Source of the DNA: Verrucomicrobiia bacterium
Lineage (GTDB): Bacteria > Verrucomicrobiota > Verrucomicrobiia > Limisphaerales > JADLHS01
Assembly (NCBI GenBank): GCA_026125285.1
Contig: JAHCLO010000002.1
Location: 211,115-275,114, forward strand
DNA length: 64,000 bases
Direction of reading: 5' to 3'
Under the pieces are notes generated by a model. The model saw only the letters and a list, made by a program, of their open reading frames with translations, searched no databases and had not been told where the DNA came from. The number at the start of each line of letters is the position of its first letter. Positions within the stretch are counted from its first letter, which is position 1. Shown piece by piece: positions 1 through 64,000 of the stretch. The position numbers were made by a program, and so were the translations under genes.

Positions 1-2
1 GG

Positions 3-1145
3 ACCTGGATTGCCGGCGGCATCGTGCCGATCTTGATTTATCATGGGCTTAACCTGTTGAGTCCCTCGTTCTTCCTCGTCGCGGCATGTGTGATCTGCGC
101 GATTGTTTCGATTTCGACCGGCAGTTCGTGGACAACGGCGGGCACGGTGGGCATCGCGTTGATTGGCGTGGGGCAAGGTCTGGGCGTGCCGTTGCCGATG
201 GTGGCGGGCGCCATCGTGTCCGGCGCGTATTTCGGCGACAAACTATCGCCGCTCTCGGACACGACGAATCTCGCCCCGGCGGTGGCGGGCTCGGAGTTGT
301 TCGAGCACGTGCGCTACATGATGTTCACCACGGTGCCATCGCTGGCCATTGCGCTGATCATCTATGCCGTGCTGGGCTGGTCGTCCGCGGGGCACAGTGG
401 CGTGAGTGAAGAGAATGTGACGCTGATCCGGGAGACGTTGAGCGGGCATTTCCATTTACATCCGGTGCTGTTGCTGCCGCCGTTGCTGGTGATTCTCATG
501 GTGGTCTTGCGGTTGCCAGCGTTGCCATCGTTGCTAGGTGGAGTGCTGCTGGGGGGCTTGCTGGCGGCTTTTGTGCAAGGCGCGGGATTCAAGGAAGTGC
601 TGGCAGCGGTGCAGACCGGTTTTGTGGCGAAGACGGGCGTGGCGAGTGTGGACGAACTGCTTTCGCGTGGCGGGTTGGAGAGCATGATGCCCACGGTGTC
701 CTTGATTCTCTGCGCGCTGACGTTCGGCGGCGTGATGGAGCGGACGGGTTTGCTGGCGGTGCTGGCGGGAGGAATCCTGCGCCTGGCCCGCGGCGTGGGC
801 GGCTTGGTGAGTGCCACGGTGGTGACGTGTCTGGGCATGAATGTGCTGGCACCGGATCAGTATCTCTCCATCATCGTGCCGGGACGGATGTATCGGGAAG
901 CTTACCAACGGCAGGGGCTGCATCCCAAGGTGCTTTCGCGCACGTTGGAGGACGCGGGCACGCTGAGTTCGCCCTTGGTGCCATGGAACACGTGCGGTGC
1001 GTTCATGAGCACAACGCTGGGCGTTTCCGCGCTGGCGTACCTGCCTTATGCGTTTTTCAATCTCTTGAATCCGGTGATCGCCATCGTGATGGCGTATGCC
1101 GGGTGGAAGATCGCCCAACTGGGACAGAAGCCGCGTGCGCAGTGA
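3..1145 (+). CDS. nhaC: NhaC-family Na+/H+ antiporter, C-terminal part (5' end outside window)
   Basis: The frame of ORF 24..1145 stays open back to nt 3. Polytopic membrane protein with GSSWTTAGTVGIA and YFGDKLSPLSDTTNLA motifs typical of NhaC antiporters. Confidence 0.8.
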   Translation, partial: TWIAGGIVPILIYHGLNLLSPSFFLVAACVICAIVSISTGSSWTTAGTVGIALIGVGQGLGVPLPMVAGAIVSGAYFGDKLSPLSDTTNLAPAVAGSELFEHVRYMMFTTVPSLAIALIIYAVLGWSSAGHSGVSEENVTLIRETLSGHFHLHPVLLLPPLLVILMVVLRLPALPSLLGGVLLGGLLAAFVQGAGFKEVLAAVQTGFVAKTGVASVDELLSRGGLESMMPTVSLILCALTFGGVMERTGLLAVLAGGILRLARGVGGLVSATVVTCLGMNVLAPDQYLSIIVPGRMYREAYQRQGLHPKVLSRTLEDAGTLSSPLVPWNTCGAFMSTTLGVSALAYLPYAFFNLLNPVIAIVMAYAGWKIAQLGQKPRAQ

Positions 1146-1166
1146 ACGACGGGATCCAGTACTTTT

Positions 1167-1815
1167 ATGAGCGGCCATCAACAAGGTGGGAAGCATGGGC
1201 AGAATCGGAGTGATGGGAAAGGTGGTTTCCATTCCTCCCACGCTTCCCATTCTTTCCATGAAGCTGAACGCATCATTTCACCACGCGGCGATTACCAGAC
1301 GCTCCTTTCGTTTGAAAAGGCCGAAGTAATCTACGACCTCACCTTCCGCTTTGCGCACCGGCACCTTGCCCGCGGCGACCGCACGGTGGACCAGATGATT
1401 CAGGCGGCGCGCTCAGGTAAGAAGAATCTCTTGGAGGGCAGCAAAGCCGCGCTCACATCGAAGGAAACCGAAATCAAGCTCACCAACGTAGCCCGCGCCA
1501 GCCTCGAAGAACTGCTCGACGACTACGCAGACTACCTCCGCGCACCCCCTGAGAATCTGGGAGAAGGATTCCAAGGAAGCGCAATATGTTCGCCAGCTTG
1601 GACGACGAACGCCGCAAACTTACGAATTGTATCGCGAGTTCGTGGAAACCCGCACACCCGAAGTGATCGCCAACATCACCATCTGCCTGATTCATCAGGC
1701 GAACTACCTGGTTGACCAGCAACCTCGGCGGTTGGAACGGGATTTTCTCGCACAAGGCGGCCTGCGCGATCGCATGACCCGCGCCCGGCTCGCCCGGCGG
1801 AATCAGGCTGGATGA
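1167..1815 (+). pseudogene. four-helix-bundle protein with suffix domain (23S rRNA IVS-protein-like), split by a 1-nt frameshift near nt 1543
   Basis: ORF 1167..1715 reads ..TVDQMIQAARSGKKNLLEGSKA..TSKETEIKLTNVARASLEELLDDYADYLRA and then degenerates. The next frame from ~1540 continues AHPLRIWEKDSKEAQYVRQLGRRTPQTYELYREFVETRTPEVIANITICLIHQANYLVDQQ..GGLRDRMTRARL to the stop at 1815. This is one protein in two frames. Confidence 0.6.
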
Positions 1816-1978
1816 TGCAAGAGGGGAGTCTCCATTCCCTCGCTGGCGCCGCCGTTAGTCCCTCGCTCAAACTCTGGAAACAGTGGTCGCTATTTGCATG
1901 TTGAACCAAACCGCACGGATCCGGGATGACCCAAACATTGCTTTGACATTGGCTTAAATCGGTCTAAAAAACACCGCC

Positions 1979-3364
1979 ATGCAATCAACCTCAGAAGGCG
2001 TTTCCGCGGCCTCGTCCCGCGGACAATGGGGCTCCCGGTTGGGTTTCATTTTAGCCGCCGCCGGGTCGGCCGTGGGCTTGGGCAACATCTGGCGGTTTCC
2101 CTACATGACCGGCGAGAACGGCGGGGCGGCGTTCGTGGTGGTGTATCTGGTCTGCGTGGCGTTCATCGGTTTGCCGCTGATGTTCAATGAACTCGCGCTG
2201 GGCCGGCGCGCGGGCAAGGATGTGATCGGCGCGTTTCGCGCGACCAAGCCGGGCACGCCCTTCATCATCACGGGCATCTGTTGTCTGGCGTGCTGTTTTT
2301 TTGTGTTGAGTTATTACGGGGTGATTGCCGGCTGGACCGTGGGCTACGCGATCTCCTCGCTGCTGCACAAAAAGGTTGTGTTCGAGGAATTCGCCGCGCG
2401 CCCCGAATTCGTTTTGCCGTTGTTCGGCCTGTTCATCCTGATGACGATTCTCATCGTCCAAGGCGGCGTGGAGAAGGGGATTGAACGGTGGGCGAAAGTG
2501 CTGATGCCCGTGCTGATTGTGTTGTGCGGCGTGGTCATCATCCGCAGCGTGACGCTCGAAGGCGCGTCGGCGGGCATCAAATACTATTTGCATCCGGATT
2601 TCAGCAAGATCAATGGCGACGTGGTGATGAAGGCGCTGGGCCAGGCGTTCTTCTCGTTGAGCGTCGGTTGGGGATTGATGATCACCTATGGCTCGTACAT
2701 GTCCAAGCGGCAGGACATTGTCACGGGCGGAATCTGGGTGGCGGGGATGGATACATTTGTGGCGATCCTGGGCGGCTTCATGGTGTTCCCGGCGGTGTTC
2801 GCGTTTGGACTCGCGCCGGATGCCGGAACGGCGCTGACCTTCAAGACGCTGCCCTCGGTGTTTGACCAGATGCCGGCCGGACAACTGGTCGGCTGCGCGT
2901 TCTTTCTCCTGCTGGGCATCGCGGCGTTGACTTCGACCATCTCGATGCTGGAAGTGCCGGTGGCGTGGCTGGTGGACGAAAAGAAATGGACGCGCAAGAA
3001 ATCCGCCTGGCTGGTGGGCGGGGCGGCGTTCGTGGTGGGCGTCCCTTCGGCGCTGTCCGTGGGCGGAGTCGAGTGGCTGACCAAGCTACACTTTGCCGGC
3101 AAGACGGGTTTCCTCGACATCATGGATCAAATCTTCGGCACGGCCATCATCCTGCTGATTTGCCTGCTGGGCAGCGTGTATGTAGGCTGGTCCTGGGGGC
3201 CGAAACACGCGGTGGACGAAATGGTCGTGACCAACTCGTGGTTCGCCCGACCGCTCGTGGGAGGCATTTCGCCGGCGACGGTGTGGGTGTGGTTCATTCG
3301 TTTTGTCTGCCCCATCGTCGTTACCGTGATGTTGCTGAATATGTTCGGCGTGAAGTTATTCTGA
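1979..3364 (+). CDS. sodium-dependent transporter, neurotransmitter:sodium symporter (SNF/NSS) family
   Basis: 461-aa polytopic protein with the N-terminal signature WGSRLGFILAAAGSAVGLGNIWRFPY. Confidence 0.85.
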   Translation: MQSTSEGVSAASSRGQWGSRLGFILAAAGSAVGLGNIWRFPYMTGENGGAAFVVVYLVCVAFIGLPLMFNELALGRRAGKDVIGAFRATKPGTPFIITGICCLACCFFVLSYYGVIAGWTVGYAISSLLHKKVVFEEFAARPEFVLPLFGLFILMTILIVQGGVEKGIERWAKVLMPVLIVLCGVVIIRSVTLEGASAGIKYYLHPDFSKINGDVVMKALGQAFFSLSVGWGLMITYGSYMSKRQDIVTGGIWVAGMDTFVAILGGFMVFPAVFAFGLAPDAGTALTFKTLPSVFDQMPAGQLVGCAFFLLLGIAALTSTISMLEVPVAWLVDEKKWTRKKSAWLVGGAAFVVGVPSALSVGGVEWLTKLHFAGKTGFLDIMDQIFGTAIILLICLLGSVYVGWSWGPKHAVDEMVVTNSWFARPLVGGISPATVWVWFIRFVCPIVVTVMLLNMFGVKLF

Positions 3365-3523
3365 AGCCCCAACAACCGGCCCGAGCTTCGCAGATGCAAT
3401 AGTGCATACTCTTCCGCTCCAGCACGGGAGGTTTTCCGTTGTGCGGATGGATCGAAAGTGCCAGTCGTGAACCGAATTCCAATTTGACCCCGTAGCTCCT
3501 GTCTCCTACCGTTCGGTAGGTTC

Positions 3524-4135
3524 ATGCCGAGACTCAGCCCCAATGGCGAAACGCGCCAGGAGATTTTGCGCGCCGCGCTCAAGCGGTTTGCGCACTCCGG
3601 CTACGCGGCCACGTCCGTCCAGCACATTGTCGAGGACGCGCGGGTGTCCAAGCCGACGCTGTATTATTATTTCCCGGACAAGGCGGGTCTGTTCCAGGCG
3701 CTGGTGAGCGAGGCGCACGACGAACGATACCGGTTGATGCGCGAGGCGGTGGACAGCACGGAAGACTTCCGCGCGCAATTGGTGGCGATCGTGAGCGCGT
3801 TGTTTCGTTACTTTCTCAAGAACCGGGAGTTGATGCGCATCTCGCTGGCCACGGCGTTCGCCGCGCCGGGCGAAGTCCCGTCCGGGTTGCGTTACCTCGA
3901 CAAGTGCGAGCGGAATTTTGAAGTGATCCACGGCTTGATGAAACGCGCGCGCGCCGCCGGGCATTTGGACCGCCGGTTTGAGAGCCGGGAGCTGGCGTTT
4001 GGTTTCTACGGCCAGATGAATCTGTATTTGATGGCGCATCTGACGATGCCGGGCGGCCGGTTGAACCGCCCGACGGCGGAACGGATTGTGAATCTTTTTT
4101 TGAGCGGCGCGGCCGCGAAGGACAGGAAGGCTTGA
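3524..4135 (+). CDS. TetR/AcrR family transcriptional regulator
   Basis: N-terminal HTH ETRQEILRAALKRFAHSGYAATSVQHIVEDARVSKPTLYYYFPDKAGLF. It lies directly upstream of, and overlaps (4132..4135), the efflux adaptor gene. Confidence 0.85.
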   Translation: MPRLSPNGETRQEILRAALKRFAHSGYAATSVQHIVEDARVSKPTLYYYFPDKAGLFQALVSEAHDERYRLMREAVDSTEDFRAQLVAIVSALFRYFLKNRELMRISLATAFAAPGEVPSGLRYLDKCERNFEVIHGLMKRARAAGHLDRRFESRELAFGFYGQMNLYLMAHLTMPGGRLNRPTAERIVNLFLSGAAAKDRKA

Positions 4136-5220
4136 TGCAAAAACGAATACGATGGAACCAGTTTGGACTGCTGGCGGCGGCCGGTGCCGTGCTGCTGCTG
4201 GCAGCGTGCAAACCCAAACCCGGCGCCGGCGGCGCTCCAGCCGGCGGCTTCGCCGTGCAGGTGGTCGCCGTTGAAGCGCGGCAGCAACCGGTGACCGAAG
4301 CGCTGGGGCTGGTGGGCAGCATCGCCGCCAATGAGATCGTCGAACTCAAAGCGGAGACCGAAGGTATCATCCAGGAGATTCTCTTCGACGAAGGTCAGCA
4401 GGTGGACAAGGGGCAATTGTTGATCCGGCTGGATGACACGAAACTGGCCGCGGCGGTCGCCGAGGCGGAAAGCAGCTTCAAGTTGAGCCAGGCCAATTTT
4501 GCGCGGGCGCAACAGTTGTTTGAAGAGCGTTTGATTTCGCGGCAGGAATTTGATCAAGCTTCCGCGACCTTCGATTTGAACCGCGCGACCTTGGAATTGA
4601 AGCGGCGACAACTCAAAGACACGCGGATTCATGCCCCGTTTGCCGGCATCACCGGTGAACGGCGGGTCAGTCCCGGCCAGGTCATCGCGCGGGAAACGGT
4701 GCTCACGATGCTGGTGGATTTGGACCCGGTGAAGGTCGAGGTGAACGTGCCGGAGCGGTTTCTGCAACAGATCAGGGTTGGTCTGCCACTGGAGTTTTCC
4801 GTGGCGGCGTTCGCAGGCGAGAAGTTTCGTGGAGAGGTGTATTTCGTCTCGCCGCAGATCAACGAAAACCTGCGCACGGCGCTGGTGAAGGCGCGGATTC
4901 CCAACCCGGAAAACAAATTGCTCGGCGGCATGTTCGCCAGCCTGAATCTCACGTTGCAGGTGCGCGAAGCCGCCGTCGTGATTCCCGAGCCGGCGCTTAT
5001 GAGCAATGGCGACCGGTTCTCGGTGTTCGTGGTGGACGCGGACGGCAACGCGCAAATCCGCCCGATCGAAGTCGGCATTCGTCTGGCGGGCAAGGCGGAA
5101 GTGGTCAAAGGGTTGAATGCCGGAGAAAAAGTGGTGGTCGAGGGCGTGCAAAAACTCCGGCCCGGCGCGCCGGTCAAGCTGGCGCCGCCCGAGTCAGCGA
5201 CAGCGTACACGGCAAGTTAG
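4132..5220 (+). CDS. efflux RND transporter periplasmic adaptor (membrane fusion protein)
   Basis: Lipoprotein-like N-terminus (LLLAAC), a coiled-coil hairpin segment and beta-barrel motifs (IHAPFAGITGERRVSPGQ). Sits between the TetR and RND permease genes. Confidence 0.85.
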   Translation: MMQKRIRWNQFGLLAAAGAVLLLAACKPKPGAGGAPAGGFAVQVVAVEARQQPVTEALGLVGSIAANEIVELKAETEGIIQEILFDEGQQVDKGQLLIRLDDTKLAAAVAEAESSFKLSQANFARAQQLFEERLISRQEFDQASATFDLNRATLELKRRQLKDTRIHAPFAGITGERRVSPGQVIARETVLTMLVDLDPVKVEVNVPERFLQQIRVGLPLEFSVAAFAGEKFRGEVYFVSPQINENLRTALVKARIPNPENKLLGGMFASLNLTLQVREAAVVIPEPALMSNGDRFSVFVVDADGNAQIRPIEVGIRLAGKAEVVKGLNAGEKVVVEGVQKLRPGAPVKLAPPESATAYTAS

Positions 5221-5221
5221 C

Positions 5222-8200
5222 ATGATCCTTTCGCGTATTTCCATCCAGCGCCCCGTCCTCGCCACGATGATGAATCTGGTGCTGGTGCTCTTTGGCATCA
5301 TCGCCTTGACGCGCCTGCCGGTGCGCGAGTTGCCGGATATTGACCCGCCCATTGTCAGCGTCACCACCGTTTACGCGGGCGCCAATGCGCAGGTGGTTGA
5401 AACCGAAGTCACAGAGCGGCTCGAGGAACAGATCAACAACATCGAAGGCATCAAGACGCTACGTAGCGAGAGTCGCGAAGGCGTCAGCGTTATTACCATC
5501 GAGTTCGATCTCTCCCGCGATATTGACATCGCAGCGCAGGATGTGCGCGACCGCGTCTCGCGGGTGCGAGGCACTTTGCCCGAGGACATTTTCGAGCCGG
5601 TCATCGCCAAGCAGGATTCCGACGCGCAGCCCATCATTTGGAACGCGTTGAACAGCGATCGTTATTCGACGCTGGAATTGACCACCTTGGCCGAGCGCCA
5701 GATCAAACCCCGGTTGCAGGGGGTTTCGGGAGTCTCTTCGGTCATGATCGGCGGCGAAAAGCGGTTCGCCATGCGGCTGTGGTTGGAATCGGACAAGATG
5801 GCGGCGCGGCAAGTCACGGTGCTGGACGTCGAACGGGCGTTGCGCGAGCAGAACATCGAGTTGCCCAGTGGCCGCGTTGAGAATCTTGACCGCGAAATGA
5901 CCATCCAGACCCGCGGCGAGATGCGCACCGCCGAGGAGTTCAACGATCTCGTGATCCGCGCGGAAGGCACCACGTTGGTTCGGCTGCGCGACATCGGGCG
6001 GGCGGAAGAAGGCGCAGAAGATTACCGCACCATTGCCCGGGCACGAGGCAAACCTTGCGTGTTCCTGGGCGTGGTCAAGCAGGCCAAGGCTAACACCGTC
6101 ACGGTCGCCCGGGATATTCGCGCGGAGATCGAAGCCATGCAGGCCACCCTGCCGGAAGGTTGCGATCTGTGGGTGGCCTACGATTCCAGCGTGTATGTCG
6201 AGCAGGCGATCAGCGAAGTCTGGGAAACGCTCGGCATCGCCTTTGTGCTGGTGGTGCTGATTATTTTCGTGTTCCTGCGGAATTTCCGCTCGACGATCAT
6301 TCCCTCGGTGGCCATTCCCGTGTCGGTCGTCGGCTCGCTCGCGTTTCTCTACTTCATGGATTACTCGGTGAATATTCTCACCATGCTGGCCTTGGTGTTA
6401 AGCATCGGCATCGTGGTGGACGACGCCATTGTGGTGCTGGAAGCCATTTACCGGCACGTGGAGGAAGGCATGTCCCCGATGAAGGCTGCCTTCAAAGCCA
6501 TGGAGGAAATCAGCTTTGCCGTTATCGCCATCACGATTTCGCTGGTGGCAGTGTTTGCCCCGCTCGCCTTTCAAAAGGGCACCACCGGACGCTTGTTCAT
6601 CGAGTTTGCGGTGGCGATGTGTGGCGCGGTGGTGATTTCGGCCTTTGTGGCGCTGACCCTTTCGCCCGCCATGGCGGCGCGCCTGTTGAAACCCGTGAAA
6701 GACCTGAAGCACGGGTCGCTGTTCAACTGGTTTGAACGCGGTTTCAGCCTGATTTCACGGCTTTACGGACACGGGCTGCGCTGGGCGCTGCATCACCGCA
6801 TTTTCATGCTGATGGTGACGCTGGGGACCATCGGGATCATGTTCCTCGCCTATCGCGGACTGGAGCAGGATTTTCTGCCGCTCGAAGACAAGAGCCGCAT
6901 GTTCTGCATCGTCTTTACGCCGAACGGTTCCACCAGCGAGTTTACGGACCGGCAGTTGCGGAAGGCGGAAGCCATCGTGGCGTCCGTGCCCGAAGTGGAT
7001 TCCTACGGGGCAATGGTCGCGCCGGCGTTTGCCGGACCGGGCCAGGCCAACATGGGCGTGATTTTTGTGCGATTCAAGGACAAGAGCGAACGCACGCGTT
7101 CCGTGCAGGAAATCGTCCACGGCCCCGGCGGCGTGGCGCAACGCTTCTTCATGGAAGTGGAAGGCGGCTTTGCGATTCCCAATCTGCCCAAGGCCATTGA
7201 AGTGACTTTCCGCGATTCGCCCTTCGAGTTGATCTTGCAGAATCAGGACCTCGCCGTGCTCAACCAGGTTTCTCAAAGTCTCGCCAACAAACTGCGGGCA
7301 TTGTCGCATCAGGTCAACGGTCGCGAAGAGCCTTACTTGAAGAACGTGCGCGTGGGTTTCGAGGTGGACAAACCGGAGTTGCGCGTGAGCATTGAGCGCA
7401 GCCGCGCGGCCAGCCTCGGCGTGAGCATCCAGGACATTTCGCGCACGATGCAGATTCTCTTTGGCGGCCTAGACCTGAGCCGGATCAAGATGGACGGGAA
7501 GGAATACTTCGTCATGGCGCAACTGGACCGGGAATCCCGGCTCACGCCGCAGGACTTGGACAAGGTGTTCGTGCGCAACAACCGGGGCGAACTCATCCAG
7601 TTGAGCAGCCTCGTCAATCGCGAACAGGGCGCCGCGCCCAATGCGATCAGCCACTATGGCCGCCTGCGGAGTGCCAGCATCAGCGCCTCGACCGGCGAAA
7701 TCCCCATTGGCACGGTGGTGAAGGAAGTGGAGGAGATGCTGGCCACGGAACTGCCGCCGGGCACGCTCTACGCCTGGGGAGGCGACGCCAAAAGCCTGAA
7801 CGAAACGAGCAACGAAGTGTGGTGGATGCTCATCCTGGGGATCATCATCATCTACATGACACTGGCCGCGCAGTTCGAGAGCTTCATTCATCCCATCACG
7901 GTGATGGTGGCGCTGCCGCTGGCGGCGATTGGCGCGTTCGGATTTCTCTGGCTGCTCGATTTCGGCGGGAAGATGGGGCTGTATCCGCCCATTCCGGCGA
8001 TGAACATCAACCTGTTCAGCCTGGTGGGTTTGGTATTGCTCATCGGTTTGGTCACCAAGAATTCCATTCTGCTCGTGGAGTTCGCCAATCAACAAATCGC
8101 GCAGGGCATGGGCGCCCACGAAGCGATGACGCGGGCCGGGTTGATCCGTCTGCGACCGATTCTGATGACCACCTGCGCGACCATCGCCGGCGTGCTGCCC

Positions 8201-8401
8201 ATTGCCATCGGGTTCGGTGCCGGCGCGGAAAGCCGTCGGCCCATGGGCATTGCGGTGGTGGGCGGTTTGCTGACCAGCACTTTTCTGACGTTGTTCATCG
8301 TCCCGGTGGTTTACACCTTCTTCAGTGATGTCGCCGCGCGAATCCAGCGCAAGCGCGAACCGCAACCGGTCCCAGCGATGGCCGCGCCGGTGGCGAAGTA
8401 G
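5222..8401 (+). CDS. RND efflux permease (AcrB/HAE1-like), 1059 aa
   Basis: Start moved to ATG 5222 (MILSRISIQRPVLATMMNLVLVLFG), 1 nt after the adaptor stop. The upstream part of ORF 5117.. overlaps the adaptor gene. 12-TM / two large loop architecture with typical AcrB motifs (VVDDAIVVLE, LVTKNSILLVEFAN). Confidence 0.9.
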   Translation: MILSRISIQRPVLATMMNLVLVLFGIIALTRLPVRELPDIDPPIVSVTTVYAGANAQVVETEVTERLEEQINNIEGIKTLRSESREGVSVITIEFDLSRDIDIAAQDVRDRVSRVRGTLPEDIFEPVIAKQDSDAQPIIWNALNSDRYSTLELTTLAERQIKPRLQGVSGVSSVMIGGEKRFAMRLWLESDKMAARQVTVLDVERALREQNIELPSGRVENLDREMTIQTRGEMRTAEEFNDLVIRAEGTTLVRLRDIGRAEEGAEDYRTIARARGKPCVFLGVVKQAKANTVTVARDIRAEIEAMQATLPEGCDLWVAYDSSVYVEQAISEVWETLGIAFVLVVLIIFVFLRNFRSTIIPSVAIPVSVVGSLAFLYFMDYSVNILTMLALVLSIGIVVDDAIVVLEAIYRHVEEGMSPMKAAFKAMEEISFAVIAITISLVAVFAPLAFQKGTTGRLFIEFAVAMCGAVVISAFVALTLSPAMAARLLKPVKDLKHGSLFNWFERGFSLISRLYGHGLRWALHHRIFMLMVTLGTIGIMFLAYRGLEQDFLPLEDKSRMFCIVFTPNGSTSEFTDRQLRKAEAIVASVPEVDSYGAMVAPAFAGPGQANMGVIFVRFKDKSERTRSVQEIVHGPGGVAQRFFMEVEGGFAIPNLPKAIEVTFRDSPFELILQNQDLAVLNQVSQSLANKLRALSHQVNGREEPYLKNVRVGFEVDKPELRVSIERSRAASLGVSIQDISRTMQILFGGLDLSRIKMDGKEYFVMAQLDRESRLTPQDLDKVFVRNNRGELIQLSSLVNREQGAAPNAISHYGRLRSASISASTGEIPIGTVVKEVEEMLATELPPGTLYAWGGDAKSLNETSNEVWWMLILGIIIIYMTLAAQFESFIHPITVMVALPLAAIGAFGFLWLLDFGGKMGLYPPIPAMNINLFSLVGLVLLIGLVTKNSILLVEFANQQIAQGMGAHEAMTRAGLIRLRPILMTTCATIAGVLPIAIGFGAGAESRRPMGIAVVGGLLTSTFLTLFIVPVVYTFFSDVAARIQRKREPQPVPAMAAPVAK

Positions 8402-8535
8402 TCAAGCGGCCTTCTTCGGGGCCGCACCGCGCCCATTCTCGGGGGATAACGGACGCTGTTGAACTGGCTCGCGGCGCCAGGCTTTCCTTCTGGTCGCGGC
8501 TTTCCATTCCCGCGTCAATCTGTTAAACAGATCGT

Positions 8536-9378
8536 GTGACCGAGCCCAGCCTGTTGCTGCTCATCCCGGCGTACAATGAAGAACAGCGCATCGAACCGGT
8601 GCTGCGCGAGTTCGGCGTTTATTTCCGCGACCACTACCGCGGTCCGTTTCAACTCGTCGTGGTGCTCAATGGTTGTCGCGACAATACGCGCGGCGTGGTC
8701 GAGCGGGTAATGAAGGAGTTCCCCAGCCTCAGTTTCCTGGATTTTCCCGCGCCCATCGGCAAGGGCGGCGCGCTCATCGAAGGCTTGAAGCTGGCCTCGC
8801 ACGCGGAATTGATCGGTTACGTGGACGCCGACGGCGCCTCGCCGCCGCGGGCGTTCCACGAACTGACGCGCCGTCTGGCCGCGGGCGAAGCCGATTGCGT
8901 GATTGGTTCGCGCTGGTTGCCGGATTCGGTGTTGCATCAGGCGCAGCCGCTGCTCCGACGCTTCACCAGCCGCTGTTTTCATCTCGTGGTGGAACTGCTT
9001 TTCTGGCTGCACGTGAAGGACACGCAATGCCCCTGCAAAGTGATGAAACGCGCCGTGGTGGAGAAAGTGCATGAATCGCTCTGCATTGCCGACCTCGCGT
9101 TCGATGTGAATCTGCTGGTAGCCGTCAAGCGCGCGGGATTCAGGACCCTCGAAGTGCCGACCGAGTGGACGGACAAGCTGGGCTCGAAGGTGAGTTCCAC
9201 GCTGTTCCGTTCGTCGTTGACGATGTTTCTCTCGGTGGTGCGGGTGCGGCTGATTCACTCGCCGTTCTACGGTTGGCTGAGGCGACTCGGCTTGGGACCG
9301 CTGGAGGCGTGGATTTACCGGAAGTTGCGCGCGCCCAAGCCCTACTCGGGGCTGCGTTCCACGGAAGACGACGCGTAG
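8536..9378 (+). CDS. family 2 glycosyltransferase (dolichyl/polyprenyl-phosphate glycosyltransferase-like)
   Basis: LLLIPAYNEEQRIEPVL, VVVLNGCRDNT and YVDADGASPP (DxD) motifs of the GT2 fold. Confidence 0.75.
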   Translation: MTEPSLLLLIPAYNEEQRIEPVLREFGVYFRDHYRGPFQLVVVLNGCRDNTRGVVERVMKEFPSLSFLDFPAPIGKGGALIEGLKLASHAELIGYVDADGASPPRAFHELTRRLAAGEADCVIGSRWLPDSVLHQAQPLLRRFTSRCFHLVVELLFWLHVKDTQCPCKVMKRAVVEKVHESLCIADLAFDVNLLVAVKRAGFRTLEVPTEWTDKLGSKVSSTLFRSSLTMFLSVVRVRLIHSPFYGWLRRLGLGPLEAWIYRKLRAPKPYSGLRSTEDDA

Positions 9379-9407
9379 TCAATTCCCACTAACATAAGCC
9401 AATCGAG

Positions 9408-10973
9408 TCACTTGAATTCAACATGAAGCCCCCATCGTTCAAGCAGAGTTGCCTCGGCGAAGCGCAATTGGGACAGGGCTTGATTGTAGTCGGCTTTGGT
9501 TCGGAGTTCGGCCGAACGGGCGGAGGCGAGATCGTTCTGCAACTGGAGCACAAAAAAAAGGGTGCTCTTTCCGCCAGCCAGTTTCTGCTCTTCGGCTTCC
9601 AGCGCAGTTTCGGAGAGCTCGCGGGCACGCCGGATAAGGCCAACACGATCAAGGCGGGCACGCGCCGTGTGGAGGGCGTCAGAAATCTCCCGCATGACCT
9701 GCTCCTCAAATTGTTTTACACGCAGTTCAGCCTGGGCTCGCGCGTGTTTGCTGGCCCGAAAATTCGCTCGCTCAGCCGTGCGACTTAAGGGCACGGAGAA
9801 GACAATACCAACCATGTCAGTGGGTGCGTCGCCGTCGCTGATCTGGTCCCGGGCCTCGTCGGACGACGCAGATGGACGCAAGGGCGGCAACAGTTGTCCC
9901 GTGCTTGCACCCTTGCGGCTGTGGCCGGCCACGAAATCCAGCGATGGGAAGAGTTGGTTGCGGCGGAACTTCAAATCCGTGGCGGACTTCTCGACATCTT
10001 GGCGAAGCTGGGCGAGGTCGGGACGGTTGGCAAGGCCCTGCTGCCAGCACGCCGGGAGATCAAACCGTTCGGGCCTCACCAACAAGGGATCGGCTGTCTC
10101 CAAGCGCACATCAACTGTGTTAGTCCAACTATCCCCCAGCAATGACCTCAATTCGTTTTCCGCCAGCCGAATGGCGTTGTCTGCAATGGTAAGATCCGCT
10201 TCTACATTAGCGACCTGGGCTTCGGCAAGCCGTTCGTCGAGCACCGTGAGGGTGCCCATTTCAATTTTGCGGCGCACACCCGAGAGAAGCTGCCGCCGGG
10301 TTTCCAGGAGTTCCCGCCGCACCCGCAATTCGCCGAGGGCGCAGGCCAGTTCGTAGTAGGCATGTTGAACCTGATTGATAACATCCATCGCCACGAATTG
10401 AACACCCAGCTCCGTGATCGCCAGATTCTGCCTGTTCACCTGAATCGTCATGCGCCCTTGATCTATCCAGAAGTTCCGCAGCAACGGCTGCCGGAGCATG
10501 AAACTGGTCTGCAGACTGTAGGACTCAAAATTCAGGCCGTTGCGCAAACCTTCACTATGCGCGTAGCCGCCTGAAATCGAATAGCTCAGTCCGCCCGGGA
10601 GGAAGCCAATCAGTCCGCCACGGGCCACTTCTGATTCCGCCGAGAAAACGGCGTCGCGGCTGAAATCCGCTGGATCAAATCCGCCAGTGTCTTCGGAATC
10701 CTCCGAGTGAGCTTCGACCGAAAAAATGGGATCGTAGTAGCCGTAGGAAGCGCTCAGCCAGGATTGGGCGATGGCGGGATTCAAGCGTTCGATCTGCAAG
10801 GTGCGATTCTGCAGCAAGGCGATGCGAATACATTCTTCAAGTGCCAGGTGGCGGACCTCCGAAGACTCCGGCTGCCCGGATTGATCTACAGCGAACGCGC
10901 CGCCTTGGAGCGCGAGCGTGCCGATCACCGCAAGAATACCCCGGCACATCGGGCTATCAGTTCGCCACCTCAT
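9408..10973 (-). CDS. TolC-family outer membrane efflux protein
   Basis: Start set to ATG 10973 (MRWRTDSPMCRGILAVIGTLALQGGAFA signal peptide). It overlaps the upstream stop in ATGA. Two repeated alpha-helical/coiled halves typical of outer membrane factors. Confidence 0.8.
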   Translation of the reverse strand: MRWRTDSPMCRGILAVIGTLALQGGAFAVDQSGQPESSEVRHLALEECIRIALLQNRTLQIERLNPAIAQSWLSASYGYYDPIFSVEAHSEDSEDTGGFDPADFSRDAVFSAESEVARGGLIGFLPGGLSYSISGGYAHSEGLRNGLNFESYSLQTSFMLRQPLLRNFWIDQGRMTIQVNRQNLAITELGVQFVAMDVINQVQHAYYELACALGELRVRRELLETRRQLLSGVRRKIEMGTLTVLDERLAEAQVANVEADLTIADNAIRLAENELRSLLGDSWTNTVDVRLETADPLLVRPERFDLPACWQQGLANRPDLAQLRQDVEKSATDLKFRRNQLFPSLDFVAGHSRKGASTGQLLPPLRPSASSDEARDQISDGDAPTDMVGIVFSVPLSRTAERANFRASKHARAQAELRVKQFEEQVMREISDALHTARARLDRVGLIRRARELSETALEAEEQKLAGGKSTLFFVLQLQNDLASARSAELRTKADYNQALSQLRFAEATLLERWGLHVEFK

Positions 10974-13333
10974 GGCAGGATCGGCGTCAGCAGCCGGAAA
11001 TAGTTGTTGGTGTTCGTGGCGCCAGCAACCACCAACTCCACCTCGCCGGTGGCAGTGACGGCGGGAAGATTCGTGACCAACTGCCAAGCGCCGGGCAACA
11101 GCGGATCAGTTGCCTCCAAGGCATACGTCCGCCCCTGAACCGCGTGAAAGCGAAGCCGGAGCGAGTCGCCGTCCCGGCTGATGCTCGTGAAAGTGAACAC
11201 ACTGGCAATATCACGCGGATTAGTGCCGGTCTGGTATTCCATCAAGTTGGTCGCCCCATCCAGATCCTCGTCATCGGTAGCATCAAGTGGTGAATTGAGA
11301 TTTAGTTCATACAGGTCTTCCCAGGCATCGGGCATGCCGTCGCCATCGGAATCAATAACATTGGCTCGTCCGGCGCTGGGCGTGCCGGCGACCCAGTTCA
11401 ACGGTTCGTTGCCATAAGCCAGCGATACCCGGCGTTGCAGCGAGCGTCCGCTCCCGGCGGCGTTCGTCGGCCACGGCGCGGCGCTGGCATACTTGATCCG
11501 CTCGGTTTGCATGTAAGGCACGAATCCGGGGTTCGGACTCAGCGGCCCTTGCGGCGTGTCCGGCTCCAGAACTTCCAAAGCCTCGCCCGTGTCGCTGAGT
11601 TTACCGGTGTAGGGACCGAGCACCGGCACATTGGCGGGCACGTTATACGCCGTGCGGAAGGCGGTCAGCTTGGCCGGGCTGGCCACCGGGTCGAAGCTGA
11701 CCAGCAGCAGAAATCCTCCAGTCGGGATGCTGAGTTGGGGCGGGAAGTCAAATGTGACTCCGTCGCGCAGCCGCCAGGTGTTCGTGGGAAAGAGTTGATC
11801 GTACAGGAAGGCCGCCACCGCACCCGGATTATGCAACTCGATAAATTCCTCGTCGGTGTTGGGTTGACCGCCAACGTCCGGTGGAAAAAACATGATTTCG
11901 TTAATGACAATCGGTCCGATGCGCGGCGCGGCGTTCGTCAGCCCCGCGCCCTGGCGGAACTGGACTACCGTTGCGGGATTGGCCACGCCGAAGCTGAGTT
12001 GACTTAACGGGACGAAATCAACGCCTGTGCTGGTCGCGTGACGGCCCGCCGAGACGCGATTCTTGAGCGCGCCAAAGCGGACAAACATTTGTTTCCCTGT
12101 CAGATTGCCCGCCGAGTTGCCGGCCGAAAGATAGACTTCATCCCCCTCGGAGGAATTGAGCGCAAAGCCGGTTTCACCCGCTCCAAATTGAACGTGGTAA
12201 AACACCTTGAAGCCATGCGCGGCGATGACGGTGCCCGCCGGGATTCGGTATTTCTGCGGTTGCGAACCTGAATCGCTCAGCCACCAATGACTGATGTCCA
12301 CGGACGCGGCGGTGAGGTTCTGCAATTCGATAGCGTCCTCAAACGGCAGGTCAGTGTGGGTGAGCACCTCGGATATCGTGATGTTGGTTAGCATCTGGAA
12401 GTTGCTGGCGCCGGGCGTGGCTGTGCCGGCGGGAAAGAAGGCAAAGTTTTCGCTGCCGTCCGGGGCGCGACCCTGGGAAACATTCTGGGTTTGCGCCCCA
12501 TAGACAACGCGATCCAGAATCGTCGTTCGGTTTGCTGCGTAAATGGTCAGGGTTTCCCCCTCAGTCGCCAGCTTGAAGTCGAGGTGGTCAGCGTCGGACT
12601 TATCGAGGTCTGAGGCGAAGAACTGCACAAAATCACCCGCTGCGATGAAGGAATGGGCAGGAATGGCGCGGTTGCCGGGGGTGCCACTTGGCTGGTCCGT
12701 AATGACCAGCCCCCCGAGCGCCACAGGTCGATCATCGGCGTTGAACACTTCAAGCCAGTCATCACCAGTGGCGGGTCTGGCCATCCATTCGTTGAGGCGC
12801 AGCTGGCTGGCATCGCCCGTGACCGTGGTGGTATTGGGCAGCCCGACCGAGGGTTGATTCAGTACCCACACCCCCGTGCCATCTGGCACGCGCCCCAGGG
12901 ACAAATCACCCACCTGCAAGCCGAAGGCAATTTGATCAACCATGGTGATACCGTCCGGCGCATAAAGCCGGACATGATCGCCCTTTGCGCCGAGACCAAA
13001 ACCGGTATGCAGGCCGGGCGAAGCGAAATTGAGGTCCGCCCACACGACGAGAAAGCCATTGGCGGGCACGGTGGCGCCGGCTGGGAACACGAATTGCCGA
13101 GGCAGGAGCGGGTCGTCGGACAAACTCCAATTACCGACGTTTACCGGCGATCCCGTTGGATTGTAAAGTTCGATGTAATCCGGGTAGTTGCCGCCGTTGG
13201 CGACGGCGGAACGGTTGTCGGCCAGGACTTCGTTCAGTACCACTTGGGCGCGACTCTCCGTTTCCGCGAGGGTCAATCCCATGCAAGCTGCGGTCAGGAG
13301 GATGAAGGAATGTTTCCAATTGCGATTCAGCAT
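10970..13333 (-). CDS. secreted protein with four lamin-tail (LTD) domains and C-terminal Ca-binding (TSP3-like DxDxDG) repeats
   Basis: Signal peptide MLNRNWKHSFILLTAACMGLTLA. Four LNE/ISE/INE..(I/V)EL(Y/F/Q/H)N units (VLNEVLADN..YIELYNP, LNEWMARP..WLEVFN, ISEVLTHT..AIELQN, INEIMFFP..FIELHNP). DSDGDGMPDAWE and DDEDLDGATNLMEYQTGTNPRD lie near the C-terminus. Confidence 0.7.
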   Translation of the reverse strand: MLNRNWKHSFILLTAACMGLTLAETESRAQVVLNEVLADNRSAVANGGNYPDYIELYNPTGSPVNVGNWSLSDDPLLPRQFVFPAGATVPANGFLVVWADLNFASPGLHTGFGLGAKGDHVRLYAPDGITMVDQIAFGLQVGDLSLGRVPDGTGVWVLNQPSVGLPNTTTVTGDASQLRLNEWMARPATGDDWLEVFNADDRPVALGGLVITDQPSGTPGNRAIPAHSFIAAGDFVQFFASDLDKSDADHLDFKLATEGETLTIYAANRTTILDRVVYGAQTQNVSQGRAPDGSENFAFFPAGTATPGASNFQMLTNITISEVLTHTDLPFEDAIELQNLTAASVDISHWWLSDSGSQPQKYRIPAGTVIAAHGFKVFYHVQFGAGETGFALNSSEGDEVYLSAGNSAGNLTGKQMFVRFGALKNRVSAGRHATSTGVDFVPLSQLSFGVANPATVVQFRQGAGLTNAAPRIGPIVINEIMFFPPDVGGQPNTDEEFIELHNPGAVAAFLYDQLFPTNTWRLRDGVTFDFPPQLSIPTGGFLLLVSFDPVASPAKLTAFRTAYNVPANVPVLGPYTGKLSDTGEALEVLEPDTPQGPLSPNPGFVPYMQTERIKYASAAPWPTNAAGSGRSLQRRVSLAYGNEPLNWVAGTPSAGRANVIDSDGDGMPDAWEDLYELNLNSPLDATDDEDLDGATNLMEYQTGTNPRDIASVFTFTSISRDGDSLRLRFHAVQGRTYALEATDPLLPGAWQLVTNLPAVTATGEVELVVAGATNTNNYFRLLTPILP

Positions 13334-13336
13334 AAG

Positions 13337-14329
13337 TCAGAAATCAATGGTAATGGCGCGGAAGCATTTCAGGTTTGGATCGTTCAGGCTCTTGCAATCC
13401 TGACCATCAATCTTTCGCGTGCCATCGTCGCTCACGACCAGCAATCGCTCGATGCCGTTCCCAGTCAGGAACTCGATCGCTTCCGGATTCAGCCCGGCCA
13501 GTTCCGCACGCGGCAGTCGGCGGGGCGTGTCGTCGCCGCCACGCCATTCAAAGAGCAACGATTGGCCTTCGCCGTCGTAGGAGCCTGCAATGATTAAATA
13601 GCGGTCTCCGGATCGCGCCAGACTGCGAATGCCCAACCCACCCAAGTCCAGCAGGAGCGGCTCGCCCAGTCGCGCCGGTTTGCCTTCGATTGCTTCGGCT
13701 GGATTGAGCAGCGGCACGATCAAGGCCCTGTCTTGGGGAACGGGATTGCGAAAGCCGATCAGCAGATGTCCCTCCGCCGTGGCGCACAAACCCTCGATGT
13801 TCAGCGCGTTCTTCGACTTGGGCGCGCGCCGGGCGGCGGCGGCCAGATTGAACGGTTTCAGACGCGGGTCTTTCAGCAGATCAGTTAACAGATTGAGGTA
13901 AGGTCGTCCCACGGGTTGGATGGCGAACGTGCCGTTCACCTCGGACAACGTGGTGGCAAATAAACGCCGCCGACTGACACGGTCTTTGCCGTTCTTATTC
14001 CGCGCGTGGGAGGAGATCCAATAAACCCGATCTCCGATAGGCGCGGCGCCTTCGAGGTCCACTTCCGGAGACTTGGGTTCCGCCCGCAAGAAGGTGGAAA
14101 GATCATACGTGTGAACCGGCAGCCCGCCGTGGTTGCGTGAATAAACGCGCAGGATGTTGTCCTCATCATCGGCAACGACAAAGTGTCCGCTGCCCAGCGG
14201 CACCACCGCCGAGGCATCGCACATGCCGCGGCAGGTGATGGCGGCAGGATTCGTGACACCCCATTGGGCAGACAGCAAAGCAGCGGCAACGGCAAGAATG
14301 CGCAGACGATGGTGTATTCGTGGATTCAT
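13337..14329 (-). CDS. secreted hypothetical protein, DUF3616-like
   Basis: Signal peptide (LRILAVAAALLSAQW). Motifs VVADDEDN, NIEGL and VVSDDG resemble my recollection of DUF3616. The family call comes from memory only. Confidence 0.45.
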   Translation of the reverse strand: MNPRIHHRLRILAVAAALLSAQWGVTNPAAITCRGMCDASAVVPLGSGHFVVADDEDNILRVYSRNHGGLPVHTYDLSTFLRAEPKSPEVDLEGAAPIGDRVYWISSHARNKNGKDRVSRRRLFATTLSEVNGTFAIQPVGRPYLNLLTDLLKDPRLKPFNLAAAARRAPKSKNALNIEGLCATAEGHLLIGFRNPVPQDRALIVPLLNPAEAIEGKPARLGEPLLLDLGGLGIRSLARSGDRYLIIAGSYDGEGQSLLFEWRGGDDTPRRLPRAELAGLNPEAIEFLTGNGIERLLVVSDDGTRKIDGQDCKSLNDPNLKCFRAITIDF

Positions 14330-15477
14330 CGTTTTATTGAGGACGATTGCTGATGGATTAAAGTGACCTTCGCTGAAGGGACGGGGCTTGAGGACTCGGT
14401 TGGTGCATCAGGAATCAGGAGGTCCACGATTTCACCGGGACGGACGGTAACATGGTCCGGCACCGGCAGCATGACCGGCAAGGCCACATCCACCAGCGCA
14501 TCCGGACGCACAATGGCCAGGGAATTGGTAAGAATCTCCATGTGAGCTCCAATCTGCTCAATATGACTCCAGAAGACTTGGCGCGGCTTGGTTCGGGTTG
14601 TGACACGCGCAGGCATGCCCACCTTCGGCTCCAACGGGTAGGGCTGCCGAAGATAGGCAACCACCCGGTCCGAACGAAGAGCATTAATGGCGAGCAAAGG
14701 TTCGCCGGCCAACACGAACTCCCCTGGTTGCCGCAGCGGCACTCCCGTCATCCCTGTGATCGGTGCGAGCAGGGTGAGGGGTTGCAGGTTGCTGGCTGCA
14801 CTGGCCTGAGCTTGCTCCAACTGGGACAGCCATTCCGGGATTGCGGAGGCGTTGGACAAGGCATCGGGTTCGCCGATGGACCGTAACTCCTCCAAGCGGT
14901 GCTCAATCTCACTACTGGCCTTGGCTTTCTCCTCAACCTCAGCTTTCAGAGCATCGCGTGCGTTTACACTCAGTTCATAAATGTCTTCAGCAACCAGTTT
15001 CTCCTTATACAGCGGGGTGTTGCGTAATACATCCCTTTCAGCCAGTTCAAGTTTCACCCGGGCGACGGCAAGTTCGGATCTGGTTTTCAATAATTCCACC
15101 CGGATGCGCTCAAAGTTCATCGCGTTGTTCTCCGCGAGCGACGGCTGCAAGCGAACGCGGGCCATCTCAAACAACGAGCGCAGCAGATCGAAGTCAGCGC
15201 GCGCATCCACCGGACTGAGAACCGCGACCGCCGTTCCCTGCTCCACGATCGTGTATGGGGCCACCAGCCACTGCTCAATCCGTGCGGGCTGCGGGGCGGC
15301 CAAGAGCGATCGCACCCCTTCGCCGATTCCATGCAGGTTTCCTGTTGCACTGTAGTACTTCAGCATGACCCCGATGGCACCGACTAGCAATGCAAAGAAG
15401 ATCAAGGGCACGTACCGGACCCGGAATTCGCGCCATCGCGCCGACCAGGGAATGGGGATTGGACGTGGCGAACTCAT
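14326..15477 (-). CDS. HlyD-family membrane fusion / secretion adaptor protein
   Basis: Single N-terminal TM (VPLIFFALLVGAIGVML), a long coiled-coil (ELKTRSELAVARVKLELAERD..) and a C-terminal beta domain. A 4-nt overlap (ATGA) joins it to the next gene. Confidence 0.7.
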   Translation of the reverse strand: MSSPRPIPIPWSARWREFRVRYVPLIFFALLVGAIGVMLKYYSATGNLHGIGEGVRSLLAAPQPARIEQWLVAPYTIVEQGTAVAVLSPVDARADFDLLRSLFEMARVRLQPSLAENNAMNFERIRVELLKTRSELAVARVKLELAERDVLRNTPLYKEKLVAEDIYELSVNARDALKAEVEEKAKASSEIEHRLEELRSIGEPDALSNASAIPEWLSQLEQAQASAASNLQPLTLLAPITGMTGVPLRQPGEFVLAGEPLLAINALRSDRVVAYLRQPYPLEPKVGMPARVTTRTKPRQVFWSHIEQIGAHMEILTNSLAIVRPDALVDVALPVMLPVPDHVTVRPGEIVDLLIPDAPTESSSPVPSAKVTLIHQQSSSIKR

Positions 15478-15587
15478 GAAAGCAATTCCTCCCGGAAAAA
15501 TTCAGAGAGATTTCCCGCATTCAAAGCGTTAGAATGGAGGCCGTAATGAAATCTTTGCAAAACCATGATTTGCGACTTTCTCCCTAT

Positions 15588-15603
15588 AGCCACGAACATG
15601 CCA
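15588..15603 (-). promoter_or_regulatory. candidate sigma-54 (-24/-12) promoter for the HlyD-DUF3616-LTD-TolC operon
   Basis: The minus strand reads TGGCATGTTCGTGGCT against the consensus TGGCAC-N5-TTGCW. The GG and GC dinucleotides are correctly spaced. It lies ~110 nt upstream of ATG 15477, and a sigma-54-dependent activator is encoded divergently. Confidence 0.35.
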
Positions 15604-15681
15604 AAAGGGCAGCCGCGCCCAACATCGAGAAAACCCTCCCAGTTTCTGCTATTTCCATAAACGCCAGCGAAACGAAATTGA

Positions 15682-17100
15682 ATGAATTGTTCCAAAGCTG
15701 GCATGTTTAGTTCAATTCGCAGTCCGGAGGCAAGAGCGCGGTTGATCGGCTTCGTGCTGGTGGTTGCCGCCGGGTTGGTATTGGTCCTGTGGATTGAGCG
15801 CAGCACTTGGAACCAGGCCAGATTGCTGCAAAAGGAAATGGCCGCGATTCGCACCGAGAGTTTTTATCTCGGCGTCCATTTGCGTGCCGGAATCTGGCGG
15901 CTGGACGGACGATTGCTGCGCTTTCAGTTGTCGGAAGACCAGACCGAACGCGAGTCTTACTTGCGCGAGTCCCGGGAATTGAGTGAACAAATTGAGCGGA
16001 TGAAACCGCATTTGGTCACTGACCTGGAAGTCGAATCGCTTAAGGCCGTGGAGGCGGCCTATCGAGTGTATCTGGCGGACGCGACCCCACTGCTGGTTCG
16101 CGGGATTCGCGGTATCCGACGTGGCACCACTGAGGAACTGGCACAGCAAATCGCCGGGAAGTCGGCTGCCGTTCTGCTGGTTTGCGATGAGTTGGTGGCA
16201 GCGAATCAATCAGCTTGGGAGTCCGTCCTGTCGCAGTCGGATCGTTCGGTCACCAACGTGATTCGGTTGATGCAAGGCTCTGCGGCGCTCATGCTGACCC
16301 TGTGTGCGGGGATTCTGGCCTTGGCCTATCGCGCCTTCTTCGCACCGCTGCAAAGCCAGCTCAATGCCAGCACGGCGGCCATTCAACGACAGGAGAAACT
16401 GGCCGCGCTCGGCGCCCTGGCAGCCGGCGTTGCACACGAAATCCGGAATCCGCTTGCCGCCATCAAGTTCCGGTTGTTCAGCTTGCAGGATTCGCTGTCG
16501 TCTGGTTTAGCCGACACCGAAGATCTTCGAATCATCGGCGACGAAATCAATCGCTTGGAACGCATTGTGAAAGACTTCCTTCGGTTCGCGCGGCCGTCCG
16601 AACCTGAACTGATGAAGGTGTCCGCCGCCCAATTGCTTCAGGAAGTTCATGACTTGTTGCGCGGCCAGTTTGAAAAACAGTCGGTCCAACTCGCCGTCGA
16701 GATTACGGAGGACCTTTGGCTGCATGCGGACAAGGAACAAATCAAACAGGTGCTCATCAACCTTGCGCAGAACGCGGCGGAGAGTGTTCGAGCAAATGGC
16801 AGCGTGACGCTTCGGATCCGGCAGGGAGCGGCGCATCGCACCAGCGGTTCACAGCCGATGGCCATCTTCGAAGTGACGGACAATGGTGCGGGCATTCCAC
16901 CCGAAGTCGAAAGCCGTCTGTTCGATCCGTTTTTCTCGACCAAGAAATGCGGCACCGGCTTGGGATTGTCCATTGCTGCGCGCATTGTTGAGAAGCACGG
17001 CGGACACATCCAATATCATACGCAACAAAACTCCGGCACGACCTTCAGTGTCGGGCTGCCTCGATGGACCAATCATGCCACCACGGATTCTACTAATTGA
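15682..17100 (+). CDS. sensor histidine kinase (HisKA + HATPase_c)
   Basis: N-terminal TM, H-box LAAGVAHEIRNPLAAI, N/G boxes (NLAQNAAES, DNGAGIP, GTGLGLSIA). Confidence 0.85.
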   Translation: MNCSKAGMFSSIRSPEARARLIGFVLVVAAGLVLVLWIERSTWNQARLLQKEMAAIRTESFYLGVHLRAGIWRLDGRLLRFQLSEDQTERESYLRESRELSEQIERMKPHLVTDLEVESLKAVEAAYRVYLADATPLLVRGIRGIRRGTTEELAQQIAGKSAAVLLVCDELVAANQSAWESVLSQSDRSVTNVIRLMQGSAALMLTLCAGILALAYRAFFAPLQSQLNASTAAIQRQEKLAALGALAAGVAHEIRNPLAAIKFRLFSLQDSLSSGLADTEDLRIIGDEINRLERIVKDFLRFARPSEPELMKVSAAQLLQEVHDLLRGQFEKQSVQLAVEITEDLWLHADKEQIKQVLINLAQNAAESVRANGSVTLRIRQGAAHRTSGSQPMAIFEVTDNGAGIPPEVESRLFDPFFSTKKCGTGLGLSIAARIVEKHGGHIQYHTQQNSGTTFSVGLPRWTNHATTDSTN

Positions 17101-18478
17101 AGATGACGTCAGCGCCGGCGCGGCATTTGAAAAAGTGCTGCGCAAGGCCGGCTACGAAGTGCTTTCGGTTTCGCGCGGGGAGGAGGGGCTCGCCGCCGCC
17201 GTGCGCCAGCAGTTCGATCTGGTGCTTACAGATTTCAAACTGCCCGGAGTGAGCGGACTTGAACTGATCAGCAAACTGCGAGCTTCGCAGCCGCGGTTAC
17301 CCATCATCATGATGACCGCCCACGGCACGACCGAGACGGCGATTCAAGCCACCAAACTGGGCGCATACGAATATTTAGTGAAACCGTTTGAAGTGGATGA
17401 ATTGCTCGACCTCGTTGCGTCAGTCGTCGAGCAGTCACGGTTAATGACGGAGGAAGTTGAGCTTGGCGAGTCACATTCCGCCCCGCGCGCCTTGGTCGGC
17501 AATAGCCGGGTGATGCAGAGCATTTACAAACAAATCGGTCGCATCGCTGCGACCCCAGTTACGGTCTTGATCCGGGGTGAAACCGGCACTGGCAAGGAAC
17601 TGGTTGCGCGGGCCATTTACCAGCACAGCGAACGTGCGGACAAGCCGTTTATCGCCATCAACTGCGCCGCCATTCCTGAGACCCTGCTTGAGAGCGAATT
17701 GTTCGGGCACGAACGCGGTGCCTTTACAGGCGCGCAATCCCAGCGCATCGGGCGATTCGAGCAGGCTAGTGGGGGCACCATCTTCCTGGATGAAATCGGC
17801 GACCTGCCGCAAAACACGCAGTCCAAGCTGCTGCGTGTCCTGCAAGAGCGGCACATCCAGCGATTGGGCGGTAATGAACTCCTTGCGGTGGATGTGCGAG
17901 TACTGGCCGCGACGCATTGCGACATTGAAACGGCGATCCGGGAAAAGGAATTCCGCGAGGATTTGTTTTACCGGCTGAACGGAGTAGTGATTCAAATCCC
18001 GCCGCTGCGCGAACGGCGCGAAGACATACCCTCGCTGGTTGAATTTTTCATCCAACGCGACGCCCATGCGCTGGGAGTCGAGTCCCCTTCCATCCAAAGT
18101 GATGCGCTTTCACTTCTTGGCGATCAATTCTGGCCCGGCAACGTCCGTGAATTGGAGAACGCCGTCCGCCAGGCGCTCCTGCTGGCCCGTCCATTCGCGA
18201 TCAACCCGGAGCACGTCAAACAGGTGCTCGCCCAAGGGCGCAAAGCCGTCTCGGTCCTCGGCGCTGGCTATAGCAATTACGTGAGGGATTTGTTGTCGAG
18301 GGTGCAACGCGGGGAGGAACAGGACGCCTACGCCCGCGTCATCGCTGATCTCGAACCGGAATTGTTCACGCAAGCATTTCGGCTGGCGCAGGGAAACCAA
18401 GGGCGGGCCGCACGCTGGCTGGGAGTCACGCGGCTCAAATTGCGTGAAAAGCTGAGGCAGCTTGGTTTGCACCAGTAG
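17075..18478 (+). CDS. sigma-54-dependent response regulator (NtrC family: REC + AAA+ + Fis HTH)
   Basis: Start set to ATG 17075 (MPPRILLIEDD), overlapping the kinase 3' end. Contains GETGTGKELVARAIY, ESELFGHERGAFTGA and a C-terminal HTH (RAARWLGVTRLKLREKL). Confidence 0.9.
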   Translation: MPPRILLIEDDVSAGAAFEKVLRKAGYEVLSVSRGEEGLAAAVRQQFDLVLTDFKLPGVSGLELISKLRASQPRLPIIMMTAHGTTETAIQATKLGAYEYLVKPFEVDELLDLVASVVEQSRLMTEEVELGESHSAPRALVGNSRVMQSIYKQIGRIAATPVTVLIRGETGTGKELVARAIYQHSERADKPFIAINCAAIPETLLESELFGHERGAFTGAQSQRIGRFEQASGGTIFLDEIGDLPQNTQSKLLRVLQERHIQRLGGNELLAVDVRVLAATHCDIETAIREKEFREDLFYRLNGVVIQIPPLRERREDIPSLVEFFIQRDAHALGVESPSIQSDALSLLGDQFWPGNVRELENAVRQALLLARPFAINPEHVKQVLAQGRKAVSVLGAGYSNYVRDLLSRVQRGEEQDAYARVIADLEPELFTQAFRLAQGNQGRAARWLGVTRLKLREKLRQLGLHQ

Positions 18479-18536
18479 CACAATTCGCTACAACGGCAAC
18501 CAATCACTTTCTAATCCCCAGCCCATAACTGCGCAA

Positions 18537-19277
18537 TCAACGGTCAGTCACCCGCAGCCGGCCTGACTTCTTGCTTCGTTGAATGACGACGTAAGAAAGG
18601 AGCAACACAGCCAGCGCCAAAAGCCACTCAGGATCCAGTTCCCACCGCGAGTCCGCGATGAGGTCTTCAGCGACATCAAGAAACAGTGCGGCAGACACAA
18701 AGCCAAGCCACGTGCTGATTTCACGGCGGAGCACCATCCGCCACGAGAACTGTAGCGCGGATTTCCGCCACTGAGCAAACCTTGGGAAGAAAGCCGGCGT
18801 CACTTTGCTCCATCTCGCATAAGCTTCGCCAAACCGATCAAGGAGAAACTTCTCTTCTGCCATCATAATCCTCTCGTAATAGAGCGCGAAGGCCAGGATA
18901 CCGATAATAGTTATGTGCCAAAGGCCCGTCGTAAGGAGCAACCCGAGAATGATCAAAAAATTACCCAGATAGAGCGGGTGACGAACCACGGAATATACGC
19001 CGCAGGTGTTCAACACCGCCGCGCGCTGCTCCTTCGTATTTCTTCCAGAAGTGGACCGAGGGACATGACCGACGGTAATGATACGCACAGCGATGCCCAT
19101 CAGAGAAACCCCCAGCGCAAAAGCTTCAAAGAAATCATCCATCTGATCACGCAAGACTACGTCGAGATATTCCGCGTCGCGCAAGCCCCACAGCCCGACG
19201 GGAAGGAACACCAAGGGCAAGAAGCTCCGCCAACGAAATAATTTAGCGCCCACTCGGGGTAATTGTTTAACAAGCAT
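18537..19277 (-). CDS. isoprenylcysteine carboxyl methyltransferase (ICMT/PEMT-like) family membrane protein
   Basis: Multi-TM protein with the motif GVYSVVRHPLYLGNFLIILG. Confidence 0.7.
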   Translation of the reverse strand: MLVKQLPRVGAKLFRWRSFLPLVFLPVGLWGLRDAEYLDVVLRDQMDDFFEAFALGVSLMGIAVRIITVGHVPRSTSGRNTKEQRAAVLNTCGVYSVVRHPLYLGNFLIILGLLLTTGLWHITIIGILAFALYYERIMMAEEKFLLDRFGEAYARWSKVTPAFFPRFAQWRKSALQFSWRMVLRREISTWLGFVSAALFLDVAEDLIADSRWELDPEWLLALAVLLLSYVVIQRSKKSGRLRVTDR

Positions 19278-19448
19278 GGCGACGTAAGTTAGGCAACACC
19301 GCTGAATCCGTCAACGGCTGGAAATCTGGCTTGGGGCATTTGAACCGGCGCACGATCAGCAAGGAATATGGAGCCTGGCAGGAACTCTTCGGTTACTACA
19401 ATTCCAAGCCTTTCAGTTGGATCACACGCTACGTTTTTGACCAAACAA

Positions 19449-20741
19449 CTACGAGCCATTGCCTTCCTGCAATCGAATCTGCCGTCCGCGCCAGGTGAAC
19501 CACGCGCAGATGGCCAGCAAGCCGAGGTTAAACACCCCCAACACCTTGAGCACGGTTACGAGGCTGCCATGAAATTGCGTGAGCGCGAACAGATACCCCA
19601 GGGCCAGGCAGAAAATGCACAATGCCGGCACCAGGGTGGAGGCCGGCCGGGCGAGCAGATTGTTCAGCAACACGTTGGCCAGTGCCAGGGGCACCATCGC
19701 TGAGGCATACCACGGAAGAATGGCCGCGGCCACTTCGACAAAATCGGGTTTATAGATCAACCGGACAATCCACGGCCCCAGCAGCGACAACCCAAGGGCA
19801 CCTGCCATGGCCAGCGCGCCGGTCACCAGCAACACCATGCCCATGAGGTTCGACTTTTCCGACTTGGCGGCACTGTGGACAAGGCGTGGAAACATGACGG
19901 CCGCCAGCGGCAGGACCAGCCACATCAGCGCCCGCGAAAGCGTTCCGGCGGCGACATAGAAGTCCGCATCCGTCTGGCTGAAATAGGCCTTCACGAGAAT
20001 CGTGTCGGCTGTGAACAGAATCTGGAATCCGAGAAAGCCCAGTATCAATGGAATGACCTGGCGCAGGAGTCCCCGCCAGTCGAAGGGTGCCGGTTTCAAC
20101 CGCCACAATCCGCGGCTCTGCCAGGCAGCGATCCCGAAAGCCGCGCCAATGCCCAAGAGCACTCCGGCCATCATCCCGGAGGAATAAGCATGCAGGACCA
20201 CGACCGCAAATGCTGCCACCGCGAGCCGGCCAATGGCGCTGGCCAACATGCTCCAGCCCAGCCACAGAAAGTTCTGCTGCCCCTGGAGCACACCCCAGAA
20301 AATTGGCAACCACAGGGAGAGCAGCACGATGACCAGCGTGATCCACAAACCGGCCGGATCGGTCATCTGCCAATGTCGCAGGATGGATTGCTGCAAGAGC
20401 AACACCATCACCGCCCCCACCAGCCACACGCCCGTGCTCAGGAGCCAGAAGAACCGGATGACCCCCGACAGTTCGCGTTCCTTGCCGTGCGCCAGAGCGC
20501 GGGCGGTTTGCTGGGCCAAAACCATTTGCAGCGGAATGGTGGGCAGCAGCAACACCACCGCCAGCATCGCGCCGAAGCTCCCATACTCGCCTTGAGGAAT
20601 GAACTTGTTCAGGAGATGCACGCCATACATCAGCGCGCCCCCGGCAACATTGGCAATCATCAGCCAACCGCTCTGCCGGAAAAAGGACGCGCGATGCGCG
20701 GTGGGCGCTGCACTCGACTCGGTGGAGGAAGGAGAAGACAC
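19449..20741 (-). CDS. polysaccharide/oligosaccharide flippase (MOP/Wzx-like) membrane protein
   Basis: 430 aa, about 12 hydrophobic helices throughout. The long antisense ORF 19875..20825 is considered a shadow. Confidence 0.55.
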   Translation of the reverse strand: MSSPSSTESSAAPTAHRASFFRQSGWLMIANVAGGALMYGVHLLNKFIPQGEYGSFGAMLAVVLLLPTIPLQMVLAQQTARALAHGKERELSGVIRFFWLLSTGVWLVGAVMVLLLQQSILRHWQMTDPAGLWITLVIVLLSLWLPIFWGVLQGQQNFLWLGWSMLASAIGRLAVAAFAVVVLHAYSSGMMAGVLLGIGAAFGIAAWQSRGLWRLKPAPFDWRGLLRQVIPLILGFLGFQILFTADTILVKAYFSQTDADFYVAAGTLSRALMWLVLPLAAVMFPRLVHSAAKSEKSNLMGMVLLVTGALAMAGALGLSLLGPWIVRLIYKPDFVEVAAAILPWYASAMVPLALANVLLNNLLARPASTLVPALCIFCLALGYLFALTQFHGSLVTVLKVLGVFNLGLLAICAWFTWRGRQIRLQEGNGS

Positions 20742-20762
20742 GGAAAAAAGTTGTGGGCTAAA

Positions 20763-21890
20763 TCAAGGCAACGATTTCAGGAAGCCGACCAGGAAGTCCT
20801 TGCCGCGTTCGAGCGATCTCAGTGAAATCCACTCGTCCGCCGTGTGCGCCTGCGCAATGTCGCCCGGCCCGAACACGACGCTGGGAATATCCCCCTGCGA
20901 CAAAATCGAAGCGTCACAAAAATAATGAATCCCTGCCGGACGGGCTTGACCAACGCTCCGCAGAAACCGGCGCACCAACGGCAGCTTCGGGTTGGTTTCC
21001 AGCGGCCAACAAGCATGTGATTTGAGGCTGGTGACTTTCGCCTGAAGTTTCTCCTCGCGCAGCAAGGCGGTGATTTCGCGGCGCACGGTTGTTTCGGTTT
21101 CCCCCGGCAACGTACGCCGGTCCACCGAAATGCTGCAGCGATCCGGGACAATGTTCGGCTGCGATCCACCGCAGATGGTACCCACGCTGACCGTCGCCGC
21201 TCCCAACAAGCGATGGCGGCGGCGCAATTGGGCGGCGTAATCGGTTTCCAACAAATCCACCACCCTCGCCATCTCATGCACGGCGTTGCGGCCCAGATGC
21301 GGGCTGGCGCCATGCGCGGCTTTCCCGTAAGTCTCCAATTGCAGCCACAAACTTCCTTTGTGCGCCGTGATCACCTGGAGTCGGGTCGGTTCGCCGACGA
21401 TGGCCAGGTCCGCGCGCAGGCCGCTGGCGGCGAGCGCCCGCGAGCCGAGCTGGCTGTTCTCCTCGTCAATCAAACCGGCAAACACAATCTCCGTTTGCTT
21501 GGGCCGCGACTTGGACCGGGCGAGTGCGCACAGCGCGGAAAGCATCGCGGCCACGCAGCCCTTGGTATCGCACGCGCCGCGACCGTAAAGCCGGTCGTGC
21601 TTTCGGCGGGGCGTGAATTGGGCCTCGCTCGCGACATTCACCGTGTCCAGATGCGGCGCCAGCAGCACCCGCTGAGTGGCCCTGCCGGTTGGCGAAAGAC
21701 GGGCAATTAAATTTGGCCGGTGGGGTGCGACCTGCTGGAATTCAACCTCCAGGCCGGCCCCAGCAGCCACTGCCGCCAGGAATTCCGCCACGCGACCCTC
21801 GCCCGCGTGACGATGGCGCGCGGGCAGGAACGCTGGATTCACGCTGGGCAGCGCGATCAAGTCAGCCAGGAGTCTTGCGGTTTTGGTCAT
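20763..21890 (-). CDS. M20 family metallohydrolase (ArgE/DapE-like deacylase)
   Basis: LIALPSVNP, LLAPHLDTV, YGRGACDTKG and GLIDEENSQLG motifs. Confidence 0.8.
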   Translation of the reverse strand: MTKTARLLADLIALPSVNPAFLPARHRHAGEGRVAEFLAAVAAGAGLEVEFQQVAPHRPNLIARLSPTGRATQRVLLAPHLDTVNVASEAQFTPRRKHDRLYGRGACDTKGCVAAMLSALCALARSKSRPKQTEIVFAGLIDEENSQLGSRALAASGLRADLAIVGEPTRLQVITAHKGSLWLQLETYGKAAHGASPHLGRNAVHEMARVVDLLETDYAAQLRRRHRLLGAATVSVGTICGGSQPNIVPDRCSISVDRRTLPGETETTVRREITALLREEKLQAKVTSLKSHACWPLETNPKLPLVRRFLRSVGQARPAGIHYFCDASILSQGDIPSVVFGPGDIAQAHTADEWISLRSLERGKDFLVGFLKSLP

Positions 21891-22166
21891 GCTGGACGGA
21901 TTCGCGGACGGCAGAAGTTAGGCAGAGCGCGTAAGCGTGTCGAGGCGCAAAGCCCGCACAACCCGAAAACGGGCAGCGGCCAAAATCCTGCATGGTGCAG
22001 ATTCCCAAGTTCACGGTATCGCCTAATTCCAGCCAGCCAACCGGCTGAACCCTCGGAAAGGTCGGCGCTTGTCCAAGTCTGCAGATGGGACGTCCGCGAT
22101 CCCGCAGGGGGAGACTTAGACCAGCGTTTTCGCCAAGCAAGACTGAAGGAGTGCCGGAAACACAGT

Positions 22167-22206
22167 AAGAACGTCAAAGAACGTCATTACAAAGAACGTC
22201 ATTACA
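22167..22206 (+). repeat. three tandem direct repeats AAGAACGTCA(TTACA) immediately upstream of a TTGACA hexamer
   Basis: AAGAACGTCA occurs at 22167, 22177 and 22192. The last two copies extend to the 15-mer AAGAACGTCATTACA. TTGACA is at 22208..22213. Confidence 0.6.
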
Positions 22207-22312
22207 CTTGACACTTGAAGCCTGCGGGAGGATGAACAGTCTGCATGGCAGGTTTCCTGCCTCACAGGCGCGCCGTTTCACTTGCGAGAGCCGGAACCTG
22301 CCCCAAAGGTTC

Positions 22313-25300
22313 ATGAAGGCAAATGGCACAAGTTCGACTTCCCGGCCACGGAATCCTGTCGGTCCATCTCCAAAGCCAACCACCCTGCGAGGCGCATCAG
22401 ACCCCGCCGGTTACGCCAACCCGGCGCTTTGGGGCTATTGGGTCAGCGGCCCCAACCTGAGCAATCTGCGCTTTTGTTATGCGCAGGAGGCCATTCGTTT
22501 GGAAGGCGCGTATGTAACCGCTACGCTGGCTCACTCGCAGTTGGTCAACTGCATTCGCGGCATCAACCTGGTCAGCGTGGTGGTGAGTTCGGGGTCCAGC
22601 GGGGCCGGCGTGTACCTCACGGTGAACAACGCCCTGCTGGCCAACGTGGGTTGGGCGCTGACCCAAAGTTACAGCACGGGCAGCGGCTCGGGCGGCAGCG
22701 CCACGTTCAACCATTGTTCCGTGGCGCAGGCGAACGTGCTTATCAGCACGGCCCAGTTCTTTACGAACTCGTTCAAAAACTCCATCTTTGCCGGCGTGAC
22801 CTCGTTGGGTGTCCCGACGCCGTCCGGCAGTTACAATGGGTTTTATCCAGAGACGCAAGACTCATTTGGCACCTACCAAACAATCTCCAATGATGACCCG
22901 TTCCAAAGCTCGGGCGGGGGCGCATACTACCTCAGGGCCGACAGCGAATTTCGTGAGAAAGGCACCACCGCTGGCCTTCCGGCAACTCTGCTGACGGCAT
23001 TGAAATCGAAGGCCACTCAGCCGCCAATTGAGCTCCCACGATTCATGCTTCTGTCTGGCGAGCTGACGTTGTTCCCACAGACGGCGCGCTACGACTACGA
23101 GAGTGGACCGCCAGATTTGGGCTATTGGTACGACGCGCTGGATTATACCGTGGCAGCGATGATTGTTGATGGAGGGAAAATTAATGTGATGCCGGGTACG
23201 GCCATTGGAATCCGTCAGGAACTGGTTGGGGATGGATCCTGGTGGGAATTGTGGCCCTTTCCATACACGCATATTGGTTTCGATTTGTGGAACGACTCCG
23301 TCTTCATCAGCCACGGCATGCCAAACCGGCCCATCGCTTACGCCTCCACCAGAATGGTGCAAGAACAGGCAGATCCAGATCTTGCCTCCTATCGTGCGTC
23401 GCTGGCGTGGGCGGACCAGGACGTTGACACCATTTCATTCGTGGCGGCCTTCGACCCGGCAGACGCCTCGTCGGCACCGCCTTCATTGGATTTCCGCTTT
23501 TCGAATTTCCACGCGACGGGAAGGAACAACTTTCACGTGGCCGCCGGTCATTCCTGGTGGCTGGGCTGGACCTTCTCGCCGGTCAGTTGCCTGCACCTCC
23601 GCATGCGGGATTGCAGCCTGCAAGCCGGAGGAATCCTCCTTGGGACACCGCACATTCTCAGCAACCCGTTTGACGTGTGGGGCGAGGCCTCGATTGACTG
23701 GTCCAACAATCTCTTCGACCGCGTGGATATCATGCTCGATCCGACGTACTTTGCCGATGGCTTCGCGCGAAACGTGGACATGAGCCTCAACGCCCACAAC
23801 AACCTGTTCCGCGGACAGGCCTTCTTCTTCAATGCGATTGAGCCTAGCGCTGGATATTGGACGTTCAAGGACAACCTGTTTGACAAGGTCGCATTTGAAG
23901 ACTACTGGGATTTGATCGAGCTCGGCCCCAGCCCGATTGACCACGACTACAATGGATATTGGCCGCGCTTGGAGTCTGGACTCGTCGAGGGTTGGCAGAT
24001 GGACCGTATGGCTCCCGACGCGCCCCACGACCAAGTGTTGACTTCGGCGCCGACGTATTACGTCGGCCCGCTCGGAAGTTACTATCGCGCCCCTTCTGGT
24101 CCGCTTTACCAAACCGGCAGCCGCACGGCGGCGGAAGCCGGGCTGGCCCAATACACCATCCAGCCCAACCAAACCAAGAACAACGCCGGTTCGCCGGTGA
24201 GCATCGGTTTGCATTACGTCGCTACGGCCAGCTACAGCAGCGCTCAACCGAAAGATGCCGATGGCGATGGCATTCCGGATTATGTTGAGGATGCCAACGG
24301 CGACGGCCAATGGGATGAGGGCTTGGAAACCAAAATCAATGACGCGTATACTCTCGCTGACCCCAGCACGCACGATTCGGTTAATGCAATCTATGACGAC
24401 ATTGATCTCGACGGCGACGTGATGGTGGGCCGGATTGAGAAAGCCCTGGGGACGAACCCGCTCATGCGTGACAATCCCCTAACACTTACGCGGGGCACGA
24501 CAGTGGATGAGCCGGGAATCGCTAGCTTCAACGTCCCCGTGAATTTTGCATTATTGGCTGGTTTGGGCGAAATTCGGTTATCAGTGGATGGGGATAGCCG
24601 AACTGCGGCCTTCCAGGAAAGTGAGCCAAACAGTGATGGAGACGCACAGCTAACTTGGAATACGATCTACGATTGGCCTGGCCAGCACTACGTTCAAGCG
24701 CAGTTCATTCTTAGCGGACAGTCGCGAAAGGGGGCGGCACTCGATTCGACGAGGCTTATAGCTATGGGTCCCTTAACTCAATTTGCAGTGAACAACGTAA
24801 TGAAATTCAATCCTTTTTACACGGAATACGACGATAGCGGCGCGATCCTACATGCTGAACTGGCCGAAGCGGATGCAACTTATACAATTGAGTTGCGTGA
24901 TCCGTCAGATCCACAGGCTCCTCCAATCAGGACTTTTTCAGGGAGCACTTCTACCGGAGAGATTGAGGAGAACTGGGACTTGAAATATGCTGATGGGGCT
25001 TCTTACTTGGGTAATTCGGTTAACGCCATCTTCGCCGTCACACTCAAGGGTTCAGGAGCTTCCGGTTCGGTCGAGTTGCCGAAACAGAAGACCTTTTTTC
25101 CATTTGAGGGAAAGTTCACTGTTGCTTACGCATGGGACGTACCCTGGGAAGCGCAGGGGTCCATGCGCACCGCGATTCAACATGGCCGGCGAGCGAACCC
25201 CTGCCGAGGAACTGGGGCGTCAACGTCGCATTTGCTGACGGCCACGTGGAGCGGGTCAAGCTGCCGGAACTGCGAACGCTCTCCTGGCACCGCACTTGGG

Positions 25301-25441
25301 AGCAGGCAGCGCCGTCGTGGAACCCGCCAGGGCGACCGTAATGGCAACGTGTGCCTCTCAGAAAGCGAACGACGAAGGCAAAGCACGTCACTCCGTGCGC
25401 GCCGGCGCCGGCTTGGAGAACAGCGGCGCGCCGGGGACTGA
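22313..25441 (+). CDS. large repetitive surface/secreted protein with TSP3-like Ca-binding repeats; the 3' end is probably disrupted (out-of-frame tail after ~25140)
   Basis: Long ORF. ATG 22313 (or 22232) is preferred over the TTG at 22208, which coincides with a TTGACA box. DADGDGIPDYVEDANGDGQWDEG motif. The last ~100 codons are Arg/Ser/Gly-rich junk (..RRANPCRGTGASTSHLL..RRRRLGEQRRAGD), while another frame carries a pilin-gene remnant. Confidence 0.5.
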   Translation: MKANGTSSTSRPRNPVGPSPKPTTLRGASDPAGYANPALWGYWVSGPNLSNLRFCYAQEAIRLEGAYVTATLAHSQLVNCIRGINLVSVVVSSGSSGAGVYLTVNNALLANVGWALTQSYSTGSGSGGSATFNHCSVAQANVLISTAQFFTNSFKNSIFAGVTSLGVPTPSGSYNGFYPETQDSFGTYQTISNDDPFQSSGGGAYYLRADSEFREKGTTAGLPATLLTALKSKATQPPIELPRFMLLSGELTLFPQTARYDYESGPPDLGYWYDALDYTVAAMIVDGGKINVMPGTAIGIRQELVGDGSWWELWPFPYTHIGFDLWNDSVFISHGMPNRPIAYASTRMVQEQADPDLASYRASLAWADQDVDTISFVAAFDPADASSAPPSLDFRFSNFHATGRNNFHVAAGHSWWLGWTFSPVSCLHLRMRDCSLQAGGILLGTPHILSNPFDVWGEASIDWSNNLFDRVDIMLDPTYFADGFARNVDMSLNAHNNLFRGQAFFFNAIEPSAGYWTFKDNLFDKVAFEDYWDLIELGPSPIDHDYNGYWPRLESGLVEGWQMDRMAPDAPHDQVLTSAPTYYVGPLGSYYRAPSGPLYQTGSRTAAEAGLAQYTIQPNQTKNNAGSPVSIGLHYVATASYSSAQPKDADGDGIPDYVEDANGDGQWDEGLETKINDAYTLADPSTHDSVNAIYDDIDLDGDVMVGRIEKALGTNPLMRDNPLTLTRGTTVDEPGIASFNVPVNFALLAGLGEIRLSVDGDSRTAAFQESEPNSDGDAQLTWNTIYDWPGQHYVQAQFILSGQSRKGAALDSTRLIAMGPLTQFAVNNVMKFNPFYTEYDDSGAILHAELAEADATYTIELRDPSDPQAPPIRTFSGSTSTGEIEENWDLKYADGASYLGNSVNAIFAVTLKGSGASGSVELPKQKTFFPFEGKFTVAYAWDVPWEAQGSMRTAIQHGRRANPCRGTGASTSHLLTATWSGSSCRNCERSPGTALGSRQRRRGTRQGDRNGNVCLSESERRRQSTSLRARRRRLGEQRRAGD
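25108..25341 (+). pseudogene. 3' remnant of a prepilin-type (H-X9-DG/DUF1559-like) pseudopilin gene
   Basis: This frame encodes ..NWGVNVAFADGHVERVKLPELRTLSWHRTWE.., the characteristic C-terminus of PVC-type pseudopilins. No N-terminal pilin helix is present. The frame opens only at 25108. Confidence 0.5.
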
Positions 25442-27326
25442 CGCGCCCTACCGTTTAGCCAGACCCTTCGGCATCGTGGCGGTGCTGCTGGGTGCGTTCT
25501 TTCTGCTGCAAAGCTGGATTCCCTTGCGGACGGCGGTTCAAATCGGCGCGGATGAAGGGTTCGAGGTGGCCAAGGCCACGTTGTGTTTGCACGGACACCA
25601 GCTTTACAGCGAAGTCTGGAACGATCAGCCGCCGTTGCATACGTGGTTGATTACGCAGGTTCTCAAATTCCAACGCCGCAGTCCCCTCAACATGGACCGC
25701 CGGCTGGTAACGCCGACTTTCCAGTCGGCGCGGTCGCCGGTTGGAAAACCGGCGCTACCCGAGTTGGAACTGACGTCCGCCGCCACGGAACCGGGCACGA
25801 CGGACAGGCGAGACGCGCTGTCCCACGACCACACTGACAGGCGAGACGCGCTGGCTCGCAACTCCATCCTTGGACCGCGGCTGGTGACGAGTGCGTTCAC
25901 CGCGTTGCTGCTGGTGAGCGTGTTCCTCATCTGCTGGCGCATTTCCGGGCTTCTGGTGGGCACATTGACCACCGCGTTGCTCCTCGTCTCGCCGGGCTTT
26001 CTGGAACTGAGTTCCTCCTGCATGTTGGAGATACCGTCGCTGGCGACGGCCCTGGCCGGGCTTTGTGTTCTGGTTGTCATGCGGCCCGGACGCTGGCACG
26101 CGACGGAAATCTTCTGCGGAATTTTGTTCGGCCTCGCGGCGCTGATGAAGCTGGTGCCGCTGTATTTGTTGCCGTTGGCGCCGCTGATCGTGTGGCTGCG
26201 AGCGGTAGGGCGCGTCACTCCGTGCGCGCCGGAGCTTCCCACACCAGGCGGCGCGCACGGAGTGACGCGCCCTACCTTGCCCAAGAGAGGGTGGTCTTTA
26301 GACCGGGTGAGGGGTTCGTTCGCGCCCACCAACGTGCTGGAGTCCTTCCGCCGTTTGTGCGTACCCGTGCTGGTGATCGGCGTGAGCCTTGCCGCCACCT
26401 TTGCCGCCGTGGATTGGCTGATCGAGCGGGGCGCGTATCTGGTTCATTTCGGCCAATCGTGGTCCTCGCATTTCGGCGGCGTGAAATCGTTCGAGTTTGG
26501 CTCGCCGAAGGAACACGTGTTTGACTGGAACATTCTGCTGAAGAATTGGGATTTAACGGTGCCGGCGGTTTTGGGGACTTCCGTGCTGTTGACCCGGCTG
26601 CGCAACGGTCCAACGGCGATGCTGCCACCGGTCTGGCTGGCGTTGTCGCTGCTCGTGTTCACGAATCACAAACCGTGGTGGGGCTATTACTACATTCACG
26701 TCGCGATTCCGCTGTGCTGGTGCGCGGCCGTCGGGAGTGAGTTTGTTTACACGTGGCTTGTGCAAAACCTGAAAGCGCACAGGGCCGAACGACGCTCACT
26801 CACTCACCCACTCACCCGTTCCCAAAAGGCTGGAAGCGCCGTGGTGCAGCGACAGGCGAGACGCGCTGTCCCACTACGGTGGGTCGGAATCGCTGTGCTG
26901 CTTGTGTTGTTCGCACTGGGCGCCGCCGGGTGGATGGGGGCGCGGGTTTGGCTGCAAATCGCGGACATTCGCAGTTCACCCCAGCTTCATGCCGCGCTGG
27001 TGCTCAAGGAAATCGAGCGGCTGAGACCATTTTGCCGATGGATGTACACCGATCAGATTGTCCATTCGTTCCATGCCGATCTTCCGCTACCGCTGCCCCT
27101 GGCGGTTGTGCCCTTGAAACGGCTGTGGGCCGGCGACATGACGCACGCGCGGTTGGCCGCCGAAATAGGGCGCTTCAAACCGGAAATCATTCTGCTGGGC
27201 AACGACACGCGTGAAGTGCCGTTTCAAGACCTGCTGCTGACGGAGTACCGCCTGATCTACGAAGACGCGCGCCAACGGCTTTACGCGGCGCGGACGGTGC
27301 TTCAGCGGGCGAACGCAGCGGAGTAA
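25341..27326 (+). CDS. GT-C fold membrane glycosyltransferase (ArnT/PMT, GT39-like) carrying in-frame repeat-element insertions
   Basis: ATG 25341 overlaps the remnant stop (TAATG). Multi-TM protein with a first-loop IGADEGFEVAKA motif. Three stretches are encoded by dispersed repeat elements (see repeat features). Confidence 0.5.
   Translation: MATCASQKANDEGKARHSVRAGAGLENSGAPGTDAPYRLARPFGIVAVLLGAFFLLQSWIPLRTAVQIGADEGFEVAKATLCLHGHQLYSEVWNDQPPLHTWLITQVLKFQRRSPLNMDRRLVTPTFQSARSPVGKPALPELELTSAATEPGTTDRRDALSHDHTDRRDALARNSILGPRLVTSAFTALLLVSVFLICWRISGLLVGTLTTALLLVSPGFLELSSSCMLEIPSLATALAGLCVLVVMRPGRWHATEIFCGILFGLAALMKLVPLYLLPLAPLIVWLRAVGRVTPCAPELPTPGGAHGVTRPTLPKRGWSLDRVRGSFAPTNVLESFRRLCVPVLVIGVSLAATFAAVDWLIERGAYLVHFGQSWSSHFGGVKSFEFGSPKEHVFDWNILLKNWDLTVPAVLGTSVLLTRLRNGPTAMLPPVWLALSLLVFTNHKPWWGYYYIHVAIPLCWCAAVGSEFVYTWLVQNLKAHRAERRSLTHPLTRSQKAGSAVVQRQARRAVPLRWVGIAVLLVLFALGAAGWMGARVWLQIADIRSSPQLHAALVLKEIERLRPFCRWMYTDQIVHSFHADLPLPLPLAVVPLKRLWAGDMTHARLAAEIGRFKPEIILLGNDTREVPFQDLLLTEYRLIYEDARQRLYAARTVLQRANAAE
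25384..25452. repeat. GC-rich palindromic repeat, family A (GTCACTCCGTGCGCGCC ... GACGCGCCCTACC)
   Basis: It shares its core with the copies at 26204..26276 and 30965..31082. Confidence 0.7.
25803..25853. repeat. two tandem copies of short repeat family B (GACAGGCGAGACGCGCTGTCCC)
   Basis: Copies at 25803..25824 and 25836..25853, with a third at 26851..26874. Each contains a GACAG...CTGTC stem. Confidence 0.7.
26204..26276. repeat. family A hairpin element: perfect 27-bp inverted repeat with 19-nt loop, inside the GT-C coding sequence
   Basis: GGTAGGGCGCGTCACTCCGTGCGCGCC (26204..26230) is the exact reverse complement of 26250..26276. Confidence 0.85.
26851..26874. repeat. family B short repeat, third copy
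   Basis: GACAGGCGAGACGCGCTGTCCCAC, identical to the core at 25803. Confidence 0.7.
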
Positions 27327-27363
27327 GTGGTCGCGGTGCGGTCTGGGCGAAGGCCGTTCGCCT

Positions 27364-28680
27364 TCAGTTCGGGGCCGCACTTCGCCGATACGCTTCGGCC
27401 AGCAAGGTCATGGGATGCGCGACGCGCACGGGGAGGCCGGCCTGACGCACTCCGTTGATGAGTTGCAGCAGACAACCGGAATTGCCATTCGCCACAATCG
27501 TCGCGCCGGTCGAGCGGATGTGTTTCAGCTTTCGGTCCAGAAGTTGGCCGGCCATCTCTGGCTGCACGAGGTTGTAAATGCCGGCGCTGCCGCAACACCA
27601 GTTTGCTTCTGGCAGTTCCACCAAGGTCAGATTCGGGATGAGTTTCAGAATCTGCCGCGGCTGCGTGACCACTTTTTGCCCGTGCGAGAGATGGCAAGAT
27701 TCGTGGTAGGTCACCTTCAATGGCGGCTGCCCGTCGCGTGCGGGTGCTTTGACGCCGATCTGCGCCAGCCATTCGTGGACATCCTTGAGCTTGCGATCCC
27801 AAAGTTCCGCGCGCTCGCAATAGCGCGGATCGTCGGCGAGCAGTTTGGAATAGTGTTTCAGGTGTGAGCCACAACCGCCCGCGTTGCTGATGATGGCGTC
27901 GAATTGTTCCGGCGGGAACTGGTCAATGTTCTGGCGCGCCAGTTCGGTGGCGAGGCCGAGTTCGCCATTGTGCGCGTGGAGCGAGCCGCAGCATTGTTGT
28001 TCCGGCGGGGTGATGACTTCGCAACCGTTGTGCGCCAGCACCTCGACGGTGTCGCGGTTGATTTCGCTGAAGATGAGGTCCTGGGCGCAACCGGTGAGCA
28101 CCGCGACACGATATTTGCGTTCGCCCACGGCGCGCGTGACCGGTGGGATCATCTCCGCGGAGAACTCCTTCGGAATGTCGGGCGTCATTGCCTCCAATTC
28201 CTGAAGCCGCTTGGGCAGGAGCTTTAGCACGCCGCTGCGGCGCAGCAGGGTTTGGAAACCCATTTGTTGATACAGCCGCATGGCGCGGCCAACCAGCAGC
28301 AGGCGGCGCAAATCCATGAACAGCCATTTCACGGTGAACCACCGGATGAGCCGGCGTTTCGGGGAATCGAGCAGTCGCTGCTCCTCAACCTCCGCCCGGG
28401 CGTGCTCGAACAGTTCGGCATAATTCACGCCCGCCGGGCAGGCTGTCATGCATGCCAGGCACCCGAGGCAGAAATACATTTCATCGCCAAAAGTCCTTGT
28501 GACTTCGAGCCGGTCATCGGCAATGGCGCGCATCAGCGCGATGCGTCCGCGCGGGCTGTTGCGCTCGAGTTTCGTCGCGTCGTAGGTCGGGCAGGTGGGC
28601 AGGCACAGCCCGCAGTGCATGCATTGCTGCACGACGGAGTAATCCAGATTCTTGAGGTGGGACTGGTGCGATGGCATCAC
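27364..28680 (-). CDS. glcF: (Fe-S)-binding oxidoreductase subunit, GlcF-like
   Basis: Two ferredoxin-type Cys clusters (CMHCGLCLPTCP, CLGCLACMTACP) plus C-terminal CCG domains. A 4-nt overlap joins it to the upstream GlcD-like gene. Confidence 0.7.
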   Translation of the reverse strand: MMPSHQSHLKNLDYSVVQQCMHCGLCLPTCPTYDATKLERNSPRGRIALMRAIADDRLEVTRTFGDEMYFCLGCLACMTACPAGVNYAELFEHARAEVEEQRLLDSPKRRLIRWFTVKWLFMDLRRLLLVGRAMRLYQQMGFQTLLRRSGVLKLLPKRLQELEAMTPDIPKEFSAEMIPPVTRAVGERKYRVAVLTGCAQDLIFSEINRDTVEVLAHNGCEVITPPEQQCCGSLHAHNGELGLATELARQNIDQFPPEQFDAIISNAGGCGSHLKHYSKLLADDPRYCERAELWDRKLKDVHEWLAQIGVKAPARDGQPPLKVTYHESCHLSHGQKVVTQPRQILKLIPNLTLVELPEANWCCGSAGIYNLVQPEMAGQLLDRKLKHIRSTGATIVANGNSGCLLQLINGVRQAGLPVRVAHPMTLLAEAYRRSAAPN

Positions 28681-30059
28681 TCAAACATCTTCCCCGGATT
28701 CAAAATCCCGTTCGGGTCCATCGTGCGTCGCAACGCGCGCAATACCCGCATTTGCGCATCGCCGGCGAACTTGGGCAGAATCCCTTTCTTGGCCAGGCCA
28801 ATACCGTGCTCGCCGGTGATCGTGCCGCCGAGGCGAATGGCTTCGTCGAAGATTTCTTGGAACGCCTCTTCCACGCGGTGCATTTCCTCCTTGTTTCGTT
28901 CGTCGGTCAAGAACGTGGGGTGCAAATTGCCATCACCCATGTGACCGAACGTGCCGACCTTGAGGTTGTATTTCTTGCCGACGGTGTCCACGAAACGAAT
29001 CATCTTTGCCAACTCGCTGCGCGGCACGGTGGCATCTTCCAAAATGGTCGTAGGCGCCACGCGGGCCAGCGCGGAGAAAGCGCTGCGACGCGCGGTGGCC
29101 AGTTTGTTCGCTTCGACGTCATCCTTGGCGACGCGGACTTCCTTCGCGCCGTTCTGGCGAGCCAGTTCCTCCATCTTGGCGGCTTCTTCGGCGACCGCAG
29201 CCGGATGGCCGTCGGTCTCCATCAGCAGCAACGCTTCGCAATCGAGCGGCAGTCCGACCTTCGCAAAATCTTCGACACAACGGATCGTCGTACGGTCCAA
29301 GAACTCCAGCGTGCAAGGGATGATCTGCGCCGCGATAATGTCGGACACGGTTTGCGCGGCCTGATCCATTGCCGCGTAGGTGGCGACCATGGTCTTCTTG
29401 GCCTGCGGTTTGGGGATCAACCGCAACAGCACCTTGGTGATGACGCCGAGCGTTCCCTCCGAACCGATGAACAAGTCGCGCAGCGAATAGCCCGCCACGT
29501 CTTTCACGCACTTGTTGCCCATCCAGCAAATCTCGCCCTCGGGCAAAACGACTTCCAAGCCCATGACATAATTGCGCGTGATACCGTATTTCAAACCGCG
29601 CAAGCCGCCGGAGTTTTCCGCCACATTGCCGCCGATGGTCGAGATTTTCATCGAACCAGGATCCGGCGGATAAAACAGACCTGCCGCGCTCGCTGCATCG
29701 GAAATCGTCAAGGTGGTGACACCCGCCTCGACCAGCATCGTGAGATTGGCGCGATCCAACTCCAGCACCTTGTCCATCTTCACCAGACAAAGCACGAGGC
29801 CATCGTTAACCGGCAGGCTGCCCCCGCTCAAGCCGGTGCCCGAGCCCCGGGTGACGACGGGAAGCTTGTGCTGGTTGGCCAGTTTGAGGATGGCGGCGAC
29901 CTGTTCGGTGGTTCCGGCAAACGCCACCGCGCCCGGCATCTGTTGCAGCGCGGCCGTGCCGTCAAATGAGTAGGGAATGAGGTCTTCCTTGGTGGTGAGC
30001 ACATGATCCGCGCCGACGATTTCACGGAGTTTGGCGAGCGTGTCATTTCCCAGTGGCAT
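28677..30059 (-). CDS. glcD: FAD-linked oxidase, GlcD-like (glycolate / D-lactate oxidase subunit)
   Basis: Start set to ATG 30059 (MPLGNDTLAKLREIVG). FAD-binding PCMH motifs (VVTRGSGTGLSGGSLP) and a C-terminal GEHGIGLAK motif. Confidence 0.75.
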   Translation of the reverse strand: MPLGNDTLAKLREIVGADHVLTTKEDLIPYSFDGTAALQQMPGAVAFAGTTEQVAAILKLANQHKLPVVTRGSGTGLSGGSLPVNDGLVLCLVKMDKVLELDRANLTMLVEAGVTTLTISDAASAAGLFYPPDPGSMKISTIGGNVAENSGGLRGLKYGITRNYVMGLEVVLPEGEICWMGNKCVKDVAGYSLRDLFIGSEGTLGVITKVLLRLIPKPQAKKTMVATYAAMDQAAQTVSDIIAAQIIPCTLEFLDRTTIRCVEDFAKVGLPLDCEALLLMETDGHPAAVAEEAAKMEELARQNGAKEVRVAKDDVEANKLATARRSAFSALARVAPTTILEDATVPRSELAKMIRFVDTVGKKYNLKVGTFGHMGDGNLHPTFLTDERNKEEMHRVEEAFQEIFDEAIRLGGTITGEHGIGLAKKGILPKFAGDAQMRVLRALRRTMDPNGILNPGKMFE

Positions 30060-30155
30060 AAGCAATCCTGCGCGCAGGATGTTGCAGCCCGCCGAACCGG
30101 TCAAGGAAACTGAAACGCGAGCGATGCGCCCCGGAGCATCTCCCCATTTTGTAAT

Positions 30156-30305
30156 GGGGAGCGCACGCCCCCTCGCGTGCGGCGGTTGACGCCCTCGTCA
30201 ACCGGGACCCACGCGCGCCAGCGCGCGTGAGCGACTGGCGCGGTGGCGCGCCCGGGTGCGGCGGACGAGGCGTCCGCCGCCGCACCCGAGGCGCGTGCGC
30301 TCCCC
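30156..30305. repeat. ~150-bp GC-rich palindromic element, family C, copy 1
   Basis: Termini GGGGAGCGCACGC...GCGTGCGCTCCCC are inverted repeats. The interior is nearly identical to copy 2 (..GCGCGTGAG(C/A)GACTGGCGCGGTGGCGCGCCCGGGTGCGG..). Confidence 0.8.
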
Positions 30306-30407
30306 AAGAGTGTGAGTTGCAGCGTAGCGAAGGCTGGACGCAACCACATCCGCGCAACACCCCGCCGTCAGGCTGGCTTCCATACCGCGTTCGGCTAGGC
30401 TTGGCCC

Positions 30408-30890
30408 ATGACGAGTTCTGCGGAAACGAATGGCGGCGTGCTGGTGATCGGTTATGGCAACACGCTCCGTGGCGATGACGGCGTGGGGCCGCGCGTGGCG
30501 GAAGCGGTCGCAAGAATGCAGTTGCCGGCCGTGCGGACGTTGGTCTGCCAGCAACTGTCGCCAGAACACGCCGAACCCATTTCCCGCGCCGAAACCGTCA
30601 TCTTTGTGGATGCCGCCGTGGACACGCCCCACGAGGTCCAATTGCGCCCACTTCAGCCCGGAGATTCCACGCAACTCATGGCTCACGCCGCCGACCCGCG
30701 CACGATGCTCGCCCTCGCCCGCGACGTTTTCGGACATGCCCCGCAAGCGTGGTGGCTGACCATCCCGGCGAGGGAGCTTGGGTTCAGCGAGCATCTCTCA
30801 AAAACTGCGTTGCAGGGCCTGGAACGGGCCGTTGCACTCATCCGGGAAATCCTGCCCCGCCCCGATTCTGACGGCGGAGGGAATCGTTAG
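30408..30890 (+). CDS. hydrogenase maturation protease (HyaD/HybD family)
   Basis: VLVIGYGNTLRGDDGVGPRVAEAV N-terminal signature, 160 aa. No hydrogenase structural genes are in the window. Confidence 0.7.
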   Translation: MTSSAETNGGVLVIGYGNTLRGDDGVGPRVAEAVARMQLPAVRTLVCQQLSPEHAEPISRAETVIFVDAAVDTPHEVQLRPLQPGDSTQLMAHAADPRTMLALARDVFGHAPQAWWLTIPARELGFSEHLSKTALQGLERAVALIREILPRPDSDGGGNR

Positions 30891-30964
30891 CCAACGGTGA
30901 CGGGATTCCGGCGCTGCTTCAGGCGTGGGGCTGCTACTGCAACAAACAGATTGCGCAACATGGC

Positions 30965-31082
30965 AGGGCGCGTCACTCCGTGCGCACCGCCGCTGGTCTT
31001 ACCCAAACGCCGCGCAGGGGACTGACGCGCCCTACCTTCCACATTCCACACCCCGGCACACACGGAATGACGCGCCCTACCC
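30965..31082. repeat. family A repeat cluster (one GTCACTCCGTGCGC core, two GACGCGCCCTACC ends)
   Basis: AGGGCGCGTCACTCCGTGCGCACC ... ACTGACGCGCCCTACC ... AATGACGCGCCCTACC. Confidence 0.7.
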
Positions 31083-31355
31083 GCCCCGAGCGCATCGTTT
31101 CAAACTTCTCAGCCCACCAGCAGGCAGTTCGCTGGAACTGGCCGATGCCATTGGCTGGTGATCCCGGCTGAAAGTGCCGCCGCACACCGGGAGCCGACAA
31201 TGCACGCAACGAGAGCTTGCGTGGGCCAGGAACTGACTTAATGTTTTAGCAGGCCAGAAAAACCGAACATGGACGCCATCGGACTTGTCTCAACTCTTGC
31301 ATGGGGTGAATTCAGCGGGAACACGCGCTGTGGCGCCTGAACCAATCAACAGCCT

Positions 31356-31817
31356 ATGAAAAACAAATGGTTGCTCGTGGCGGATCTTGGTTCCTTCAAA
31401 GCCTATCGGGTGGAAGCCTCGCGCTTCACGCGCGGCCCGCGGCTGGAATTGATCGAAGCGTTCGACAACACGGACGCCCATGACCGGCTGACCGACCAGG
31501 TGACCGATCTGGCCGGACGCTTTCCCAAAGGCGGGGGGCCGAACGGCGCCAACGGCGCCATGTCGCATGGTGAACGCCATAACATCGAACTGGAGCAGCG
31601 CAAGCGGTTGACCCGCCGGCTGACGGAGCGGATCAACGCCTTGATGGCGCGCGAGGACTTCGAGTCGTGCTTTCTCGCCGTGAGCAAGGAAATCAACCAC
31701 CAGATTCTTGAAGGGCTGGACCTCCGGCACCGCGCCAAGATCGAGCAGAACCTCGCCGCCGATCTCACCAAGATAGACAAGTCCGAATTGCTGCGGCACT
31801 TCACGAAGCCAAGTTGA
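31356..31817 (+). CDS. host-attachment-protein-like (baeRF-type) small protein
   Basis: 153 aa, MKNKWLLVADLGSFKAYRV.. N-terminus and overall size/charge pattern resemble the Host_attach family. Recognised from memory only. Confidence 0.45.
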   Translation: MKNKWLLVADLGSFKAYRVEASRFTRGPRLELIEAFDNTDAHDRLTDQVTDLAGRFPKGGGPNGANGAMSHGERHNIELEQRKRLTRRLTERINALMAREDFESCFLAVSKEINHQILEGLDLRHRAKIEQNLAADLTKIDKSELLRHFTKPS

Positions 31818-31884
31818 CGCACACCGATCTGGCAACTGTTCTGAGGCGCGAGGGTGACTGCAAGGGTTGTGAACGACTTCGGCT

Positions 31885-32032
31885 GGGGAGCGCACGCGCC
31901 CCCGCGTGCGCCCGGGTGCGCCTCGCAACCGGGACCAACGTGCGCCAGCGCGCGTGAGAGACTGGCGCGGTGGCGCGCCCGGGTGCGGTGGACGAGGCGT
32001 CCGCCACCGCACGCGCGGCGCGTGCGCTCCCC
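31885..32032. repeat. ~150-bp palindromic element, family C, copy 2 (flanked by 21-bp direct repeats 31842..31862 / 32061..32081)
   Basis: Same termini and interior as copy 1. TGAGGCGCGAGGGTGA(C/T)TGCA occurs on both sides. Confidence 0.8.
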
Positions 32033-32111
32033 ACTCCAGAAAGTGAGCTGTGCCCTGCTTTGAGGCGCGAGGGTGATTGCATTTGTTGCGCCCAGAGATA
32101 ATCTCCCGCGC

Positions 32112-33146
32112 ATGACATCCAAGCCAGAGAAGCCAGCGGTGGACCCCGAGTTGCGCCGCCGCGTGCAGGAGTTGATCGCCTTCAAAGGGGGTGGTTACAA
32201 CGAGGACGCCGTCACCGATATCATCGAGAACGCCCTCAAACTGCTCACCGACGTGAAGGACACTGGCGACGTGCGGGTCATCCAGACCGCCGTGCGCGAA
32301 CTGCGCTACGCCTACCGGCTGTTTGCCCCATATTCCCGAACGCGCAAAGTCACGATGTTCGGCTCCGCGCGCACCGCCCCGAGCAAGCAGGAATACCAGC
32401 ACGCCCTGGATTTCGGCCGGAAGATGGCGGCGGCCGGCTTCATGGTCATTACCGGCGCCGGACCGGGCATCATGCAGGCGGGGCACGAAGGGGCCGGGCC
32501 GGAAAGAAGCTTCGGCGTCAACATCCGCCTGCCCTGGGAACAGGCCGCCAACCCGGTCATCCGCGAGGACAAGAAGCTCGTCACCTTCAAATACTTCTTC
32601 ACCCGGAAGCTGATCTTCATCCGCCACTCGGATGCCATCGCGCTGTTCCCCGGCGGGTTCGGCACGATGGATGAGGGGTACGAGGCGCTCACGCTCATGC
32701 AAACGGGCAAGAGCCAGCTCATGCCCCTGGTACTGATTGACCGGCCGGGCGGCACGTATTGGAAGACCTGGGACAAACACGTGCGCGAACATCTGTTGCG
32801 CGATCAGTTGATTTCCCCGGACGACCTGAACCTCTATCGCATCACGGATGACACGGATGAAGCGGTCAAGCTCATCACCCGTTTCTACCGCAATTTTCAA
32901 TCAAGCCGCTTTGTGAAAGACCTGTTTGTCATCCGGCTCAAACACGCGCCCACCGATAGCGCGCTGGAAGCGATGAACGAGGACTTTGCCGACATCATCG
33001 TGGGCCCGCCCATCCGGCGGATTGAAGCCACGCCGGAGGAGCAGGAAGATACCGACCATTTGGAGTTGCCGCGCATCGCCTTCGGGTTCAACCGTCGGGA
33101 TTACGGCCGCCTGCGGCAGTTGGTGGATGTCCTGAACGGCCTCTGA
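32112..33146 (+). CDS. LOG-family (TIGR00730 Rossmann-fold nucleotide-binding / nucleotide 5'-monophosphate nucleosidase-like) protein
   Basis: Start set to ATG 32112. Motifs VTMFGSAR, VITGAGPGIMQAGHEGA and PGGFGTMDEGYEALTLMQTGK. Confidence 0.8.
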   Translation: MTSKPEKPAVDPELRRRVQELIAFKGGGYNEDAVTDIIENALKLLTDVKDTGDVRVIQTAVRELRYAYRLFAPYSRTRKVTMFGSARTAPSKQEYQHALDFGRKMAAAGFMVITGAGPGIMQAGHEGAGPERSFGVNIRLPWEQAANPVIREDKKLVTFKYFFTRKLIFIRHSDAIALFPGGFGTMDEGYEALTLMQTGKSQLMPLVLIDRPGGTYWKTWDKHVREHLLRDQLISPDDLNLYRITDDTDEAVKLITRFYRNFQSSRFVKDLFVIRLKHAPTDSALEAMNEDFADIIVGPPIRRIEATPEEQEDTDHLELPRIAFGFNRRDYGRLRQLVDVLNGL

Positions 33147-33158
33147 CTCGATTACGCT
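33113..33158 (+). repeat. 46-bp direct repeat, left copy (last 10 codons + stop of the LOG gene + 12 nt)
   Basis: GCGGCAGTTGGTGGATGTCCTGAACGGCCTCTGACTCGATTACGCT. 44/46 identical to 49451..49496. Confidence 0.9.
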
Positions 33159-33295
33159 GGGCGGCTTGGACCGAGAGAACCCGCCCTTGAGTACACAGCC
33201 GTCTCTGTTAGGACGCGCTCCCGCAACGTGTTGATCTGAACTGGTCCAGTAAGAACTGAGGCTTGGACTGTTTTTGACCCACCCACTGTGTTTGA

Positions 33296-36004
33296 ATGGC
33301 ACCCGGAATGACACAAACCCACGGGGAGTTTTGGGCGAAGACGACACCGGACGGCCAGCCGGGGATTTCGGTCCGCGACCATTGCCTGAACGTGGGCTGC
33401 GTGGTGGAGGCACTGGTTGCGCTGCTGTCACCGGCCGTTCAAGCCTTGCTTACTCCCGGCGCGGTAACACTGGCGGCGTTGCATGACGTCGGCAAGATCA
33501 CCATTGGCTTCCAAGCCAAGTGTCCTCCTTGGCTCGCACGACCGGATACGCCCAAAGTTTCTCGCGGCGAAATCACTCTGACCGTCTCCGATCATGCACT
33601 CGTAAGTCAGGTCTTTCTGCAACGACATCTTCCCCTGGTCGCACGACTTTGGGCCGTGGCCGTCGGGGCGCATCATGGCCGGCCGAAAGGCAGGAACAGG
33701 CAAACCGGCCTGGAAGCCTGCGCTGAATGGGCCGAAACACATCGCCGACAACTGGCCGAAGAACTCGCCGCGCTGTTCGGCGCGTTGCCAGTTACTTCAC
33801 CAGACACCCGGCTCGCTCCGCATCATTCCGACCTCTGGTTGCTGGCGGGCCTCATCACCGTCGCCGACTGGATTGGTTCGAATGAAACTTGGTTCGCGCC
33901 AGATCACGGCCTCCCGCTTGAGGCGGCGCGACAACAAGCCCGAACCGCGCTCGCCCAAATCGGCTGGCCGGGCGGCAAACTCAAAGCCACCGACTTCGCC
34001 GCCGCCTTCGCCACAGGCCGATCCACCGGCTTCACGCCGAATCCCGTCCAGGAAGCAGTTGCCAACGCCGCGGTGCAGACTCCCGGCATCGTCATCGTCG
34101 AAGGCCCGATGGGCTGCGGCAAGACCGAGGCCGCCTTGTTCGCCGCGCAGCAACTCATCGCGTCCGGTGCGAACCACGGCATTTACTTCGCCTTGCCCAC
34201 GCAAGTAACCAGCAACCGCATTCACCAACGCATCGGCACGTTCCTCCGCAACACCCTCGCGGATGAAGCTCCGCTCCGCCTCGCCCACGGCAACGCCTGG
34301 CTGGAGGATGATTTCGATCTGCGACTGCGCCCGGCGTTCACCAAAGTGGACCTCGGAAAGGAAGACGACCCGCGCGAAAGCACCCGCGAGGCCCGCTCCT
34401 GGTTCGCTTCCGCCAAGCAGGCGCTGCTCGCCACTTACGGCGTGGGCACGATTGATCAAGCACTGCAAGGCGTCGTGGCCGTGAAACATTTCTTCGTCCG
34501 CCGCTTCGCCCTCGCCGGGAAGGTCGTCATTCTCGACGAAGTTCACTCCTACGACATCTACACCGGCACGTTGGTCGCAGCGCTGGTCCGCGAACTGATG
34601 AACCTCCGCTGCTCTGTCATCATCCTCAGCGCCACGCTCACCGCCGAACGGCGCAAGGAATTGCTCAAGGAAGCCGGGATAACCGAAACCGAGTCACCGC
34701 CAGCCTACCCGCTCGTCACCGCCGGCATGAATGGCGAATGCCGCCATATTGCGCCCGAATGGAAGCCCCGCCCGCCCATCTCACTCCGTGCGGCGGTCAT
34801 TTCTGAGGCCGAAACCCTCGCCGAACTCATCCGCCGCGCCGAAGCCGGCCAGCATGTCCTCTGGATTCGCAACACGGTGGTCGAGGCGCAACCTTCGTTT
34901 CGCGAGGTCTGCAATGCAGTTCGCGAAGGCACGGTTCGCGTCGGCCTGCTGCACAGCCGTTTCCCCTTCCACCGGCGGGCCGAACTTGAAGACGAATGGC
35001 TGGAACTCCTCGGCAAGAATCGTCCTGCCGACGGCTCGGGCACAATTCTCATCGCCACCCAGGTCGTGGAACAGAGCGTGGACATTGACCTGGATTTCAT
35101 CGTTTCCGATCTCGCGCCCACGGACATGTTGCTTCAGCGGCTCGGACGGCTCTGGCGGCATGAACGCCCACACCGCGCCGCCGTCGAGCCTGAATTCTGG
35201 GTGCGCCTGCCGGAACTACCCGCGGATGCTGATGCCGCCGCGCTCAAAAAATCACTCGGCCGCAGCGCCCGTGTCTATGCGCCCTACGTCCTCCTGCGCA
35301 CGATGGCCGTCTGGCGACAACTCCCTGTAGCAGCCGACGTGAGTCGGCTCAAATCATCGGAAAGTCAGAGCGGACTCACGTCCGCTGCTACAAGCCTGGA
35401 AAACGAGCGCCGCTCTCACATCAACCTGCCTGCCGACATCCGCCCGCTGCTCGAAGCCACCTACGCTGAACCGGACGAAAACGAACCGGCAGCGTGGCGC
35501 GAACTGCACGAGGAATTGGAGAAGGAGAATCGAAAATTTGTGTTGAGCGCCGACTCCGTCATCCGAGTGCTGGGCACTCCATCGCGTGACGACAAGAAGG
35601 AGGGATTCCTCACCCGCCGCGAAGGCGCACCCACCACGCCGGTCGTGTTGCTCCGTTCCATCACCGGCGGACTCAACGGCCTCACGGTTCTCGTCGCGCT
35701 CGACGGCTCGCGCATTGAAATCAGCGAACACGAATGGCGACGCTCCCACGCCCGATTCCTGCACCAGTGGCTCGTCCGCGCCCCGCGCTGGATGATTCCC
35801 AAGAACGCCCCGCGCCCGCGCTGGCTCGATCTCCACGGCACGTCCGATGCCGTGGTCGCCGTAGTGCGCGACGATGGCCGTTGTCTGTTCGGCGATGAAG
35901 TTTCCGATATGCAATACGACCCGCGCGTCGGCATTTTTGCCGAACGCGCTCCCCAACCCACCCCGCAAACCTGGAAGGATGACGACGATGAATTTGACTC
36001 TTGA
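33296..36004 (+). CDS. cas3: CRISPR-associated helicase/nuclease Cas3 (HD + SF2 helicase), type I-E
   Basis: N-terminal HD region (..LAALHDVGKITIGFQAK.., GAHHGRP). Helicase motifs (EGPMGCGKTEAAL, VILDEVHSYD, ILSATL, IATQVVEQSVDIDLD). First gene of the cas operon. Confidence 0.9.
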   Translation: MAPGMTQTHGEFWAKTTPDGQPGISVRDHCLNVGCVVEALVALLSPAVQALLTPGAVTLAALHDVGKITIGFQAKCPPWLARPDTPKVSRGEITLTVSDHALVSQVFLQRHLPLVARLWAVAVGAHHGRPKGRNRQTGLEACAEWAETHRRQLAEELAALFGALPVTSPDTRLAPHHSDLWLLAGLITVADWIGSNETWFAPDHGLPLEAARQQARTALAQIGWPGGKLKATDFAAAFATGRSTGFTPNPVQEAVANAAVQTPGIVIVEGPMGCGKTEAALFAAQQLIASGANHGIYFALPTQVTSNRIHQRIGTFLRNTLADEAPLRLAHGNAWLEDDFDLRLRPAFTKVDLGKEDDPRESTREARSWFASAKQALLATYGVGTIDQALQGVVAVKHFFVRRFALAGKVVILDEVHSYDIYTGTLVAALVRELMNLRCSVIILSATLTAERRKELLKEAGITETESPPAYPLVTAGMNGECRHIAPEWKPRPPISLRAAVISEAETLAELIRRAEAGQHVLWIRNTVVEAQPSFREVCNAVREGTVRVGLLHSRFPFHRRAELEDEWLELLGKNRPADGSGTILIATQVVEQSVDIDLDFIVSDLAPTDMLLQRLGRLWRHERPHRAAVEPEFWVRLPELPADADAAALKKSLGRSARVYAPYVLLRTMAVWRQLPVAADVSRLKSSESQSGLTSAATSLENERRSHINLPADIRPLLEATYAEPDENEPAAWRELHEELEKENRKFVLSADSVIRVLGTPSRDDKKEGFLTRREGAPTTPVVLLRSITGGLNGLTVLVALDGSRIEISEHEWRRSHARFLHQWLVRAPRWMIPKNAPRPRWLDLHGTSDAVVAVVRDDGRCLFGDEVSDMQYDPRVGIFAERAPQPTPQTWKDDDDEFDS
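35326..35392. repeat. 67-bp palindromic hairpin element inside the cas3 coding sequence (read through in frame)
   Basis: TGTAGCAGCCGACGTGAGTCGGCTC (35326..35350) vs GAGCGGACTCACGTCCGCTGCTACA (35368..35392). Each arm also forms its own 6-bp hairpin (GCCGAC-GTGA-GTCGGC, GCGGAC-TCAC-GTCCGC). It encodes ..VAADVSRLKSSESQSGLTSAATS.. Confidence 0.75.
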
Positions 36005-37460
36005 ACCCTGGATTCCTGCGCTCCGCGCCGATGGCCGCCGCGACCTGTTCAGCCTGCAGGATCTTTTCGCCCAGGCCCACGAATTGCGCGACCTTGCCGT
36101 CAAGCCGCACGAACGCGTCGCCCTCATGCGCCTGCTGCTCTGCATCACCCAGGCCGCCCTGGATGGCCCGGCGGACGAGGCCGAATGGGAAACCTGCCAG
36201 CCACTCATCCAGCCGCGCGTCCGCGACTACCTGACCAAGTGGAAATCCGCGTTTGAGTTGTTCGGAGACGGACAGCGGTTTCTCCAAGTTCCAAATCTCA
36301 AGCCCGGCAAAGAATCCGATGAAGGTAACGCCATCACCAAGCTCGATCTCGCCCTGGCCACCGGCAACAACTCCACTCTGTTCGACAATTTTGCTGGTGA
36401 AGAACGGGCGCTCCACGCCGCCCGGACGGCCATCAGCCTGCTCACCTTCCAATGCTTTTCCCCCGGCGGACGCATCGGTGTGGCGAAGTGGAATGGCAAG
36501 GACACTGCCGGCAAGGGCTCAAGCAACCACGCCCCCTGCACCCCCTCCAGCATGGTTCACACATTCATCCTCGGAGAGAACTTACTGGCCACCATACATC
36601 GCAATTTGCTCACCAAGGAAAGCGCCATGTATGACTACGGCGCGGATCGTTGGGGCAAGCCCGTCTGGGAAATGCCCTGCGATCACGACGGCGATAAAGC
36701 CGCGCAAACCAACGCCACCCAGACCTATCTGGGCCGGCTCGTTCCGTTGAGCCGGACCATTCACCTGCACGAAGGCGCACGCGCGCTGATCCTCGCCAAC
36801 GGTCTCGACTATCCGATCTATCCCGCCTTCCGCGAAGCCACGGCCACCATCATCAATCGCAAGGACGAGCTTGCGGTTCTTCCCGCCTCCACTGCGCGCA
36901 GTTTGTGGCGACAATTGTCCGCCATCTCGGTCCAGCGTCGTGCGGGAGCGGACGCCGCCTGTGGCCCGCTTGCGTTGAATCACATTTCCGAAAACAACGA
37001 CACCACGCTGTGGGTTGGGGCGTTGGTCACCGACAAGGCCAAGATTGAGGATGTCGTCGAGTCCGCCTACGCGCTGCCGCCCGGCATGTTCACTGAGTTG
37101 GGTCGCGCCGCTTATGAACACGGGGTGGCCCACGCGGAGGAACGCGAAGGTGTGTTGATTCAGGCCGTCAAGGCCTACGCCGTTTCGCTCAAGATCGGCA
37201 ATCCCGCTTACGCCCGCGCCCGGCAACAGTTTTGGACGCGCGTTGAGCAGCACCTGACCGCTCTTTTCGACCTCGCCCGCAATCCTGATCTCGTCGCCAA
37301 CCTTGCGAACAGCGATTGGGGCAGAGCCGTCGCAGACGCGGCACGCGCGGCTTACGAACAATCCTGTCCGCGCCAGACGCCCCGCCAGATCGAAGCCTAC
37401 GCCCTCGGCCTGCGCAAACTCACCTATCGCCCGAAAGCAAACTCCGAAACCAAAGCCTGA
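35988..37460 (+). CDS. cas8e: Cascade large subunit Cas8e (Cse1/CasA)
   Basis: Start at ATG 35988 (MNLTLEPWIPALRADG.., the typical Cse1 N-terminus), overlapping the cas3 stop. ~490 aa. Positioned between cas3 and cse2. Confidence 0.85.
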   Translation: MNLTLEPWIPALRADGRRDLFSLQDLFAQAHELRDLAVKPHERVALMRLLLCITQAALDGPADEAEWETCQPLIQPRVRDYLTKWKSAFELFGDGQRFLQVPNLKPGKESDEGNAITKLDLALATGNNSTLFDNFAGEERALHAARTAISLLTFQCFSPGGRIGVAKWNGKDTAGKGSSNHAPCTPSSMVHTFILGENLLATIHRNLLTKESAMYDYGADRWGKPVWEMPCDHDGDKAAQTNATQTYLGRLVPLSRTIHLHEGARALILANGLDYPIYPAFREATATIINRKDELAVLPASTARSLWRQLSAISVQRRAGADAACGPLALNHISENNDTTLWVGALVTDKAKIEDVVESAYALPPGMFTELGRAAYEHGVAHAEEREGVLIQAVKAYAVSLKIGNPAYARARQQFWTRVEQHLTALFDLARNPDLVANLANSDWGRAVADAARAAYEQSCPRQTPRQIEAYALGLRKLTYRPKANSETKA

Positions 37461-37464
37461 GCTT

Positions 37465-38016
37465 ATGAGTGAAACCAAACGAACCCCGAAAGAGCGCGCC
37501 GCCGATTTCGTTGGCGCGTTGCGCCGCGCCGGCAACGACCGCGGCAAACTCGCCGCCCTCCGGCGCGGCCTCACCGACAACCCGCGTCTGCACGTGGACG
37601 CCTGGCCCGTCATCGCCAGCCTCGGCGGCGACATCGGCCAGTCCGCCTACGTGGCCATTGCCGCGCTGTTCGCCACGCATCCCAAAGATGACCCCAACTC
37701 GCGCAACTTCGGCGAGACCTGCCGCCGCATCGCGCAAGGCGACGGCAAGGACATCGCCGAAAGTTTCGAGCGCCGTTTCCGCCGCCTGCTCGCCTGCGAC
37801 AGCGTGGATGACGTCATCGGCCAGCTTCGTTCGTGGGTGCGCCTCGCCGCCAGCAAAGGCGTGGGTGTGAATTACGAAAACCTGTTCGCCGACCTCTGGA
37901 ACTGGCCGTGGTATGCGGACGACATCCGCGTGAAATGGGCCAAGTCCTTCTGGCAATCCGGCGAAGCCGCTTCCCCCGAAACTCCGCAAACCGCCAACCA
38001 ACCCGCCCTCACATGA
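37465..38016 (+). CDS. cse2: Cascade small subunit Cse2 (CasB/Cas11e)
   Basis: ATG 37465, 4 nt after the cas8e stop. 183-aa helical basic protein (..RGKLAALRRGL.., ..YENLFADLWNW..). Confidence 0.8.
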   Translation: MSETKRTPKERAADFVGALRRAGNDRGKLAALRRGLTDNPRLHVDAWPVIASLGGDIGQSAYVAIAALFATHPKDDPNSRNFGETCRRIAQGDGKDIAESFERRFRRLLACDSVDDVIGQLRSWVRLAASKGVGVNYENLFADLWNWPWYADDIRVKWAKSFWQSGEAASPETPQTANQPALT

Positions 38017-38681
38017 GCACTGCCATCCTTGAATCCCCCGTCGCCACGGCCACGCTGCATCTCACGCAGATTCTCGTTCCCTACGAGGACGCCGTCCGCC
38101 TCCATCGCATCCGCGACACCTACGACTGGCATCAACGCGTCTGGCAGGCGTTCGGCGGACGCGACGGTGCGCCGCGCGATTTTCTGATTCGCGTGGACCG
38201 CAAGGAGGAAGCTTATCGCGTCCTGATTCTTTCGCGCTCCGTGCCCGCCAAGCCCGATTGGTGTCCCACCGATTGCTTCGGCACGAAGGAAATCCCGGAC
38301 AGTTTCTTCGCCCATCCGCGCTACCGGTTCAGCCTGCTGGCCAATCCCACGAAGAAGCTCCGCGTGGACAACGCCGATGGCAGCCGCAAGAAGAATGGCC
38401 GTCGTGTGCCGCTGACGCAGCGCGAGGAACTGGTCGCCTGGCTGCAACGCAAAGCTGAAGCCTGCGGTTTCCGCATCAACGCCGATTCGCTCCGCACCAT
38501 CCCGCGTGGCCGGGAATTCTTCCACAAGGATGGCCGCTCGCACGGCACGCACACCGCCGTCGAGTTCCAGGGCGAACTCACCGTCACCGATTCCAAACAA
38601 TTTCGCGTCACTGTCGCCACCGGCATCGGCTCGGCCAAGGCCTTTGGCTTCGGCCTGCTCGTGCTCGCGCCTGTTTCCTGA
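38013..38681 (+). CDS. cas6e: crRNA endoribonuclease Cas6e (CasE/Cse3)
   Basis: ATG 38013 overlaps the cse2 stop (ATGA). C-terminal glycine-rich loop GIGSAKAFGFGLLVLAP. Contains ..FSLLANPTKK.. Confidence 0.8.
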   Translation: MSTAILESPVATATLHLTQILVPYEDAVRLHRIRDTYDWHQRVWQAFGGRDGAPRDFLIRVDRKEEAYRVLILSRSVPAKPDWCPTDCFGTKEIPDSFFAHPRYRFSLLANPTKKLRVDNADGSRKKNGRRVPLTQREELVAWLQRKAEACGFRINADSLRTIPRGREFFHKDGRSHGTHTAVEFQGELTVTDSKQFRVTVATGIGSAKAFGFGLLVLAPVS

Positions 38682-38753
38682 TCTTCCAACCTGCAACTTT
38701 TAGAACAATGGACAAAAGAATCTCCACCAGAATTGGCTGGAAACCAGATGCAC

Positions 38754-38907
38754 GGGGAGCGCACGCGCCTCGCGTGCAGCGGGGGACGCCCTCGTCCCCC
38801 GCATCCGAGCGCGCCATCGCGCAAGATTCTTTTCACAACGCGCGGTGGCGCGCGACGTTTCGACCGCGGGGGCGCGGTCGAATACACGCGAGGCGCGTGT
38901 GCTCCCC
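38754..38907. repeat. ~150-bp palindromic element, family C, copy 3 (diverged), in the cas6e-cas7e intergenic region
   Basis: Termini GGGGAGCGCACGCGCCTCGCGTG...CACGCGAGGCGCGTGTGCTCCCC. Nested internal palindromes (GGGGGACGCCCTCGTCCCCC; GCGCGCCATCGCGC..GCGCGGTGGCGCGC). Confidence 0.8.
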
Positions 38908-38984
38908 GGGAAACCTAACCCGCACCGTTTTGCTCCTGGCAAAAGTGCTTTCTGACAACATTTAACCAAACAAAAACAACAAAC

Positions 38985-40064
38985 ATGAAACTCATCGAAC
39001 TCCATATTCTGCAATCGTTCCCCGTCTCCTGCCTCAACCGCGACGATGTCGGTTCGCCCAAGACCGCCGTCTTCGGCGGCGTCAACCGCGCCCGCCTCTC
39101 CAGCCAGTCGCTCAAACGCGCCATCCGCGAATTCGCGCAGGACAACCTGCCCGACGCGAAGTTTGGCGGCGAGCGGACCAAACTCATCGTCCCACCGCTG
39201 GTGGACGCGTTGAAAAAACACGGCGTCACTGACGACAAGGCGGCATCGGAACACGCCGCCAACATCGCGGACAAACTTGCCAAGCTGGACGCGAAGTCCG
39301 GCAAGGACGGCGAACTGCCGCAGGTCGGCACGCTCACGTTCCTTGCGCCCTCGGAAATTGACTCGATTGCCCAACAAGTGGCGGCGCTGTTGAGGGAGAA
39401 CCCCAAGTCCAAGGACTACGAGAAGAAGCTCGATAAGTTTTGCAAAGAGGCTGCCCTGCTGGACGGCGCGGACATCGCCTTGTTCGGGCGCATGGCCGCC
39501 AGTCTGCCGTCTCTCACCCTTGAAGGGGCGGCCATGTTCAGTCACGCCCTATCCACACACAAAAGCGACAACGACCTTGATTTTTATTCCGCCGTGGACG
39601 ACCGCAAACCCAAGGACGATGACGCTGGCGCAGGCATGATTGGCACGCTGGAGTTTTCCTCCGCCGTCTATTACCGCTACGCCGCCGTCAATCTCGACCT
39701 GCTGGCGGACAAGGACCATCTGGCCAGACTTTCCGCGGCGGAACGCCGCAAGGTTGTGGATGCCTTCATCCGCGCCACGCTCCAGGCCGTGCCGGGCGCG
39801 CGGAAGAACTCCATGAACGCCCACACGCTGCCGGGATACGTGCTCGGCACGTTCAAATCCGCCGGCCAGCCCGTGCAATTGATCAACGCGTTCGAGAATC
39901 CCGTCCGGCCCAAGTCCGGTTTGCTTGACGCTTCGATTGAGGCGTTGAAGACGCATCACGCCAAACTCAAGGACACCTGGGGCATCACCTGCGACACCGA
40001 AGTCGCCATCCCGGACGTCAACCTCAACGCCTTCTGCGAGGCCCTCACGAAACATGTCCACTGA
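38985..40064 (+). CDS. cas7e: Cascade backbone subunit Cas7e (CasC/Cse4)
   Basis: MKLIELHILQSFPVSCLNRDDVGSPKTAVFGGVNRARLSSQSLKRAIR, the canonical Cas7e N-terminus. 359 aa. Confidence 0.9.
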   Translation: MKLIELHILQSFPVSCLNRDDVGSPKTAVFGGVNRARLSSQSLKRAIREFAQDNLPDAKFGGERTKLIVPPLVDALKKHGVTDDKAASEHAANIADKLAKLDAKSGKDGELPQVGTLTFLAPSEIDSIAQQVAALLRENPKSKDYEKKLDKFCKEAALLDGADIALFGRMAASLPSLTLEGAAMFSHALSTHKSDNDLDFYSAVDDRKPKDDDAGAGMIGTLEFSSAVYYRYAAVNLDLLADKDHLARLSAAERRKVVDAFIRATLQAVPGARKNSMNAHTLPGYVLGTFKSAGQPVQLINAFENPVRPKSGLLDASIEALKTHHAKLKDTWGITCDTEVAIPDVNLNAFCEALTKHVH

Positions 40065-40779
40065 AGCCTGTCTCGCTTTGCTGCTCGACGGCCCGATGCA
40101 ATCGTGGGGACACGCCTCGCGTTTCGAGCGTCGCACCACCGCGCTGCATCCCACGCGCAGCGGGGTTCTCGGCATCATCGCCGCCGCGCTGGGGATTGAT
40201 AAACATGCCGCCGATGAAATGACGCAATTGAAACGGTTCGAAGATCTGCGCGTGACGACCGTGAAACTGGATCGCCAGACCCCGCGCGGCGGTCCGTTGC
40301 CCATTCAGCGGCTGGAGGATTATCACACCGTCACTGGCATCCGGCGCGCCAGCGGCAAGGTGGATGAAGAAGCGACCGTGCAAACGTATCGCCACTACCT
40401 CCTCGACGCCCGGTTCGGCGTGTTACTCGAAGGACCGGCGGCGTTGCTCGAAGAAATTGCCACTGCGCTGCGCAACCCGAAATGGGGCGTGTGGCTGGGC
40501 CGCAAATGCTGCCTGCCCGCCTGCCCCGTGCTCGCCGCACCGCCCGGCGAACGCGCCGACGCATGGCGGCAATTGCTCCAACGCGCCGGTTTCACCGGCA
40601 CGGAAGTCCTCGAACAGTTCGATCATGTCCTCGAAGTGCTTCCTTCCGAGCCGGGCGCGGACATCCTGGAAGACACTCCGGTCGGATTCGGCCAGCCCAT
40701 TGGCGAACGCCACGCCCCGCGCTGGATTCGCCGCGTGCCCAAATCCGCAGTCATCAATCCGCAATCCACAATTGACTGA
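40054..40779 (+). CDS. cas5e: Cascade subunit Cas5e (CasD)
   Basis: ..LLLDGPMQSWGHASRFERRTT..PTRSGVLGIIAAALGI.. signature. Overlaps the cas7e 3' end. Confidence 0.9.
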   Translation: MSTEACLALLLDGPMQSWGHASRFERRTTALHPTRSGVLGIIAAALGIDKHAADEMTQLKRFEDLRVTTVKLDRQTPRGGPLPIQRLEDYHTVTGIRRASGKVDEEATVQTYRHYLLDARFGVLLEGPAALLEEIATALRNPKWGVWLGRKCCLPACPVLAAPPGERADAWRQLLQRAGFTGTEVLEQFDHVLEVLPSEPGADILEDTPVGFGQPIGERHAPRWIRRVPKSAVINPQSTID

Positions 40780-40802
40780 TGCCTTCGTTCGAAAGCCCAA
40801 CC

Positions 40803-41159
40803 TTACAGAAAGATGATCTGCCCTTGGGCGTCCTCGGGCGTCGCCGCTTTGGCCAGGGCTTCCAGGTCGGCAATGCAGCGCCCGATGGACAACTCAAGCT
40901 GCCGGGCAAAGACCACTGTCGCGAACGGCCGGCCGGTTCGCTGGCGGCGCGCCGCTTCAACCAGCAAATCCTCGTCTTGCGAACAGAGCAGCCGCCCCAG
41001 CGTGGTGGCGCGATCCAACAAATCGGGATCCAACAAATCGGAATCCGTGAACCGGGTCGCGCCGTCGTCCTAGGCGGTCAACACCTCCACTCCGCGGCGG
41101 CGCAGTCCGCGGGTGATCGGACGCGGCACATGCACGTCCATGTAGAGGCCGAGGCTCAT
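40803..41159 (-). pseudogene. DUF5615/PIN-like (Mut7-C-type) toxin gene inactivated by an in-frame TAG, with a 15-bp tandem duplication
   Basis: Minus-strand reading from ATG 41159 gives MSLGLYMDVHVPRPITRGLRRRGVEVLTA*DDGATRFTDSDLLDPDLLDRATTLGRLLCSQDEDLLVEAARRQ... The stop is at 41070..41072. The tandem units are 41013..41027 and 41028..41042. The start overlaps the DUF433 stop (ATGA). Confidence 0.6.
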
Positions 41160-41464
41160 GCGCCACGGCGTAGGGCGCGCTGGGCCAGAGGTGAGGCCGG
41201 CGTCGCGGTGCGCAGGGTCGCCAGACGTTCATCTTGTCGCTCAATTTCAGCATCCAACTCCGGCTGATGACCGTAATACCACGCCAGCGCGGCATAGACC
41301 TGCGCCAACGTCAGGTGCGGATGGTTCTCTTGAATCGTCTCGGCGCTCCAGCCATACGCCAGGTGATCGAGAACAATTTCCACGACCTTGACGTTGGTGT
41401 CGTCCACCCACGGGCGGCCCTGCTCATCCAACCGAATGTGCGGCATTGTTGCTGTGCTCGGCAT
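41156..41464 (-). CDS. DUF433 domain protein (antitoxin-like partner of DUF5615/PIN-like toxins)
   Basis: 102 aa. ..VKVVEIVLDHLAYGWSAETIQENHPHLTLAQVYAALAWYY.. matches the DUF433 pattern. Opposite strand to the cas genes. Confidence 0.65.
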   Translation of the reverse strand: MPSTATMPHIRLDEQGRPWVDDTNVKVVEIVLDHLAYGWSAETIQENHPHLTLAQVYAALAWYYGHQPELDAEIERQDERLATLRTATPASPLAQRALRRGA

Positions 41465-41572
41465 GGCGGCAATTTATTCATGCCGGCTTCCCGATGCAAG
41501 GTGACACTCCTCACCTTCCTCAAAATGCCCTGCCCAAAATCGTCAACCGTAACTCCGCAATCGTAAATCGAA

Positions 41573-42460
41573 ATGCCTCTCTTTGAACGCCCCCCGCTCG
41601 AAACCCTCGCGCCCGCCAAGGATCGCTGGACGCCTATCTACCTCGAACACGGTCGCCTGGAAGTGGACGATTCCAGCATCAAATGGATCGGCGCGGATGG
41701 GACGCTCTGCCGCATTCCCGCAGCCACCGTTTCTGCGTTGGTGCTCGGCCCCGGCACCACGGTGACGCACGCCGCCATGAAAGCCTGTGCGGAGAGCAAC
41801 ACCCCCGTTTGCTGGACTGGCGAGGAATGCCTGCGCTTCTACGCCTTCGGCCTCACGCCCAATCACACCAACGACATGCCCCGCCTTCATGCCGAGGCCT
41901 GGGCCGACAAACGCCGCCGCACCCGCATCGCCCGCGCCATGTTCAAAATGCGCTTCCCGGACGTGGATGTGACCGAGAAATCCGTCAAGGAACTGCGCGG
42001 CATGGAAGGGTTGCGCGTCCGCGCCCTCTACACCGAACTCGGCCTCAAACACGGCGTCACCTGGAAAGGCCGCAATTACGACCGCCAGAACTGGGACACC
42101 GCCGACGATATCAATCGCGCCCTCTCCGCCGCCAACGCCAGTCTCTACGCCCTCTGCGCGGCAGTGATTTGTTCGCTCGGCTACGTGCCCAGCCTCGGCT
42201 TCGTTCACGATGCCGGCACGCTGCCGTTCGTCTATGACGTGGCCGACCTCTACAAACACCTCACCAGCATTCCCGCCGCCTTCCTCGCCGTGCGGCAGGA
42301 CCCGAAGAACGAAGGCGACCTGGTGCGGAAGTTGTTCAAACAGCGTGTCGAGGAAGAACGACTGCTCCAGCGGATGCCGAAAGACCTGGCCGCCTTGTTT
42401 GAAACCGACGAAGTCGCTCCTCTCCAGGCTGGCGCTCGACCTCCTTCCGCCATCACTTGA
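41573..42460 (+). CDS. cas1: CRISPR integrase Cas1, type I-E
   Basis: 295 aa. ..IYLEHGRLEVDDSSIKWI.., ..GLRVRALY.., ..GFVHDAGTLPFVYDVADLYK.. motifs. Confidence 0.9.
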   Translation: MPLFERPPLETLAPAKDRWTPIYLEHGRLEVDDSSIKWIGADGTLCRIPAATVSALVLGPGTTVTHAAMKACAESNTPVCWTGEECLRFYAFGLTPNHTNDMPRLHAEAWADKRRRTRIARAMFKMRFPDVDVTEKSVKELRGMEGLRVRALYTELGLKHGVTWKGRNYDRQNWDTADDINRALSAANASLYALCAAVICSLGYVPSLGFVHDAGTLPFVYDVADLYKHLTSIPAAFLAVRQDPKNEGDLVRKLFKQRVEEERLLQRMPKDLAALFETDEVAPLQAGARPPSAIT

Positions 42461-42484
42461 TCACCGATTACTGATTACCGGCCA

Positions 42485-42784
42485 ATGACTGTTCTCGTCG
42501 CCAACGACACCCCGCCCGCCATTCGCGGCATGTTGAAACGCTGGTTCGTCGAACCCAAACCCAACGTCTTCGTCGGCACCGTCAACCGGCGCACCCGCGA
42601 CAAGGTGCTCGACTACGTCAAACGCAACGCCGAGGGCATGAGCCTGCTCATCCTCACCAGCGAACCCAACTGCCAGGGCTTCAAAATCCAACGCTGGGGC
42701 GAACCCGACCGCCGCGACGTCGAAATCAGCGGCCTCTGGCTCGTGGCGGAACAATGGGTGGAGGAGGAAAATCGCCCCTTCTGA
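42485..42784 (+). CDS. cas2: Cas2, type I-E
   Basis: 99 aa. MTVLVANDTPPAIRGMLKRWFVEPKPNVFVGTVNRRTRDKV.., the typical Cas2e. Confidence 0.9.
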   Translation: MTVLVANDTPPAIRGMLKRWFVEPKPNVFVGTVNRRTRDKVLDYVKRNAEGMSLLILTSEPNCQGFKIQRWGEPDRRDVEISGLWLVAEQWVEEENRPF

Positions 42785-42813
42785 TTCCCGGAAATAGCTC
42801 GAAATCGTCCGCG

Positions 42814-42826
42814 CAACCTGTTGATA
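42814..42826 (-). promoter_or_regulatory. IHF-consensus site in the CRISPR leader
   Basis: The minus strand reads TATCAACAGGTTG, a perfect match to WATCAANNNNTTR. It lies 8-20 nt upstream of repeat 1, comparable to the leader IHF site used by type I-E integration in E. coli. Confidence 0.4.
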
Positions 42827-42833
42827 TTTCAGG

Positions 42834-45800
42834 GTTCTCCCCACCCGCGTGGGGATGGTCCGCCATCCGAGAATCTATCCACCCACGCGAGCCAGTTCTC
42901 CCCACCCGCGTGGGGATGGTCCGACCGCTCCTGCCACTTCTGCGGCGGTGAAGGCGTTCTCCCCACCCGCGTGGGGATGGTCCGCGCGCGGCTGTTCGGC
43001 ACGGAGCACTGGGAGGGTTCTCCCCACCCGCGTGGGGATGGTCCGTAGTTGCCGCCCCAGATTATTTGCTTGGCGCAGTTCTCCCCACCCGCGTGGGGAT
43101 GGTCCGTCATCCGAGAATCTATCCACCCACGCGAGCCAGTTCTCCCCACCCGCGTGGGGATGGTCCGATTCGACCCTTCTTGGTTCTCCTCGTGGTGGCG
43201 TTCTCCCCACCCGCGTGGGGATGGTCCGTGAACCCGGAATATCCAAACCACTGCTACACGGTTCTCCCCACCCGCGTGGGGATGGTCCGTGATCGGCGCT
43301 TCGTTCTCGAAGTCATCGGCCGTTCTCCCCACCCGCGTGGGGATGGTCCGAAATACGCGTGGCGCGTGGGCCGCGTCCATGCGTTCTCCCCACCCGCGTG
43401 GGGATGGTCCGGCTGCCGCGTGCGCGCCTTCTTCGATCCATACGTTCTCCCCACCCGCGTGGGGATGGTCCGAGTCGGTGAGTCCTTTTTGGTTGCGGTA
43501 GGCTGTTCTCCCCACCCGCGTGGGGATGGTCCGGCAAGCGCGTTCCCCCATCCTGGATGCGCCTGGTTCTCCCCACCCGCGTGGGGATGGTCCGAAATTT
43601 ACGGCCTCTGAAAACACGAGTCCGGCGTTCTCCCCACCCGCGTGGGGATGGTCCGGGTTGGCCCCAACCGTTGGTACTTCGTGAACTGTTCTCCCCACCC
43701 GCGTGGGGATGGTCCGCTATTTCCGACCACAACCGCAACAACTAAAAAGTTCTCCCCACCCGCGTGGGGATGGTCCGGATTCTTCAATCGTGTTTGGACG
43801 CCCATGTCGGTTCTCCCCACCCGCGTGGGGATGGTCCGACAGGCCGCTGAAACGGCAACAATTCTTTGATGTTCTCCCCACCAGCGTGGGGATGGTCCGA
43901 ATGGAGTTGTCCCCGTCCGCCGTGGTGAGCCGTTCTCCCCACCCGCGTGGGGATGGTCCGGGCGGTCTTTATCGGATTGGTTTTCGCGTTTGGTTCTCCC
44001 CACCCGCGTGGGGATGGTCCGTTCCGGCGGCGGCGATTGGCCAAACTGCGCCTCGTTCTCCCCACCCGCGTGGGGATGGTCCGCCGATCTGCGCACCCTG
44101 TTCCGCTCCCTGCCGGTTCTCCCCACCCGCGTGGGGATGGTCCGGTTTTGTCGGTTGGAACGTCCACGGCCCGCAGGTTCTCCCCACCCGCGTGGGGATG
44201 GTCCGAAAACTCCTGGCGCGACTACCGCAAAGGGCACGTTCTCCCCACCCGCGTGGGGATGGTCCGAAAATTCAACGGCGTGAGGTGAACTTCGCGTTGT
44301 TCTCCCCACCCGCGTGGGGATGGTCCGCGTCCAGTCCCAAACGCACGCACTTAGCCAGCGTTCTCCCCACCCGCGTGGGGATGGTCCGGCTTTGGCGAGG
44401 TCCGCGCGGAAATGAAACGGGTTCTCCCCACCCGCGTGGGGATGGTCCGTTCCTTCCGCAAATCGTCCAGTTTCGCGTAGAGTTCTCCCCACCCGCGTGG
44501 GGATGGTCCGTCATCATATTCGATATGGCGATTTACTGTCGCGTTCTCCCCACCCGCGTGGGGATGGTCCGCGACTTCTTTCAGCCAAGCGGCTGAGATG
44601 AGGGTTCTCCCCACCCGCGTGGGGATGGTCCGGCCGAAATCGTCTCCGTCTGCTTCAAAACATCGTTCTCCCCACCCGCGTGGGGATGGTCCGACGATGG
44701 CGCTCCGTCACCTGCTCGCGGAGTAGTTCTCCCCACCCGCGTGGGGATGGTCCGGACTGACCGACTCGCAATTCGCGACACGCTTCGTTCTCCCCACCCG
44801 CGTGGGGATGGTCCGATTCCCGGATGCGCATCGCCACCGCCATCGCCGTTCTCCCCACCCGCGTGGGGATGGTCCGGCCGGCGACGACGCGATGGACAAA
44901 GCTATTTCGTTCTCCCCACCCGCGTGGGGATGGTCCGCGTCATGGCCCTTTACGATCTTTTGCACAATCGTTCTCCCCACCCGCGTGGGGATGGTCCGCC
45001 TTCTTCAATCGTGTTTGGACACCGATGTCGGTTCTCCCCACCCGCGTGGGGATGGTCCGGACTGAACGATTCCCAGTTCGCCACCCGCTTCGTTCTCCCC
45101 ACCCGCGTGGGGATGGTCCGGTCTGACTGGCGCTGGCAGCGATGGGGGCGTTGTTCTCCCCACCCGCGTGGGGATGGTCCGAGCGATCCGCCACACTAGA
45201 AATGCTCACACAAGTTCTCCCCACCCGCGTGGGGATGGTCCGCAGCCGAAACGCTGCGCCCCCGGCGGTTGCCAGTTCTCCCCACCCGCGTGGGGATGGT
45301 CCGTAAACCGGGGCGTGCCGGTACTCCGCGAGCAGGTTCTCCCCACCCGCGTGGGGATGGTCCGAACGTTATGTATTTCCATGTGATCGGTTGACAGTTC
45401 TCCCCACCCGCGTGGGGATGGTCCGCAATGACACTGGCGAGGATGCCGCGCGACACCGTTCTCCCCACCCGCGTGGGGATGGTCCGCGAAATCCTCCTCC
45501 GAGAGATAGAAGGTTGAGGTTCTCCCCACCCGCGTGGGGATGGTCCGCCATCGCCATCGTCCTGCTCTTCGCGTTCACGGTTCTCCCCACCCGCGTGGGG
45601 ATGGTCCGTTTAACTCCCATTTGACGGCGAACGTGAACGCGTTCTCCCCACCCGCGTGGGGATGGTCCGCTAATAGAAACTACGAGAATATGGAGCGCCA
45701 AGTTCTCCCCACCCGCGTGGGGATGGTCCAGGTCGCCGATCCAGTCAACGTCCTGCGGGTTTTGTTCTCCCCACCCGCGTGGGGATGGTCCGACACATGG

Positions 45801-46524
45801 TTTTGAAGTTGGCCTCCCATTTCAGTTCTCCCCACCCGCGTGGGGATGGTCCGAACCCCCACCTCCTGACCTACCGCGGCAACTGGTTCTCCCCACCCGC
45901 GTGGGGATGGTCCGTTTACTCGGCCAGCGGGATATGACCCGTTCCGGTTCTCCCCACCCGCGTGGGGATGGTCCGCCCTCGCCATCGTCCTGCTCTTCGC
46001 GTTCACGGTTCTCCCCACCCGCATGGGGATGGTCCGCCGATCTGCGCACCCTGTTCCGCTCGCTGCCGGTTCTCCCCACCCGCGTGGGGATGGTCCGTAA
46101 CCCGCCGCACCAAACAATGACCAACCATTGTTCTCCCCACCCGCGTGGGGATGGTCCGTGTCACCATCCTGAAATGAAACCATGAAACGAGTTCTCCCCA
46201 CCCGCGTGGGGATGGTCCGGTGACACCAATTTGCGTGCGATCTCCGCGATTGTTCTCCCCACCCGCGTGGGGATGGTCCGATCACCTGTGCCGCGTCCGC
46301 TTGTGGCTCGTTGTTCTCCCCACCCGCGTGGGGATGGTCCGCTGTTGAGGCTGATCGTAGGCTGTTTACTGAGGTTCTCCCCACCCGCGTGGGGATGGTC
46401 CGTCGCCGCGCCACGAAAGAAACGCAGGATGCCCGTTCTCCCCACCCGCGTGGGGATGGTCCGGCTTGCGGTTGGGTGCGGAGTTTGGGTTATTTGTTCT
46501 CCCCACCCGCGTGGGGATGGTCCG
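42834..46524 (+). CRISPR. type I-E CRISPR array, leader-proximal part: repeats 1-61
   Basis: 29-nt repeat GTTCTCCCCACCCGCGTGGGGATGGTCCG (stem CCCCAC/GTGGGG, loop CCGC) at a 61-nt period. First copy at 42834, 61st at 46496. Spacers are 32 nt (33 nt at 44022 and 45731). Variant repeats at 43871 (C>A), 45702 (last base A) and 46008 (G>A). Orientation follows the E. coli-type repeat (..GGGGAT..CCG 3'). Confidence 0.97.
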
Positions 46525-46536
46525 AACTTCGATTAT

Positions 46537-48266
46537 CCTAAAAACGGCGGTTGAAGAAGCTGGTCAAGCGCGGGGAAGGCTGATTTTGTTGGAGCATGTT
46601 ACTGCCACCGACTTCCATGCCGTCTCACCCTGCGGGTGAGCCATCACCAGACCCCCTTTCCACGTTACTACCCAGCTCTGGCGCGTTGCTGCCGGCGCGC
46701 GTTCCGTTGGACCTGCATGGCCAGCGGATTTACGTGGAATGGGATCCCCACGCTCCGGTGACGCCGCTGGGACAGTTGGTCTATTTCAGCCAGTTCCTGG
46801 CCACCGCCGGACTGTTTGGAGAGTGGGTGGCCGACTGTCCGCTCCACTACACCAGCCCCAACGCCCCGGAGCGGGCTGATGTGCTGGGCACGATTCTGCT
46901 CTCCATTCTGGCGGGCAACCGGCGTTATGCCCACGTGACGGCGCTGCGGGGCGACACCGTCAATCCCCAGGGCTTGGGCATGAGCCGGGTGATGAGCGAG
47001 GACGCGGTGCGGCGGGCCTTCCAGGACGAGCCGTCCGCACCCTTGGAACAATGGCAGCAACAACATCTGTTGCGCAGTGTCGAACCGGTGCTCCGGGAAG
47101 AATGGATTTGCGATCTGGATGTGACCATCAAGACCGTGTACGGCCGGCAGGAAGGCGGCCAGGTGGGTTACAATCCTCACAAACCCGGACGAGCGGCGCA
47201 CGCCTATCACACGTTTTTCATCTCCCGGCTGCGGTTGGCGTTGGATGTGGTGGTGGCCCCGGGCAAGGAATTTCACAGCCGGGCGGTGAGCCAAACCTTC
47301 TGGCCCTGGTGGGACAAACTGCCGGCCTCCTGCCGGCCCAAGCTGGTGCGGGCCGATTGCGGCTTTGGCAACGAGCATTTCATGCTCGACTGTGAAAGCC
47401 ACGGCCAGCCGTATCTGTTTCGCCTGCGCCAAAGCCGGGGCGGGCAGCGCCTGATTGAGCGATTGAGCCGCCAGGGGCCGTGGAACGAGTGCGGCCAGGG
47501 ATGGCAAGGCCGGGAAGATTCCTTGCGCTTGCAGGGCTGGAGCCGATCCCGGCGGGTGATCGTGTTGCGGCGGCGGGTGTCGTCCCCGGCGGTCCCGGAA
47601 CTGACCGATGGTTTGCAGCAGCCGCAGTTGATGAATGTGGAGGCCGTCGAGCCGTATGAATACACGCTTCTGGGGACCAACACCGATTGGGAGTTGGCGG
47701 GCTTGGCGCGGCTGTATCGTGAGCGGGCCGACAGCGAGAACACGATTGACGAACTCAAGCGGCAATGGGGCTGGGGCGGATTTGTGACGAAGGATTTGCT
47801 GCGCTGCCAGGTGGCGGCGCGCAACGTGGCGTTGATTTACAACTGGTGGAGTCTGTTTGTGAGGTGCGTGGAGCCGCAGCGTCCGCGGGAAGCGGTGACC
47901 AGCCGTCCGTTGATGCTCAGTGCGATCGGGCGGGAGGTGCGCCACGCGGGCCAAACGACGGTGGTGCTGACCAGCACGCATGCGGAAGCCAGCCGGGTGC
48001 AGCGACTCTTGACCGAGGTGAGTTTGTTTTTGAGCGGGCTGAGGAATACTGCGGAGCAGTTGAGTCCAGCGCGGTGCTGGGAGCGGATTTGGGAACGGAT
48101 TTTGACACCCTTCCGCATCCTGGAAGCGGCCAGCCGCACGTGGTTCGGACAATTGGCCCGGTTGCCGGCCTGACCGGGGCCGGATTTCGACCAAAAGTTC
48201 CGCCGATCCGGGTCGCAAGTCGCCCCGGACCGCTCCCGTTCTGTCACTTCAACCGCCGTTTTTAGG
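46537..48266 (+). mobile_element. IS1380-like insertion sequence (1,730 bp) inserted in spacer 61
   Basis: Perfect 20-bp terminal inverted repeats CCTAAAAACGGCGGTTGAAG (46537..46556 / 48247..48266). 5-bp target duplication ATTAT (46532..46536 / 48267..48271). Single transposase ORF. Second copy at 62557. Confidence 0.9.
46596..48173 (+). CDS. DDE transposase, IS1380-like (IS4 superfamily)
   Basis: 525 aa. ..[33 protein letters not shown].., ..[14 protein letters not shown].., ..[20 protein letters not shown].. follow the D-D-E context I recall for IS1380-type enzymes. Confidence 0.7.
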
Positions 48267-48291
48267 ATTATGTGCGCGAGGAAGTGGTGGC

Positions 48292-49417
48292 GTTCTCCCC
48301 ACCCGCGTGGGGATGGTCCGCTGCATCGGCATCTGCCCGAGCCAGATTTCAAGTTCTCCCCACCCGCGTGGGGATGGTCCGTCAAGTGCGCGGCCATCGC
48401 CCGACTTCACACGGTTCTCCCCACCCGCGTGGGGATGGTCCGAACACCGTACCTCAAAATGAGGGACAGGGGGGGTTCTCCCCACCCGCGTGGGGATGGT
48501 CCGTGTTCCACACCGCGCACCTTTCACCGCTACCTGTTCTCCCCACCCGCGTGGGGATGGTCCGCACGACACCTTGAAGGTAGAACCAGTCGCACCGTTC
48601 TCCCCACCCGCGTGGGGATGGTCCGCTTTGACGGGCAGAAGTTGCGTCTGAGAACCTGTTCTCCCCACCCGCGTGGGGATGGTCCGCGAGCTTTCGACAT
48701 TCTGCGTCTGCGGTAAAAGTTCTCCCCACCCGCGTGGGGATGGTCCGACGTAATCCAGATAATTGTTGGACCTGTATTGGTTCTCCCCACCCGCGTGGGG
48801 ATGGTCCGACTCCGGCACGGCCACCGCCGCCACCGAATGTGTTCTCCCCACCCGCGTGGGGATGGTCCGGCCCACATTTCCGTGCGCACCGCTTTCGCCT
48901 GGTTCTCCCCACCCGCGTGGGGATGGTCCGTTACACCTGGTGCGGCGCTCGCGATTCTGTTCGTTCTCCCCACCCGCGTGGGGATGGTCCGGCATGGCGG
49001 CGCTTGAAGCCATGAAACAAGACGTTCTCCCCACCCGCGTGGGGATGGTCCGTGCGGCGGGGTTGCCGGCGAATCATTGTGGACGTTCTCCCCACCCGCG
49101 TGGGGATGGTCCGCAGAAATACTGCGTGGACTGCCAGAAGCGACAGTTCTCCCCACCCGCGTGGGGATGGTCCGCTGGGATGATTAGCGACTAAACGGAG
49201 CGAGGGTTCTCCCCACCCGCGTGGGGATGGTCCGTTGTTTACAAAAAGCGCGTGAGAAAAATGCGCGTTCTCCCCACCCGCGTGGGGATGGTCCGTTTGG
49301 AACACCCCCACCGCAGGCCGCTTGCAGGTTCTCCCCACCCGCGTGGGGATGGTCCGCAGCCGAAACGCGGCACCCCAGGCGGCTGCCAGTTCTCCCCACC
49401 CGCGTGGGGATGGTTAC
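48292..49417 (+). CRISPR. type I-E CRISPR array, distal part: repeats 62-80
   Basis: 19 further repeats (48292 ... 49389). One 31-nt spacer (49175..49205). The terminal repeat is degenerate (..GATGGTTACG). Confidence 0.97.
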
Positions 49418-49450
49418 GTCAGGAGGACCGAAATGCATCGCTTACTCACC

Positions 49451-49496
49451 GCGGCAGTTGGTGGATGTTCTGAACGGTCTCTGACTCGATTACGCT
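49451..49496 (+). repeat. 46-bp direct repeat, right copy (orphan duplicate of the LOG gene 3' end)
   Basis: GCGGCAGTTGGTGGATGTTCTGAACGGTCTCTGACTCGATTACGCT. It differs from 33113..33158 only at two synonymous third-codon positions. Confidence 0.9.
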
Positions 49497-49506
49497 CCGC
49501 CGCAAA

Positions 49507-50076
49507 TCACTCTTCCTCGTCTTCGGTGAGGGTTTCCCGGCGGCCGATCGTCTCCGGGTGGGTGTCCAGATTCTGCGACAAATAAACGTGACGCAGTTCC
49601 TGGCCAAAGCCATGGCGGCGAAAGAAAGCCAGCGCGGATTCGTTGGCCTCGTCGGTGTCCACGAGGATGATGCGGGCATCGCGCCGGATGAACAGGCTGG
49701 TGAGTTGTTTGAGCAGCCGCGTGGCGATGCCATGCCGGCTGTACGCCGGGTCCACGCCCAGCCATTCCAGCCAGCCGTAACGCCACGCACTGCGGCGCTT
49801 CTCCATCAGGCTGCCGAGGGCAAATCCCACCAGTCGGTCGCCGGCCACGGCCACGAGGCAGGTTTCGGTATCCGCGCCAAAAATCTTCATGACTTCGTCT
49901 TCATCCCAGCAGCGATAAAGCGTAGGCAGTTCCTCGGCGGTGAAGAGTCTTTGCCCCAGCGCAAACACGGTCGGTAAATCCTCCAGTTGCATTTCGCGGA
50001 TTTCCACGGGCGGCGGTTCCGTGCGCCGACGACGGGTGCGGGGCCTGGGTTTGTGGTTGGAGGAACGCACTGGCAT
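49507..50076 (-). CDS. GNAT family N-acetyltransferase
   Basis: ..LVGFALGS..WLGVDPAYSRHGIATRLLKQL..ESALAFFRRHGF.. (acetyl-CoA binding motif A). Convergent with the LOG gene. Confidence 0.8.
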   Translation of the reverse strand: MPVRSSNHKPRPRTRRRRTEPPPVEIREMQLEDLPTVFALGQRLFTAEELPTLYRCWDEDEVMKIFGADTETCLVAVAGDRLVGFALGSLMEKRRSAWRYGWLEWLGVDPAYSRHGIATRLLKQLTSLFIRRDARIILVDTDEANESALAFFRRHGFGQELRHVYLSQNLDTHPETIGRRETLTEDEEE

Positions 50077-50548
50077 GGTGGGTTTTGGGAGAAGCTTGGC
50101 GGAAAGGTCCGGTCGCGGGCGCCGCCGCGTCGTCCGGGGAAATTGAACCGCTGGTCAATTCATCGTGCCCATCCGCTCCACGGGGCAAAGCGGCGCCAAG
50201 AATCCCCAGCCTCCGTCTCCTGGCGGAGGGTGCTGCGATTTGTCGAGGCCGTTGCCATGCCTAAAACGCTATCCCCGAAGGTCGCCAGATGTCAATCTTG
50301 GTGGTTTGGACGGGCGATTTCAGCGGTTGCCGTTTGAATCGAAGTGAGTTTTCCCAGTGACTTTTCCCGTCAGGAGGATTATGAACCCCTTCGCCAGCGT
50401 GATGAAGCCACTACCGGTTCAGTGCAACTTGGACGCCGAGCCCTCCCGGCAGATGGGGCGCTTTTCCAGTCAACCAGCCGAGGCCACGACAAGCTGCATC
50501 CCCTCCGTACCCCCAAGCACTCAAAAGGTCAACCCACCTGAAGATCAA

Positions 50549-50970
50549 ATGAATTCTTCTCACCTCCACGATCGGCTGCGGCTCGATTCGCGGCGTCTTC
50601 CTGTCTCACTGTGTGCTGCCCTGGCATTTGCCATGTGTCTCTGCCTGGTAACGTGTCCTGACACTCGAGTGTGATCCAGGTAGAGGTGCGGGATGACGGC
50701 GTGCCGGTCCTGCACGATCTGCGAGTCTTTCAGGTGATTGTGAACCCGCTTGAACCCGTCTGGTTGATGCCCTTGACGTTCTCGAACGCTTCGTTCCAGT
50801 TTCGAGTCAGTGGCAGCTTTGGCCCGGACTATGTGGTGATGGTTAGTTCAAATCTGATCCACTGGAGCGATCTGTTCACGAACCTGTCACCAGTCACACC
50901 CTTCTTGTTCAACGATGCCGCTGCCGCGTCATTCACGAACCGGCTTTACCGGGTGAGGTTGACTCCCTGA
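50549..50970 (+). pseudogene. collapsed remnant of a large adhesin-like gene (signal peptide fragment + out-of-frame C-terminal ~100 aa)
   Basis: 50549..50674 encodes MNSSHLHDRLRLDSRRLPVSLCAALAFAMCLCLVTC.. followed by a stop. Another frame (open from 50662) encodes ..VEVRDDGVPVLHDLRVFQVIVNPLEP.. plus a C-terminal domain ending ..NRLYRVRLTP, typical of adhesin C-termini. Confidence 0.35.
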
Positions 50971-51175
50971 GCAAGCGGGGAGTTCACCGCGCCAGTGGGT
51001 GAGCAGCTCGCGTCCAAAGCTGCCCGCGCTCCGCCGAGTTCGCACCGCGCGCCTCACAATTCCTTTACAAACCTTTTACAGTCGCATGGCAACCTCCGCA
51101 GGCGCTGGTGTTAGACCTCTCCGCATGAGGCGCAACTCGGACACAACGCGCGGTTCAATCAAACCTGGAGGTCTT

Positions 51176-54100
51176 ATGAAATCACTCTTCTACCAGATGG
51201 CCATGCTCACTGCGGCGGTGATGACGCTCGCGGAGCCCGCACCGGCGGAAATGACCCGAACAGCCATGCCCGAGGCCGTGCTGTCGTTGCGGGAAGTGCG
51301 TTATGACGGAAACCTGACGGATGACGAGGCCCGCTTCGTCGTGGAACTCGAGGCCGAGGCGATTGGCAAAGGTGAAAGCTCAGTGCCATTGTTCGAAGGC
51401 GAAGTGGCGTTGCTGCCGCCGAAATTGTCCGACCAGTTGAGGATCGTTCGTGAAGGCAATCGCTACCGGCTGGTTGCCACCCGTCCGGGCAGATTCAAAT
51501 TCAAACTCGAGTTGGTCGCCCGGATTCAGCGGGCCGAACCGTGGAATCAGGTTTCGTTCACCGGCCCGTCCGCGGCCATTGCGTCCATCAGCGCCCAAGC
51601 GAGCGGCGCGGGAATGGAGGTCCAGCTTCTCAGCGGTACGGTGCTGGAATCCCTCCAGACCAACGGCGTGTCGCGGGTGAAGGGTTTTTTGGGGGCGTCG
51701 CCGACCGTGGCGTTGCGCTGGCAGGGCAAGATCGAGGAGGTGGCGCGCCAGGCGCTGATCACAGCGGATACCACGATCACGGCGCAAGTTACTCCCACCG
51801 TGATCAAATACACCACGCACGTCCGCTACGATCTTTTGCAGGGCAACGTGCCCCGGCTCACGCTCGCGTTGCCCGCCGCCCAGGCGTTGACCCGACTGGT
51901 CGGGGAGCAAATCCGGGATTGGCAACTCAAGCCCGAGGGCGACCGGCAGCTCCTGACCGTTGAGTTCATCAAGCCGGTGGAGAAGCATTACTCGTTGACC
52001 CTCCACTCGGAACAAACGGTCGAAGACCTGCCCGCGAGCGCGTCGCTGCAGCCGCCGCAACCGCTGGAGGTCGAGCGCGAATCCGGCGGCTTAACGGTCA
52101 CCACCGAAGATACGCTGGTGGAACTGGAAGCGCTCTCCGGCTTGCGGCAGGTCAATGCCTCCGGCGGTGCGCTGGCGGCGTATCGCTTCAATGGCCGTCC
52201 GTTTGCCTTGCACCTGAAACTCCGGCGCATCGAACCGGTCGTCAGCGCCGCCGACCGGGTGAGTGCGCGCCTCGAAGAAACGCGATTGTTGGTGATGCAT
52301 CAGCTTACGCTCAACATTGAAAAAGCCGGCGTTTACTCGACCGAACTTCTGCTGCCGGCGGGCTTCGTCGTGGCGGGCGTGCGCGGGGATGGCATCGAAG
52401 ATTGGAAGGGCAGCGAGGGAAGACTGCGGGTGAATTTCTCCGCGCGTGCGCTCGGCGTCCGCGTCCTGGAAGTGCAACTGGAACAACCGCACAAACAATT
52501 TCCAAACCAGATCGCGCTGGCCGCTCTGCGGGTGCGGGGCGCGGCAAAGGAAGCGGCGCAAATCGGCGCGGCATCCGCTCCAGGCATCCAACTGAAAACC
52601 GCGGAACTAAACGGTCTGCGCGAGATGCCGGTGAACCGCCTGGCGCAGCGCACCGATGAATTGCTCGCCTTCCACGCGGACCGACCGGACTGGGAGTTGG
52701 CGCTGACGAGTGAACGCCTCACTGCCCGAGTCGTGGCCGATGTGTTCAACCTGGTGACCATTGGCAACGGACTGGTTGGCGGCAGCGCCACGATTCGCTA
52801 TGGGCTGCTCAACCAGGGGGTGCAGGAGTTTCAGGTGAAGCTTCCGGCGCATTGCCGGAACGTCGAGTTCACCGGACCGAACATCCGGCGCAAGGAACTG
52901 GCCGGCGAGGTCTGGACCATTGGATTGCAGGAAAAGGCCTGGGGCGGTTACACGCTGGTGGTCACCTACGATTATCAGTTTGATCCGCAGGGCGCGACGC
53001 TGCCGGTCGCCGGGATTCACGCGCTCAACGTCGAACGCGAAACCGGCTCGGTAGCCCTCACGGCGGCGGCCAGTCTCAAGCTCACTCCTTCGCCCGTGGG
53101 CGACCCGCTGCGCGTCGTGGATGAATTCGATCTCGCCGCGGCGGACCGGGCATTGATCACACGTTCCGTACTGCTCGCGTACCAATACAGTGGCGACGCA
53201 TACGAGTTGAGCGTCAACGTGCAGCGCCACAAGGAGGAGCCGGTGGTCGCTGCCGTCGCCGACCGCACGCAGATCACCTCGGTGCTCACGGAGACGGGGC
53301 AGTTGCTCACCCAGGCCTCCTTTATGGTGAAGAACAACGAGAAGCAGTTTCAGAAATTCCAACTGCCGGCGGACGCGGACTTGTGGGGCTGCTACGTGAA
53401 CGGGGAAACGGCCAAGCCCGAACGTGACGGCGACTGGGTGCTGGTGCCGCTTCCGCGCGATGCGAATCGCGACCAGGCATTCGCCGTGGACATCGTTTAT
53501 GCCGAAACCACGACGGCGATGAAGTCGCGCTGGTCGCAGCCGCTGCAACTGGCCGCGCCCAAAACCGACGTGCCGAACACCTACGCCGAGTGGCAGCTCT
53601 ACGCCCCGGCGTCCCTCCGGCTCTCCGGCTTCGGCGGCAGCATGAGGGTGGCGCAGGGTACCACCTACGACATGTTGGATGCGTGGCGGAAATTCCTCTC
53701 CTTCTATGGCCAGGTGCTGCGCGAAGCCGGTGCGGCCATCTTCGTCATCGGCACGCTGGCGTTCCTGGTCATTGCGCTGGTGGTATCGGCGGTGCGGCGC
53801 GGTTGGAGCGGTGTCATCACGGTGCTGGCCGTGGTCACGATGCTCGCGGTGCTGGCGGGCATGATGTTGCCCGCACTCGCCAAGGCCAAGGCGCGAGCCC
53901 AACGTATCAGCAGCACCAACAATTTGAAACAGATCGGGTTGGCGGCACGACAGTTCGCCTTGGACAACAACGAGCGCTTTCCCGCGTCGTTCGAGGAGAT
54001 GATGAACGAGTTGAACACGGACAAGATCACCTACGATCCCGAGTCCGGCCAGCGTTACATCTATCTGGGGGCCGGCCACTCGGAATCCAGCCTCAGCCCC

Positions 54101-57100
54101 GACTCGGTGCTCGCCTACTCGCCGATCATCAACAACTCCTGCTCCGTGCTCTTTGCCGACGGCAGCGTGCAAACGATGAGCGCGGCGAAGTTCGGCGAAC
54201 TGGCGCAACGCGGCCTGGTGAAAATGATGACGGCGCAGCAGGTCGCGCAGCACCAGCAGCAGACGGCGGTCATGAGCGCGCAACTCCAGCCGCCGCCCGC
54301 CGCGCCCGCGCCCGCGGCTGGCCGGCGCTCCATTCGCATTGAAGTGCCGCGCACGGGCCAACCCGTGGTGTTCACGAAAGTGTTGAACGTGCGCGACGAA
54401 CCGCTCGCCCTTCAGGCGAAGCTGATGCCGCTGCACACCTTTCAGACCGTGCAAATGGCGTGGCAGGTGGCGGCATTTGTCGCGGGCCTCCTGGTCTGGC
54501 ACTGGCAATGGCGGCGGGAGCGCCGCAACAGCTTCATCCTCACCCTCGCTCTCGTGCTGGTGTTGGTATCCGTGTGCAGCCTCCTGATCGCTTGGCGCGC
54601 GTTGCACGACGCGCTCATCGTTGGCTTTCCGGCCGCCTTGGTCGCGGCGATTGCCTTCTTGGTCTGGAAGTACTGGCCACGCGAAAAGGCGGACGACTCG
54701 CTTCCGCCGCTTGCGCAGCCCGGTCCAAGCCTGCCACCGGTCACGGCGGGAATTGCCCTGTGGCTCACGTTGGGTCTGGGCAGTGCCTTCGCAAGCAACG
54801 GTGTCAGCATCGCCAGTTCAACTCCGCTCGACTCCGTTGCGGTGCGTTCCGCCAGTTACACCGGCACGGTGAACGACCGCGTGGCGTTGCTGGAAGCCAC
54901 GCTCCAACTTTCCGCCGCGCGGCCCAATCAAACGATCACCCTCTTCGGCGATGACGTGGCGGTGCAACAGTTCACCGTCAAAAGTGGCGACGCCCGCCTC
55001 GCGCGCGAGGGACGCAATATCGCGGTCCAGCTTGGGAAACGAGCGCAGGCCACCGTGCAGTTCCGATTGCTGGTGAAAACCGGCGGTGATGTCACGAAGC
55101 GACATTTGACGTTCGCCATTCCGGAGGCTTTGTCCAGTCAAGTGGCGTTCACGCTGGATCAACCGGAGGCGGACGTGGATTTTCCCACCGCCATTTCGTT
55201 CAAGCGCTCCATGGAGCCGCACCAGACGCGGGTCGAGGCCGTGATGGGTTCGGCCGCCAAAGTCGAATTGCGCTGGACGCCACGGGTCAAGCGCGCCGCG
55301 GAAGTGGCTGCCACGGTCTTTTGCCAGAACACGACGCTGGTGTCCTTCCGCGGCGGGGTGGTGAACGTGCAAGCCGCCCTGGATTACCAGATCACGCAAG
55401 GCGAACTGCGCGAGGCGCGCGTGCGCCTGCCCAACGGCCAGCGCCTGCTGCGGGTGGAAGCGAATGGCCTGCGCACCTGGGAAATCAGAGCCGACCCCGA
55501 AGGCCAGCTGCTCGTGGTGGAACTGCTCAAAGGCGTTCCGCAGAACTGGCGGCTTAACCTGGAGCTGGAAAAACCCCTGGAAACCATGCCGGCCACATTG
55601 ACGGTGGACCTGCCACACGCGCAGAACGTGAAGCGCGAAACCGGCATGATCGCCTTGCGGGGAGCGGAGGAACTGGGTCTGGTGGTGGAATCTGCGCAAG
55701 GCCTGCAACGCGTGGACGTGGAGGAATTTCTGCGCGCAAGCGCGCTCCCGGCCGACGGCCTGGTCAGTGCGTTTCGTTTTCTCAAAACCGACTTTGGCTT
55801 GCGGGCGCGCATCGAGGCCGTCCAACCGCAGATCGAAGCCGTGACGTATCAGCATCTGCGCCTGGGCGCCGATCACGCGAACCTGACCGCCGTGATTGAT
55901 TACACGATCAAACGCGCGGGCGTGTTCGCTCTCAAGCTGACCGTGCCCGCGGACTACCGGGTCGAAAACGTGACCGGCAGCAACGTGCTGCAATGGGCCC
56001 GGTCCAAGGACAACGCTGCTTTGCTCGAGATCACGTTGCAGGAGCGCACCCTCGGGAGCTACGTGTTGCGGCTCGAACTGGCGCGCAATTTCGGCGCCTT
56101 GCCCGAATCGTTCATGGTTGCCGGCGCGCATCCATTGGACACAGTCAAGCTCACCGGGTTCCTCGCGGTGTCCGCCGAGCCGGGCGTGGCGGTGAAAACC
56201 GAGTCGTTCGACGGCGTGACGGAAATACCGGCGACGGCGCTGCCGGATTACGCGCGCTGGAGCGGCGCGCCGCCAGGAGGCGTGCTGGCGTACAAGTTCA
56301 TCACGCCGGAACCGCGGGCGTTGCCCGAGTGGCAGTTGAACCTCGCCACCGAGCCGGTGGCCGCCTGGGTGCGCGCCGAAATTGTCAACACCGTCACGCT
56401 GACCGAATCGTTGATCAGCGGGCGTACGCTGGTGCGTTACGACATCGCCAACGCGCCAGTCAAGCAACTGCGGCTGCGAGTTCCTGCCGCATACCGCAAC
56501 GCGGAAATCACCGGAGCAAACATCCGTCGGCGCGATCAGGAGGGCGAACTCTGGCGCCTGGAACTGCAAAGCCCGGTTCGTGGCGCGTACACCCTCACGG
56601 TCACGTGGGAACAACCGCGCATGACCAGGACAAATCTGATCGAGCTGGCCGGCGTTGCGGCGGACGGCGTGGAGAGGGAGACAGGTTTGCTCGCCATCCT
56701 CGCGCAACCACCGTTGCAGGTCACCGAAATCAGCGCGCAGGATTTGACCCGGGTGGACACGCGGGAGTTTCCCGAATGGGCGGGCCAGGCCGATGAGTCC
56801 ACGGTGCTCGCGTATCGTTACGTGCGGCCGGGTTATCAACTTGCGCTCGAGGCTCGACGTTTTGCCGAGGCGGGAGTTTTGCAGGCGCTCGTGGACAGCG
56901 CCCGGCTGACCACCGTGGTGGCCGAGGATGGTCAGATGATGACGGAGATGTCGCTGGCCGTGCGCAACAAGGGACGACAGTTCCTGGAAGTTGAACTGCC
57001 GCCCGGTGCGACGGTGTGGTCGGCCTTCGTGGCGGGCCAGCCCGTCCGGCCCAGTCGGCGCGACGGCAAACTGCTGCTCCCGCTCGAACCGTCGGGACCG

Positions 57101-57898
57101 GACGACGCCCCGGTGACCATTGAATTGACTTACGCAGGCACGAACACCTTCCCGCGCGTCCGCGGACAAGTGGGATTTGTTTCGCCGAAATTCGATGTTC
57201 CCTTGAAGAACGCGCAGTGGGAATTGTTCCTGCCACCGGAGTACGATTACCACGCCTTCAGCGGCACGATGCGGCGGGAAGTCGCGGCCAAGCCGTCCCT
57301 GTTGAGCTTCGGCCTGTCCGAATATCTCGCGAAGGAAAAATCGAGCAAGGCCTCGTCGAAAGCCGAGATGCTCAAGGATGTGAGCAAGGCGCAGAGCAAT
57401 CTGTCGGTGGGCAACGTGCGCGAAGCAGTGGCCGGCTTCAACCGCGCCAAGGGGAACGTTTACGCCGGACTCGACGAGGGCGTTCAGGTGAAACAACTGG
57501 AGCAACAGTTGCGCAGCGCCCAGGCGGAGAATCTGATCAACGCGCAACAAGCCTTCAGCGTGGCCAATGCCGGAGCACCAATGGGTCCGTCGTCGCAGAC
57601 GCTGGCCGGCGCGCAATACGACAACGCCGCCGCTGAAGCGCAGTGGACCAAGCTCGCGCAGGCGCAGGAAGTGGCGATAGCCCGGGTGCAACCGTTGCAC
57701 GTGAATCTGCCGTTGCGCGGCTTGCGCTATTCGTTCACGCAGGTGCTGCAAACCGAAATCAATAAACCAATGACCATTCAACTCTCCGCCGCAAACGCCA
57801 AGACCGGCAACTGGCTCACACGTATCGGGCTGGGTCTGGCGGGCTTCCTTGCGTTGTGGGCGGTGGTGGCGGTGGTTTCCGTGCGGAGGCAACATTAG
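51176..57898 (+). CDS. giant (2,240 aa) internally duplicated membrane protein with a mid-protein pseudopilin-like (H-X9-DG-type) module; function unknown
   Basis: ATG 51176 is preceded by GGAGG. Signal peptide MKSLFYQMAMLTAAVMTLA. Two homologous ~900-1000 aa halves. A central TM cluster is followed by LAGMMLPALAKAKARAQRISSTNNLKQIGLAARQF...SVLFADGSVQ. Ends with a C-terminal coiled-coil and TM anchor. Confidence 0.8.
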   Translation: MKSLFYQMAMLTAAVMTLAEPAPAEMTRTAMPEAVLSLREVRYDGNLTDDEARFVVELEAEAIGKGESSVPLFEGEVALLPPKLSDQLRIVREGNRYRLVATRPGRFKFKLELVARIQRAEPWNQVSFTGPSAAIASISAQASGAGMEVQLLSGTVLESLQTNGVSRVKGFLGASPTVALRWQGKIEEVARQALITADTTITAQVTPTVIKYTTHVRYDLLQGNVPRLTLALPAAQALTRLVGEQIRDWQLKPEGDRQLLTVEFIKPVEKHYSLTLHSEQTVEDLPASASLQPPQPLEVERESGGLTVTTEDTLVELEALSGLRQVNASGGALAAYRFNGRPFALHLKLRRIEPVVSAADRVSARLEETRLLVMHQLTLNIEKAGVYSTELLLPAGFVVAGVRGDGIEDWKGSEGRLRVNFSARALGVRVLEVQLEQPHKQFPNQIALAALRVRGAAKEAAQIGAASAPGIQLKTAELNGLREMPVNRLAQRTDELLAFHADRPDWELALTSERLTARVVADVFNLVTIGNGLVGGSATIRYGLLNQGVQEFQVKLPAHCRNVEFTGPNIRRKELAGEVWTIGLQEKAWGGYTLVVTYDYQFDPQGATLPVAGIHALNVERETGSVALTAAASLKLTPSPVGDPLRVVDEFDLAAADRALITRSVLLAYQYSGDAYELSVNVQRHKEEPVVAAVADRTQITSVLTETGQLLTQASFMVKNNEKQFQKFQLPADADLWGCYVNGETAKPERDGDWVLVPLPRDANRDQAFAVDIVYAETTTAMKSRWSQPLQLAAPKTDVPNTYAEWQLYAPASLRLSGFGGSMRVAQGTTYDMLDAWRKFLSFYGQVLREAGAAIFVIGTLAFLVIALVVSAVRRGWSGVITVLAVVTMLAVLAGMMLPALAKAKARAQRISSTNNLKQIGLAARQFALDNNERFPASFEEMMNELNTDKITYDPESGQRYIYLGAGHSESSLSPDSVLAYSPIINNSCSVLFADGSVQTMSAAKFGELAQRGLVKMMTAQQVAQHQQQTAVMSAQLQPPPAAPAPAAGRRSIRIEVPRTGQPVVFTKVLNVRDEPLALQAKLMPLHTFQTVQMAWQVAAFVAGLLVWHWQWRRERRNSFILTLALVLVLVSVCSLLIAWRALHDALIVGFPAALVAAIAFLVWKYWPREKADDSLPPLAQPGPSLPPVTAGIALWLTLGLGSAFASNGVSIASSTPLDSVAVRSASYTGTVNDRVALLEATLQLSAARPNQTITLFGDDVAVQQFTVKSGDARLAREGRNIAVQLGKRAQATVQFRLLVKTGGDVTKRHLTFAIPEALSSQVAFTLDQPEADVDFPTAISFKRSMEPHQTRVEAVMGSAAKVELRWTPRVKRAAEVAATVFCQNTTLVSFRGGVVNVQAALDYQITQGELREARVRLPNGQRLLRVEANGLRTWEIRADPEGQLLVVELLKGVPQNWRLNLELEKPLETMPATLTVDLPHAQNVKRETGMIALRGAEELGLVVESAQGLQRVDVEEFLRASALPADGLVSAFRFLKTDFGLRARIEAVQPQIEAVTYQHLRLGADHANLTAVIDYTIKRAGVFALKLTVPADYRVENVTGSNVLQWARSKDNAALLEITLQERTLGSYVLRLELARNFGALPESFMVAGAHPLDTVKLTGFLAVSAEPGVAVKTESFDGVTEIPATALPDYARWSGAPPGGVLAYKFITPEPRALPEWQLNLATEPVAAWVRAEIVNTVTLTESLISGRTLVRYDIANAPVKQLRLRVPAAYRNAEITGANIRRRDQEGELWRLELQSPVRGAYTLTVTWEQPRMTRTNLIELAGVAADGVERETGLLAILAQPPLQVTEISAQDLTRVDTREFPEWAGQADESTVLAYRYVRPGYQLALEARRFAEAGVLQALVDSARLTTVVAEDGQMMTEMSLAVRNKGRQFLEVELPPGATVWSAFVAGQPVRPSRRDGKLLLPLEPSGPDDAPVTIELTYAGTNTFPRVRGQVGFVSPKFDVPLKNAQWELFLPPEYDYHAFSGTMRREVAAKPSLLSFGLSEYLAKEKSSKASSKAEMLKDVSKAQSNLSVGNVREAVAGFNRAKGNVYAGLDEGVQVKQLEQQLRSAQAENLINAQQAFSVANAGAPMGPSSQTLAGAQYDNAAAEAQWTKLAQAQEVAIARVQPLHVNLPLRGLRYSFTQVLQTEINKPMTIQLSAANAKTGNWLTRIGLGLAGFLALWAVVAVVSVRRQH

Positions 57899-57974
57899 TC
57901 GGGGAGCGCACTGCGACACGTTCAGGCCAAAACGCAGCTTGACGCCGCTTGCGGCAACGGGAATTAAACAGGGC

Positions 57975-58781
57975 ATGAAGATCATCCGTTATCAGGATCG
58001 CCAGGGAAACATCGGCCACGCCGCGCTGCAGTCGGACGGCACGGCATTGCAACTCGCCGGGGATATTTTCGATTCGCCAAAACTGACCGACGAAGCAGCC
58101 GACATCGCAAAGCTGCTCGCGCCCATCCAGCCGACGATGATTCTGTGCATCGGCTTGAACTATCGTCAGCACGCCCAGGAGACGAACGCGAAGATTCCCC
58201 AGTTCCCCGTGTTGTTCTTCAAGGGGCTGAATACAGTGCAGCATCCCGGTGATCCGATTTCTCTTCCAACGCATCTAAAGAGCAACGCGGTGGATTACGA
58301 ATGTGAACTGGCGGTCATCATCGGCAGACGCGGCAAGAATGTTCCGCGCACCGAGGCCCTCGATTATGTGCTGGGTTACACCTGCGCCAACGACGTCAGC
58401 GCCCGCGACTGGCAAAAAGAATACGGTGGCGGACAATGGTGCCGCGGTAAGACGTTCGACACCTTCTGTCCACTGGGACCTTGTCTGGTGACCACCGACG
58501 AGATTCTTAATCCGAACGCCCTGGCCATCCGCACGATCGTAAGCGGGGAAGTCCTTCAGGAGGCGAACACCAACGACATGATTTTCGATGTGCCCGCGCT
58601 CATCGAGTTTCTGAGCGGGAGCACCACGCTGCTGCCCGGCACCGTGATTCTGACCGGCACACCCCAGGGGGTGGGCATGGCGCGCACGCCGCGCCGCTGG
58701 TTGCGCGTCGGCGACAGCGTCAGTGTTGAAATCGAGACGATTGGCACGCTGACCAATCCGGTGGTGGCTGAGCCGGCGTGA
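57975..58781 (+). CDS. fumarylacetoacetate hydrolase (FAH) family protein
   Basis: Start set to ATG 57975 (MKIIRYQD..). Motifs ECELAVIIG, GYTCANDVSARDWQ and ILTGTPQGVG. Confidence 0.85.
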   Translation: MKIIRYQDRQGNIGHAALQSDGTALQLAGDIFDSPKLTDEAADIAKLLAPIQPTMILCIGLNYRQHAQETNAKIPQFPVLFFKGLNTVQHPGDPISLPTHLKSNAVDYECELAVIIGRRGKNVPRTEALDYVLGYTCANDVSARDWQKEYGGGQWCRGKTFDTFCPLGPCLVTTDEILNPNALAIRTIVSGEVLQEANTNDMIFDVPALIEFLSGSTTLLPGTVILTGTPQGVGMARTPRRWLRVGDSVSVEIETIGTLTNPVVAEPA

Positions 58782-58964
58782 GCAGCGCGCCCGAGCGGGC
58801 CAGCCTGTTCTAATCGCCCGCCGTGAACAATCTCCTGCGCCGGACGATTCTCCCTAAAAGGCGAACCGGGCGGGATTGAATCGTTCCGGCGGTTTGGGCT
58901 GCTGAAGCAGGCGTCGTTTAGCGAGATGGGCCAGAAAATCGCCGCATTGCAAGGTTAAACGAAG

Positions 58965-59309
58965 TTATTCAACCTTGCGTCTAAAACTCACTCGCACACC
59001 ACTTTGTGCGGAAATAGTCTTCTCAATCGTGTCTGGGGAAACTTGTTTTGTGATAATCGTGGTAGATTCTCCAACTTCAACGACAGCTTCGCATTCCTCC
59101 TTTTTGTTGAGAAACTCAAAAATCATTTTTGCAATGTTGTATGTTTTTCCAAGGATGGATTGAGAATAGCGCCGCGCCGGTCGTCTGCTTGCTTTAACAG
59201 CCTCATTCGCCATCGCAAGAGCTATCTCATGCTTGGAAAACAGCGATTCCAATTCTCTTATCAGTTCGATCTCGCCGTTAACTACAATCTCAGTCTCCAT
59301 GGCTGACAT
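58965..59309 (-). CDS. hypothetical protein (114 aa), low-GC islet
   Basis: ORF in a ~43% GC segment. No recognisable motifs. 5 nt downstream of the preceding gene. Confidence 0.5.
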   Translation of the reverse strand: MSAMETEIVVNGEIELIRELESLFSKHEIALAMANEAVKASRRPARRYSQSILGKTYNIAKMIFEFLNKKEECEAVVEVGESTTIITKQVSPDTIEKTISAQSGVRVSFRRKVE

Positions 59310-59314
59310 ATGCT

Positions 59315-59743
59315 TTATTCGAACATCCCGCGAACAGAGCCAGTCTTTACGTCCTTTGCTGCATTCGGATCTTGTGGTCCCATCCAGACCTCCGCGGCGA
59401 CGAACGTCCAGACGTCGCCCGCGTTTAAGTTCTTGATGCTCTCAACGCGCGTGTCAATAACCCGACCGTTTCCGTCCAATACGTTATACTCAATCTGAAC
59501 TAACTTTAATCGCCTCTTCGAGACGTTCGTGAATTCTGCGCGGATCACGAGTTCACCGCGTGAAAAGGTATCAAGCCACGTAATGTATTCTAGCGAGTAT
59601 TCATCTTCTTTGAGTGGCCCGAAACTCGTTGAGTTCACATACGAAAGCGAGAGAATCGCCACCAAAAGAACGCAGAAAATCCCACCAATAATCGAAGCAA
59701 TTACGGCGACTTTTTTCATTCGTCCTTCAATTTGGGCTATCAC
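59315..59743 (-). CDS. membrane-anchored small beta-domain protein, FxLYD-domain-like (low-GC islet)
   Basis: N-terminal TM (VAVIASIIGGIFCVLLVAILSL), then ..IEYNVLDGNGRVIDT..VWTFVA.., resembling FxLYD-type domains. The start could be 59719 instead. Confidence 0.45.
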   Translation of the reverse strand: MIAQIEGRMKKVAVIASIIGGIFCVLLVAILSLSYVNSTSFGPLKEDEYSLEYITWLDTFSRGELVIRAEFTNVSKRRLKLVQIEYNVLDGNGRVIDTRVESIKNLNAGDVWTFVAAEVWMGPQDPNAAKDVKTGSVRGMFE

Positions 59744-59892
59744 TTGAAACCATGAATCTGCATTCTATTTATCGGGACGGGGTATGCCAATGGTTTTCTG
59801 AAGCGTAGCTCTGTGATCATTGAATGATTGACCCCCACGCCGTGCTTGCGTCAGACCCTATTTGCACTAACTCTGTTGGAAAAACTTGAGTC

Positions 59893-61188
59893 ATGACTAC
59901 TGTTGAAAAACACTGGGACGCGATTGTCATCGGCGGCGGGCCGGCGGGAGCTTCCGCCGCCGCCATTCTCGCCGAGCACGGTCATCGCGTGCTCGCGCTT
60001 GAACGCGAGAAGTTCCCGCGTTACCACATTGGCGAATCCATGATCCCGTTTACCTACGGACCGATGGAGCGGCTGGGATTGATTCCCATGATGAAGCAAT
60101 CCGCGTTTCAGAAGAAATACAGCGTCCAGTTCGTGGCGCCCAACGGCAAGGCGAGCCAGCCGTTTTACTTCTTCAACCGCTACGACCGGGAGACCGTCGC
60201 CCAGACGTGGCAGATACTGCGGAGTGAGTTTGATGAAATCCTGCTCCAGCATGCCCGGACCAAAGGGGCCGAGGTGATGGAAGAAATCACGGTGAAGGAA
60301 CTGCTCTGGGAAAAGGGATATTCCGGTCAGCGCGTGGTGGGCGTCCGGGCCCAGACGAAGGCCGGGGCGCTCGTGGAGTTTCGCGCACCGATCACCTTGG
60401 ATTGCACGGGCAAGGAGAGTTTCACCGCGGTGCGCAACAATTGGCGGACCAAGGATCCTTATTTGAACAAAGTGGCCGTGTGGACTTACTACCGAGGCTC
60501 GAAGCGCGAGCCCGGACTGGACGAGGGTCAGACCACGGTGGCGATGATTCCGCACAAGGGCTGGTTCTGGCACATCCCGCAACACAACGACATGGTGAGC
60601 GTGGGCGTCGTGGCCGAGGGCAAGTATCTCACGCGCGGCGGCGTCAAGGACCCGAAGGCGATCTTTCATCGCGAGGTCGAGGAGAACCTCTGGATCAAGG
60701 ATCATCTTTCCGTCGGCGAACAGGTCGGCGAGTATTTCATCACCAGCGAATACAGTTTTCATTCACGGCATTGCGGCTGCGAAGGGCTGGTGCTGGTGGG
60801 GGATGCTTTCGCCTTTCTCGATCCGGTGTTCAGCAGCGGCCTGATGCTCGCGCTCAAGAGCGGCGTGCTGGCGGGCGACGCGGTTCACGAAGCTATTGCG
60901 GCGCGCGATTTTTCCCCGGCGCGCTTTGGGGATTACGCGCGCTTCATGCGCGAAGGCGTCGAGAACATGCGCAAACTGGTCTATGCGTTTTACGATCCAA
61001 ACTTCTCGTTCAAGCAGGTGATTGACAAGTATCCGGAAGCCGCGTACGAAATCACCGACTGCCTTTCTGGAGACGTGAACAAGGATTTCACTTCGTTGTG
61101 GAACAAGATTCGCGAGTTCGCGCCGTTGCCGGAGGAACTGCCAGTCGGTGGGCCGCTCGCCAAATTACCAGCAGCGCAGGCAGCGTGA
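59893..61188 (+). CDS. FAD-dependent oxidoreductase (geranylgeranyl reductase / flavin halogenase-like)
   Basis: Dinucleotide fold WDAIVIGGGPAGASAAAILAEHGHRVLALE, then ..VLVGDAFAFLDPVFSSGL.. Confidence 0.75.
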   Translation: MTTVEKHWDAIVIGGGPAGASAAAILAEHGHRVLALEREKFPRYHIGESMIPFTYGPMERLGLIPMMKQSAFQKKYSVQFVAPNGKASQPFYFFNRYDRETVAQTWQILRSEFDEILLQHARTKGAEVMEEITVKELLWEKGYSGQRVVGVRAQTKAGALVEFRAPITLDCTGKESFTAVRNNWRTKDPYLNKVAVWTYYRGSKREPGLDEGQTTVAMIPHKGWFWHIPQHNDMVSVGVVAEGKYLTRGGVKDPKAIFHREVEENLWIKDHLSVGEQVGEYFITSEYSFHSRHCGCEGLVLVGDAFAFLDPVFSSGLMLALKSGVLAGDAVHEAIAARDFSPARFGDYARFMREGVENMRKLVYAFYDPNFSFKQVIDKYPEAAYEITDCLSGDVNKDFTSLWNKIREFAPLPEELPVGGPLAKLPAAQAA

Positions 61189-61259
61189 AGCGTCACCAAC
61201 CACGTTGAAGCGGCTAGGCTGGCTCACGCATCACGCATCACGCATCACGGATTCTCAGA

Positions 61260-62555
61260 ATGACGATTGTCCAAATCACCCCCGGCGCGGGCCGGATGTA
61301 TTGCGGGAATTGTCTCCGCGATAACGCCCTCGTCGCCGAGTTGCGCCAGCGGGGTCACGAGGCTCTCATGGTGCCCCTTTACCTGCCGCTCACGCTGGAC
61401 GAAGAGGATCAGAGCGCCGGCACCCCCATTTTCTTTGGTGGTGTGAACGTGTACCTGGATCAGAAGTTTGCGTTCTTCCGTCGCGCGCCGGGGTGGTTGC
61501 ATCGCTGGCTGAACTCGCCGCGACTGCTGGCCTGGGCGGCGGGTCGCGCGGCCAAAACGCGCGCCGCCGAACTGGGCGACCTGACTCTCTCCATGCTGCG
61601 CGGTGAGGCGGGCAACCAAGCCCGTGAACTGGATGAGTTGATTCACTGGCTGTCGCAACACAACCGACCTGACGTGATCTGTCTCTCCAATGCGTTGCTC
61701 ATCGGGTTGGCCCGGCGGCTCAAGCAAGACCTTGGCTGCCGCGTCGCCTGCATGTTGTCTGGTGAAGACAGCTTTCTGGATGCGCTGCCGGAATCGCATC
61801 GCGCCGCCTGTTGGGAGACAATCGCCGAACGCGCCACGGATGTGGACTGGTTTCTGCCGCCAAGCCGCTACTTCGGCGAACTGATGCGCGCCCGGCTGAA
61901 TTTTCCCGCGGAACGGATGCGGGTGGTGCCCACGGGAATCAAACTCGACGGCTTTGAGATGGAACACCGTGTCACGCGTAAAGAAAGCCAACGCGCGCCG
62001 GTGCTGGGTTTCTTTGCACGGATGTGCCCGGAAAAGGGTCTGGACACCCTCGTCGAGGCGTACATCCAGCTCAAGAACCGGGGTGAATTGCCGCGCTTGA
62101 AACTGCACATCGGGGGCAGTTGCGGGCCGGGCGACGAACCGTTCGTGAAGTCGCTGCGCAAACGCCTGGCAGCGGCCGGCTTTATTGGCGAGGTGGCGTT
62201 CTTTCCCAACCTGAGCCGCGCGGAGAAACTGGATTTCCTGCGCGGGTTGTCGGTGTTCTCCGTGCCCGCCAGCTATGGCGAGGCGTTCGGGTTGTATGTC
62301 ATCGAGGCCATGGCGATGGGCGTGCCCGTGGTGCAACCGCGCGCGGCGGCATTTCCCGAATTGATCGAAGCCACCGGCGGCGGCGTGCTGTGCGAGCCCG
62401 GCGATCCCGCGGCGCTGGCAGACGCGCTCGAACTGTTGCTGTTGGATTCAGGACAGGCGCGCAAGTTCGGAGACGCGGGTCGCCAGGCCGTCAGCGAGAA
62501 GTACAGCGCCACCGCGATGGCGACAGAGATTCTGCGGGTGTTTGGCGGTGCTTGA
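61260..62555 (+). CDS. GT4-family (GT-B fold) glycosyltransferase
   Basis: C-terminal half with ..FFARMCPEKGLDTL.. and EAFGLYVIEAMAMGVPVV (E-X7-E region). Confidence 0.8.
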   Translation: MTIVQITPGAGRMYCGNCLRDNALVAELRQRGHEALMVPLYLPLTLDEEDQSAGTPIFFGGVNVYLDQKFAFFRRAPGWLHRWLNSPRLLAWAAGRAAKTRAAELGDLTLSMLRGEAGNQARELDELIHWLSQHNRPDVICLSNALLIGLARRLKQDLGCRVACMLSGEDSFLDALPESHRAACWETIAERATDVDWFLPPSRYFGELMRARLNFPAERMRVVPTGIKLDGFEMEHRVTRKESQRAPVLGFFARMCPEKGLDTLVEAYIQLKNRGELPRLKLHIGGSCGPGDEPFVKSLRKRLAAAGFIGEVAFFPNLSRAEKLDFLRGLSVFSVPASYGEAFGLYVIEAMAMGVPVVQPRAAAFPELIEATGGGVLCEPGDPAALADALELLLLDSGQARKFGDAGRQAVSEKYSATAMATEILRVFGGA

Positions 62556-62556
62556 A

Positions 62557-64000
62557 CCTAAAAACGGCGGTTGAAGAAGCTGGTCAAGCGCGGGGAAGGC
62601 TGATTTTGTTGGAGCATGTTACTGCCACCGACTTCCATGCCGTCTCACCCTGCGGGTGAGCCATCACCAGACCCCCTTTCCACGTTACTACCCAGCTCTG
62701 GCGCGTTGCTGCCGGCGCGCGTTCCGTTGGACCTGCATGGCCAGCGGGTTTACGTGGAATGGGATCCCCACGCTCCGGTGACGCCGCTGGGACAGTTGGT
62801 CTATTTCAGCCAGTTCCTGGCCACCGCCGGACTGTTTGGAGAGTGGGTGGCCGACTGTCCGCTCCACTACACCAGCCCCAACGCCCCGGAGCGGGCTGAT
62901 GTGCTGGGCACGATTCTGCTCTCCATTCTGGCGGGCAACCGGCGTTATGCCCACGTGACGGCGCTGCGGGGCGACACCGTCAATCCCCAGGGCTTGGGCA
63001 TGAGCCGGGTGATGAGCGAGGACGCGGTGCGGCGGGCCTTCCAGGACGAGCCGTCCGCACCCTTGGAACAATGGCAGCAACAACATCTGTTGCGCAGTGT
63101 CGAACCGGTGCTCCGGGAAGAATGGATTTGCGATCTGGATGTGACCATCAAGACCGTGTACGGCCGGCAGGAAGGCGGCCAGGTGGGTTACAATCCTCAC
63201 AAACCCGGACGAGCGGCGCACGCCTATCACACGTTTTTCATCTCCCGGCTGCGGTTGGCGTTGGATGTGGTGGTGGCCCCGGGCAAGGAATTTCACAGCC
63301 GGGCGGTGAGCCAAACCTTCTGGCCCTGGTGGGACAAACTGCCGGCCTCCTGCCGGCCCAAGCTGGTGCGGGCCGATTGCGGCTTTGGCAACGAGCATTT
63401 CATGCTCGACTGTGAAAGCCACGGCCAGCCGTATCTGTTTCGCCTGCGCCAAAGCCGGGGCGGGCAGCGCCTGATTGAGCGATTGAGCCGCCAGGGGCCG
63501 TGGAACGAGTGCGGCCAGGGATGGCAAGGCCGGGAAGATTCCTTGCGCTTGCAGGGCTGGAGCCGATCCCGGCGGGTGATCGTGTTGCGGCGGCGGGTGT
63601 CGTCCCCGGCGGTCCCGGAACTGACCGATGGTTTGCAGCAGCCGCAGTTGATGAATGTGGAGGCCGTCGAGCCGTATGAATACACGCTTCTGGGGACCAA
63701 CACCGATTGGGAGTTGGCGGGCTTGGCGCGGCTGTATCGTGAGCGGGCCGACAGCGAGAACACGATTGACGAACTCAAGCGGCAATGGGGCTGGGGCGGA
63801 TTTGTGACGAAGGATTTGCTGCGCTGCCAGGTGGCGGCGCGCAACGTGGCGTTGATTTACAACTGGTGGAGTCTGTTTGTGAGGTGCGTGGAGCCGCAGC
63901 GTCCGCGGGAAGCGGTGACCAGCCGTCCGTTGATGCTCAGTGCGATCGGGCGGGAGGTGCGCCACGCGGGCCAAACGACGGTGGTGCTGACCAGCACGCA
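62557..64000 (+). mobile_element. second copy of the IS1380-like element (left end + most of the transposase; runs off the window)
   Basis: 62557 onward is colinear with 46537 onward (offset 16,020). I saw only one mismatch (62747 G vs 46727 A). It starts 2 nt after the GT4 stop codon. Confidence 0.9.
62616..64000 (+). CDS. IS1380-like transposase, copy 2 (3' end outside window)
   Basis: Same ATG context as 46596. Absent from the ORF track only because no stop is reached in the window. Confidence 0.75.
   Translation, partial: MLLPPTSMPSHPAGEPSPDPLSTLLPSSGALLPARVPLDLHGQRVYVEWDPHAPVTPLGQLVYFSQFLATAGLFGEWVADCPLHYTSPNAPERADVLGTILLSILAGNRRYAHVTALRGDTVNPQGLGMSRVMSEDAVRRAFQDEPSAPLEQWQQQHLLRSVEPVLREEWICDLDVTIKTVYGRQEGGQVGYNPHKPGRAAHAYHTFFISRLRLALDVVVAPGKEFHSRAVSQTFWPWWDKLPASCRPKLVRADCGFGNEHFMLDCESHGQPYLFRLRQSRGGQRLIERLSRQGPWNECGQGWQGREDSLRLQGWSRSRRVIVLRRRVSSPAVPELTDGLQQPQLMNVEAVEPYEYTLLGTNTDWELAGLARLYRERADSENTIDELKRQWGWGGFVTKDLLRCQVAARNVALIYNWWSLFVRCVEPQRPREAVTSRPLMLSAIGREVRHAGQTTVVLTST

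Follow-up and report, generated by a model that had tools for sequence, protein, structure and literature searches.

The complete type I-E CRISPR-Cas locus in the analyzed stretch of DNA (64,000 nucleotides, in the following called the window) forms a discrete insertion of 16,292 bp (33159-49450) at the junction of two convergent genes, and the insertion point lies within the last 34 nt of the gene to its left. This gene encodes a LOG-family protein (TIGR00730; 32112-33146, forward strand; Pfam Lysine_decarbox/LDcluster4), and its neighbor to the right encodes a GNAT acetyltransferase (49507-50076, reverse strand; Pfam Acetyltransf_1). The block is enclosed by two direct repeats of 46 nt, which duplicate the LOG 3' end. 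We consider it somewhat probable that a circular cassette was integrated there by Campbell-type recombination, with a recombinase that acted in trans or was lost, which would make the locus a CIME-like element.

The left, attL-like repeat GCGGCAGTTGGTGGATGTCCTGAACGGCCTCTGACTCGATTACGCT occupies positions 33113-33158 and is continuous with the intact LOG gene, whose last 34 nt it contains. The right, attR-like copy at 49451-49496 (both forward strand) is continuous with the native LOG-GNAT spacer and stops 10 nt short of the GNAT stop codon. Since the LOG stop codon TGA is located at 33144-33146, the repeat is composed of 1 nt, 10 codons (RQLVDVLNGL), the stop and 12 nt of spacer; with this stretch on both sides of the block, the left side retains a complete LOG gene and the right side an orphan LOG end. 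Direct reading and a pattern search found the two copies to be identical at 44 of 46 positions. Both differences, C/T at positions 19 and 28 of the 46-mer, are synonymous transitions at third codon positions (GTC/GTT and GGC/GGT), so that the orphan copy still codes for RQLVDVLNGL*. In the original prediction they were taken to fit a donor-derived and a recipient-derived copy; this assignment is conjectural, as the ancestral state at these positions could not be deduced from the relatives. Outside the 46-mer the sequence diverges at once on either side of both copies. The original prediction had claimed duplicated repeats at these positions, with only synonymous differences and an abrupt end of homology beside each copy, and all of this was borne out. 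At up to 3 mismatches the 46-mer was matched twice in the window and not at all in 100 shuffles, so that none would be expected by chance, and a repeat-finding scan of the window gave the same 46-nt pair. Neither the window nor ~170 fetched loci contained a third or a partial copy, if orthologous LOG 3' ends are disregarded; the 46-mer is not a dispersed repeat. Viral contigs gave no match to the 46-mer, the island junctions contained no Rfam families, and a promoter/terminator scan of the left junction detected nothing. A tyrosine-recombinase core in the 46-mer was considered and rejected, since no inverted repeat of the core type is present there.

According to the original prediction, the decisive observation would be a relative in which LOG and GNAT converge, with one copy of the repeat and no CRISPR-Cas. 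This arrangement was observed in the closest relative found, a JGI metagenome contig (L001), whose LOG is 96% identical at the amino acid and ~90% identical at the nucleotide level; LOG homologues with up to 96% identity have the same C-terminus. In L001 a single LOG end faces the orthologous GNAT gene across a spacer of 22 nt, and the spacer in the window is likewise 22 nt after removal of the insert and one repeat copy. In the blastn alignment L001 is split into two segments, 9990-11074 corresponding to window positions 32062-33146 and 11041-11666 corresponding to 49451-50076. As these segments overlap in L001, the same 34 nt match both window copies, and homology of the right flank begins precisely at 49451. 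The predicted insert size and the distance of 10 nt to the GNAT stop proved correct as well. The empty site agrees equally well with a locus that was never occupied and with one from which the cassette was precisely excised.

The island contains the genes cas3-cse1-cse2-cas6e-cas7-cas5-cas1-cas2, a CRISPR array, a DUF433/DUF5615 toxin-antitoxin pair and an IS of the IS1380 family, in agreement with the predicted content (Pfam, array scan); apart from these, only a MITE of the host is present. It starts with a non-coding left arm of 137 nt (33159-33295, forward strand), of which the last ~40 nt (33256-33295) alone are common to related cassettes and represent the cas3 upstream motif. The type I-E gene set is complete, with Pfam matches for all eight cas genes in one locus. 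All of them lie on the forward strand: cas3 (33296-36004; Cas3_HD, Cas3-like_C_2), cse1/cas8e (35874-37460; CRISPR_Cse1; ORF limits, with the true start probably later), cse2/cas11 (37303-38016; CRISPR_Cse2; ORF limits, with the domain starting at residue 83), cas6e (37833-38681; CRISPR_assoc PF08798; ORF limits, with the domain starting at residue 76), cas7 (38985-40064; Cas_CT1975), cas5 (40054-40779; Cas_Cas5d), cas1 (41573-42460; Cas_Cas1) and cas2 (42485-42784; Cas_Cas2CT1978). The array (42834-49417, forward strand) is followed by the right arm, a trailer of 33 nt (49418-49450, forward strand) without homologue in related cassettes. In related loci the order of the cas genes is the same where visible, with cse2 not mapped in those.

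Among the identified ORFs of the island no recombinase was found apart from Cas1 and the IS transposase, as the original prediction had stated for integrases, and none of the tyrosine or serine type was present elsewhere among the scanned window ORFs of at least 220 aa. ICE/IME genes or transfer genes were likewise not found in the scanned ORFs of the 64-kb window. A comparison of GC content and codon use between 33159-49450 and the flanks had been proposed as a check on the insertion, and it gave no sign of foreign origin: the GC content of the island is 0.627 vs 0.58-0.62 in the flanks with similar GC3, and the tetranucleotide correlation between island and flanks (0.92-0.96) equals the range between the flanks themselves.

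For comparison, related I-E loci were inspected. Own unique bracketing direct repeats of 29-62 nt were present in 4 of the 25 loci with both flanks visible, among them one that has an integrase and one whose repeat is half a tRNA gene, and the reading of the locus as an island gains support from them. With the window included, the repeat lengths of the five bracketed cassettes amount to 29, 29, 39, 46 and 57/62 nt. The repeat of L020 comprises positions 1-39 of tRNA-Leu(taa), its borders being the exact tRNA 5' end and the anticodon arm, and the orphan junction contains no symmetric core. L025 carries a tyrosine recombinase gene directly beside its left repeat of 29 nt, and as no truncated tRNA or tmRNA was found at this repeat, its reading as a tRNA-like 3' end is tentative; an integrase is absent from the other four of the five bracketed cassettes. 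The bracketed architecture is also present in a complete chromosome (L062, OZ244652.1). Furthermore, tRNA genes are located 182-425 nt from the cassette ends in L007/L170, L029, L054 and L020. Terminal inverted repeats or common end sequences were not detected among the five bracketed cassettes, and transposon-like ends were rejected on the grounds that the termini are neither shared nor inverted. A relative with a LOG 92% identical to that of the window (same MAG as L002) holds its I-E cassette between DHO_dh and fumarase, and the cassettes at this site show no bracketing repeat. The nearest Cas3 is 82% identical, meaning that there is no known donor, and the contig index contained no record identical to the GNAT or Cas3 protein of the window. 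On plasmids and on viral contigs the Cas1 proteins were at most 42% identical, so that the cassette was not recovered from either. A search for the empty site of L020 via its flanking polysaccharide lyase yielded a nearest relative of 50% identity. With respect to the LOG 3' end itself, neither an orphan LOG end nor cas genes occurred in 65 other metagenome LOG loci whose sequence extends at least 500 nt beyond LOG, and no integrase family was matched by at least two of the 124 ORFs within ~4.5 kb downstream, so that no recurrent integrase stood out near LOG. On the basis of these loci and ORFs the LOG 3' end was rejected as a general island hotspot.

Prophages and islands at tRNA genes or gene 3' ends carry a replacement gene end within their att sites. 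By analogy, a circular molecule that already contained a LOG 3' end would have entered the cell, and one conservative (Campbell-type) crossover with the chromosomal LOG 3' end would have generated the attL-/attR-like direct repeats, with a recombinase that another element provided in trans or that disappeared later. The original prediction had likewise been cautious about the mechanism. As the recombinase is not encoded by the island, the latter would be a non-autonomous, CIME-like element between attL/attR-like repeats with CRISPR-Cas as its sole cargo. We infer that a crossover between the 44/46-identical copies would remove the entire immune system in a precise manner, giving back the ancestral LOG-GNAT junction. 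The predicted attP-type circle junction runs from the trailer (...CTTACTCACC) through the 46-mer into GGGCGGCTTGG..., so that reads across it would contain ...GCATCGCTTACTCACC, the 46-mer and GGGCGGCTTGGACC..., while the predicted attB-type junction would consist of LOG, the 46-mer and CCGCCGCAAATCA.

Several observations argue for this Campbell-type integration. The empty site of L001 carries one LOG-end copy and the same 22-nt spacer, the duplication restores a gene end as is seen for elements entering tRNA genes or gene 3' ends, and related genomes hold the cassette at different sites, as the one between DHO_dh and fumarase demonstrates. The bracketed relatives with the tRNA-Leu repeat of L020 and the recombinase of L025, together with the tRNA genes near cassettes, point in the same direction, and Vibrio GI-24 and the CIMEs provide precedents. 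The missing recombinase among the scanned ORFs of the island and the 64 kb is consistent with an enzyme acting in trans or lost later, but it also counts against the model, as does the 46-mer, which has no inverted-repeat core. Against the model also stand the lack of recurrence of the LOG 3' end in the 65 loci and 124 ORFs, the absence of the 46-mer from viral contigs, and the missing integrase in four of five bracketed cassettes, which would be odd if its loss were accidental. The arms of 137 nt and 33 nt are very short and leave little room for arm-type sites or integrase-gene remnants. In addition, the cassettes do not share end sequences, the L020 orphan junction is devoid of a symmetric core, the cassettes at the DHO_dh site are not bracketed, and the composition of the island equals that of its flanks.

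Instead of a site-specific event, foreign linear DNA might have been joined at a staggered break or template-switched in, with gap filling duplicating the 46 bp and the mismatches arising later. Such an illegitimate capture would not call for a recombinase, core repeats or conserved island ends, none of which were found, and it would be in line with the wide variation of the repeat lengths (29 to 57/62 nt), with a LOG end that is not a recurrent target, and with the insertion sites of the window cassette and L008 between convergent genes, where random insertion is best tolerated. We nevertheless judge it unlikely: the duplications match functional gene ends (the L020 repeat has its border precisely at the 5' end of the tRNA, and that of the window includes the LOG stop codon), and one family member, L025, possesses an integrase at the repeat. 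tRNA genes make up ~0.1% of a genome and are far commoner beside the cassettes than this share predicts. Furthermore, we know of no bacterial process producing duplications of 30-60 bp around a 16-kb insert without transposon ends; long duplications of the IS1634/IS1549 type require IS ends, which are missing at the island. The two synonymous transitions would be expected of diverged functional LOG alleles and could thus indicate a RecA-type single crossover via a longer LOG fragment on an incoming molecule, such as a circle or plasmid from a lineage in which LOG and the cassette were already neighbors. A later deletion would have shortened the right LOG copy to 34 nt and might have taken vector or integrase sequence next to the trailer with it. 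Homology was available, as relatives show strong conservation of the LOG C-terminus at the protein and DNA level, and the right arm of 33 nt without homologue elsewhere might resemble a deletion scar. However, two mismatches are too few for assigning allele origin while the relatives leave the ancestral states ambiguous, and the scheme requires two events as well as a donor with LOG beside the cassette, an adjacency of which neither the 80 Cas1-anchored loci nor the fetched metagenome LOG loci, 65 of which extend at least 500 nt beyond LOG, provided an example. One-sided homology-facilitated illegitimate recombination normally deletes recipient DNA instead of duplicating it. We regard this course as decidedly improbable.

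As Cas1 is the sole integrase-type enzyme in the island, the whole locus might also have been integrated by its own Cas1-Cas2 in a casposase-like manner, with ruler-spaced strand transfers duplicating the target. Casposons target tRNA genes and gene 3' ends, and the present island resembles them in this preference and as a Cas1-encoding element between target duplications; moreover, the repeats of two related cassettes measure exactly 29 nt, the length of the CRISPR repeat. In contrast, the duplication in the window is 46 nt long and those of others 39 and 57/62 nt, a tyrosine integrase lies beside the repeat in one of the two 29-nt cases, and the targets are unlike a leader-repeat junction. 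Terminal inverted repeats, a PolB gene and duplications of 14-15 bp are characteristic of casposons; the island shows none of these and no conserved ends. A fixed short target duplication, as is typical of transposons and casposons, is thus not observed (46 nt here, 29-62 nt in related loci), and self-integration appears hardly credible. A more general version, which we regard as very unlikely, would treat the Verrucomicrobiota I-E cassettes as self-contained mobile units inserting without a dedicated integrase, via their own Cas1-Cas2 or an unknown host pathway, each duplication of 29-62 bp regenerating the end of the interrupted gene or tRNA, and CRISPR-Cas would be transferred from one chromosomal site to another in the form of a minimal cassette. 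Finally, the orphan copy or the whole junction could be a chimera of strain variants created by a metagenome assembler, given that a MAG-type contig (472,895 bp) is the apparent source of the window and that the copies differ at two sites only, as strain variants might. The differences between the copies exclude a collapsed repeat, and no simple graph error accounts for an orphan joined on its left to the trailer at a point within the LOG coding sequence and on its right to the native spacer. With the same architecture in four independent assemblies, including the complete chromosome L062, an artefact is extremely improbable.

Among known systems, GI-24 of Vibrio cholerae/V. metoecus is close in layout, a genomic island carrying a I-E system together with its own integrase and attL/attR, the excision of which (attP circle, attB) was detected by PCR (PMC6360697). 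In both cases the I-E locus is carried as a unit of ~17 kb, occurs in some genomes and is missing from the same site in relatives (here L001), and is flanked by direct repeats, which in our case are 46 nt long, 44/46 identical and the exact borders of the insert, with a putative att role. Unlike GI-24, the present island has no integrase and no cargo beyond CRISPR-Cas, its composition is host-like, and it is known from sequence alone. Of the features characteristic of genomic islands (PMC6360697), patchy presence and flanking repeats are found here, whereas an internal integrase and a deviant composition are not. CIMEs have kept attL/attR and lost integration and transfer genes (PMC5704250, PMC10201445). 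The island shares with them the bracketing direct repeats at a gene 3' end, the lack of recombination and transfer genes and the predicted dependence on the integrase of another element. In contrast, CIMEs are by definition decayed ICEs/IMEs and mostly sit in tandem with an ICE/IME that occupies the same att site, and neither a partner of this kind nor remnants of one are present in the 64-kb window, which originates from a different phylum (Verrucomicrobiota); the 46-mer is a putative att site. With integrative elements at tRNA genes and gene 3' ends the island has in common that the duplication spans the gene end and leaves the gene intact, and related cassettes use tRNA-Leu (L020) or carry a tyrosine integrase beside the repeat (L025), but the window island is devoid of an integrase, and in L020 it is the 5' half of the tRNA that is duplicated where the 3' part would be usual.

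To our knowledge, whole CRISPR-Cas loci are known to move only on plasmids, phages, Tn7-like transposons and integrase-bearing islands. The present locus is a well-documented example of CRISPR-Cas moving in the form of an island, for which there are precedents. Its unit of gain and loss can be delimited to the base and comprises 137 nt of upstream sequence, the cas operon, the array, the trailer of 33 nt and one copy of the 46-bp gene end. Related cassettes in other Verrucomicrobiota have similar brackets, in most cases with no integrase. Should the repeats function as att sites, CRISPR-Cas would be a trans-mobilized, cargo-only element; if they do not, the mechanism for long, gene-restoring target duplications remains to be found. 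The 46-bp repeats would offer a ready route to precise loss of immunity, which bears on the patchiness of CRISPR-Cas among close relatives.

The array comprises 80 repeats, each 29 nt long and 76 of them with the same sequence, and 75 of its 79 spacers measure 32 nt. Its leader-proximal end adjoins cas2, and the terminal repeat is degenerate in the last 3 nt. Self-targeting and spacer-guided insertion were rejected, since none of the spacers has a match in the window, LOG and GNAT included. The IS1380-family insertion sequence (46537-48263, forward strand) resides inside one spacer and has duplicated 5 bp of its target (ATTAT). The idea that the two IS copies make up a composite transposon was dismissed, since they bracket 48264-62556 and not the island. 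The gap between cas6e and cas7 is occupied by a diverged host MITE/REP-like palindromic element (38753-38905), which was recognized by alignment with copies at 30155-30306 and 31884-32033. Between cas5 and cas1 and on the reverse strand lie the DUF433 antitoxin gene (41156-41464) and the DUF5615 (PIN-like) toxin gene (40803-41159), which contains an in-frame TAG and is probably a pseudogene.

Direct reading and pattern search place the 46-mer GCGGCAGTTGGTGGATGTCCTGAACGGCCTCTGACTCGATTACGCT at 33113-33158 and a second copy, which differs by C/T at two positions, at 49451-49496. A search tolerating up to three mismatches gave exactly these two matches in the window and none in 100 shuffles, and the repeat finder recovered the identical pair (its D9). 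Checked as a possible dispersed repeat, the 46-mer yielded no third or partial copy by low-stringency BLAST. The left copy forms the 3' terminus of a LOG-family (TIGR00730) gene identified by Pfam: a single base precedes the codons RQLVDVLNGL and the stop codon, and another 12 nt follow. Both C/T differences fall on third codon positions. The right copy stops 10 nt short of the stop of the convergent GNAT acetyltransferase gene. The sequence outside both copies diverges at once, and 16,292 bp lie between them. Hence, the original prediction of two near-identical copies with third-position differences only and an abrupt loss of homology beside each was confirmed.

LOG homologues assign the window to Verrucomicrobiota. 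The best of them (96% identical) lies on contig L001 (JGI 3300048839), which has the neighbourhood FAD-oxidase, 160-aa ORF, Host_attach and LOG in common with the window; there the convergent GNAT gene follows 22 nt past LOG and cas genes are absent. In blastn, L001 9990-11074 aligns with window 32062-33146 (90%) and L001 11041-11666 with window 49451-50076 (84%). Since these alignments overlap, the 34 nt at the end of LOG in L001 correspond to both copies in the window; homology to the right flank sets in precisely at 49451, where the right repeat begins. Subtracting the insert and one 46-mer copy from the window leaves a 22-nt LOG-GNAT spacer, equal to that of L001. Evidently, the predicted empty site with a single LOG end exists, supporting the island as an insertion, and the comparison shows that a 46-bp duplication accompanied this insertion and left LOG intact. 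The L001 site is compatible with both a lineage never inserted and one precisely excised; under either history the island behaves as one unit bounded by repeats. Synteny with L001 is limited to window 27382-33146 and 49451-50076. It breaks off just right of GNAT (window ~50300), which marks a second breakpoint of rearrangement some 800 nt away from the right repeat. Past this point the window has a pair of small ORFs and an ORF of 2,299 aa in which Pfam recognises no domain; L001 encodes two M16-family peptidases there and a giant LTD/CotH protein on the opposite strand.

Within the island, Pfam identified cas3 (33296-36004), followed by cse1, cse2 (within 37303-38016), then cas6e, cas7 and cas5 in that order, cas1 (41573-42460) and cas2 (42485-42784). 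The CRISPR array (42834-49417) contains 80 repeats of 29 nt, of which 76 are identical and the terminal one is degenerate. Its spacers match neither LOG, GNAT nor the rest of the window, which excludes a spacer-guided insertion as far as can be judged from the window. As originally predicted, neither a tyrosine nor a serine recombinase turned up between the repeats or among the large ORFs of the remaining window. A DUF433/DUF5615 toxin-antitoxin pair occupies the minus strand between cas5 and cas1 (40803-41464), and a TAG codon lies in frame within its toxin gene. The most closely related cassette has a PhdYeFM/PIN pair in this slot instead (L172 17988-18642), and L168 15282-15742 belongs to the same comparison. 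Gaps of 0.7-1 kb at this position in many related loci suggest that the junction is a hotspot for toxin-antitoxin insertion within the cas operon; small ORFs were also found between cas6e and cas7 in relatives.

Related loci were sampled by a Cas1-anchored scan with one genome per species, resulting in 80 loci, mostly from Verrucomicrobiota, which have the gene order of the window and none of which has a LOG or GNAT neighbour. For the 25 loci with both flanks visible, the DNA upstream of cas3 was compared with the DNA downstream of cas2, unveiling a significant same-strand bracketing repeat in four, each confined to its own locus. The repeat of L008 (62/57 nt) contains the hairpin of a terminator adjacent to an FKBP gene, that of L020 (39 nt) corresponds to tRNA-Leu(taa) positions 1-39, that of L025 (29 nt) has a tyrosine-recombinase gene directly next to its left copy, and that of L062 (29 nt, perfect) lies on a complete chromosome. 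L008, L020 and L062 leave no room for an integrase between the repeats, and none was found just outside them at L020 or L062. The cassettes have no common end sequences: homology of the window to the others begins only in the last ~40 nt before cas3, and the trailer of 33 nt between its array and the right repeat is unique among the compared cassettes. Furthermore, L008 contains a 43-nt inverted repeat (93%; 2474-2516 and 15370-15412), ~150 nt inside the left and ~50-90 nt inside the right end, without counterpart in the other bracketed cassettes.

In L020 the tRNA-Leu(taa) gene is located at 2333-2418, and a second copy of its first 39 nt lies at the opposite end of the cassette (15454-15492). 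One border of the repeat coincides exactly with the 5' end of the tRNA, and the other falls inside the anticodon arm; in the orphan piece the universally conserved U33 is altered. For an integrative element it is unusual to duplicate the 5' half instead of the 3' half. In L054, from a different Chthoniobacterales MAG, a different, divergent cassette adjoins the 5' end of tRNA-Leu(taa) (2710-2794), and at L007/L170 and L029 the array end lies opposite the 3' end of a tRNA-Met or tRNA-Asn gene. The L025 repeat resembles a T-arm/acceptor end, but a truncated tRNA or tmRNA there was not confirmed by Rfam. In GCA_048499395.1 (L168) the LOG gene is 92% identical, its site is unoccupied with a different neighbour, and an I-E cassette, one of those most similar to the window's, lies between the dihydroorotate dehydrogenase (DHO_dh) and fumarase genes. 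The cassette closest to that of the window (L172/L011, GCA_011525685.1) occupies the DHO_dh-fumarase site too, with upstream synteny in common with L168 and cas3 at 10001 in both; no bracketing repeat is present at this site.

With respect to the origin of the insertion, the balance tips slightly towards a circular cassette bearing a copy of the LOG end, which would have recombined Campbell-type at the LOG end by a recombinase acting in trans or lost since. We favour this reading because duplications in this cassette family fall on the ends of genes or tRNAs, the borders of the cassettes are strongly enriched in tRNA genes, L025 has an integrase at its repeat, and related genomes carry the cassette at different sites. 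Against it stand the missing recombinase, the lack of a core-type inverted repeat in the 46-mer and of matches to it in viral contigs, the very short island arms, the host-like composition, and the bracketed cassettes mostly without integrase; moreover, the LOG site was not reused in 65 LOG loci, and among 124 ORFs within ~4.5 kb downstream of LOG no integrase family was common to at least two. Illegitimate capture, with the target duplicated over a long stretch, accords with the variable repeat lengths and missing ends, but leaves the coincidence of duplications with gene ends unexplained and is unlikely. A homologous single crossover via a longer LOG fragment with subsequent trimming, decidedly unlikely as it requires a donor arrangement not seen, would accord with the synonymous differences. 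Self-integration by Cas1-Cas2 is highly improbable given the 46-nt length and missing inverted ends, and an assembly artefact is hardly credible, since the geometry of the junctions and four assemblies made independently speak against it.

Islands flanked by att sites are already known to carry CRISPR-Cas, and Campbell-type integration here agrees in outline with GI-24, a Vibrio I-E island (PMC6360697). It would also fit the definition of CIMEs, cis-mobilizable elements with att sites kept and integration genes absent (PMC5704250, PMC10201445), the 46-mers being plausible candidate att sites. New are the cargo-only, integrase-less form of such an island, delimited to the base, and the recurrence of such brackets around related cassettes, including the tRNA 5'-half duplication.

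A compositional comparison, proposed with the original prediction, gave no departure of the island from its flanks in GC content or tetranucleotide usage. The cas operon and array (33500-46000) show a consistently negative GC skew (-0.08 to -0.18), against values near zero in both flanks. An IS1380-family element (46537-48263; terminal inverted repeat CCTAAAAACGGCGGTTGAAG; 5-bp duplication ATTAT) splits one spacer, and a second, 99.93% identical copy runs off the window edge (62557-64000); the element is active in this genome. Both copies are directly oriented, and their recombination could delete 48264-62556. A MITE/REP-like palindromic element of ~150 nt with the ends GGGGAGCGCACGC...GCGTGCGCTCCCC occurs in two intergenic copies (30155-30306 and 31884-32033; 94% alike), whose spacers are shorter in L001. 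A diverged third copy (~38753-38905) occupies the unusually long cas6e-cas7 gap, indicating that host repeats have colonised the island. Colonisation by MITE and IS, together with the host-like composition and the 2/46 repeat differences, implies that the insertion is not brand new or that it came from a closely related donor; the nearest Cas3 in databases reaches only 82% identity, so that a donor cannot be named. Another family of short repeats (25377-25452, 26204-26285 and 30962-31090) has members containing halves complementary to each other (GGCAGGGCGCGTCACTCCGTGCGC / GCGCACGGAGTGACGCGCCCTACC) and resembles a hairpin-forming REP.
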